Source: a virus (Duplodnaviria > Caudoviricetes). Taken from it: a stretch of 34,192 nucleotides of DNA. The stretch is taken from the IMG/VR virus record IMGVR_UViG_3300032135_000036, positions 1 to 34,192 of that record, one strand, 5' to 3'. Both the position numbers and the translations under genes were made by a program. The notes below the pieces were generated by a model. The model had not been told where the DNA came from. It searched no databases and saw nothing but the letters and a program-made list of their open reading frames with translations. Positions 1 to 34,192 of the stretch are shown here, in pieces. Within the stretch, counting starts at the first letter, position 1. Each line of letters opens with the position of its first letter.

Positions 1-50
1 GTACCTGGCACATTTTTTAAGCATTATTTTGAAGGGGGGCATCACATTAT

Positions 51-554
51 TTAAAAAAAAATTAATATGATTTCTTTTCTTTCTTTTGTATAATATTTAT
101 ATTTTGGATACCATATAAAAAAGTTTTTATTACTCTTACTGCAGTTGCAACTCTTGCACGATGGTATTATATTATTTATTGTATACTCTCCACCTTTGCT
201 TAAAGGAATGAAGTGTTCCTGTTCTAAAGGTAACTCCTTACCACAGTATGCACATCTATTATTATAGTATTGTTTTATATTCTCCCATTGTTTCTCTGTT
301 AATGTGGTAGGTAATAAGCATTTCAATGAACGTCTACGTTGGCTTTTAATTCTTTCCCACTCTGTTTTACCTTTAGACCACTCTTTATAAAGTTTAGCTC
401 TTTCTGTCTTATGGCTTATATTGTATGTCTTATCACTCGATGCTATCTTCTCTCTATTGTTTTGCCTATATATTCTCTTTCTTTCAATTTCTTTATCTCT
501 ATTCTTATCATAATAATCTTTACTCTTTAATGCAGCTATTACTTTATCTAACAC
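51..554 (-). CDS. HNH endonuclease (free-standing, long basic N-terminal helix)
   Basis: CAYCG...EQEHFIPLSKGGEYTINNIIPSCKSCNCSK is an HNH/zinc motif. Confidence 0.85.
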   Translation of the reverse strand: MLDKVIAALKSKDYYDKNRDKEIERKRIYRQNNREKIASSDKTYNISHKTERAKLYKEWSKGKTEWERIKSQRRRSLKCLLPTTLTEKQWENIKQYYNNRCAYCGKELPLEQEHFIPLSKGGEYTINNIIPSCKSCNCSKSNKNFFIWYPKYKYYTKERKEIILIFF

Positions 555-844
555 TCAATCACCTCGCCCTTATCATTAAAGCTTAGTCCTTTTCTTATAA
601 CTATATCGTGACTACTCATGTGTTCTCTGTTGTGGCAATCTATACATAGATACTCTAACTCATTCCAGTTGAGTGTTATATCCATATCATTAATGTTCTT
701 AGGTGTTAGTAGTATCTTATGATGCACTATGTAACCAGGACTACCACATCTATTACATAACCCATACACTGATTGTATGAATCCCTCTCTACATTTCAAC
801 CATGCTCTGCTCTTATAAAACTTAATAGCAAACTCTTTAGCCAT
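548..844 (-). CDS. HNH endonuclease, terminase-associated (HK97 gp74-like)
   Basis: FYKSRAW..CR, CNRC, VHHK, LEYLCIDCHNREH; lies just upstream of terS across the window junction. Confidence 0.85.
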   Translation of the reverse strand: MAKEFAIKFYKSRAWLKCREGFIQSVYGLCNRCGSPGYIVHHKILLTPKNINDMDITLNWNELEYLCIDCHNREHMSSHDIVIRKGLSFNDKGEVIEC

Positions 845-1071
845 TTAATAACATACTCTCATAATATTTTCTAATGATTGTTAATAGATCATTATCAATT
901 GCTATTATTGATTTATCTTCAGGATCATATAAACATATATTTGTATTAGTATTATTCAATCTATTTACTATCTTCTTTATTATTTCATCCATTCTATTCT
1001 CCTTAAATTTATATAAAAGATTGTGAAAAACTTGAATAAGTCGATGCTTAATGTTCGTGTTTTGTCTTTTA

Positions 1072-1178
1072 AGTTAGACATATCTATATATTCTGTAAAA
1101 CTATGCTTAATTTTTTTCTACTTAATATAGGCTTCTATTTTTATTCTTTCTGTTTTACGTCAACCAAATGAGTAAAAC
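1072..1178. promoter_or_regulatory. Putative recombinase binding/resolution site downstream of the tyrosine recombinase
   Basis: Imperfect inverted repeat AGTTAGACATAT-CTATATA-TTCTGTAAAACT (1072-1102) and a related GTTTTAC-N13-GTAAAAC (1152-1178). Confidence 0.45.
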
Positions 1179-1201
1179 TAACCGCTAAAAAATATAATTC
1201 A

Positions 1202-1759
1202 TTATTTTCTTCTATATGATAAACCTTTTACTAAGTTGTCTTTGCTGTCCTGTGTTATTCCTATATATCTTCTTGTTACAGAAATATCACCATGATTTAA
1301 TAAATCTTTTATAGCTACAATATCTTTACTTTCTTTATATAACCAATACCCAAATGTTTTTCTTAATGTATGACAACCTATATTTTCTTTATATTTAAAA
1401 AATAATGCTGCTTCGTTTAGTATTTGCCACACACGTTGCCTTGTTATTGGTTTATTTTTACCTTGTCTACTTTGAAACAATAACTCATAGTCTTTCATAT
1501 CTTTTGTATACTCTTTATATATTACTTTTAATTCAGTGTTTATGGCTATTCTAGCTTCTTTATTCGTTTTACTTTCTCTAAAATAAATATAATCTTTATT
1601 TTTTACATCTCTAACTTTAAATTTCAACATATCTGATATTCTTCTACCCAGGTATATCCCTGTCTCAAATAAAACATAATCCCTATAATTTTTAGATTTT
1701 AAATAATCTTCAATATCTAAAATCAAATCTTGATTTCTTATCGGTTCAACGGTGTTCAA
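1202..1759 (-). CDS. Small tyrosine recombinase (catalytic domain only)
   Basis: Catalytic set R (GRRISD), K (ESKTNK), HxxR (HTLRK), H (LNHG), Y (TRRYIG); 185 aa with no arm-binding or SAM domain. Confidence 0.92.
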   Translation of the reverse strand: MNTVEPIRNQDLILDIEDYLKSKNYRDYVLFETGIYLGRRISDMLKFKVRDVKNKDYIYFRESKTNKEARIAINTELKVIYKEYTKDMKDYELLFQSRQGKNKPITRQRVWQILNEAALFFKYKENIGCHTLRKTFGYWLYKESKDIVAIKDLLNHGDISVTRRYIGITQDSKDNLVKGLSYRRK

Positions 1760-1875
1760 TTTATCTCACCATCCTAAGTATGTGAGAATCAAGTGTAACG
1801 CTTAGTATATAATCCCTGTTGAATTTACATCTATTAATCACACTTTTACCCCCTTTTAATTTTTGAGTATAGGAA

Positions 1876-1903
1876 AAGGCACTGGATTAGGTCCAATGCC
1901 TTT
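1876..1903 (-). terminator. Intrinsic terminator-like hairpin
   Basis: AAAGGCAcTGGA-ttagg-TCCAaTGCCTTT stem downstream of 1970..2416. Confidence 0.55.
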
Positions 1904-1969
1904 CTACATTTCTCGTTATACATACTATAATCTAATAAAACAGACAAAACATGACATTTTAAAAATATA

Positions 1970-2416
1970 TTAATTTATTTTTTCTTTTTTCATTTTTTTA
2001 ACTTTAGCAATAGCTCTGCTTACTGTCCTATCACTTATATTTAATCTTTGGGATATTTGTATAATATTTAATTCATCCACTTCTTTTAACTTAATAATTT
2101 TATAGTGTAATCCTGTCAATGATCTTAATTTAATATTCATTCGTTCCTTTTGTTGCAGCATACCTTTCAACATTATTTCTTCTCTTTCCAGCCTTACATC
2201 TATTCTATTTATTCTAGGTATAAGTCTTTCAAGTGTTGTAAAGTCCTTGCTACCATGTGGCATATCACTGTAAGTTTGAGCTTTTAGTTCGCCTGGTGCT
2301 TTAAGCAATAACTCTAAACTTTTCTTTTCATTTTTAAGTCTTGATATGTTCATAGTTGCAATATCTATATCTATACATAAATCTTTATAAGTATTAATAG
2401 CGTAAATAATAACCAT
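1970..2416 (-). CDS. Late transcriptional regulator (ArpU/RinA/DUF1492-like, C-terminal HTH)
   Basis: Y-S-D-M-P-H-G motif, C-terminal IIQISQRLNISDRTVSR HTH, position at the end of the early operon. Confidence 0.7.
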   Translation of the reverse strand: MVIIYAINTYKDLCIDIDIATMNISRLKNEKKSLELLLKAPGELKAQTYSDMPHGSKDFTTLERLIPRINRIDVRLEREEIMLKGMLQQKERMNIKLRSLTGLHYKIIKLKEVDELNIIQISQRLNISDRTVSRAIAKVKKMKKEKIN

Positions 2417-2707
2417 CCCCTTAATTTTGTTTTCTTTAGATTTTCTTGTATTAACTAAGAGATATATGTGATATAATATAAATATCTCTTAGTTGAGATA
2501 TGAGAGGGCTGAATGTTATCTAGGCGAGCGGTCCTTCTTTTTATTTTTTGTAATTATCAGATCAGGCCTATCTAGTTCCATTTCCATTTTCTCTAAATCT
2601 TTATCTGCATCAGCTCCAACCTTTACACAACACCACATTAAAAAAGTTACAGCTACTATTATTAATCAAATTATTATTTTCATTATTTGCCTACTCTTTC
2701 TATGGCC

Positions 2708-3277
2708 TTAATTAGCCATACTTTTTTTGAATGTTTTTTTAGCTGCATCCATTCTCATACATATCGTTGACATGCTTATACCTAATATTTTTGATATTTC
2801 CCTGTGTTTTTTTCCACTCATACACAAACTTATTGTTTCTTTTTGTTTTTGTGTGATCTTATTAATAAAATTAGTAAAACAACTCTTTAAAATCATATTT
2901 TCCTCAATATTCACATCTGCTTCCAATGAATCCAAGATTGAAAGTTCTACTCCATTATCGTAAGTCATTATTCTATCCGCACATACTACTTCTATGCCAC
3001 TTCTTTTCTTTCTGTTGTTATATGTTATTTCATGCATTAGCTCATTTAATATCGCTTTTTTAGCCAGCATAACAAAGCTTATTGTAGTTGTGGAATCATA
3101 TTTTTTATAAGCGTTCCATAGTGCGATTGTTGCCACTTGGTATTTATCGTCATACTCCATTCTCAAATTATTAAAACTATAAATTATATTTTTTATTAAT
3201 GGCTTATACATTACTAATACTTCTTCAAATTCTAAATTTATTTCATTGCCTTTGTCTATTATTATTAATTTTCCCAT
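2708..3277 (-). CDS. Sigma-70 family RNA polymerase sigma factor (regions 2 and 4)
   Basis: YKPLIK...DDKYQVATIALWNAYKKYD...SF region 2; GKKHREISKILGIS region 4 HTH. Confidence 0.85.
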   Translation of the reverse strand: MGKLIIIDKGNEINLEFEEVLVMYKPLIKNIIYSFNNLRMEYDDKYQVATIALWNAYKKYDSTTTISFVMLAKKAILNELMHEITYNNRKKRSGIEVVCADRIMTYDNGVELSILDSLEADVNIEENMILKSCFTNFINKITQKQKETISLCMSGKKHREISKILGISMSTICMRMDAAKKTFKKSMAN

Positions 3278-3412
3278 TATGCCCCCAGCCCCTATCTATA
3301 TTTTTATAAGGATTAACTAACCCTCTTTTCATTCCTCAACCATAGCAAAAACCACATTGAGTGCATCTGTTATTTTCCATTCTACCGCCACACATAGGAC
3401 ATTCCATTTTAT

Positions 3413-3685
3413 TCACTTCCTATTGTAATATTTTTGCTTTAGTCTAATAGTTTTAAAGTTATTAAATTCCTGTTCTGTTGTTACTCTTTGCATTGCTATA
3501 TAAAAATAATTTGTACTAGGTCGAATCTTCTTATAAAATAATTTAATTAAACCTATAGCACCTGAATATTTTCTAAAATGACTATGAAAACTATAACTAT
3601 TATTTTTCCTAATTACTACATAGTCGCAAGATCTAATAATTTTAAATTCTTTATCCTCAAATAATATTTTATTGTTATCGAACAT
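3413..3685 (-). CDS. Hypothetical protein
   Basis: ORF with AAGGAGG RBS. Confidence 0.6.
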   Translation of the reverse strand: MFDNNKILFEDKEFKIIRSCDYVVIRKNNSYSFHSHFRKYSGAIGLIKLFYKKIRPSTNYFYIAMQRVTTEQEFNNFKTIRLKQKYYNRK

Positions 3686-3705
3686 TTAAAACCTCCTTTT
3701 TTATT

Positions 3706-3727
3706 GCGCCATATTTTTGAAGTGCGA
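3706..3727 (-). repeat. 22-bp cassette-boundary site (TCGCACT-TCAAAAAT-ATGGCGC)
   Basis: Family member; 8 nt after the stop of 3736..3999 and just before the next RBS. Confidence 0.75.
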
Positions 3728-4342
3728 CATATCCTTTATTGACAATCTACCCTATAACTCATTACATAACTGTAATCTGATTTTAATGTATTTACTGCGT
3801 TTTTAGTTTCCCAAAACCATTTGCTTTTAGGATTAAAATTATCTTCTACACAGCTTCTTAGTGTTACCACTACTTTGTTTTTCCTGTTTAACATCTGGAA
3901 TTTAATCCATATTCCATTTTTAATCCATTTGATATTATAATATTTTAGTTGCTCCATAATTTCTTTTAGTTGTTTTTCCATTCTTTTCTCCTTTTCCAAT
4001 CACCATATTCACAAACTGAAAAACAGGCCACTAATATGATTAATATTCCTATAATTAAACCTCTAATTATGGCCATTTATTTTAATCTCCTTTACATCAA
4101 TAAATTCATGCCAAACCTCTTTTTTAATCCAATGCCTGCAATTTATACAATTATTTTTACTACAAGTTTTATTATCTTTACCAATTTTACAAACCAGTTT
4201 TTCTACCATAACTCCTGAACTCATTATTCACCCTCTATTTCTTAACTCTTTTATTTCTTCCCTTAATCCCTCTTGTACGGTAAATGTATTCCTTTATCAA
4301 ACATTTCTTTAGTTGTCATTTTATATCACTCCTTCGCCCTTT
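3728..4342 (-). repeat. Internally deleted duplicate of 15082..16228
   Basis: Four collinear blocks match by eye: 3728-3981/15082-15335, 4116-4243/15346-15473, 4234-4287/15643-15696, 4285-4342/16171-16228. Confidence 0.9.
3736..3999 (-). CDS. Hypothetical protein, paralog of 15090..15344
   Basis: Near-identical protein (MEKQL.EIMEQLKYYNIKW...SYRVDCQ). Confidence 0.75.
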   Translation of the reverse strand: MEKEKRMEKQLKEIMEQLKYYNIKWIKNGIWIKFQMLNRKNKVVVTLRSCVEDNFNPKSKWFWETKNAVNTLKSDYSYVMSYRVDCQ

Positions 4343-4373
4343 TTTCAAATAGTTCATATATTTGAAATACACA

Positions 4374-4463
4374 TTACGCACAATTAGTTTTCCCACACCT
4401 CTTACATACTCTACATACTTGATTTCTGTGTCTGCAAAAGAATTGTTTAAAGAATTTTTTCAT
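4374..4463 (-). CDS. 29-aa Cys-rich peptide (MKKFFKQFFCRH...CKRCGK)
   Basis: AGGAGG RBS; C-x-H...CxxC; flanked by degenerate 22-bp sites at 4351-4372 and 4490-4511; below the ORF track cutoff. Confidence 0.5.
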   Translation of the reverse strand: MKKFFKQFFCRHRNQVCRVCKRCGKTNCA

Positions 4464-4518
4464 AATTTCCTCCTACGTACTCTTCTCATAGTTCCTGTTT
4501 TTGAAGTATGAATTTAAA

Positions 4519-4692
4519 CTATTTTACATTACTTACTTTTTTACCTAAATCATCACCAAAAGCTATCAACTCATTTGCAAAATCGGACGTACCTACTTGT
4601 TGTAATCCTCTCATTCCCTTTGCTCCATACAACATAAATTTAACCATAAATCTTATAACTAAATACATAAATATTAATTGAGTTTTTTTCAT
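4519..4692 (-). CDS. 57-aa hypothetical protein with hydrophobic N-terminus
   Basis: AAAGGAG RBS, open frame MKKTQLILFMYLVIRF...; between sites 4710-4731 and 4490-4511. Confidence 0.55.
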   Translation of the reverse strand: MKKTQLIFMYLVIRFMVKFMLYGAKGMRGLQQVGTSDFANELIAFGDDLGKKVSNVK

Positions 4693-4709
4693 TTATTTTC
4701 TCCTTTCAT

Positions 4710-4731
4710 TCGTCATATAATCATATTCTGT
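4710..4731 (-). repeat. 22-bp cassette-boundary site (ACAGAAT-ATGATTAT-ATGACGA)
   Basis: 2 nt after the stop of 4734..4961. Confidence 0.65.
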
Positions 4732-4733
4732 TA

Positions 4734-4961
4734 TTAAAGTGGTTTTACTGTTTTCTTTAATTTATTCATTATCCTCTTGATGATTTTGTCATTTTCAGTA
4801 TCTGTAATACAGTTTCCAAAGAGTAAATTAAGCCTTGCATTATTTAACCTCTTGAATTGTTCTATAGCTTTTTCAGTAGCTACTAATCCTTGTTCTTCTA
4901 GTTGCTTTTCTACTGCAAGTGCTAATGCTCCAAAATGTATACCCATCTTTATTTTTCCCAT
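4734..4961 (-). CDS. Hypothetical protein (single-gene cassette)
   Basis: AAGGAGG RBS; bounded by sites on both sides. Confidence 0.65.
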   Translation of the reverse strand: MGKIKMGIHFGALALAVEKQLEEQGLVATEKAIEQFKRLNNARLNLLFGNCITDTENDKIIKRIMNKLKKTVKPL

Positions 4962-4980
4962 GTTAATACCTCCTTTTGCC

Positions 4981-5002
4981 TCGTCTTATTTAGCAATTGC
5001 GA
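4981..5002 (-). repeat. 22-bp cassette-boundary site (TCGCAAT-TGCTAAAT-AAGACGA)
   Basis: 1 nt after a TAA (5004-5006) and just upstream of the next RBS. Confidence 0.7.
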
Positions 5003-5170
5003 CTTAACTCTTATTTGAATGTTTTTCGTTTTTACACTTTCTACACACTTCTACAACGCGAGTGCAATGATGATCTGCAAACTCTAATAATTCTTCAAAA
5101 GGTGGAAATATTAAATCTTTACACCATGCACATACGTGAGCTGGTATTCTTATATTAGGATCTATTTTAT

Positions 5171-5560
5171 CTAAAATGGGATCTCACCATCCTCTATAGG
5201 TGTTACTCCGTTTGCATCTACTGGTGTAGTATCTTTAGATTTACTGGCCCATTCTATAAAATTAACTTCGTCTGCTATTATTTCAGTTACATATTTTCTA
5301 TTACCATCTTTAGCTTCATAGTTTCTAGTTTGAATGCTACCTGATACACTTAGTAGCTTTCCTTTTGCTGTATAATTCGCACACGCTTCTGCGCTCTTCC
5401 CAAATACTACTACTGGCATGAAATCTGCTTCAGGTTGTCCTTCTCTCTTAAATCGTCTATTTACTGCTATTGTAAATGTTGTTACTGCTGTTCCTGTTCC
5501 TTGTGCAAACTTTAGTTCAGGATCCTTTGTTGGTCTGCCTACTAAATTTACTTTATTCAT
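5171..5560 (-). CDS. ssb: Single-stranded DNA-binding protein
   Basis: MNKVNLVGR.TKDPEL...FTIAVNR, acidic C-terminus ending in IPF. Confidence 0.96.
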   Translation of the reverse strand: MNKVNLVGRPTKDPELKFAQGTGTAVTTFTIAVNRRFKREGQPEADFMPVVVFGKSAEACANYTAKGKLLSVSGSIQTRNYEAKDGNRKYVTEIIADEVNFIEWASKSKDTTPVDANGVTPIEDGEIPF

Positions 5561-5565
5561 TATAA

Positions 5566-5898
5566 TTACCTCGCTTTTTTTATTTTATTATTTTTAATAG
5601 CACCTCTAGCCCTAAGTTTTATACCACATTCGGATAAGCATTTACCCACTGTTTTTGGTGCAATACCGTATATTTTACCTATTTTTATCGTACTTAGATT
5701 TTCTATTAAATACATTTCTTTTATGCTCTGTATATTTTCTAAAATTTTCTTTTGCGTTTTTTTATTTCCACTACCAGCCATTTTAGGTATTTTTATTGGA
5801 ATATTCATTTTTTTCAATGATAGTTCTGGTGATAAATTATTATTCAATATACAAGCTATAAGCGCACCATAGTGTAAATCTAACTCATTAACTATCAT
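5566..5898 (-). CDS. Hypothetical protein with C-terminal HTH
   Basis: MY..ENLST.KIGKIYGIAPKTV..CL pattern. Confidence 0.55.
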   Translation of the reverse strand: MIVNELDLHYGALIACILNNNLSPELSLKKMNIPIKIPKMAGSGNKKTQKKILENIQSIKEMYLIENLSTIKIGKIYGIAPKTVGKCLSECGIKLRARGAIKNNKIKKAR

Positions 5899-6055
5899 CG
5901 CAATTTACTTTTAATAAGTGTTTCAATAATTATTGCAAGTTCTGTTTTTACGGATGAATTGTACCATTCTGCTCTTTCTTCTCCAGTGCTATCCCTAATA
6001 TCTTTGTTTATTAATTTCCCATTTTTATTTTTAAATTTAATAAATATTTGGTCCA

Positions 6056-6400
6056 TTAATATCCCTCCCTTTGTCTTTTTATATTTTCCGCATATTTTTT
6101 ATGATAAGCTTCTTCAATTTCTAATGGTGTAAATTCCATTGTATTTCCTATACTAAGGACAAAATGAAGTATATCTGCATATTCATCGAGTAGTCTTTCC
6201 CTACTCTCTTGTGGCTTATTTGACCAATATTTAAAACACCTAGTAGCATTTGCAAATTCTCCTACCTCCGTAAAAAGTGCTATTATCCTGTCATTTAAAA
6301 ACATTTTGTTGTTGCCATCAATATTTCCATCAGTTGCTTTAGCTACAATAAGTTCATCTAGTTCATTTTGTAGTTCATATAATTTTTCTAAAGTAATCAT
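6056..6400 (-). CDS. Dimeric dUTPase / MazG-like nucleotide pyrophosphatase
   Basis: ALFTEVGEFANATRCFKYWS, EYADILHF, YHKKYAENIKRQ..GY motifs. Confidence 0.9.
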   Translation of the reverse strand: MITLEKLYELQNELDELIVAKATDGNIDGNNKMFLNDRIIALFTEVGEFANATRCFKYWSNKPQESRERLLDEYADILHFVLSIGNTMEFTPLEIEEAYHKKYAENIKRQREGY

Positions 6401-6737
6401 TTTAATTCCCCCTTTTATCTTGTCTAAGGCGTGTCCTTATCTTGCAAGCATTATTAAATGTGTATTGACTTGCTTCTTTTTTTCCTGCTACGGATAATTT
6501 ATCCCTATACTTAAAATAATTTAGAGTGGCATTAACTTTTTCTTCTATGCTCAACACCTCAAAATTCATAATTTTATCTCCTTTTTTTTAAAATATTATA
6601 GGTCCATAAACTTAATTTCTGCATTTTAAACTCTCCATTATTTTTATATCTAGTAACTGCCATCATTTCAAGTGTAAATTTAATTAGCTTGTCTACTTCC
6701 TCTGCTATTTCTTCTTTTGTCCATAAGTCTTTATCAC

Positions 6738-7556
6738 TCATTTAACTATTCCTTTTAGCCTATAATTATTTTCTCTTCCCTCTATTTGTACCGTATACTC
6801 TTTACACATTTGTAATATTCTACTTCCTACCGCTTCATCAAAATCTAAAAGCTTATCTGCTGAAAATTCACTTGATACAATAACTGGAGAATGATTTAAA
6901 TATCTATGATTTATAATCTCGAACATTATATTTATATCTGATTCTGTTACTTTGCCTTTAAATAGATCATCTATAAGCAATATTTTTGCATTTTTATATT
7001 TGTTTAATTCTTTTTGATAATATTCTTCGTCTATCATATTTTGCTTTATTTTAGTTATTACATCTCTATAAGGCATATAGACTACTGATATATCCTTTTT
7101 TAAAAAATTAACTGCTAGCGCTATGCTTAAATGAGTTTTTCCACTACCTACTTGTCCTATAAATGCTATTGAATTGCTTCTTTCAGTTTTTATAGTTTCA
7201 AAGTTTTTATAGTATTTAATTGCAATTTCTTTTGCTTGTATTGATGATTTATTCCAGGCTATATAAGTAGTAAATGTTTGTTTTGCTTGTTCTGTATCAA
7301 TACCTGCTGCATCCCACATCTTTTTAGCTTTCTGTAGCTCATAACATTTACATCTTCTCATTAGTGGTTGATTTTCAGTGCTTACATCAATCCATGAAGT
7401 ATCTTTACATATTTCGCATTTATATGAGGTCAAGGTCTGCGATTTCTGATTCAGTAAGTTTGCTTCCTGTTGATTCTCCTGGCTTGTAATCAGACCATTT
7501 TCCCTTACTTTTTTCATTATTCTGCTTATAGAATCCATTTCCATTGTTATTAACAC
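6738..7556 (-). CDS. DnaC/IstB-like AAA+ helicase loader
   Basis: CxxC/CxC zinc motifs, Walker A GQVGSGKT, Walker B LLIDDL; follows the initiator. Start may be at 7544 or 7538. Confidence 0.92.
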   Translation of the reverse strand: MLITMEMDSISRIMKKVRENGLITSQENQQEANLLNQKSQTLTSYKCEICKDTSWIDVSTENQPLMRRCKCYELQKAKKMWDAAGIDTEQAKQTFTTYIAWNKSSIQAKEIAIKYYKNFETIKTERSNSIAFIGQVGSGKTHLSIALAVNFLKKDISVVYMPYRDVITKIKQNMIDEEYYQKELNKYKNAKILLIDDLFKGKVTESDINIMFEIINHRYLNHSPVIVSSEFSADKLLDFDEAVGSRILQMCKEYTVQIEGRENNYRLKGIVK

Positions 7557-8250
7557 CCTCTTTTTTTAGTGGGAATACTCCTTGATAGCAGTTCATAATA
7601 CTTTGGTTTAATATTTCAATCTTTTCATTATCGTTAGCAGCTAACTTATTTAATTTATCAATTGTTAATGTTAATGCTCTGTCTGTTAGAGGTTTTTTTA
7701 TTTTACTTCTCATTTCTTTAAATTCATTTAACGCTTGTATTAATAATTTATTTTCTATAGTGTTATTATCTTTAATTTCTTTTTCTTTACTTTTCTTTAC
7801 TTTACTTTTCTTTACTTTACTAGCGATGATTTGCGATGGCGATGTGATCGCACTGTTATCGCACTGCGATGATTCTGCGATACTAAGTTGATTATTCCAC
7901 CTTACTTCATTACCTTTTTTACCTGCTATACTCTTTTTCAACCTATAATTTTCTAAATATTCCATTCTTTCCATAAGACTTATTGAAAAGAAAAATTCAT
8001 CCTCTGTAAATTGGAATAATTTATAGTTTTTAACTACTGTTTCTACCTTTTGAGCTGTTGAATTATATCTGCGTGCTAATGCTGCTAGTAAGGATAATGG
8101 ATATTTATAATCAGGTTGATCTCTTAACGTTTCTACTAACATCCAAAATATTCCGTACCCTTCAAGCCCTAACTGTTCTATAAGCAATACACACTTTGGA
8201 TCATCTTTTGAATTACTGTCATGACTAAAATAGTAAGCATCTTTTTTCAT
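7420..8250 (-). CDS. Phage replication initiator (DUF4373/Lin1244-like)
   Basis: MKKDAYYFSHDSN..DD..K...GLEGYGIFW N-terminus; GGAGG RBS before ATG at 8250; upstream of the loader. Confidence 0.85.
   Translation of the reverse strand: MKKDAYYFSHDSNSKDDPKCVLLIEQLGLEGYGIFWMLVETLRDQPDYKYPLSLLAALARRYNSTAQKVETVVKNYKLFQFTEDEFFFSISLMERMEYLENYRLKKSIAGKKGNEVRWNNQLSIAESSQCDNSAITSPSQIIASKVKKSKVKKSKEKEIKDNNTIENKLLIQALNEFKEMRSKIKKPLTDRALTLTIDKLNKLAANDNEKIEILNQSIMNCYQGVFPLKKEGVNNNGNGFYKQNNEKSKGKWSDYKPGESTGSKLTESEIADLDLI
7822..7882. repeat. ATCGC(A)/GCGAT repeat cluster, probable lytic origin iterons within the initiator gene
   Basis: About 7 GCGAT/ATCGC copies in both orientations next to an A/T-skewed tract (7770-7820). 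Confidence 0.6.
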
Positions 8251-8322
8251 TTGAACCTCCGTATCTGTTAACAAAATTTTATTTGTTAAAATATTTGGCA
8301 TTAAATAATTTGTCTATTTACT

Positions 8323-8344
8323 GCGCCATATCTTAGTATTATGA
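8323..8344 (-). repeat. 22-bp cassette-boundary site (TCATAAT-ACTAAGAT-ATGGCGC)
   Basis: Left arm contains the TAA stop of 8339..8728. Confidence 0.7.
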
Positions 8345-8728
8345 AATAACTATTTTTAGTTTTTCTATAGCTTCTAGTGATAAATCTAACACCCATTCAT
8401 GCCCACATTCATCGCATTCTAACTCTATACTTTGTCCATCATCGTTATAATCGTATTTACTATGGTTATATCCCTTACATTTAGGGCATTCCATTAAATC
8501 AGTATTTGCTAAATCATCATCTAAATTTCCTAATTCTATTTCAGACTTATCACTATATAAATCCATGAATACAAGGCATCTTTCGCATAAATAATAATTA
8601 TCAAAATCACCCTCGTAAGTTCCGACTTCATTATTGCATTTGCTGCCAATTGGAATAATTCCACTGCAATATGCACATCTGTGTAATTTTCTAGTTTTCT
8701 TTATTTTTTTACTTTCCCAAAAGCTCAT
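8339..8728 (-). CDS. Multi-CxxC zinc-finger protein
   Basis: CAYC, CERC, CPKC, CDECGH. Confidence 0.7.
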   Translation of the reverse strand: MSFWESKKIKKTRKLHRCAYCSGIIPIGSKCNNEVGTYEGDFDNYYLCERCLVFMDLYSDKSEIELGNLDDDLANTDLMECPKCKGYNHSKYDYNDDGQSIELECDECGHEWVLDLSLEAIEKLKIVIS

Positions 8729-8745
8729 AATTTCTTATATCTCCT

Positions 8746-8767
8746 TCGCCATATTTTTATATTGTGT
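8746..8767 (-). repeat. 22-bp cassette-boundary site (ACACAAT-ATAAAAAT-ATGGCGA)
   Basis: 2 nt after the methyltransferase stop; right arm runs into the next AAGGAG RBS. Confidence 0.75.
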
Positions 8768-8769
8768 AA

Positions 8770-10062
8770 CTAACTCAATCTTTTAGCTATTTCATAAATA
8801 ACATTTACTGTACAAGCATCACCTGCACCTCGGTACATTTGGGTATCTGATGTTCCTGCTGCTGTTACCTTATCTGTTATGGAATCCTCTATGCCCTGAA
8901 GTCTCCAACACTCTTTTGGTGTAAGTTTTCTTATGCGATAATTAGTATCTAATACATAATTATCCTTTTGCACTGAGGTTAATGTATTTGAATTACCTGT
9001 TTTATTAATTTCAAGTCTTTGCTCTACATGGTTTCCAGCGGTTCTATCACTTGGATTTATCGGATTTCTACATCTTGAAGCTGCAATACAAGGTAATACT
9101 ACTGCTTGATTGCATGATGTAGTTAATGTATTAGCTTGTTGATGCCCTACACGCCCTCTCCTAGTCTTTGAATTAGGATGCTCTAGATTTATACTGTCAC
9201 CCTCATAAGCCTCAGCATAACCTTTTTTAGTGGCTTCTTTTACTTGTATATTTCCCATTGCATATCCATGAGTTCCAGCACATATTGTTGGGAAAATACC
9301 CTCTGTTCCGTAAACTTTTCCAGCTTGGCTGCCCTCATTGCTAACTTGCCCTTTAACTAATATTTGTTTAGGCTGCTTATATTCCATTGCTCCTAATGCG
9401 CCGACTATGCCAGATGTATCGTGTACCCATGCTCTAGTCGATTTATCCATAATAATTGAACCATCTGCCCTAATAACTGATTGTGCGGTAGTTCCTATTA
9501 CCTTAATGTCAAACGATTCTGTAATTCTTCCGATAGGAAATATTTTTTGTCCACCTCTTCCTCTAAGATGTCCAAGAGTGAACACTCTTTCCCTGTTGTG
9601 TGGGACTCCGTAATCTTTTGAGTTGAGCATTTGCCATTCAATATCGTACCCCAGCGATTCCATTTCAACGAGTATTTGGAAGTAGTCAAGTCCTTTATTT
9701 GATGAAAGCATTCCTCCAACATTTTCATATAATAACCATTTTGGTCTGTATTCTTTTTCAGTTTCCCTAACGAGTCTAAATACTTCTCGTACCAAAGAAC
9801 TTCTATCTCCTTCAAGTCCTGATCTTGCTCCTGCAAGGCTGAAATCTTGACAAGGTGCGCCAAATGCCCAGCAATCGGATTGAGGAATGTCAATTGCTCT
9901 GCATTCCCGAATGTCCCTACCTTCTGGCTCGTTTCCGAATATAACATTGTAAATCCCCCTTTTAAATTTATCCCATTCGATACTATAAACACATTCATGT
10001 CCTGCCTGTTCAAATCCCATTCTTACGGTTCCAATCCCACAAAACATATCTATAAATTTCAA
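8770..10062 (-). CDS. DNA (cytosine-5) methyltransferase
   Basis: Motif I FCGIG, IV GAPCQDFS, VI ENV, VIII HNRERVF, RKLTPKECWRLQG, X YRGAGDA; AAGGAGG RBS before TTG at 10062. Confidence 0.95.
   Translation of the reverse strand: MKFIDMFCGIGTVRMGFEQAGHECVYSIEWDKFKRGIYNVIFGNEPEGRDIRECRAIDIPQSDCWAFGAPCQDFSLAGARSGLEGDRSSLVREVFRLVRETEKEYRPKWLLYENVGGMLSSNKGLDYFQILVEMESLGYDIEWQMLNSKDYGVPHNRERVFTLGHLRGRGGQKIFPIGRITESFDIKVIGTTAQSVIRADGSIIMDKSTRAWVHDTSGIVGALGAMEYKQPKQILVKGQVSNEGSQAGKVYGTEGIFPTICAGTHGYAMGNIQVKEATKKGYAEAYEGDSINLEHPNSKTRRGRVGHQQANTLTTSCNQAVVLPCIAASRCRNPINPSDRTAGNHVEQRLEINKTGNSNTLTSVQKDNYVLDTNYRIRKLTPKECWRLQGIEDSITDKVTAAGTSDTQMYRGAGDACTVNVIYEIAKRLS
9498..9947 (-). CDS. Alternative-frame ORF nested in the methyltransferase (possible beta subunit)
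   Basis: AGGGGG RBS before ATG 9947; ends in SLLDILEEEVDKKYFLS, a segment resembling C5-MTase sequence. Confidence 0.6.
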   Translation of the reverse strand: MLYSETSQKVGTFGNAEQLTFLNPIAGHLAHLVKISALQEQDQDLKEIEVLWYEKYLDSLGKLKKNTDQNGYYMKMLEECFHQIKDLTTSKYSLKWNRWGTILNGKCSTQKITESHTTGKECSLLDILEEEVDKKYFLSEELQNRLTLR

Positions 10063-10085
10063 TTTTATCCTCCTTATATTTTGTT

Positions 10086-10107
10086 GCACCATATTTGTCA
10101 ATTGCGC
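10086..10107 (-). repeat. 22-bp cassette-boundary site (GCGCAAT-TGACAAAT-ATGGTGC)
   Basis: Between the stop at 10116 and the methyltransferase RBS. Confidence 0.75.
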
Positions 10108-10115
10108 CGCTATTT

Positions 10116-10496
10116 TTAATTTTTAAACTGTTCTTTATAAATGTTTTTCCAAATTAATTCACTAAGCTTGTATGTTTCAATTTGTTTTCTTAAATTTTCT
10201 TTTTCTTGTACAAGTTTACAATTTTCATTTTTAAAATTATCACAAACTTTTTCTAGCATTGCATTACAACCTTTAATCTTATGATCTTCTAATGCTAAGT
10301 TAAAATTTAATATTGAAGCTTCTTTATTTTCTTCGGGTATGTCTATTACAAACTCTAATAAATCAGTAAATTCTTCTTTAATTGCTGTTAATGTGTTCAT
10401 CGTTGTGCTAAATGCTCCATTGGTTTCTAATGCTGTTATAGTGTTGCTATAGCTATTAATAACACCATTTATATAAGCTAATATTTCTTTTTTCAT
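10116..10496 (-). CDS. Hypothetical protein (coiled-coil C-terminus)
   Basis: GGAGG RBS before ATG at 10496. Confidence 0.6.
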   Translation of the reverse strand: MKKEILAYINGVINSYSNTITALETNGAFSTTMNTLTAIKEEFTDLLEFVIDIPEENKEASILNFNLALEDHKIKGCNAMLEKVCDNFKNENCKLVQEKENLRKQIETYKLSELIWKNIYKEQFKN

Positions 10497-10824
10497 TTTC
10501 AACCTCCAAATTTTGTGATATAATATTTTTAAGTATTTATCTATGGATCCTCTGACAAGGGTCCTTTTCATTTTTACCAAGCATTTTATCTACTAATACC
10601 GATATTCCTAACAGTAAAAATATGATTGCAGCTGGTAACATCAATATATAAAACATATTTATTCCCTCCTCTTACAATTTTCTATTACAATATAATTTTC
10701 AAAAGCTTCGGTTGTGATATTTATACAATTTTTGTACTTCTTCATTAACCATTTTTTTTCTGTAGAATTTTTAAAAGGTATAACTTGTACAAATTGCATC
10801 TTCGTTCGCTCCTTATTTTTATTT

Positions 10825-11541
10825 TTAATTTAAATCGCTGAATGGTAATTCTAATTGATCATTTAACAATGCAATATCATCTCTTAAATAAGTAGGAACT
10901 AAGTATTTATATAATATTGTTTTTGCGGTTTCTATTTGAACTCTTTTAATTGATTCATATCGTTCTACACCAAATTCTCTATTTAGTTGTCCTTGTATAT
11001 CTTTATAAACTTTAGTTCGTGTTGAATTATCTTTATATGCAGGTGTTCTATAACCTCCAAGTGTCTTTGTAGCAATTTTTCTAACTAGTTTTTGTAGTTC
11101 TTTACAATCTGTATTAAATAGTGGTAATGTATTTTCAAAATTATCTAATCTTGCGATAGTATCCGTACTACGTTGATCTAATATATAAATTGCTTGTAGC
11201 TCTTTAGATAATTTAGGTTGTACACTTTTTAAAGTTTGTTCCATTTCATTAAAGGCTTTAATATATTTTAATTTCCATTTAAGAGCACTTGGTCCGTTGA
11301 ATCCCATAACTAAAAGCGAAAATCCATCACGATTTAATAAATATTCTTTATACATTTGTTTATTTTGTTCATTTTTATATTCTGATTCTATAAAATAGGT
11401 GGAGGAACTTTTTCCTATACCCTCTATCAATTTTTCAATACTATTTACAACATCTTTGTGTATTCTGCTAAAATTTTCTGCTATTTGTCTACTACTAACT
11501 ACAAGTTGTCCATTTTCATTTAATATTTGTAATTCATTCAT
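10825..11541 (-). CDS. Rha-family regulator/antirepressor with ORF6C-like C-terminal domain
   Basis: VSSRQIAENF...HKDV, YLLNRDGFSLLVMGF.G..AL.WKLKYIKAFNEME; C-terminal LGG..TPAY...VYKDI..QL.REFGV..Y. Confidence 0.9.
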   Translation of the reverse strand: MNELQILNENGQLVVSSRQIAENFSRIHKDVVNSIEKLIEGIGKSSSTYFIESEYKNEQNKQMYKEYLLNRDGFSLLVMGFNGPSALKWKLKYIKAFNEMEQTLKSVQPKLSKELQAIYILDQRSTDTIARLDNFENTLPLFNTDCKELQKLVRKIATKTLGGYRTPAYKDNSTRTKVYKDIQGQLNREFGVERYESIKRVQIETAKTILYKYLVPTYLRDDIALLNDQLELPFSDLN

Positions 11542-11582
11542 TTTTACCTCTCCTTAAAATTTATTTTTAATAAAATTTTTTT

Positions 11583-11599
11583 CTTGCGTTTTATGCAAG
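11583..11599. promoter_or_regulatory. Putative repressor operator CTTGCGTTTTATGCAAG
   Basis: Palindrome; related copy AAGCATTATATGCAA at 12237-12251 and half site TTGCAT at 12277 in the cI/cro promoter region. Confidence 0.55.
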
Positions 11600-11601
11600 T
11601 T

Positions 11602-11802
11602 CTAGTTTAAAAAAATATCTATCATCTCTGCTGGTGTTAAGTCTAAGAATGTTGATAGTACATTTACTTGCTTTAAGCTTAATGGGTTTAATCCATTCAT
11701 TTTTCTACTATAGTTAGCATCTGACATTCCTAGAGCCTTTGAGCAATCTTTATTACTTTTTTCTTTTTCTGCCATTTTGGCTTTTAACATATTTCTTTTC
11801 AT
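11602..11802 (-). CDS. Cro-like XRE HTH protein
   Basis: LKAKMAE...CSKALGMS...YSRKMNG...IFLN; transcribed divergently from cI. Confidence 0.85.
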   Translation of the reverse strand: MKRNMLKAKMAEKEKSNKDCSKALGMSDANYSRKMNGLNPLSLKQVNVLSTFLDLTPAEMIDIFLN

Positions 11803-11856
11803 TATTTACCTCCTTTATATTGAGTTAGTTAAGACTTGTTTAATTTAATTAAGGCA

Positions 11857-11901
11857 AAATAAAAAAGTCACCCAAGCTACTGATTAAGTAGTCTGAATGA
11901 C
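11857..11901 (-). terminator. Intrinsic terminator upstream of cro
   Basis: Minus-strand stem GTCATTCAG-A-CTAC...GTAG-C-TTGGGTGAC followed by TTTTTTATTTT. Confidence 0.6.
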
Positions 11902-11925
11902 CTCGATGTTCTGCCCTCTCGGCAG

Positions 11926-12090
11926 TTAGATTGCTACCGCCACTGGAGTCCGACATTTGGATTCTTCTTTATTCGTTATTTCAACTTCTCTTTTACATTT
12001 TGGACATTGAAAATATATACCTTCAAAACTTTTAGAATTATCTACTAACATAAGTTTCTTGCCGCACCTACACTTAAACCATTCTTTCAT
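11926..12090 (-). CDS. 54-aa zinc-ribbon protein (Com-like)
   Basis: MKEWFKCRCGKKL...GIYFQCPKCKREVEI; below the track cutoff. Confidence 0.65.
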   Translation of the reverse strand: MKEWFKCRCGKKLMLVDNSKSFEGIYFQCPKCKREVEITNKEESKCRTPVAVAI

Positions 12091-12209
12091 AAAAAAATCA
12101 CCAATTTATCAATCGCCCCTTTTAAATTTTATTTCAAACATCTCAATTGACTCCTTCCCTTCATGATTATTTGATTATGTATTATGAAATGTTTTGTTTC
12201 CATGTCTTA

Positions 12210-12238
12210 ATAATAAACCCATTTTATGCTGGTGTCAA
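12210..12238 (-). promoter_or_regulatory. Sigma-A promoter for the lytic early operon
   Basis: TTGACA-N17-TATTAT. Confidence 0.75.
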
Positions 12239-12276
12239 GCATTATATGCAATTTTTTTTTAATTATTTTATTTTAG

Positions 12277-12306
12277 TTGCATAAGAGTAGTAAAATCGTT
12301 TATAAT
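12277..12306 (+). promoter_or_regulatory. Promoter for cI
   Basis: TTGCAT-N18-TATAAT. Confidence 0.55.
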
Positions 12307-12351
12307 ACTATATATATATAGTGATAAAATAATATAAAGGAGGTATACAAA

Positions 12352-12747
12352 ATTAATAATAATGCTGAAATCGGAAAGAGCATATTTAACGGAAGAAAAA
12401 AGAAAGACTTAACTATTAAAGAACTAGGAAATTTAATTGGACTATCTGAATCTACTGCCCAGAGATATGAGTCAGGTAAAATTAAAAATGTATCTATAGA
12501 CATTTTAAAGAAGTTTGCAGCAGCTTTAAATACAAAGGTTGAATTTTTAATTGGTTGGGATAAAGAGGTTATCAATACTAAAGAGGAAATTAGTTTTTTT
12601 ACTATTAAGTTGGTAAATGAATTGTTAAAAGAGGGAATTATAGATAATACAGAAGTGATCCCACAGGAGATAACTGATATGATAATAGCTGCTCTCAAAA
12701 CAGATTTAAAAAGAATAAAGGCAGAAAAAAGCACTAAGTTACTTTAG
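12352..12747 (+). CDS. CI-like XRE repressor with ATT start codon (131 aa)
   Basis: IGKSIFNGRKKKDLTIKELGNLIGLSESTAQRYESGKIKNVSIDILKKFAAALNTKVEFLIGW; AAGGAGG 8 nt before ATT; in-frame TAA at 12325. Missed by the ORF track. Confidence 0.88.
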   Translation: MNNNAEIGKSIFNGRKKKDLTIKELGNLIGLSESTAQRYESGKIKNVSIDILKKFAAALNTKVEFLIGWDKEVINTKEEISFFTIKLVNELLKEGIIDNTEVIPQEITDMIIAALKTDLKRIKAEKSTKLL

Positions 12748-12756
12748 TGCTTTTTA
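12725..12756. terminator. Bidirectional terminator
   Basis: AAAAAAGCACTAA-gttact-TTAGTGCTTTTT. Confidence 0.7.
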
Positions 12757-12847
12757 TATGTAAAATAAGCTGTTTTAAGTCTACCTCATTAATGCTTACC
12801 TTGATTTTCTCTTGTGCTTTTGTTATGTTACTTTTCAAGTTATTCAA
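12734..12847 (-). CDS. 37-aa peptide downstream of an SOS box (candidate antirepressor)
   Basis: GGGGGG RBS, TTG start, extended -10 TGtTATACT at 12884-12892. Confidence 0.45.
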   Translation of the reverse strand: MNNLKSNITKAQEKIKVSINEVDLKQLILHIKSTKVT

Positions 12848-12866
12848 TGTTATCCCCCCAATAATA

Positions 12867-12880
12867 CGAATGTGTGTTCT
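12867..12880. promoter_or_regulatory. Firmicute LexA (Cheo) box-like site
   Basis: CGAATGTGTGTTCT versus consensus CGAAC-N4-GTTCG. Confidence 0.6.
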
Positions 12881-13121
12881 TAAAGTATAACATGATTTCA
12901 AAATATATCGTAATAATTTAATAACCTATTTTATACTTTTTTGCAACAATTATATAGTTTTAAAAGCAATTAATAACTTTTAATGTAAACATTATCCATT
13001 TTTAATTTTATAAGTTTAATATGATTTAATATGAACTTTAAGAATTTTAGAAGTATGGATATAGTACATAATGAGTTTTCAATTTGAGAAGGAAATTTTG
13101 TTTTAGTTATTTAATTTATAA

Positions 13122-13155
13122 AAGGGCTAGTAGAGTTTAAGCTACTAGTCCTTTT
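13122..13155. terminator. Terminator hairpin
   Basis: AAAGGgCTAGTAG...CTACTAGtCCTTT with T tracts on both sides. Confidence 0.65.
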
Positions 13156-13172
13156 TACTTATTTTTACTATT

Positions 13173-13341
13173 TGTGGATAACTTTATTTAATCCACATTT
13201 AATCCACAATTTGGGGCCTATTCTATTCTTTCTTTGTATGATAAATATTAGTAATATAAGTATTGGTTTAGTTAGTATTAGTAGTGCGACCTTTTCGGAA
13301 CTCCGATTTACGGAATACCGTTTAACGGAACTCCGATTATG
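13173..13341. other. Putative plasmid-type replication origin (DnaA boxes, AT-rich repeats, 3 x 15-bp iterons)
   Basis: Perfect TGTGGATAA 13173-13181, TAATCCACA at 13189 and 13200; CGGAACTCCGATTTA / CGGAATACCGTTTAA / CGGAACTCCGATTAT at 13296-13340. Confidence 0.7.
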
Positions 13342-13642
13342 GGGTTCTGGTTGAAGCATCATAAACACTATATTCATATCCACTATAATGCCCTTTTTCA
13401 CCTCTTATTTTAGTTCTTATTACGTATCCAAATTTAATTAATTCATTTAGTCCTGAAGTTAAACTTTTTTCACCATCTGTAGAATGTTTTACAACTTCAC
13501 TTGTATAAACTTCCCAATCATAAGGTAAACTTAATAGATAAGACAATAGACCTTTTGCTTTCCAGCTTAATCTTTCATCTGCTAAAGTTTCATTTGGTAT
13601 TTGTGTAAATTTGTTTTCTCTTCTGTTTTTAATAATTGCCAT
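13337..13642 (-). CDS. Short winged-helix replication initiator-like protein
   Basis: FTQIPNE...DERLSWKAKGLLSYLLSLP.DW...DG..S..SGLNEL..FGY, typical N-terminal domain of Firmicute phage/plasmid Rep proteins. Confidence 0.75.
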   Translation of the reverse strand: MAIIKNRRENKFTQIPNETLADERLSWKAKGLLSYLLSLPYDWEVYTSEVVKHSTDGEKSLTSGLNELIKFGYVIRTKIRGEKGHYSGYEYSVYDASTRTP

Positions 13643-13761
13643 AATTTATTTACCCCTTTTTTATTGCATAGGAGGTTACTATAGTTTATACTATGTATAT
13701 AGAAATTTTATAGTAACCAACTATTTTAAAGAGTGCAGCTAACACTCTTTTTTTTATTTTA

Positions 13762-14337
13762 TCATGTTTTGTCATATTTCTCAATATATTCTACCAATGC
13801 CATGCTTACCATGTCCATGCTTTTAAATTCACTATACTTGCTCATAAACTTTCTAAACCGTTCCCAAACTTCCACATATAGCCTTACAGTAGTTATTTTA
13901 ACTTCTCCATGCAATTTATCACCATTAATCTTTAACTCGTTTAAATCCACCTCTATGATATTTTTCTGATTATTGAACCAGTTCAACATTTCCTCGATAT
14001 TGTCATGTTTTTCAATGATATTGAGTATTTTGTCTTTAGCTTCTTTATTATTAAATATATTTGTATTACTGTTATATTCACGCTTGGCTACTTCTTGTTT
14101 TGAAGAGGTTGCAGCAACTTCTAATATATTTGTATTATATTTATATTCATTATTTTTTATATATTGTTTCAGGTCCTTATCAAATATATATCCATATTTG
14201 GTCAAGCGATCTCTTACTGTAGTTCTTCCAATTCCAATTTTTTCACAAATTGATCTTAAAGTATTATTTTTAACTTCACTATTTATATATTGTAGCTGCT
14301 CCATTATTTTTAATTTATCAAATTCTAATCTATCCAA
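13762..14337 (-). CDS. Putative DNA-binding protein (N-terminal HTH, C-terminal ribbon-helix-helix-like)
   Basis: LRSICEKIGIGRTTVRDR; TTVRLYVEVWERF...DMVSMALVEYIEKY; GGAGG RBS before TTG. Confidence 0.65.
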   Translation of the reverse strand: MDRLEFDKLKIMEQLQYINSEVKNNTLRSICEKIGIGRTTVRDRLTKYGYIFDKDLKQYIKNNEYKYNTNILEVAATSSKQEVAKREYNSNTNIFNNKEAKDKILNIIEKHDNIEEMLNWFNNQKNIIEVDLNELKINGDKLHGEVKITTVRLYVEVWERFRKFMSKYSEFKSMDMVSMALVEYIEKYDKT

Positions 14338-14531
14338 TAAAAACACCTCCACTTATATTTGTAATATAAATATAAGTATAGCATTAATATATTCATAATA
14401 TATATGTATTTTTAAGTTGAAATAAAATAAACTTAGCATAATTACTAAGTTTAAAAGTATACCCCTTTAAATTTGACCTCTAAGGCATGTCTATATATAT
14501 TACCCTTACAATTGTACCTAATAATGGTTTG

Positions 14532-14559
14532 ATTCCATATAACTTTTATTATGTTGAAT
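14532..14559 (+). promoter_or_regulatory. dif-like Xer site
   Basis: ATTCCATATAA-CTTTTA-TTATGTTGAAT (11-6-11); right arm one mismatch from the XerD arm TTATGTTAAAT. Confidence 0.5.
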
Positions 14560-14594
14560 GATTTTGAACATAATAAAAACACTTAGATTTTACT

Positions 14595-14795
14595 CTAAGT
14601 GCTATAATATTTATTTTCTAGCTCTTTTTTAAAGCCTTCTAAAAGTATTTTTCTTGCTTTAAAAACAATTTCATTCTTTCCCCATTCATCCCAGGAAACA
14701 TATTCACTTTCTATATCTGATAACATAGTTATAACGTTATCTACTTTCTCAAATATTTCTTTTTCTGCTTTTTCCCATTCTTCTTTAATAGTCAT
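14595..14795 (-). CDS. Hypothetical protein
   Basis: AAGGAG RBS; last gene of the small-gene array. Confidence 0.6.
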   Translation of the reverse strand: MTIKEEWEKAEKEIFEKVDNVITMLSDIESEYVSWDEWGKNEIVFKARKILLEGFKKELENKYYST

Positions 14796-14817
14796 ATAAT
14801 TCTCCTTTTATATTCTC

Positions 14818-15051
14818 CTACATCAAACAAACTTTTATAATTTCTTTTTCTTCTAAAACTTCATATATTTTCATTCCCATTAATTGTGTTATATGTTTAG
14901 TTGTACGTGGTATTACTAAAGCTTTACAATATTCTTCTAACTGTTTATATAAATTGTGTTCGATTATTACCGAATTAGGTTGATGCCCATAAGTATTATA
15001 AAAATCATGTTTTTGGATCATAATTTCTTTCATAACTTTTTCATATTTCAT
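14818..15051 (-). CDS. Hypothetical protein
   Basis: AGGAGG RBS. Confidence 0.6.
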   Translation of the reverse strand: MKYEKVMKEIMIQKHDFYNTYGHQPNSVIIEHNLYKQLEEYCKALVIPRTTKHITQLMGMKIYEVLEEKEIIKVCLM

Positions 15052-15059
15052 TTATAACC

Positions 15060-15081
15060 TCCTAATATTTTTGTATTATGA
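15060..15081 (-). repeat. 22-bp cassette-boundary site (TCATAAT-ACAAAAAT-ATTAGGA)
   Basis: 8 nt after the stop of 15090..15344, the same position as site 3706 relative to the paralog. Confidence 0.65.
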
Positions 15082-15089
15082 CGTATCCT

Positions 15090-15344
15090 TTATTGACAAT
15101 CTACCCTATAACTCATTACATAACTGTAATCTGATTTTAATGTATTTACTGCACTTTCAGTTTTCCAGAACCATTTGCTTTTAGGATTAAAATTATCTTC
15201 TACACAACTTCTTAATGTTACTACTACTTTGTTTTTATTATTAAGCATCTGGAATTTAATCCATATACCATCTTTAATCCATTTAATATTATAATATTTG
15301 AGTTGTTCCATTATTTCGGCTAGTTGTTTTTCCATCCTTGCCAC
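15090..15344 (-). CDS. Hypothetical protein, paralog of 3736..3999
   Basis: Near-identical protein sequence. Confidence 0.75.
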   Translation of the reverse strand: MARMEKQLAEIMEQLKYYNIKWIKDGIWIKFQMLNNKNKVVVTLRSCVEDNFNPKSKWFWKTESAVNTLKSDYSYVMSYRVDCQ

Positions 15345-15454
15345 ACCTCTTTTTTAATCCAATGTCTGCAATTATCACAATCATTTTTACTACAAGTTTT
15401 ATTATCTTTACCAATTTTACAAACCATTTTTTCTACCATAACTCCTGAACTCAT
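15320..15454 (-). CDS. 44-aa Cys-rich peptide (paralog starts at 4224)
   Basis: MSSGVMVEKMVCKIGKDNKTCSKNDCDNCRHW; start overlaps the upstream stop. Confidence 0.5.
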   Translation of the reverse strand: MSSGVMVEKMVCKIGKDNKTCSKNDCDNCRHWIKKEVWQGWKNN

Positions 15455-15702
15455 TATTCACCCTCTATTTCTTTTAATAGTTGAACTAATTTATCACGTA
15501 ACTCTAATGTCATTGCTATATATCCACAATCTTTTTTACGTTCTATTGCTATTTCAAAGGCTTTTATAACATCTTTTAAATTTGATTTATCCATAATATC
15601 TATATTTTTATTCCTTGCTATTGCAGATTCTGCATAGTCTAATCTATTTCTTAACTCTTTTATTTCTTCCCTTAATCCCTCTTGTACGGTAAATGTTTTC
15701 AT
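15454..15702 (-). CDS. Hypothetical protein
   Basis: Coupled ORF with AAGGAG RBS. Confidence 0.6.
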   Translation of the reverse strand: MKTFTVQEGLREEIKELRNRLDYAESAIARNKNIDIMDKSNLKDVIKAFEIAIERKKDCGYIAMTLELRDKLVQLLKEIEGE

Positions 15703-15902
15703 TGTTTAATCTCCTTTATCAATTCTCTGATTTCATTTTCTAAATGTCTTACGCAAATATCCATAGTATAACTTAAATAATATCCATTTTTACGGTCTTC
15801 ATATCCATCAAGTACCGCTTTAACTGTATAAGTATATCCACTATCCTTTATAAACTTATCAATTTTAAAATAAGGCTCATTTCTTATTTCTTCAATTTTC
15901 AT
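15699..15902 (-). CDS. Hypothetical protein
   Basis: AAGGAG RBS. Confidence 0.6.
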   Translation of the reverse strand: MKIEEIRNEPYFKIDKFIKDSGYTYTVKAVLDGYEDRKNGYYLSYTMDICVRHLENEIRELIKEIKQ

Positions 15903-15932
15903 TTTATCTCCTTTTCTATTTGAAGTATGAAA

Positions 15933-16205
15933 TTATTCTTCTAAATCTCTTGATAAATGTATATATTCGCTAATCCATTGTTTTGGGATTTCCATATCAG
16001 CACCAGCATATCTACCCATAGCACTTTTTATATCTTGCAACCTTTTCAATTTCCAAATATCATTAGGCATTAATCCTAGTGGAGGTTTTTGCTTTACGTC
16101 CATATTTACATATTCATCGCATATATTTTCCGATGCACAGTGATAGCAATTAAAACCTTGTCCCTTACAGTGTATTCTTTTATCAAATATTTCTTTAGTT
16201 GTCAT
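15933..16205 (-). CDS. Hypothetical protein (Cys-rich N-terminus, KPPLGLMP motif)
   Basis: AAGGAG RBS; bounded by sites 16220-16241 and degenerate 15909-15930. Confidence 0.65.
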   Translation of the reverse strand: MTTKEIFDKRIHCKGQGFNCYHCASENICDEYVNMDVKQKPPLGLMPNDIWKLKRLQDIKSAMGRYAGADMEIPKQWISEYIHLSRDLEE

Positions 16206-16219
16206 TTTATATCACTCCT

Positions 16220-16241
16220 TCGCCCTTTAATCATATTATCT
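16220..16241 (-). repeat. 22-bp cassette-boundary site (AGATAAT-ATGATTAA-AGGGCGA)
   Basis: Contains the TAA of 16236..16406; homology with 4285-4342 stops inside its spacer. Confidence 0.65.
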
Positions 16242-16406
16242 TTCATTTTCCCATTTGTTTTCTTTATCATCAATACAGATCCATTTTTCAATTTCACCGC
16301 ATACTTTACATTCGATTTTATATTCTATTATGCGGCCATCTTCGTTATAATCTTGTGAACCTTTTATAGTAACATGGTTTTCATTATTTTTGCAGCAATT
16401 ATTCAT
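16236..16406 (-). CDS. 56-aa hypothetical protein (CKVC)
   Basis: MNNCCKNNENHV...; start overlaps the stop of 16406..16612. Confidence 0.55.
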   Translation of the reverse strand: MNNCCKNNENHVTIKGSQDYNEDGRIIEYKIECKVCGEIEKWICIDDKENKWENER

Positions 16407-16612
16407 TATTTATCCCCTTTCAATAATTCTCTATATTTTTCATTAAACCATTCTACTCTGCCGCTATACCCTTGTTTTTTTAATGCTTCATTAAATTTAT
16501 TTTCATATTCTTCTTTATCTTCTTTGGTTTTATGATTAATTCTAGTTTCGGTATAAATTTTACCCATAGTCAACTCCTTAAAAGAGATTAACGGTTTGAG
16601 GTTTACCGCCAA
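16406..16612 (-). CDS. Hypothetical protein
   Basis: ORF in array; likely starts at MGKIY (AAGGAG RBS). Confidence 0.55.
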   Translation of the reverse strand: MAVNLKPLISFKELTMGKIYTETRINHKTKEDKEEYENKFNEALKKQGYSGRVEWFNEKYRELLKGDK

Positions 16613-16620
16613 CCATTTAA

Positions 16621-16875
16621 TTAAAATTTTAAACTTTTGTAATAGTTGTTTATTCCTTTTCTGTTTTTAAAAGCTATATTTATTAATTTGTTAAACTCTA
16701 TTTGCTTTTCTTCATCAAATATTCTAGCACCAGCTGCGTTCCATCTGTAAGTATTTTCAGTTTGCACTTCGTTTAGAGTGTAAAAAAATCCTTCCCATTT
16801 TGTGTTTTCAAATCCTCCCATTGCATCCATTAAGAATTGCCTAGCATCTTCTTTATTTTTTATCACTTTAACCAC
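16621..16875 (-). CDS. Hypothetical protein
   Basis: First ORF after the strong promoter. Confidence 0.6.
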   Translation of the reverse strand: MVKVIKNKEDARQFLMDAMGGFENTKWEGFFYTLNEVQTENTYRWNAAGARIFDEEKQIEFNKLINIAFKNRKGINNYYKSLKF

Positions 16876-16910
16876 TCCTTACGTTTTGTTTTATTTGTTT
16901 TGTTACTCTT

Positions 16911-16939
16911 ATTTTACACCGTATAGCGTACGTTGTCAA
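16911..16939 (-). promoter_or_regulatory. Strong sigma-A promoter driving the small-gene array
   Basis: TTGACA-N17-TAAAAT; palindromic CGTA-N5-TACG in the spacer. Confidence 0.75.
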
Positions 16940-17081
16940 TACATATTATAAATATAATACAAATATATTTTTGTATAAAAAAAGAAAGGTTTTACCCTCT
17001 CTTTTAACTATTCTCTTTCGTTTTCCTTATATGTTACAAAAAATAAAAATAAACCCCAAGGATTTCTCCCCAGGGTATTAA

Positions 17082-17396
17082 TTATTCTATGCTATCATTT
17101 ATTTCATTATCATCTAGTTTATCTTTAGCTTTAACATATAAGTAATGTATTATATTTCTCATTCGTTCTCTATTTATAAAAATAGTAATTTTTTTAGGTA
17201 GGAATTGAAAAGCCTTATCTACTACCCAGTTTTCTTGTTTTTGTCCACCATTTAAAATAAAATCCTTTGCCTTGTCTTTTGCCTGAAGCATTAAAGCAAA
17301 TAGAATTGTTTTAAATTTCTGCCACTCCAATGCTGCGTATAATACTACTGCTAATACTAATATAATTATAAATCTATATTCAAATATTAAATCCAT
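17082..17396 (-). CDS. Holin-like membrane protein
   Basis: N-terminal transmembrane segment, GG.KQ..WV motif, directly downstream of the endolysin. Confidence 0.6.
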   Translation of the reverse strand: MDLIFEYRFIIILVLAVVLYAALEWQKFKTILFALMLQAKDKAKDFILNGGQKQENWVVDKAFQFLPKKITIFINRERMRNIIHYLYVKAKDKLDDNEINDSIE

Positions 17397-17455
17397 TTTT
17401 AATAATTACCTCCTAAAATTTATTTAGATAGAGAAGATCACCCAACCTTTCGTTG

Positions 17456-18163
17456 TTATTTAGTTACCGCTGCTATATATGCCTTTAGTTTTATTTTAGC
17501 TGCTGTGGTATTAGTTCCGTTTAATCCATCCTCTACAAGTGGTTTACCGTTAGCACCTCGTATTCCCACCCTATTACATACCTTTTGCAATAAAATAATT
17601 TTGTTATAGTTATTTGACACTGTTTTCACCTCTTTATTTAATAAAATACCTACATCAAAAATATTATGGTCAACTGGAATACTACCTATTATTTGTGAAT
17701 CTGAATATTGCCACCCTACACTTTTAATATTAGGCCTATTTTTATTGTAATAAGCTATCCATAAAGGTAAATCTTTAACAGTATAATCCAGGTTATTATT
17801 ATAAAAATAAAGCCCTGTATAAATACAAGGTTCTTTTTTTTGTGATATTAAATAATCAGCAAACTTTCTTACTCTTAAACTTGCACCTACTGCATCTGTT
17901 TCAACATCTATAGCATATTTACAATCACTCTCTAACCCTGCTATAGCCCATAAAAAATGATTAGCTTCGTCAATCGGATTATTAGTCCTTAAAAAATGAT
18001 AAAACCCAATTTTCAAACCTTTTGCTTTAGCTTTTTGATATTGTAATTTTAATAGAGGATTAGTATATGTAAGCCCCTCTGTTGCTTTAATATAAACTAT
18101 TTGAGCCTTTATTTTGCTGAAATCTAAATTTAATTGATATGCTGAAATGTCTATGCCTTGCAT
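17456..18163 (-). CDS. Endolysin, GH25 muramidase
   Basis: GIDISAYQ, YIKATEG, GFYHF, DVE, LWIAYY, WQYS; C-terminal peptidoglycan-binding-like LVEDG..G..T. Confidence 0.95.
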   Translation of the reverse strand: MQGIDISAYQLNLDFSKIKAQIVYIKATEGLTYTNPLLKLQYQKAKAKGLKIGFYHFLRTNNPIDEANHFLWAIAGLESDCKYAIDVETDAVGASLRVRKFADYLISQKKEPCIYTGLYFYNNNLDYTVKDLPLWIAYYNKNRPNIKSVGWQYSDSQIIGSIPVDHNIFDVGILLNKEVKTVSNNYNKIILLQKVCNRVGIRGANGKPLVEDGLNGTNTTAAKIKLKAYIAAVTK

Positions 18164-18174
18164 TATATAACCCC

Positions 18175-18378
18175 CTACCTCTCTATTCTCTCGATTAATT
18201 TATCTAGTTTAATATTAACTGTATTTGTTAATTCTCCTATTATTTGCTGATATTTTGCTTCTCTTTCTTCACTTTTCAAATCCCTTGTTTCCTGTTTTTT
18301 CAAAACATAAATAAATAAAAAGAAAAACATTGCATATCCTAGTCCTTGTCCTAAAGCCATTTTCATTATTGCATCCAT
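18175..18378 (-). CDS. BhlA/UviB-family holin
   Basis: QGLGYAMFFFLFIYVLK...REAKYQQII..L. Confidence 0.88.
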   Translation of the reverse strand: MDAIMKMALGQGLGYAMFFFLFIYVLKKQETRDLKSEEREAKYQQIIGELTNTVNIKLDKLIERIER

Positions 18379-18568
18379 TTGTAAATCCCTCCCATTGCCT
18401 TTTTTCTTGATAGAGGGTATTATAAATTTATCCTCTAAACTAATCTTTAGTGGGTAAGTAATTTGCAGTGGTATACGTTAATATACCACTGCATTTTATT
18501 ATTTTTTGGTATTAAAAAAGGACCTTTTAAGGCCCCTTATATTGTATTATTTAAATATAACGCTAATT

Positions 18569-18590
18569 ACATCATATTATCCAATTGTGC
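18569..18590 (-). repeat. 22-bp cassette-boundary site (GCACAAT-TGGATAAT-ATGATGT)
   Basis: 7 nt after the SGNH gene stop; direct degenerate repeat of 21014-21035. Confidence 0.75.
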
Positions 18591-18597
18591 AACATTG

Positions 18598-19755
18598 CTA
18601 AATTGCAATAGCCTTTATGCCATCAAGCGTTTGTACCCTCAATGGTGATGCTGAACTATCTGTTATATCTACAAATCGAAAACATTTTATTCCATCATAT
18701 GCTTGTATTCGTAAAGAATTTTTATCGATACTCTCTATATTGTAATATGGAATATTTAAGGTTTCGTTTGTTAACTGTAATTTTATATATCCTTCTGTAG
18801 TTAAAACAGGCAAGGATATTTCTATTTGTGAAGCCACAAAATCTGCAAATATCTGTTTGCCTACACTTCCGAGGTGATATGTGTCTGTTTGCCATGTCAA
18901 GCTATCCCAAATTGATGATGTTGTAATATATTTAGTATTGATTTTTGATACTGACAATTCTTGCAATGCTGTACCATATTGGTCAAAATTCTTACTATTA
19001 ACAACATTTCTTGGTGCTTGTAATAGATATATTATTGCTTGTGGTTGGTCTGCTCTGATTTTATCAATAAGCGAACTAATAGAGGTTTTGTAACTCGCTA
19101 TACTTATACCTCCAGCGTAGTCATTAACACCTAAACATATTACTACGTCATTAAAAACACCATCACCATATTTATTTATTCCACCAGCTTGATATGGGTA
19201 ATAAGAATTAATATCACTTGCTTTAGCACCACCATATGCAATAGGGTATACATTATATTTAGTTGTGTCCATAAGCCTAATCCAGTCATTCCATGCACTC
19301 ATCCAACTATCTCCTAGACACATAACCTTTGTACTACCTACGGGATAAGGAAGAATTTGACCCCCATCATTAATTGTTATGCTTTTCAACTTAATATATG
19401 GTACTCCATCAATTTGATTAAAAGGCTGATTTGCGGATAATTTAAATATTACATCGTGGACATTTGAATCGGGTAAATTAATAACAACACTTCGTTCACC
19501 TGTAACAACCTCACCAATATTAGCTAAATTATTTGATGTTGTTACTATGTCGTTATCAATGTTTGAAGCAATAGCACAAGGAGCACCATCCGCTACGGTT
19601 TTAATGTCACAGGTTAGTGTAATGGTTGAAGTTCCTATTACTCGAAACCTTACAAGATTACCTTGCCATGCTGATTGCATACCTATTATAGGAGTTAAAA
19701 ATCTACCACTATAGAGTATATTTTCATTACTATAAGGTATTATCATTATATCCAC
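18598..19755 (-). CDS. SGNH/GDSL hydrolase (putative carbohydrate deacetylase)
   Basis: CLGDSW, GG, LGVND, DTYH catalytic blocks after a beta-rich N-terminal domain. Confidence 0.85.
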   Translation of the reverse strand: MDIMIIPYSNENILYSGRFLTPIIGMQSAWQGNLVRFRVIGTSTITLTCDIKTVADGAPCAIASNIDNDIVTTSNNLANIGEVVTGERSVVINLPDSNVHDVIFKLSANQPFNQIDGVPYIKLKSITINDGGQILPYPVGSTKVMCLGDSWMSAWNDWIRLMDTTKYNVYPIAYGGAKASDINSYYPYQAGGINKYGDGVFNDVVICLGVNDYAGGISIASYKTSISSLIDKIRADQPQAIIYLLQAPRNVVNSKNFDQYGTALQELSVSKINTKYITTSSIWDSLTWQTDTYHLGSVGKQIFADFVASQIEISLPVLTTEGYIKLQLTNETLNIPYYNIESIDKNSLRIQAYDGIKCFRFVDITDSSASPLRVQTLDGIKAIAI

Positions 19756-21287
19756 CGCATAGCTACTGATAAATTAGCTGTTGTTGTATCTGTTGTCGAC
19801 CATGTACTGGTGGCTACATCATAATTTTTGCAAGTATAACCGTTTATACTATATATTGCGGTTCTGTAAAGTACGGTTTTTTCAACTCCTGTTCCTGCTA
19901 CTAAAACGAACCAATATTCACCCGCAACCAAATTCAAGGGTGACAATAAAGTGGCATCTCTCCATACATAATCAGATTCAGCTACATTTAATGTTGTTGT
20001 TTTATCATCTGCAATTGGTATATATATTATTTCTTCTCTTATTAATGCTCCATAGATGCCACCATTATTAGCATATACTTTTAATTTTAATGGTAAAAAC
20101 ACATTATTTAAAAAGTTAGTGCCATCTGAACATTTACATACTTTTGCTCCGAATTTTGAAATGGTTATATCATTTAATGTTACCAATGTAGACGATTTAA
20201 ATGGATTACTTCCACCTATCGATTTAAATGTTGAATAAGCATTATTTAGTGTAGTATTAAATCCTAACATCCACATTTGACCTATTTTGGGTTGTATAGG
20301 ATTATCAAATAATTGCTCAATTAATAATTTATTTTGTAATACAAAAATATCATTAGCATTTGTTTTTATTTCATCTTTTAATGTAGAAAAGGTACTTATT
20401 ATTGGGATAACAAAATACTCAATGGAATTTTTCAAGGTTGTTGAACTTAAAAATATTATATTATTATCAATAGCATCACCAACAAAGGTATAATTAGTGA
20501 AGCCTGTCTGCAAAGTATAGTGTAATTTGCAAACTCCCGTATAGATTCCAATATACCATCCTTTCTGCACTTGTAGTTGTAGAGGAAATATATTTTTTCC
20601 TGCTATAGCCGTAACTTGGGATTCATTTTGTAAATTAAAAGTTCCATCAGCATTTTTAGAAAATATTTTTATTTTAATAGCCCCTGCCTCGGTTTGATAA
20701 GTTGAAACTGATGTTAATTTACCATTTAATTTTATAGGGTCTTCATTAATTTTTGTTCTTCCTGCTGTACCCTCTGAACCTAATAAAGCTTTTACAATAC
20801 TGTGATTATCAACTGTAAATCCTGTTATATCATCAGATAACATTGAAACATCGATAGTTTTTTCAGCGGGAATATTACTATAAGTTATTGGAGATACTCC
20901 CGTAATAAGCGATTTTGTATGGTCATCAAAATCACTTTCAGCATTAATTTTTATAGACTTATCTCTCTTTAAAGCATCTTGACTATCTACATAAGTTACA
21001 TCTGATTTTTCTGTCGTCATATTTGCCAATGACGAATCAATTTTTTCAATTTTAACTGGTAAACTTACTTCTCCACTTCTCGCTGCAACAATTTCAGCAT
21101 TGCTACTACCTGCATTAATGATTAAGTCATCAAATACAATTTTCTGTGCATCTTGTTTAGCTGTAGTACTTACTGTTTCTGTATTAATAACCTCTATACC
21201 ACTTGCTAGTGCTTCTCTTACTTCTTCGCCTAATACTGCCTGTCTTATTTCAGCTACTTTACTTGTAACGTCTGCCAAAAATATCAT
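19746..21287 (-). CDS. Tail fibre / receptor-binding protein
   Basis: N-terminal IRQAVLGEEVRE...NAEIVAAR baseplate anchor, beta-rich C-terminus, position after Tal. Start ATG 21287 or TTG 21278. Confidence 0.75.
   Translation of the reverse strand: MIFLADVTSKVAEIRQAVLGEEVREALASGIEVINTETVSTTAKQDAQKIVFDDLIINAGSSNAEIVAARSGEVSLPVKIEKIDSSLANMTTEKSDVTYVDSQDALKRDKSIKINAESDFDDHTKSLITGVSPITYSNIPAEKTIDVSMLSDDITGFTVDNHSIVKALLGSEGTAGRTKINEDPIKLNGKLTSVSTYQTEAGAIKIKIFSKNADGTFNLQNESQVTAIAGKNIFPLQLQVQKGWYIGIYTGVCKLHYTLQTGFTNYTFVGDAIDNNIIFLSSTTLKNSIEYFVIPIISTFSTLKDEIKTNANDIFVLQNKLLIEQLFDNPIQPKIGQMWMLGFNTTLNNAYSTFKSIGGSNPFKSSTLVTLNDITISKFGAKVCKCSDGTNFLNNVFLPLKLKVYANNGGIYGALIREEIIYIPIADDKTTTLNVAESDYVWRDATLLSPLNLVAGEYWFVLVAGTGVEKTVLYRTAIYSINGYTCKNYDVATSTWSTTDTTTANLSVAMRWI
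21014..21035 (-). repeat. 22-bp site with perfect arms inside the tail fibre gene (TCGTCAT-TGGCAAAT-ATGACGA)
   Basis: Perfect 7-bp inverted arms and 8-bp spacer; encodes SSLANMT. Confidence 0.8.
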
Positions 21288-21349
21288 ATCCTTTCGTTCT
21301 ATAATTTTTTGCATTAAAATAGACACCCTTTTGAGTGTCTTAATTTTAA

Positions 21350-21688
21350 TTATTCAACTATAAATTTCATATCTACAGTTTCATTTAATGTAGATCCATC
21401 TTTTGCTGCAACCGATTCTATATTGAGTGTATATTCGCCCTCTTTATAATTAACAAATGGAACTACTGTTACTTTGTTATCTTTTATATACACCATACAT
21501 GGCACGAATATATTATTTTTATCTGCTATATTCATGCGAATAGTTTCAATATCTTTATTAAATGTAATTGTCCATATTTTATCAGGTTTTATATTATTTA
21601 CTGTAGGAAATGTCCTTGCAAAAACATTAATATTAAAACTAAGCATAATTAATAATGTAAAAGCAATTATTTTATTTTTCATATTCAA
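21350..21688 (-). CDS. Secreted Ig-like domain protein (moron)
   Basis: Signal peptide ending VFA; K.WTITFNK...V.P...Y..GEYTL.I; own promoter and terminator. Confidence 0.75.
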   Translation of the reverse strand: MNMKNKIIAFTLLIMLSFNINVFARTFPTVNNIKPDKIWTITFNKDIETIRMNIADKNNIFVPCMVYIKDNKVTVVPFVNYKEGEYTLNIESVAAKDGSTLNETVDMKFIVE

Positions 21689-21753
21689 ATGCCCCTTTTC
21701 TTTATTTTACTTTTATTATATAACATAAATACATAATTGTAAAATTTTATATT

Positions 21754-23553
21754 TTACGCTGGTGGTGGAGGTGTATAAGCATGTGCTGCTACATAAGATG
21801 CTACCCAACTTTGTGTTGCTATAGTTTGATTATTTATTGCACCTGAAGTTTCTGTTAAATAAGTTACTGGAGATTGACTGGAATTTAAAACCGCTATTGC
21901 TGGTCCATTTCCGCTACCAGCGTAGGCCATAACTCTTACTATACCTGAACTATCTTTTAAATTTATAGTACCAGCACCATAAAGAGTTGAAATTCCTAAC
22001 TCTAACCTAGGTAAAGCTAAATTATCATCATATAAAATAATAGTTCCACCACGATTTGTTCCTGTCCCATTTTCACTACCTACTTTTACATTTAAGTTAC
22101 CATTATTATCGTAAATTTGCATTAAACCACCATTAGCATTTTTATAATTTTGGATTAATTTAACTCCATTTAATACAGTTTTTTGTTCGCCCTCAAAAGT
22201 TCCATTTATTGCATTAATATTATTAAAGGTTCCTTCATTTGCTGTCATATTATTAAAAGTTCCTTCATTTGCTGTCATACCATTTGCAGTAATATCAATG
22301 GCGAATAATTTACCATTAACATCTACATAAAAAACTTTTTTAGTATCATTTTCAATGTTTATTCCTTCTGTCGCATTAAGTGTAGTTATTACATTATTAT
22401 CACTTCTTACTATTCTAATACCAAAGCTATCACCTATTTGTACACCATTACTAACGGATTCTTTTTGTATACTAGATTTTCTTAAATCATTTATTGAAGA
22501 ACTTAATTTAACAGGGAAATTTGCTATAGTTAATTTTGGATCATAAGGCTGTAGTAAATCTAAATCTATTTGCACTATCTTAGCAATGCTGTCAATGCTC
22601 ATTATTGGATTAAATAAACGTAAATCAACTCCAAGCTCAAATTGTTCTGTTTTTTCTCCTGTCAAATAACTTAAATCTAATGCGTTTGATTCTAATAATA
22701 GTAAAGGTTGCGTGTAATTACTTAAATCAGCTAAACAAGTATTATATAATTCTGTCGGATCTATAATATCCTTATACTCAACAGTTTTTTCAATGATTCC
22801 ATATTTTATTTTTGCTGTAGCATCCTCTATATAATCTATTCCACCATTTATACTAGTTATAGTAAGATTATTAGCTCCTAAAGGAATTATTCTAGTTCCT
22901 AATGTAGTTACATCTTTACTTTTTATCATATCTTTCATGTTCTCGCCTAATCCAACATTTATAGTAGTTGTACTAAAACTTTGTAACCAATCCATATATA
23001 AAATTCCATTGGTTTCACGAACTTTTATATCTCCACCTATCTTTTCTCTTACCGCTAATATTGATGCTAAAGTTGTTTCATAACTGCAACTATATGCTAC
23101 ACTTCCAATAACATCAACATCACCAACTATTATATTTTTACTATCATCTACTTTACTATTATGTATTGCTAATATTTCTGATAAAAACAAAGTAGGATTA
23201 ATAGTTATAAAAGCATTAGCACGTTGTTTGCTATCATTTAAATAACTCAACGCACCCTCACACGTAATTTCTTTGTAAAATAGTCCATCACTACCCATTT
23301 TTTCGTTAATGTCTAATACACGCCCTGTGTAGCGTATTGTATTATCTCTCGTATCTATTACTTTTACTTTTGTGGTTAACTCAAACAGATTATTATATCC
23401 ATTACTATTTGAATAAAGAATAAAAGAAAGACTACCAACTTGTGATAATCCCTCTTTTAATGGCAACTGTGCTATGTGAGGTGCTTCTTTATCTGCATTA
23501 GGATAATGTATTATAGTTTCTATTCCATTATTATATAAACTAACTTGATACAC
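21754..23553 (-). CDS. Tail-associated protein (Tal / tail spike, prophage endopeptidase-like)
   Basis: Follows Dit; CEGALSYLND, TRIIPLG, YIED..A...YGII; C-terminal beta repeats including 2x MTANEGTFNN. Confidence 0.85.
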   Translation of the reverse strand: MYQVSLYNNGIETIIHYPNADKEAPHIAQLPLKEGLSQVGSLSFILYSNSNGYNNLFELTTKVKVIDTRDNTIRYTGRVLDINEKMGSDGLFYKEITCEGALSYLNDSKQRANAFITINPTLFLSEILAIHNSKVDDSKNIIVGDVDVIGSVAYSCSYETTLASILAVREKIGGDIKVRETNGILYMDWLQSFSTTTINVGLGENMKDMIKSKDVTTLGTRIIPLGANNLTITSINGGIDYIEDATAKIKYGIIEKTVEYKDIIDPTELYNTCLADLSNYTQPLLLLESNALDLSYLTGEKTEQFELGVDLRLFNPIMSIDSIAKIVQIDLDLLQPYDPKLTIANFPVKLSSSINDLRKSSIQKESVSNGVQIGDSFGIRIVRSDNNVITTLNATEGINIENDTKKVFYVDVNGKLFAIDITANGMTANEGTFNNMTANEGTFNNINAINGTFEGEQKTVLNGVKLIQNYKNANGGLMQIYDNNGNLNVKVGSENGTGTNRGGTIILYDDNLALPRLELGISTLYGAGTINLKDSSGIVRVMAYAGSGNGPAIAVLNSSQSPVTYLTETSGAINNQTIATQSWVASYVAAHAYTPPPPA

Positions 23554-24254
23554 TATAAATTCACCTTCCTATATAAAAATTTAATATTTCCAGTACCATT
23601 GATAACTATTGTATTATATCCGTTTAATAATTTTAAACCATAGATCTTATTATCACCAGTAACTAGATTGTAAGTTATTCCGCCTACTATAACGTTCATA
23701 CTAGCATTGCAATTAATTGTAGGTGCAATTAGTCTACCGTAATTATAAAGGTTCACTGTATCCGTTGTGACTACATCAAATGTATTAGTTTGTATAATAT
23801 CTTCCTCAAAATTAAAAGTATCCCAAATATCAGCGCCAACATAATCCACACTAGTTTTAAAAGGTTCTGCAATAAATTTAACTGTAATTTCTGCAATATT
23901 ATTAGATTCTAATATTTCAATGCCATCTTCTGCTTCTGCTAAAAAGTAATAATCTTTTATATCATCAAAAATCAATTGTTGTTGTGAAATATCTTGCAAC
24001 CATGCTTTTATTTTAGTTATTTCTGTGTGTAATTTAGCTTTACTATAAGAAACTATCGTAAACTTAACATCTATACCTCTTTGCGTGTATGTTGCTTCTC
24101 CATTACTCCCAAGCGTACTAAAATCATAAGTGCTATTCATAAAAGGCACACTAACTTTTATTTTTTTCTTTGATGCTGTGCCTATTTCTTTACTGTTTAA
24201 TATCAAGTTAAAATCTGTAAAGGAATGTTTTCCATTAAATTTTATACCTTTCAA
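23553..24254 (-). CDS. Distal tail protein (Dit)
   Basis: GIKFNGKHS..DF.L, VPFMN.TYDFS, F.AEPF; position after the tape measure. Confidence 0.85.
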   Translation of the reverse strand: MKGIKFNGKHSFTDFNLILNSKEIGTASKKKIKVSVPFMNSTYDFSTLGSNGEATYTQRGIDVKFTIVSYSKAKLHTEITKIKAWLQDISQQQLIFDDIKDYYFLAEAEDGIEILESNNIAEITVKFIAEPFKTSVDYVGADIWDTFNFEEDIIQTNTFDVVTTDTVNLYNYGRLIAPTINCNASMNVIVGGITYNLVTGDNKIYGLKLLNGYNTIVINGTGNIKFLYRKVNL

Positions 24255-26224
24255 AATCCAACACTCCTTCCAGTAATTTTATTTTTATTACCCATCAAGT
24301 TATCAAGATCATCAACTAAAAATTCTGCTATTGTTTTGCCGTTTTGTAGTACTAACTGTATTGATATTGGTTGCTTATTTATAGCAACGGTACTATTATT
24401 AGTTGCTATATCCATACTTTTATTATTATCGTATACTTTAGCACCTTTTCGTAGATCTATTAATTCAGGTCCTTTTTCCCCTACCCAAGTTAAACCGCCT
24501 TTCCAGTTATCTGTTCCGCTTGCATTTTGTCCTATACTTCCACCATGTTCATCGATATATCTTGTAGTTACAGTAGAAGTTTTATTTTTTATAGAAGTTC
24601 CATTAAATTTATCAAGTACCCATTGAACACCGTCTATTACTTTTGATATACCACTAAAAACTGTACTAAATAATGTTGCTACTTTATCAAGGCTTGGCTT
24701 TATAAAGTCATATATGCCTTTTACTGTTTTTATGATTAAGTTAACTATATCTATTGCTAACTTCACAGCTGCAACTACAAGGGGCATTGTACTTTCAAAT
24801 ACCGCTTTAACTCCTGGCATAGCTTTTTTTACTGTATCCCATAATCCAGTTATAATAGGCATTAAACTATCTCTTATAGTTTTTACTAATCTGTTAAAAC
24901 TCGGTTCTATATAATCATATGCCTTTTGTATTGCATCTTTTATAGCACTAAAAGCAGTTTCAAAGGCTGATTTTATTTTCGGCATAAAAGGACTTGCCCA
25001 TTCCCATATAGATTTAAATAACGGTATCAATACATCTTTTACTATATTACTTACTGTTGTAAATACATCAGAAACAACTTGCATTGCTTTATCTATAACA
25101 GATTGTATTTGTGGCATATTATCAATTACCCATTTTAAAAGGTCATTGAATACTGGTAATAGTTTTTCTCCTAAAGTTATCATAACTACATCAAAACTAG
25201 CTTTCATTTTCTCCATCATTGCTGATACTGTAGCTTGTTGAGTTTTGAAAGCTGCTTCTGTTGCTCCAGCAGCATTTTTCATTTGTAAAGTTTTTGCTGC
25301 AAAATTTTCTGCTTGTGTTCCTGTTAGTGCGAGTACTGCGGTTCCAGCTTCTACACTTCCAAACATTCCAGCAAGTGCGGTATCATTTCCGTTAACAGAT
25401 TTTTTTAATCCTTGTAATGCTCCTTCTAATCCTAAACTTTCTAGTGCTGCGGCTCCTGTTTCAAATCCCATACCTTTTAAAGCAGCTGACATGCTTTCAC
25501 TTGGTTTCATAAATCCTTGTATAGCACCACGTAATTGTGTTGTTACTTCACTAGTAGCTCCTGTTACTCCTGTTAATGTTGCCATAGCTCCGAATAATTC
25601 TTCTTGTTTAACTTTCATAGCACCAGCTAGTGGTATAACTTTACCCATACTTGAAGCGAGTTCAGGAAATGTTGTTTGCCCAAGTTTTACTGTAAGAAAT
25701 GCTAAATCACTTGTCTTTTGTGCTGCTTTTGCGCTAGTATCTCCATAGCCTTTTGTTACTGCCGATAATAAGTTTACTGAATCAGTAACGGTTGCATTTC
25801 CTGCCGCTGCGCCTTTCGTACTTATTTCAAGTATCTTCATAGCATCGTCTGTTTCTCCAAAGGCTGATACTACTTGATATAATCCATCTGTTAATAATTC
25901 GGTGCTTGTACCAGTATCAGATGATAACTTCTTAACTGCTGCACCCATATTATTTATTTTAGTTTTAACATCGCCATCAAGTAGAGTTGCAACATTTGCC
26001 ATTTGTTTCTCATAATCTACAGCTGCTTTAAGTGCTACACCACCGATTGCAGCTGCTGCTGTTCCTGCTGCTAATACTGCTGCTGCTCCCCATTTTGCTG
26101 CTATTCCAATTCCTTTTAAAAATTTGTTTCCAACACCCTCGACATTTTGATCCGTTCTTTGTAAACTTCTATCTGCTTCATCAGAGTTAACAAGTATGCT
26201 TCCCATCAATCTAAAAATTTCCAT
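24251..26224 (-). CDS. Tape measure protein (TP901-family core)
   Basis: MEIFRLMGSIL, Ala-rich helical core, amphipathic repeats, ASGT..W.GG..WVGE.GPEL. Confidence 0.93.
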   Translation of the reverse strand: MEIFRLMGSILVNSDEADRSLQRTDQNVEGVGNKFLKGIGIAAKWGAAAVLAAGTAAAAIGGVALKAAVDYEKQMANVATLLDGDVKTKINNMGAAVKKLSSDTGTSTELLTDGLYQVVSAFGETDDAMKILEISTKGAAAGNATVTDSVNLLSAVTKGYGDTSAKAAQKTSDLAFLTVKLGQTTFPELASSMGKVIPLAGAMKVKQEELFGAMATLTGVTGATSEVTTQLRGAIQGFMKPSESMSAALKGMGFETGAAALESLGLEGALQGLKKSVNGNDTALAGMFGSVEAGTAVLALTGTQAENFAAKTLQMKNAAGATEAAFKTQQATVSAMMEKMKASFDVVMITLGEKLLPVFNDLLKWVIDNMPQIQSVIDKAMQVVSDVFTTVSNIVKDVLIPLFKSIWEWASPFMPKIKSAFETAFSAIKDAIQKAYDYIEPSFNRLVKTIRDSLMPIITGLWDTVKKAMPGVKAVFESTMPLVVAAVKLAIDIVNLIIKTVKGIYDFIKPSLDKVATLFSTVFSGISKVIDGVQWVLDKFNGTSIKNKTSTVTTRYIDEHGGSIGQNASGTDNWKGGLTWVGEKGPELIDLRKGAKVYDNNKSMDIATNNSTVAINKQPISIQLVLQNGKTIAEFLVDDLDNLMGNKNKITGRSVGF

Positions 26225-26226
26225 TA

Positions 26227-26499
26227 TTATTTTTCACCCCTTTTCTCGTGGGCTTTAATTACTTGATCCATTTCTTTCTCTATTTCTTCATAAGTGATTT
26301 TACTACCACTATTATCGATATTTTTTATAGTAGCATCTATTATTTTTTTCTTATAAGCTTTATAATCCACATAAGTTTCTGAATCCATTTTCGCATAATC
26401 TAATTTATAAAATTCAAATATATCTTTATCCATTTTTTTATCACATGCTTTTAAAATAAGTTTGGTGATATTATTAATCTTAATTTTAGTATTAGACAT
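26227..26499 (-). CDS. Tail assembly chaperone, downstream (T) frame
   Basis: Frame is open upstream to the slippery site at 26562-26568. Confidence 0.75.
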   Translation of the reverse strand: MSNTKIKINNITKLILKACDKKMDKDIFEFYKLDYAKMDSETYVDYKAYKKKIIDATIKNIDNSGSKITYEEIEKEMDQVIKAHEKRGEK

Positions 26500-26546
26500 G
26501 ATCCCATAGTTGCTATATAAAAGATTTAATGTTTCTTCATATCCGA

Positions 26547-26870
26547 TTATATAGCTTGTTTGAAAAAACTAACTGCATCCTTATCTGTAAATATTGCTTT
26601 TAAAGTAGTAATCATTTTAAACGGTCCTTGCGCTTTTGCTTCCTCTAAAGTAATTTCTTGCATCGTGGCTACTATTTCAAATAATTCTTCTTTTACATTT
26701 TTAGAATTTGTAAGTATATATTTGCCTAAAACTATACCTAAGTCATAAGCACTTAATTTTTTAGTTATATTTTCCTTTTGTATTTTTTTTCTATACACAT
26801 CTAAATCCAATTTATCATAAATCGCTACTATAATGGGTAACATATCGAATAATTTTTCACTACTTATCAT
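26547..26870 (-). CDS. Tail assembly chaperone (G)
   Basis: Between major tail and tape measure; AGGAGG RBS; ends AGT TTT TTC AAA. Confidence 0.8.
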   Translation of the reverse strand: MISSEKLFDMLPIIVAIYDKLDLDVYRKKIQKENITKKLSAYDLGIVLGKYILTNSKNVKEELFEIVATMQEITLEEAKAQGPFKMITTLKAIFTDKDAVSFFKQAI

Positions 26871-26918
26871 GTTAATCCTCCTAAAAAATAAAAGAGTGAA
26901 ATTAATCACCCTTTTTAC

Positions 26919-27500
26919 TTAAACTATTACTGCTATACTTGCTACTGTTTCAATTTTAAATAGATCTGATTCAAGTCCTTCTTCTGCCATATCCCAATGT
27001 GCGCCAAATTCTAATGCAATTTCTCCTTCTCCTTTTGGTTTTGCTGCTAGTTCAAAAGGACTTTCTGACATTGCATTATATAAGGTAATTTTTCTATACT
27101 CACCTTTAATAGTTTTTGCATACATAGTAACATTTTTAAGATATGCTGCATCTGCTATAATACCCATGTTATTTACTCCACATGTTAATGTATAAGGTAA
27201 TTCAGGTGTACCATCGCCAGTTAATGTAGCATATGGCATACCGAGTGCCATTACTTGTAGACTTGTATCTAGTGCAACTACGCTTAAAGTCGCATCAACT
27301 GCTTCTGTTACTTGACTACCTTTAGTTTTTCCCATCTGTCCATCAAACTCAATATCACGAATAGTATTTTCCGCTTTAAATCCACCGCCACCTCTAACTG
27401 GTCCTAATCTAAAAGCATCAATTTCGCCATCATTTATAATTATAATCCCATAATCAATTTGTACGTCTTGAATTTGTTCTTTTTTTGTTTTAACCGCCAC
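26919..27500 (-). CDS. Major tail protein
   Basis: LGPVRGGGGF, IEFDG..GKTKG, I.LYNA; position in the tail module. Confidence 0.85.
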   Translation of the reverse strand: MAVKTKKEQIQDVQIDYGIIIINDGEIDAFRLGPVRGGGGFKAENTIRDIEFDGQMGKTKGSQVTEAVDATLSVVALDTSLQVMALGMPYATLTGDGTPELPYTLTCGVNNMGIIADAAYLKNVTMYAKTIKGEYRKITLYNAMSESPFELAAKPKGEGEIALEFGAHWDMAEEGLESDLFKIETVASIAVIV

Positions 27501-27512
27501 ATAAATTCCCCC

Positions 27513-27875
27513 TTATATTCTTTTTAAAATTCCATTATAGTTATAGCTTCTATGTCTTAATGTTTTATCATCATCCGCTACAGATAACATATTTTCATTA
27601 AAAAATACCACCGAAATATTATCAGTAGTAATTACTTTTGTATCTAATACTTTTACCTTTGCCATCAATGTTTCTAGTGCGGTTATATCTCCAACTAGTG
27701 TTTTATCCCATCCATCAACTGATAACGTTACTAATTCGCCACCCTCACCGTTTGGATAAAGTTGAAAATCATATACTATATATGGGTATATTGCATTTTC
27801 AGGTGCGATTTCCCAATATACTCTATCATGCAACGTTTTTAAAAATATTCTAACTTGTTGACTAAGTTCTACCAT
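27513..27875 (-). CDS. Tail terminator / completion protein
   Basis: VY.E.AP..A.YPYIVY motif; position. Confidence 0.75.
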   Translation of the reverse strand: MVELSQQVRIFLKTLHDRVYWEIAPENAIYPYIVYDFQLYPNGEGGELVTLSVDGWDKTLVGDITALETLMAKVKVLDTKVITTDNISVVFFNENMLSVADDDKTLRHRSYNYNGILKRI

Positions 27876-28327
27876 TAAGTGTTTTCCTCACTTTCATCAA
27901 TCGAACTTGAAGAATCCTCTCCATTGATTGCTGATAAATATTGTGATTCTATTTTTATTATTTCTGCTATGTTTTCCATAACAGTTTCCTTTAAAAACCC
28001 ACGTTTAGGTTGGTTACTTGTTCCTAATTCGCTTTGAATTGCGTACCAAGCATCACCACTAAGCCTTTTCTTAGTATTTCCCATACCTAACTGCAAATCA
28101 CCTTCAATTTTTCTAAGCCATGATCCAGTAGCATTTTTAGCTCTTTTACCTTTTTTAAGTCCAGGAAGTGTTCTTATTTTAGCAGTTACTTTATATCTTA
28201 TCATTCTGCTTACATCTCTAAGTGCTGCTCTACTTAATTCTTTTATCGTATAACTCGCTTGATCTATATTACTGATATACTGTATACCATTTTTATTGAT
28301 CCTCATGTTACTCTTAGGTAATGGCAT
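27875..28327 (-). CDS. HK97 gp10-like neck protein
   Basis: WY...ELGTSNQPKR.FL; position. Confidence 0.75.
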   Translation of the reverse strand: MPLPKSNMRINKNGIQYISNIDQASYTIKELSRAALRDVSRMIRYKVTAKIRTLPGLKKGKRAKNATGSWLRKIEGDLQLGMGNTKKRLSGDAWYAIQSELGTSNQPKRGFLKETVMENIAEIIKIESQYLSAINGEDSSSSIDESEENT

Positions 28328-28641
28328 TACACCACCGCCATAGCTTTAATTTCCATAAATTCATTACCATATTTAATATTATCTATAAAAGTAATGTCGT
28401 AATTATTTCCCTCAAATATAATTCGCATACTTTCAGTAATATTTTTATTGCATCTGATAGTAAATTTAACTGTATTTTCTGCTTGTATTTGCATCGCAGC
28501 AAAATATTCTCTTCCGCTTAAATTAGTTACACTTGCCCAAACCGTTATATAATCGGACCATTCTTGTATTTCAAATCCATAATCATTTTCTACGATTGTT
28601 GAATTTTGGAATATTATCCTTTTATTTAATCTTTCGATCAT
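28327..28641 (-). CDS. Head-closure protein (SPP1 gp16-like)
   Basis: LNKRI..Q, W....TVWA.V..LSGREYFAA, FTIR. Confidence 0.9.
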   Translation of the reverse strand: MIERLNKRIIFQNSTIVENDYGFEIQEWSDYITVWASVTNLSGREYFAAMQIQAENTVKFTIRCNKNITESMRIIFEGNNYDITFIDNIKYGNEFMEIKAMAVV

Positions 28642-28940
28642 ACTACTACCACTATTTCAGCATTGTAATCAACGGACATGGACAAATGATTTCTAATCAT
28701 AGAATACGATTCCATATATCTTAGACTTTCTTTTTCATTTGTGCTATATTCAGCCTTACAATATGTTTTTACTGCTCTTAGTATTAATGCATCGGTATCT
28801 ATTATTTTGCTTTCAAGTATTCCGCATAATTTAAGATCTGCTTTTGCAGCATTTACTGTATCTTGTATATCACCATCTAAAGTCATATCATCAATTCTTA
28901 AAGATAATTTAATCTTTTCTAATAATGTTATTTCAGCCAT
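28638..28940 (-). CDS. Head-tail connector (HK97 gp6-like)
   Basis: LEKIKLSLRI...D.DI...AAKADL..CG...AVKTYCKA. Confidence 0.85.
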   Translation of the reverse strand: MAEITLLEKIKLSLRIDDMTLDGDIQDTVNAAKADLKLCGILESKIIDTDALILRAVKTYCKAEYSTNEKESLRYMESYSMIRNHLSMSVDYNAEIVVVV

Positions 28941-28989
28941 TTTATTCACCTCATTTTAAAAATAAAGAGGGTTTTAACCCTCTAAACTT

Positions 28990-30210
28990 CTAAGCTAATG
29001 TTTTAGTTAAAGTTACTAATGAATTTATATCTACAACCTTACCATCTGCTAACATTATAGCTTTTGTAACCATATCATCAGTTACATTATCTTCATATTT
29101 CTTTAAAGTCATTTGGTAATTAGTATTTAAAACATAATCTTTAAAGTTGAATAAGAAAGCAAATTTTGTATCGGCTGCTACTGTTTTAAGATAAGATCCT
29201 ACATAGTTATTTAAAACTACTGTTCTCCCTAGTAGCGTTCTTTCAGGTCTGCCAGCTATGCCATAATTAACTCTTGCAATAGGTTGTTTTTGACTATCAA
29301 CCATTCCTATAAATGCCATGAATGATTTTTTAGACATACACCAAACTGCATCCTGTTCATATTCTAATGGTAAAGCTGCTTCCGCTTCTATTAAATCGCT
29401 GTAACCTATTGCTGTTGCATTTGCAATTGTTAAAGCTTGGCCTTCTGCTGGTGTTTCTGTCAAAATTCCTTTTGGTTGTGTAGTCCCATCACCACTTATA
29501 ATAGATTGCTCTAAAGCCTTAACCATTGCTTCTGTGATATTGTTGATTATAGTACTTTCAAATACTGCTAAAGTTATAGTATCTACCTCAAATGAAACCG
29601 ACACCGCACATCTAAGCTTGAAGTAAGTAAATGTAATATTTGCAGTAGTTTTCTTTTGTAATTCACTTCCAGCACCTTCGGAAACCCATGTCGCAACTGG
29701 CTTAACACTTGATGTAGGTATTGCTAAACCGCCTTTATAACTAGTTCTAGTAACAAGCGGTAAAATCATTCCTGTTGCTTCTAATTTTTCAATTATTTTT
29801 TCCATTACGGTTGTTGGAATCACTGATCCTACATCGCCAGTAACTGTACTAGCATCAACGTTTAATAGTTGACTAGGAATTGCAGTTCCTTTTATAACAT
29901 TATTCATAAATGCTTTTCTATAATCTACTGTTGCGTACATATCCTCATTTGCTACATTGTTAGTTGAATCTATAACTTTACCCACTACATTCACCCCTTT
30001 ATTTTCAATATTAAGCGCCTTGAATTTATCTTCTAAAGCTACTTTGTTTGCTAGTTCCTTTGATTGCTCGCTCCAAGCATTATCCATTGTTTCAACTTCT
30101 GCCATTTTTGCTGTTATTTCTTCTGGTGTTGAATTTTCCATCATTCCCTGGATAGTTGCCATTAAAATTCCTCTTTGTTCTGAATAATCTTGTTTGTTTT
30201 TAAATTTCAT
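28990..30210 (-). CDS. Major capsid protein, HK97 family
   Basis: N-terminal coiled delta domain, YRKAF, G.VIP, A.WV.EG, LLGR.V. Confidence 0.93.
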   Translation of the reverse strand: MKFKNKQDYSEQRGILMATIQGMMENSTPEEITAKMAEVETMDNAWSEQSKELANKVALEDKFKALNIENKGVNVVGKVIDSTNNVANEDMYATVDYRKAFMNNVIKGTAIPSQLLNVDASTVTGDVGSVIPTTVMEKIIEKLEATGMILPLVTRTSYKGGLAIPTSSVKPVATWVSEGAGSELQKKTTANITFTYFKLRCAVSVSFEVDTITLAVFESTIINNITEAMVKALEQSIISGDGTTQPKGILTETPAEGQALTIANATAIGYSDLIEAEAALPLEYEQDAVWCMSKKSFMAFIGMVDSQKQPIARVNYGIAGRPERTLLGRTVVLNNYVGSYLKTVAADTKFAFLFNFKDYVLNTNYQMTLKKYEDNVTDDMVTKAIMLADGKVVDINSLVTLTKTLA

Positions 30211-30211
30211 T

Positions 30212-30886
30212 TTACATTCCGCCTTTCAATTTTAAATATTTTAATTTATTTTGTAATTTATCTTTGCTTAAATCATTTAATCTTTTAATTTGCATTTTAT
30301 TAATAATTTCATCAGGAATCATATTGCTAAATGAGTTATTAAGTTGAGTGGTTTGTGTATTTTCAAACATGATACCATCAATTAATCCTTTGTCTTTTGC
30401 TTGTTGTGCGGTTAACCAGGTTTCATCTGCCATCATTTTTAAAGCTTCTTTCATACTCATTCCACTTTTGGCAATATAGGCATTTGCTACTGTTTGGTCT
30501 GCGACTTGTAAGACTTTAGACATTTTATCCATGTCATTACTATTTCCCTCTGCTCCACTTGATACTTTATGTACCATCATCATCGCAGTAGGTGACATAT
30601 AACTCTCACTAGCCATTGCAATAACTGAACCAGCACTATAAGCACTTCCCACTATATAAGTTTTTTTATTTCCCTTACTATAGCCTCTTATTGCAGTATA
30701 AATTTCACTTGCTGCTGATATATCGCCACCATTAGAATTAATTTCGACTTCCAAGTCCTCATTAGTCATTATGCTATCTATAATTTTATTAACTTTACTA
30801 GGTGAGGTTGCTTCAATTCCAAAATAATCATAAATCCATTGTTGTTGACTTGATACTATAGGACCTTTAATATTTATTTTAGCCAT
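30212..30886 (-). CDS. ClpP-like head maturation protease
   Basis: INSNGGD, SAGSVIAMA, MMVH, ETWLTA..A...GLID. Confidence 0.93.
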   Translation of the reverse strand: MAKINIKGPIVSSQQQWIYDYFGIEATSPSKVNKIIDSIMTNEDLEVEINSNGGDISAASEIYTAIRGYSKGNKKTYIVGSAYSAGSVIAMASESYMSPTAMMMVHKVSSGAEGNSNDMDKMSKVLQVADQTVANAYIAKSGMSMKEALKMMADETWLTAQQAKDKGLIDGIMFENTQTTQLNNSFSNMIPDEIINKMQIKRLNDLSKDKLQNKLKYLKLKGGM

Positions 30887-32061
30887 TATTTGTTTTCACC
30901 TCCTTTGCCTGACACAATTCCAGTATCTTTTCTAAGTAATACTCTATCGCCACCATCTATTGGTCCTAAGTTCATAACTCTACGAACCTCATTTGGTGTC
31001 ATCATGCCACGATCTACAAATTGAACTAGATTAAGCTTTGTAGACATGCTCGCATAAGATAAATTGGAAGCTTCAAATATTATAGAGTTTCCAAAACCTC
31101 TTTCTCTCCTGCTAAATAACTTTCTTGTGTACTCTCCACTTAATTGAAGTCCTAAAGGTTCAATTTCGCTTTCATAATAAGCATTCCATTCATCTTCACT
31201 GTATTTAGATTGAACTATCTTTTCATTAGTACCAAAAAAATTATATAATCGTGTAATTGTTCGGTCCATTTGTGCCGCATTGGGTACATACGGATTATCT
31301 GCTACTTGTTCTAAATCATATTTAGGATCAGAAGCCGCAACTCCTTTACCTTTATCAATACTTAGAAAGTTTTCAACAAATTTAGTTACTTCCATATCAC
31401 GATCTTCGGGCCTTAATACACTTTTAAATTTCATAAGCCATTTTATAACCATGCTATTTTTTATAGCCTTTACTATTCCCTGATCTGTTGTGTTTACAAT
31501 TTCCATCAGTGGTAATAATGCATCTCGTGGACTTTCTCCAAAAATATCATTTTCGTTGTAGTCTTGGCGCAAATGAATTATATCTACATATGGATAAGTA
31601 ACATTTTTACCGTTTCTCATAGTACATTTTAAATATAAATTTCCAAACGTATCATAAATAGCTTCTGCGCTTAGTGTTGGTATAGGATATAGTTCATTTG
31701 CATATCCATTTTCATCTCTATTAATATAAATAAACGCATTATTATTAAGTTGTAGCTGTGTAGTTATTTTTTCTTGTAGTAACTGGCCTGTCATGTATGG
31801 ATTAGGTTCTTCTAATAAAAAACGCATATAAACATCAGGATTAGTTTTTAGTTCTAAAGTTCCATCTACTTTTAATGTTTCTCTTATATGTTTTGCTAAC
31901 AGTTTTCCTACAGCTTTTGCTTTAGGTCTTATACAAGCCCTTATTACATCGCTTTTATACAAGGTACCATTCCAATTGTAAAATCCGTTGCCTTGATCTG
32001 TTATTAATTCAAATCTTGTTGTTGTAGAGCTTTTATTAAAAAATTTATTAAATAATCCCAT
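30886..32061 (-). CDS. Portal protein, HK97 family
   Basis: LLEEPNPYMT, NNNAFIYI, IIHLR, GESP, MTPNEVR...LGPI.GGD; AGGAGG RBS before ATG 32061. Confidence 0.94.
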   Translation of the reverse strand: MGLFNKFFNKSSTTTRFELITDQGNGFYNWNGTLYKSDVIRACIRPKAKAVGKLLAKHIRETLKVDGTLELKTNPDVYMRFLLEEPNPYMTGQLLQEKITTQLQLNNNAFIYINRDENGYANELYPIPTLSAEAIYDTFGNLYLKCTMRNGKNVTYPYVDIIHLRQDYNENDIFGESPRDALLPLMEIVNTTDQGIVKAIKNSMVIKWLMKFKSVLRPEDRDMEVTKFVENFLSIDKGKGVAASDPKYDLEQVADNPYVPNAAQMDRTITRLYNFFGTNEKIVQSKYSEDEWNAYYESEIEPLGLQLSGEYTRKLFSRRERGFGNSIIFEASNLSYASMSTKLNLVQFVDRGMMTPNEVRRVMNLGPIDGGDRVLLRKDTGIVSGKGGENK

Positions 32062-32078
32062 TTTTATCACCTCCTTTG

Positions 32079-33785
32079 CTATATCATGTTTGTATAATCT
32101 TCTAAATGCCTTTCCATACATACATAAGCATCTAGTAAACTTGCAGTGCCATCAATCCTTCGCCTTTGGTTATGTGTTTTGCAAGGTTGTATATTAAGGT
32201 TCTTATCTGTTTCTATTGCTGTATTAGATAAACACCATTTTAAAATTGGATTATTATTATAATTGATTCTTTTAGCTCCTAAATCAGCGCCCATATTTTT
32301 CATAGGTCCTGATAATGTTTTTTTACCTTGAATAACTGCTTCCATACTTTCAGCACCAAAATAACTTTTCATTTCTTCTACAAAATAAGTTGCCGACCAC
32401 GCATCGTAACCTGTCCAAGGCAAATAAATATTATCAGTATTTTGTATTTCTAAAAACCACTCTGTTACATGTTTATGATGTACTTTATTACCTTCTACGG
32501 TCCTTAAATATCCTAAATCTCTCCATATGTCATACGGTATTTTATCTTCTGCTACTCTTAACTCTAATAAATCTTCAGGAAGCCAATACATTTGTTTTGC
32601 GTAAATCGTGTTATCTCCTGGAACCATAAATATTACTGTTGCGCAGGTTAAATCTGTAGTTGAAGATAAATCAGCTCCACCAATACCATACTTAGGTTTT
32701 AATAACTCTAAATTAAATTTTGCTGTATTATTTAGTTCTTCAAAGGTTAACCATGCTTCAGAACTCGTTTCTCTAACATTAAAATCTTTACATAATAAGT
32801 TTCTTACTAACTTTGCATCAGCTTTTGCTTTATTAACTTTATTTTCCAACTGGTCTATTCTCTTAATACTTTCTAAACCAGGATTAGGCTTATACCAATT
32901 ATCTTTTTCGGTCCATTCTTTTCTATTATCAAGTTCATACACCACTGGAAGGAACCTTTCATTTTTATATCCGTTAGCATCTTCGTATCCGTTTATAATT
33001 CTTTCGGCTTCATCGTATTTTCTATCATAAACGCTTTCCCTTATAGTTCCAGCGGTAGTAGTAACAAATATAAGCGGTTGCTCTCTAGCGCTTGTACCAT
33101 CCACGATAACATCGTATAAGTTTTGATCTGTCCATGCATGAATTTCATCTAATAGCGCACCCTGAACATTTAAACCATCTAATGAATCTGAATCCCTACC
33201 CAATGGCCTAAAAAAAGAATCGTTATAGTCGGCAACCAATTCTGCAACTAAAGGTTTAATCCTTTTTAGCAATACTGGTGACTTCTTAACCATTCTTTTA
33301 GCTTCTAACCATATAATTTTAGCTTGATCTTTCTTAGTAGCACACGCATATACTTCACTACCAGGTTCTCCGTCTGCGATTTGTAAATATAAACCTATCG
33401 CAGCCGCTAGCGTAGATTTACCGTTTTTTCTCGCTACTATTAACATTACTTCTTGATATTTTCTAGTATTATCTATTTTATGTATAATTCCAAAGGTTGC
33501 AGCAACTAAAGCCTTTTCCCATAACTCCAAAATAAAAGGTTTACCGCCCATTTTCCCTTTAGAATGTTTACAGTAATTTTCTATAAACTCTAAAGCATGA
33601 TTCCCTTTTTTTATATCATATTCCCATTCACATTTAGAATCATTAATAATTCTTACTAATTCTTTATAGACTTTATAAGTTTTTTTACAAACAAATTTTC
33701 TATTTTTATTTATCCAGTTAAAATATTCAACTATAGGATTATAAGTAAGTTCATAAACTATTTTTTCAACTTTTGCACTAATCAT
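32079..33785 (-). CDS. terL: Terminase large subunit
   Basis: Walker A VARKNGKS, Walker B LLDEIH, GADLSSTTDLT and RIDG nuclease motifs. Confidence 0.97.
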   Translation of the reverse strand: MISAKVEKIVYELTYNPIVEYFNWINKNRKFVCKKTYKVYKELVRIINDSKCEWEYDIKKGNHALEFIENYCKHSKGKMGGKPFILELWEKALVAATFGIIHKIDNTRKYQEVMLIVARKNGKSTLAAAIGLYLQIADGEPGSEVYACATKKDQAKIIWLEAKRMVKKSPVLLKRIKPLVAELVADYNDSFFRPLGRDSDSLDGLNVQGALLDEIHAWTDQNLYDVIVDGTSAREQPLIFVTTTAGTIRESVYDRKYDEAERIINGYEDANGYKNERFLPVVYELDNRKEWTEKDNWYKPNPGLESIKRIDQLENKVNKAKADAKLVRNLLCKDFNVRETSSEAWLTFEELNNTAKFNLELLKPKYGIGGADLSSTTDLTCATVIFMVPGDNTIYAKQMYWLPEDLLELRVAEDKIPYDIWRDLGYLRTVEGNKVHHKHVTEWFLEIQNTDNIYLPWTGYDAWSATYFVEEMKSYFGAESMEAVIQGKKTLSGPMKNMGADLGAKRINYNNNPILKWCLSNTAIETDKNLNIQPCKTHNQRRRIDGTASLLDAYVCMERHLEDYTNMI

Positions 33786-34162
33786 CTATTGTTCACAAAG
33801 GTATCAAACCCATCATCCTTAATTTTATTAGCAATATCCTTTGGTAATAAATCAGTAATTGCTTTCATAGTAGATACAAAGTTTTTAATCATCGTATTAT
33901 AAATATCAATTTCAGCCGACTTCTTTATACCAAATTGATTTTCTCCATTTTGGTATTCAACTGTTAATCCATTTTTATTTAAGTAGTCTTGAAGCTCTCT
34001 TAATGTTACAGCCATAAATGCTGCATTTTCAATTACTGTTGAAATTGATTTTTTTACTTGTATATCCATATCTTTAAAGAGTTTGTTAATTTTCGCTACT
34101 TCTTTCTTAATCTCTATTAACTTTGCCATTTCATCCAATTTTTTATTATTCGTGTTTCTCAC
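33782..34162 (-). CDS. terS: Terminase small subunit
   Basis: AAFM...L.EL...G....YQNG.NQ.G.K; overlaps the terL start. Confidence 0.85.
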   Translation of the reverse strand: MRNTNNKKLDEMAKLIEIKKEVAKINKLFKDMDIQVKKSISTVIENAAFMAVTLRELQDYLNKNGLTVEYQNGENQFGIKKSAEIDIYNTMIKNFVSTMKAITDLLPKDIANKIKDDGFDTFVNNR

Positions 34163-34192
34163 CTCTCCCTTATTCTACACCCCTCCTTGAAA

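What the first reader, a model, noticed from the sequence alone, without database searches (positions are those of the whole stretch)
3706..21035. Candidate integron-like gene-cassette system: dispersed, co-oriented 22-bp (7-8-7) sites delimiting accessory genes
Seen in sequence (minus strand): 21014 TCGTCAT-TGGCAAAT-ATGACGA; 18569 GCACAAT-TGGATAAT-ATGATGT; 16220 AGATAAT-ATGATTAA-AGGGCGA; 15060 TCATAAT-ACAAAAAT-ATTAGGA; 10086 GCGCAAT-TGACAAAT-ATGGTGC; 8746 ACACAAT-ATAAAAAT-ATGGCGA; 8323 TCATAAT-ACTAAGAT-ATGGCGC; 4981 TCGCAAT-TGCTAAAT-AAGACGA; 4710 ACAGAAT-ATGATTAT-ATGACGA; 3706 TCGCACT-TCAAAAAT-ATGGCGC. Weaker copies lie at 4334, 4351, 4490 and 15909. All face the same way. Apart from 21014, each lies within about 8 nt of a stop codon or contains it, usually just before the next RBS, so genes are packaged as site-RBS-ORF-stop-site units. 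I did not notice them between core head/tail genes. Established: inverted arms around a 6-8 bp asymmetric spacer is the layout of tyrosine recombinase sites, and direct orientation gives excision/integration. Inference: the phage gains, loses and moves single-gene cassettes by site-specific recombination at several loci. The enzyme is unassigned; it may be 1202..1759 or supplied in trans.
Basis: partly seen in the sequence, partly recalled or inferred. Interest (0 to 1): 0.9.

Follow-up and report, generated by a model that had tools for sequence, protein, structure and literature searches.

The report
Built-in gene-swap sites in clostridial phages
Short same-direction DNA sites in this clostridial-type phage mark the exact points where related phages have exchanged tail tips and small early genes, so they are likely the crossover sites of an undescribed recombinase-driven module-swapping system.

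Summary
The motif is real. Nine strong co-oriented sites are confirmed and three weak ones are plausible; 4351 and 4490 are not supported. It is a dif-type site (11-6-11, core TCGCAATW-N6-WATKGCGA), shared by many clostridial prophages just after stop codons.

Site 21014 lies in frame in the tail gene. In relatives, near-identical tail genes switch to unrelated C-termini at its centre (39 of 40 pairs), and homology resumes at a second site after the tail stop, like 18569. Rare codons at the site show selection on the DNA itself.

The window's 185-aa recombinase has its own different sites and is probably not the enzyme. The best candidate is a ~330-aa XerD-like phage recombinase, absent here but encoded by relatives, including a phage in the same sequencing run. 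Gut-phage and Bacillus relatives keep much of the layout with other site sequences.

It is not an integron, a shufflon or a pdif module, but works like a cross between them. No recombination product was seen directly, and no clean empty/full pair was found. Ten literature searches found no description. The scan noted analogous site arrays on other DNA, and one clostridial tail shufflon that may be related.

The parts
21014..21035 (-). Strong site, in frame in the tail gene (reads S-S-L-A-N-M-T); left boundary of the swappable tail module; spacer GGCAAA
18569..18590 (-). Strong site 8 nt after the last tail-module stop; right boundary of the tail module; spacer GGATAA; its downstream flank is shared with L227/L236, whose upstream genes differ
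21036..21278 (-). Conserved N-terminal anchor (about 81 codons) of the tail protein
18580..21024 (-). Tail module between site centres: variable tail C-terminus (gene ends 19746) plus a 385-aa GDSL/SGNH-like gene (18598-19755)
   Evidence: (PF13472 E 3.6e-7, below the curated cut-off)
16220..16241 (-). Weak site; start of the duplicated segment; spacer TGATTA, same as 4710
15909..15930 (-). Weak site 3 nt after the stop of the 90-aa gene
   Evidence: 10.8 bits
15060..15081 (-). Strong site; end of the duplicated block; spacer CAAAAA, same as 3706
10086..10107 (-). Strong site before the methyltransferase gene
8770..10062 (-). C5 DNA methyltransferase gene, a single-gene unit between sites 10086 and 8746 (1340 bp)
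8746..8767 (-). Strong site
8339..8728 (-). 129-aa Cys-rich gene, a single-gene unit between 8746 and 8323 (423 bp)
8323..8344 (-). Strong site overlapping a stop codon
4981..5002 (-). Strong site downstream of ssb; spacer GCTAAA is shared with the post-ssb sites of L118, L119, L122, G008 and G024, which are followed by different sequences
4734..4961 (-). 75-aa gene, a single-gene unit between 4981 and 4710 (271 bp)
4710..4731 (-). Strong site
4334..4355 (-). Weak site; start of the decayed copy of the 16220 segment
3706..3727 (-). Strong site; end of the duplicated block
3711..3985 (-). 275-bp block, 90% identical to 15065-15339; the identity ends at position 17 of both sites
2417..2540 (-). 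Leader homologous to the one that precedes the 330-aa recombinase in L118/L119; here it runs straight into the ArpU-like gene, so the candidate enzyme gene is absent
1202..1759 (-). 185-aa tyrosine recombinase (catalytic domain only); probably not the enzyme for these sites
1072..1179 (-). Two palindromes of another type (1072-1102, 1152-1179), also seen behind the AT-rich homologs of the 185-aa recombinase; likely its own target

Best explanation
The repeats mark the exact points where related clostridial phages have exchanged tail C-termini and early genes, and they are likely dif-type crossover sites of a phage-encoded XerD-like tyrosine recombinase that this phage lacks and would borrow in trans. 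Shown: an 11-6-11 quasi-palindrome, co-oriented, placed after stop codons or in frame in the tail gene; sequence identity between relatives switches inside the spacer; the tail module is replaced between two such sites; rare codons preserve the DNA site. Inferred: a ~330-aa SAM-like + catalytic recombinase cuts at the spacer edges and needs only partial spacer homology (tail sites keep the first two to three spacer bases). Sites with different spacers would then act like heterospecific sites, so modules would be exchanged mainly between co-resident phages or prophages, by double crossover or through a circle, rather than constantly excised.
For: Window-only matrix on 435 kb of 19 relatives: 33 sense and 0 antisense hits >=14 bits, and 24 of 866 post-stop segments against 0.29 shuffled. 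Tail proteins: the junction peptide is in 73 of 150 homologs against 15 of 430 control windows, and identity falls to about 7% after it. In 44 tail genes with a protein-defined junction, NCG occurs in 32 of 40 (2.4 expected), TTG in 39 of 44 (5.9) and NCG at +6 in 27 of 30 (2.5), while the control codon is 1 of 30 (2.8). 39 of 40 close pairs switch, with identity 0.97 at position 11 and 0.51 at 12. A second site follows the tail stop in 23 of 40 loci against 2 of 216 control stops, and homology resumes there in 13 pairs. The window's own duplicated block ends in the site. A 248-aa gene follows a site behind three different upstream sequences. Neighbours are kept in 0 of 75 pairs at site junctions against 46 of 467 at site-less ones. 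Enzyme: it sits between tail and lysis genes in phiCp-D and TPELB_ph1, with a site 54-184 nt upstream in 7 of 17 loci. Post-stop sites occur in 39 of 58 AT-rich recombinase loci against 2 of 10 loci holding only the 185-aa enzyme. A gut-phage branch has the same tail layout with another site, CTAAA-N6-TTTAG. Run X1 holds both this phage and recombinase-bearing L122.
Against: No recombination product was seen: none of the three joints or the one bridged gap in run X1 links two sites, and one loose end lies at 4961, 20 nt beyond site 4981, not in its spacer (contigs only). No clean empty/full cassette pair was found among these divergent phages. The window, G008 and G011 carry sites without the 330-aa gene. 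Only 3 of the 87 tail rows had it within the fetched DNA, and 19 of 58 recombinase loci show no post-stop site. The matrix was trained on many of those loci. Pairs and codon counts come from related groups and are not independent. Site variant is confounded with host lineage, and the host's own Xer-adjacent palindrome has the same geometry and outer bases. In Bacillus phages only 9 of 51 homology-block ends touch a site (about 9% expected), so most mosaic junctions there arise otherwise.
Confidence: 0.65

Rival explanations
1. Same crossover role, but the enzyme is the host's single Xer recombinase acting on degenerate dif mimics, as for pdif modules.
For: A Xer homolog is in 41 of 41 Clostridiaceae genomes. 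A perfect 11-6-11 palindrome with the same outer TCGC/GCGA was found in 21 of 25 loci around that gene, upstream where inspected. This would explain sites in phages that lack the 330-aa gene. The gut-phage site has the same inner CTAAA as this host palindrome.
Against: The Clostridium phage sites conserve different inner bases (CAAT against CTAA; A 0.96 and T 0.95 where the host has T 0.86 and A 1.0). They score at most 4.7 bits under the host matrix, against 37 for host sites. A phage recombinase clade separate from host Xer often lies next to the sites. The host site for the gut clade could not be tested.
Confidence: 0.13
2. The sites are short linkers for homologous or relaxed (Red-like) recombination, as proposed for PeSLs, with no dedicated recombinase.
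For: Conserved junction sequence would bias breakpoints. In Bacillus phages most block ends lie away from sites.
Against: Copies are only 22-28 bp and degenerate. The switch is confined to a few bases in the spacer. The dyad symmetry and the rare codons on the variable side (NCG at +6 in 27 of 30) are not needed for homology-driven exchange.
Confidence: 0.1
3. The sites are operators or stoperators of a phage or host regulator, and breakpoints coincide only because mosaic junctions fall at gene ends.
For: Co-oriented intergenic repeats at gene junctions are the layout of mycobacteriophage stoperators (PMC3029335, passages). Neighbour conservation is low (10%) even at site-less junctions.
Against: Sites are split at breakpoints: the left half goes with the upstream gene and the right half with the downstream one. 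One class lies in frame inside a tail gene, exactly at the domain swap. The motif is shared by phages with no detectable homolog of this phage's repressor (many loci do not reach the immunity region, so this point is weak).
Confidence: 0.07
4. The window's 185-aa recombinase is the enzyme.
For: It is the only recombinase in the window. Its 1075 palindrome shares inner bases with the motif (9.6 bits).
Against: It has no SAM-like core-binding domain. Its AT-rich homologs are followed by their own paired palindromes, and 10 such loci hold 2 cassette sites in 159 kb.
Confidence: 0.05

Closest known systems
Rin shufflon of Bifidobacterium and Eggerthella prophages (PMC6109161, PMC8778435; passages read)
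   Same: Constant receptor-binding N-terminus, one crossover site inside the gene and a second direct copy right after its 3' end, and an armless XerD-like recombinase next to it.
   Different: Rin stores silent inverted tips and flips them within one genome at an 11-bp asymmetric site. Here no inverted stored tips were found, the site is a symmetric dif-type 22-28-mer, the same site also punctuates early genes, and tips differ between phages.
pdif modules of Acinetobacter plasmids (PMC9771954; passages read)
   Same: Xer-type arm-spacer-arm sites that bound cargo modules.
   Different: pdif sites are host XerC/XerD sites on plasmids and flank modules in inverse orientation (from a title in that paper's reference list). 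These sites are all co-oriented, differ from the host palindrome at the inner bases, lie in phage operons and in a coding frame, and go with a phage recombinase clade.
Integron cassettes and phage CALINs (PMC9892861; passages read)
   Same: RBS-ORF units separated by co-oriented sites, and arrays that can lack the enzyme and would use it in trans.
   Different: No attC hairpin or GTTRRRY-box architecture and no IntI. The sites are dispersed over three regions, and one class fuses protein domains.
PeSL cassettes of T4-type phages (PMC2839356; passages read)
   Same: Repeated intergenic elements act as linkers for modular shuffling of small phage genes.
   Different: PeSLs are about 100-bp promoter/stem-loop elements with variable crossover zones and no known recombinase. 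Here the element is 22-28 bp with a narrow crossover zone.
Mycobacteriophage stoperators (PMC3029335; passages read)
   Same: Many intergenic copies oriented with transcription.
   Different: Stoperators are 13-bp asymmetric repressor-specific sites and are not described there as exchange points.

Membership tests
Integron / CALIN | IntI-family integrase | tested here: not met
   The 330-aa candidate scores 92.7 bits on TIGR02249 (cut-off 265) and the 185-aa enzyme 44.8
Integron / CALIN | attC: long imperfect hairpin on one strand with R''/R' boxes | tested here: not met
   Site plus 20 nt on each side folds at only 0 to -5.6 kcal/mol, with no extended stem; conservation spans about 28 bp. No attC model was run.
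Integron / CALIN | Co-oriented single-gene RBS-ORF units between sites | tested here: met
   Units 10086-8746, 8746-8323 and 4981-4710 hold one gene each; other units hold several
Integron / CALIN | Excised circles and empty sites | tested here: inconclusive
   None in the contigs of run X1 or among divergent relatives
Rin/Min-type shufflon | Constant N-terminus joined in frame to a variable C-terminus at a crossover site | tested here: met
Rin/Min-type shufflon | Second direct site right after the gene's 3' end | tested here: met
   Site 18569; 23 of 40 tail loci against 2 of 216 control stops
Rin/Min-type shufflon | Silent alternative tips behind inverted sites in the same genome | tested here: not met
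   0 antisense hits >=14 bits in 435 kb; 3 antisense hits >=11 downstream of 44 tail junctions, none at a stop
Rin/Min-type shufflon | Adjacent armless tyrosine recombinase | tested here: inconclusive
   Absent from the window. Present between tail and lysis genes in L158, L159, L195, L199 and L295, and in the early region in L118-L122
pdif / Xer-dif modules | 11-6-11 arm-spacer-arm geometry | tested here: met
pdif / Xer-dif modules | Arms match the host dif | tested here: not met
   At most 4.7 bits against 37 under the host-palindrome matrix; that this palindrome is the host dif is itself inferred
pdif / Xer-dif modules | Inversely oriented sites around a module | tested here: not met
   All sites are co-oriented
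pdif / Xer-dif modules | Recombined by host Xer | not testable with these tools
   Needs a binding or recombination assay
PeSL cassettes | About 100-bp element with a stem-loop | tested here: not met
PeSL cassettes | Contains a promoter | not tested
   No promoter scan was run
Stoperator | Near-identical asymmetric site specific to one repressor group | tested here: not met
   Degenerate dyad shared across many Clostridiaceae prophages; the repressor comparison was weak

The most novel reading that the evidence does not exclude
Temperate phages across Bacillota share a programmed module-exchange system. A phage clade of Xer-like recombinases and lineage-specific C-W4-N6-W4-G sites (CAATW in Clostridiaceae, CTAAA in gut phages, CAAAA in Bacillus cereus-group phages), pre-installed after early genes and in frame in tail genes, let co-resident phages trade receptor-binding tips and accessory genes like heterospecific cassette exchange. 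These would be the enzyme-served 'linker sequences' of the modular theory of phage evolution.
Probability: 0.45. Interest if true: 0.92.

Novelty: new variant of a known kind. Interest (0 to 1): 0.82.

Why it matters
Whether phage mosaicism comes from random illegitimate joins or from dedicated linker sites is a long-standing question (discussed in PMC2839356). Here a defined 28-bp site, a narrow crossover zone and a named candidate enzyme make a site-specific route directly testable. It would also explain how Bacillota phages change their receptor-binding domain without storing silent copies, give a function to a common unexplained tail-recombinase-holin gene order, and supply a new recombinase/site pair with natural heterospecific spacers.

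Tried and rejected
Searches that gave nothing useful: the exact-pattern scan of viral contigs gave 83 stretches (80 fetched), mostly isolated hits or repeats in unrelated DNA, and was not used as evidence. Viral-contig scans with the 84-aa duplicated gene and with the single tail N-terminus found no relatives, and neither did tblastn of the tail N-terminus against the phage collection.

Strict IUPAC patterns on five host genomes found 0 and 1 matches. The first pattern was one base short, and the second missed even the known G008 sites, so they say nothing about the host chromosome.

The search for empty/full cassette pairs gave none with sites at all three junctions. Run X1 showed no site-joined contigs, but contigs drop rare variants. 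The host Xer query found no match at E<=1e-40 in the Lachnospiraceae genome G384, so the host site there is untested.

The count of the gut-type motif near recombinases was noisy and confounded by GC, so only the tail alignments are used. The tree is the quick one, with a long-branch warning. No in-frame tail site was found for Bacillus phage BMBtp3.

My early view that homologs of the 185-aa enzyme wholly lack sites was too strong: 2 of 10 loci have one. Sites 4351 and 4490 were rejected. The hit at 7848 is read as an origin repeat inside the replication gene (inference). No structure or complex prediction was run.


Full report
The window is a 34-kb temperate siphovirus-type genome read mainly on the minus strand. 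Its close relatives are prophages of Clostridium genomes, so a clostridial host is inferred.

Observation. All listed 22-mers are present. Nine score >=15 bits on the minus strand, none on the plus strand, against 0.075 per shuffled strand; leave-one-out holds for 8 of 10, is marginal for 15060 and fails for 16220. A matrix from 103 sites of relatives ranks the nine strong sites 1-9, supports 4334, 16220 and 15909 weakly, rejects 4351 and 4490, and finds nothing >=11 bits in the head/tail core (not fully independent, as the relatives' set was seeded from the window). In the reverse test, a matrix from nine window sites found 33 sense and 0 antisense hits >=14 bits in 435,423 bases of 19 relatives. 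23 of the 33 start within -8..+20 of a stop (5.7% of positions), and 24 of 866 post-stop segments carry a hit against 0.29 after shuffling (I chose the region bounds). The consensus of 112 post-stop sites is a dyad with weak outer A-N-T bases, that is 11-6-11 with core TCGCAATW-N6-WATKGCGA. This is the geometry of the dif sites printed in PMC3025954.

Breakpoints in the early region. The window's own 275-bp duplicate ends at position 17 of sites 3706 and 15060, which share a spacer. The second duplicate begins in 4334/16220. A 248-aa gene follows a site behind three different upstream sequences (L119, L122, G001), and the post-ssb site keeps its spacer while the downstream sequence changes. 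Among 112 sites, 5 pairs shared only the upstream flank, 15 only the downstream flank and none both. For homologous genes within 3 kb of a site, the next gene was kept in 0 of 75 pairs with a site against 46 of 467 without, and the previous gene in 2 of 350 against 39 of 500 (pairs are not independent, and the baseline is low). No clean empty/full pair was found.

The tail site. 21014 is in frame. In the 150 best of 481 homologs of the N-terminal 91 residues, the junction peptide occurs in 73 against 15 of 430 control windows, and pairwise identity drops to 6-10% after it. I fetched 129 loci and scored 87 distinct tail rows. 44 were AT-rich and long enough and had a protein-defined junction. 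In these, rare codons build the DNA dyad: NCG 32 of 40 (2.4 expected), TTG 39 of 44 (5.9) and NCG on the variable side 27 of 30 (2.5), while a control codon was 1 of 30 (2.8). Of 40 pairs >=80% identical just upstream, 39 continue in unrelated sequence; identity is 0.97 at site position 11 and 0.51 at position 12 (the pairs come from about eight groups). A second direct site follows the tail module in 23 of 40 loci (best of up to three stops) against 2 of 216 single control stops. In 13 pairs homology resumes there, including the window's 18569 with L227 and L236. The tail module is therefore replaced between two sites. No inverted stored tips were found.

The enzyme. The 185-aa recombinase has only the catalytic domain. 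It is followed by its own paired palindromes, also seen behind its AT-rich homologs, and 10 such loci hold 2 sites in 159 kb. Relatives encode a 330-aa recombinase with SAM-like and catalytic domains, below the cut-offs for XerC, XerD and IntI. It lies either behind a leader that the window keeps without the gene or between tail and lysis genes. It is in 48 of 369 scored Clostridiaceae genomes. A site lies 54-184 nt upstream of it in 7 of 17 loci. 39 of 58 AT-rich loci have post-stop sites, 70 in 739 kb, against 1 in 135 kb of host chromosome (partly circular). In a quick tree, 46 such recombinases form a clade apart from host Xer (long-branch warning). In a gut-phage branch, 20 of 21 pairs among 7 tail genes diverge at an in-frame CTMAA-N6-TTTAG-type site near codon 200, and a similar site lies at or after the tail stop. 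Run X1 holds both the window phage and recombinase-bearing L122, so supply in trans is possible. Against: the window, G008 and G011 have sites without the gene, and 3 of 87 tail rows had it nearby. The host Xer (41 of 41 genomes) has a palindrome of the same geometry in 21 of 25 loci around its gene, but with different inner bases, and phage sites score at most 4.7 bits against 37 under its matrix.

Extension. Bacillus phage BMBtp3 has tail, a 25%-identical recombinase, then lysis genes. It carries ACAAAA-N6-TTTTGT-like sites at 11 of 22 early junctions (0.9 shuffled; 0 of 18 late; the consensus was read from this same phage). BceA1 matches BtCS33 at 100% for 5,328 bp up to such a site and phiS58 at 99.7% for 1,040 bp from the same site, with one shared spacer. 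Overall, however, only 9 of 51 block ends among five phages touch a site (about 9% expected). The link of this variant to the clostridial one is by architecture only.

Mechanism. Shown: geometry, placement, narrow crossover zone, DNA-level selection, double-ended replacement. Inferred from general tyrosine-recombinase chemistry (own knowledge): cleavage at the spacer edges with a short homology check. Neighbouring window sites have different spacers, which would limit self-excision and favour exchange with spacer-matched sites of other phages. No product was observed: run X1 has no site-joined contig, and one loose end lies 20 nt beyond site 4981.

Comparison. It works like a Rin shufflon without stored inverted tips, like pdif modules without host-type or inverted sites, and like a CALIN without attC. 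It fails a defining test of each (see Membership tests). Ten full-text searches returned no description of this site or system; the library lacks most subscription papers. I read matched passages only, with no whole text or supplement, of PMC9881135, PMC8138268, PMC9892861, PMC6109161, PMC12823448, PMC8778435, PMC3025954, PMC9771954, PMC2839356, PMC4168068 and PMC3029335. The dif tables in the supplements of PMC3025954, which I did not open, may list the clostridial host palindrome. The label 'ArpU-like' for 1970-2416 is recalled from similar gene orders (PHROGs says transcriptional regulator).

Verdict. A real, lineage-wide feature, most likely recombinase crossover sites for module exchange between phages (about 0.83 for a site-specific role, 0.65 with the 330-aa phage enzyme). 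New variant of a known kind; interest 0.82.

Noticed in passing
L394-L417 (host chromosomes), around the conserved xer gene: Perfect 11-6-11 palindrome (ACTTCGCTAAA-N6-TTTAGCGAAGT) in 21 of 25 Clostridiaceae loci, just upstream of the gene where inspected. It is a likely symmetric dif for a single Xer, as difSL is for XerS; an autoregulatory site is not excluded.
   Followed up: partly
window 1072-1179: Two palindromes behind the 185-aa recombinase, also seen in L001-L011 and L122; probably its own target, perhaps a resolution site.
   Followed up: partly
window 12352-12747 (+): HTH repressor gene of 131 aa that appears to start at ATT behind a strong RBS; missed by the ORF list.
   Followed up: partly
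window 13337-14352: No integrase at the usual lysogeny position. Instead there is a short replication-initiator-like ORF (101 aa) and a phrog_2727 gene, which suggests a plasmid-like prophage or a decayed module.
   Followed up: no
window 3711-4350 versus 15065-16236: A second cluster of early-type small genes sits downstream of the lysis genes and is partly duplicated. The 3.7-4.35 kb copy has lost internal segments at short shared sequences.
   Followed up: partly
window 7821-7880: TCGC-rich direct and inverted repeats inside the replication initiator gene, shared with L113; likely origin iterons that score 13.8 bits on the site matrix.
   Followed up: no
L358-L367 and L125: Gut phages swap tail C-termini at an in-frame S-L-K-E-[DE] site with a second site at the tail stop, next to a related recombinase.
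   Followed up: partly
L420-L424: Bacillus cereus-group phages carry a third site variant after early genes; BceA1 is a chimera joined at one such site.
   Followed up: partly
window 2420-2540; L118, L119, L126, L130 upstream of the 330-aa recombinase: Conserved leader with two hairpin-like repeats before the recombinase or, in the window, before the next gene; function unknown.
   Followed up: no
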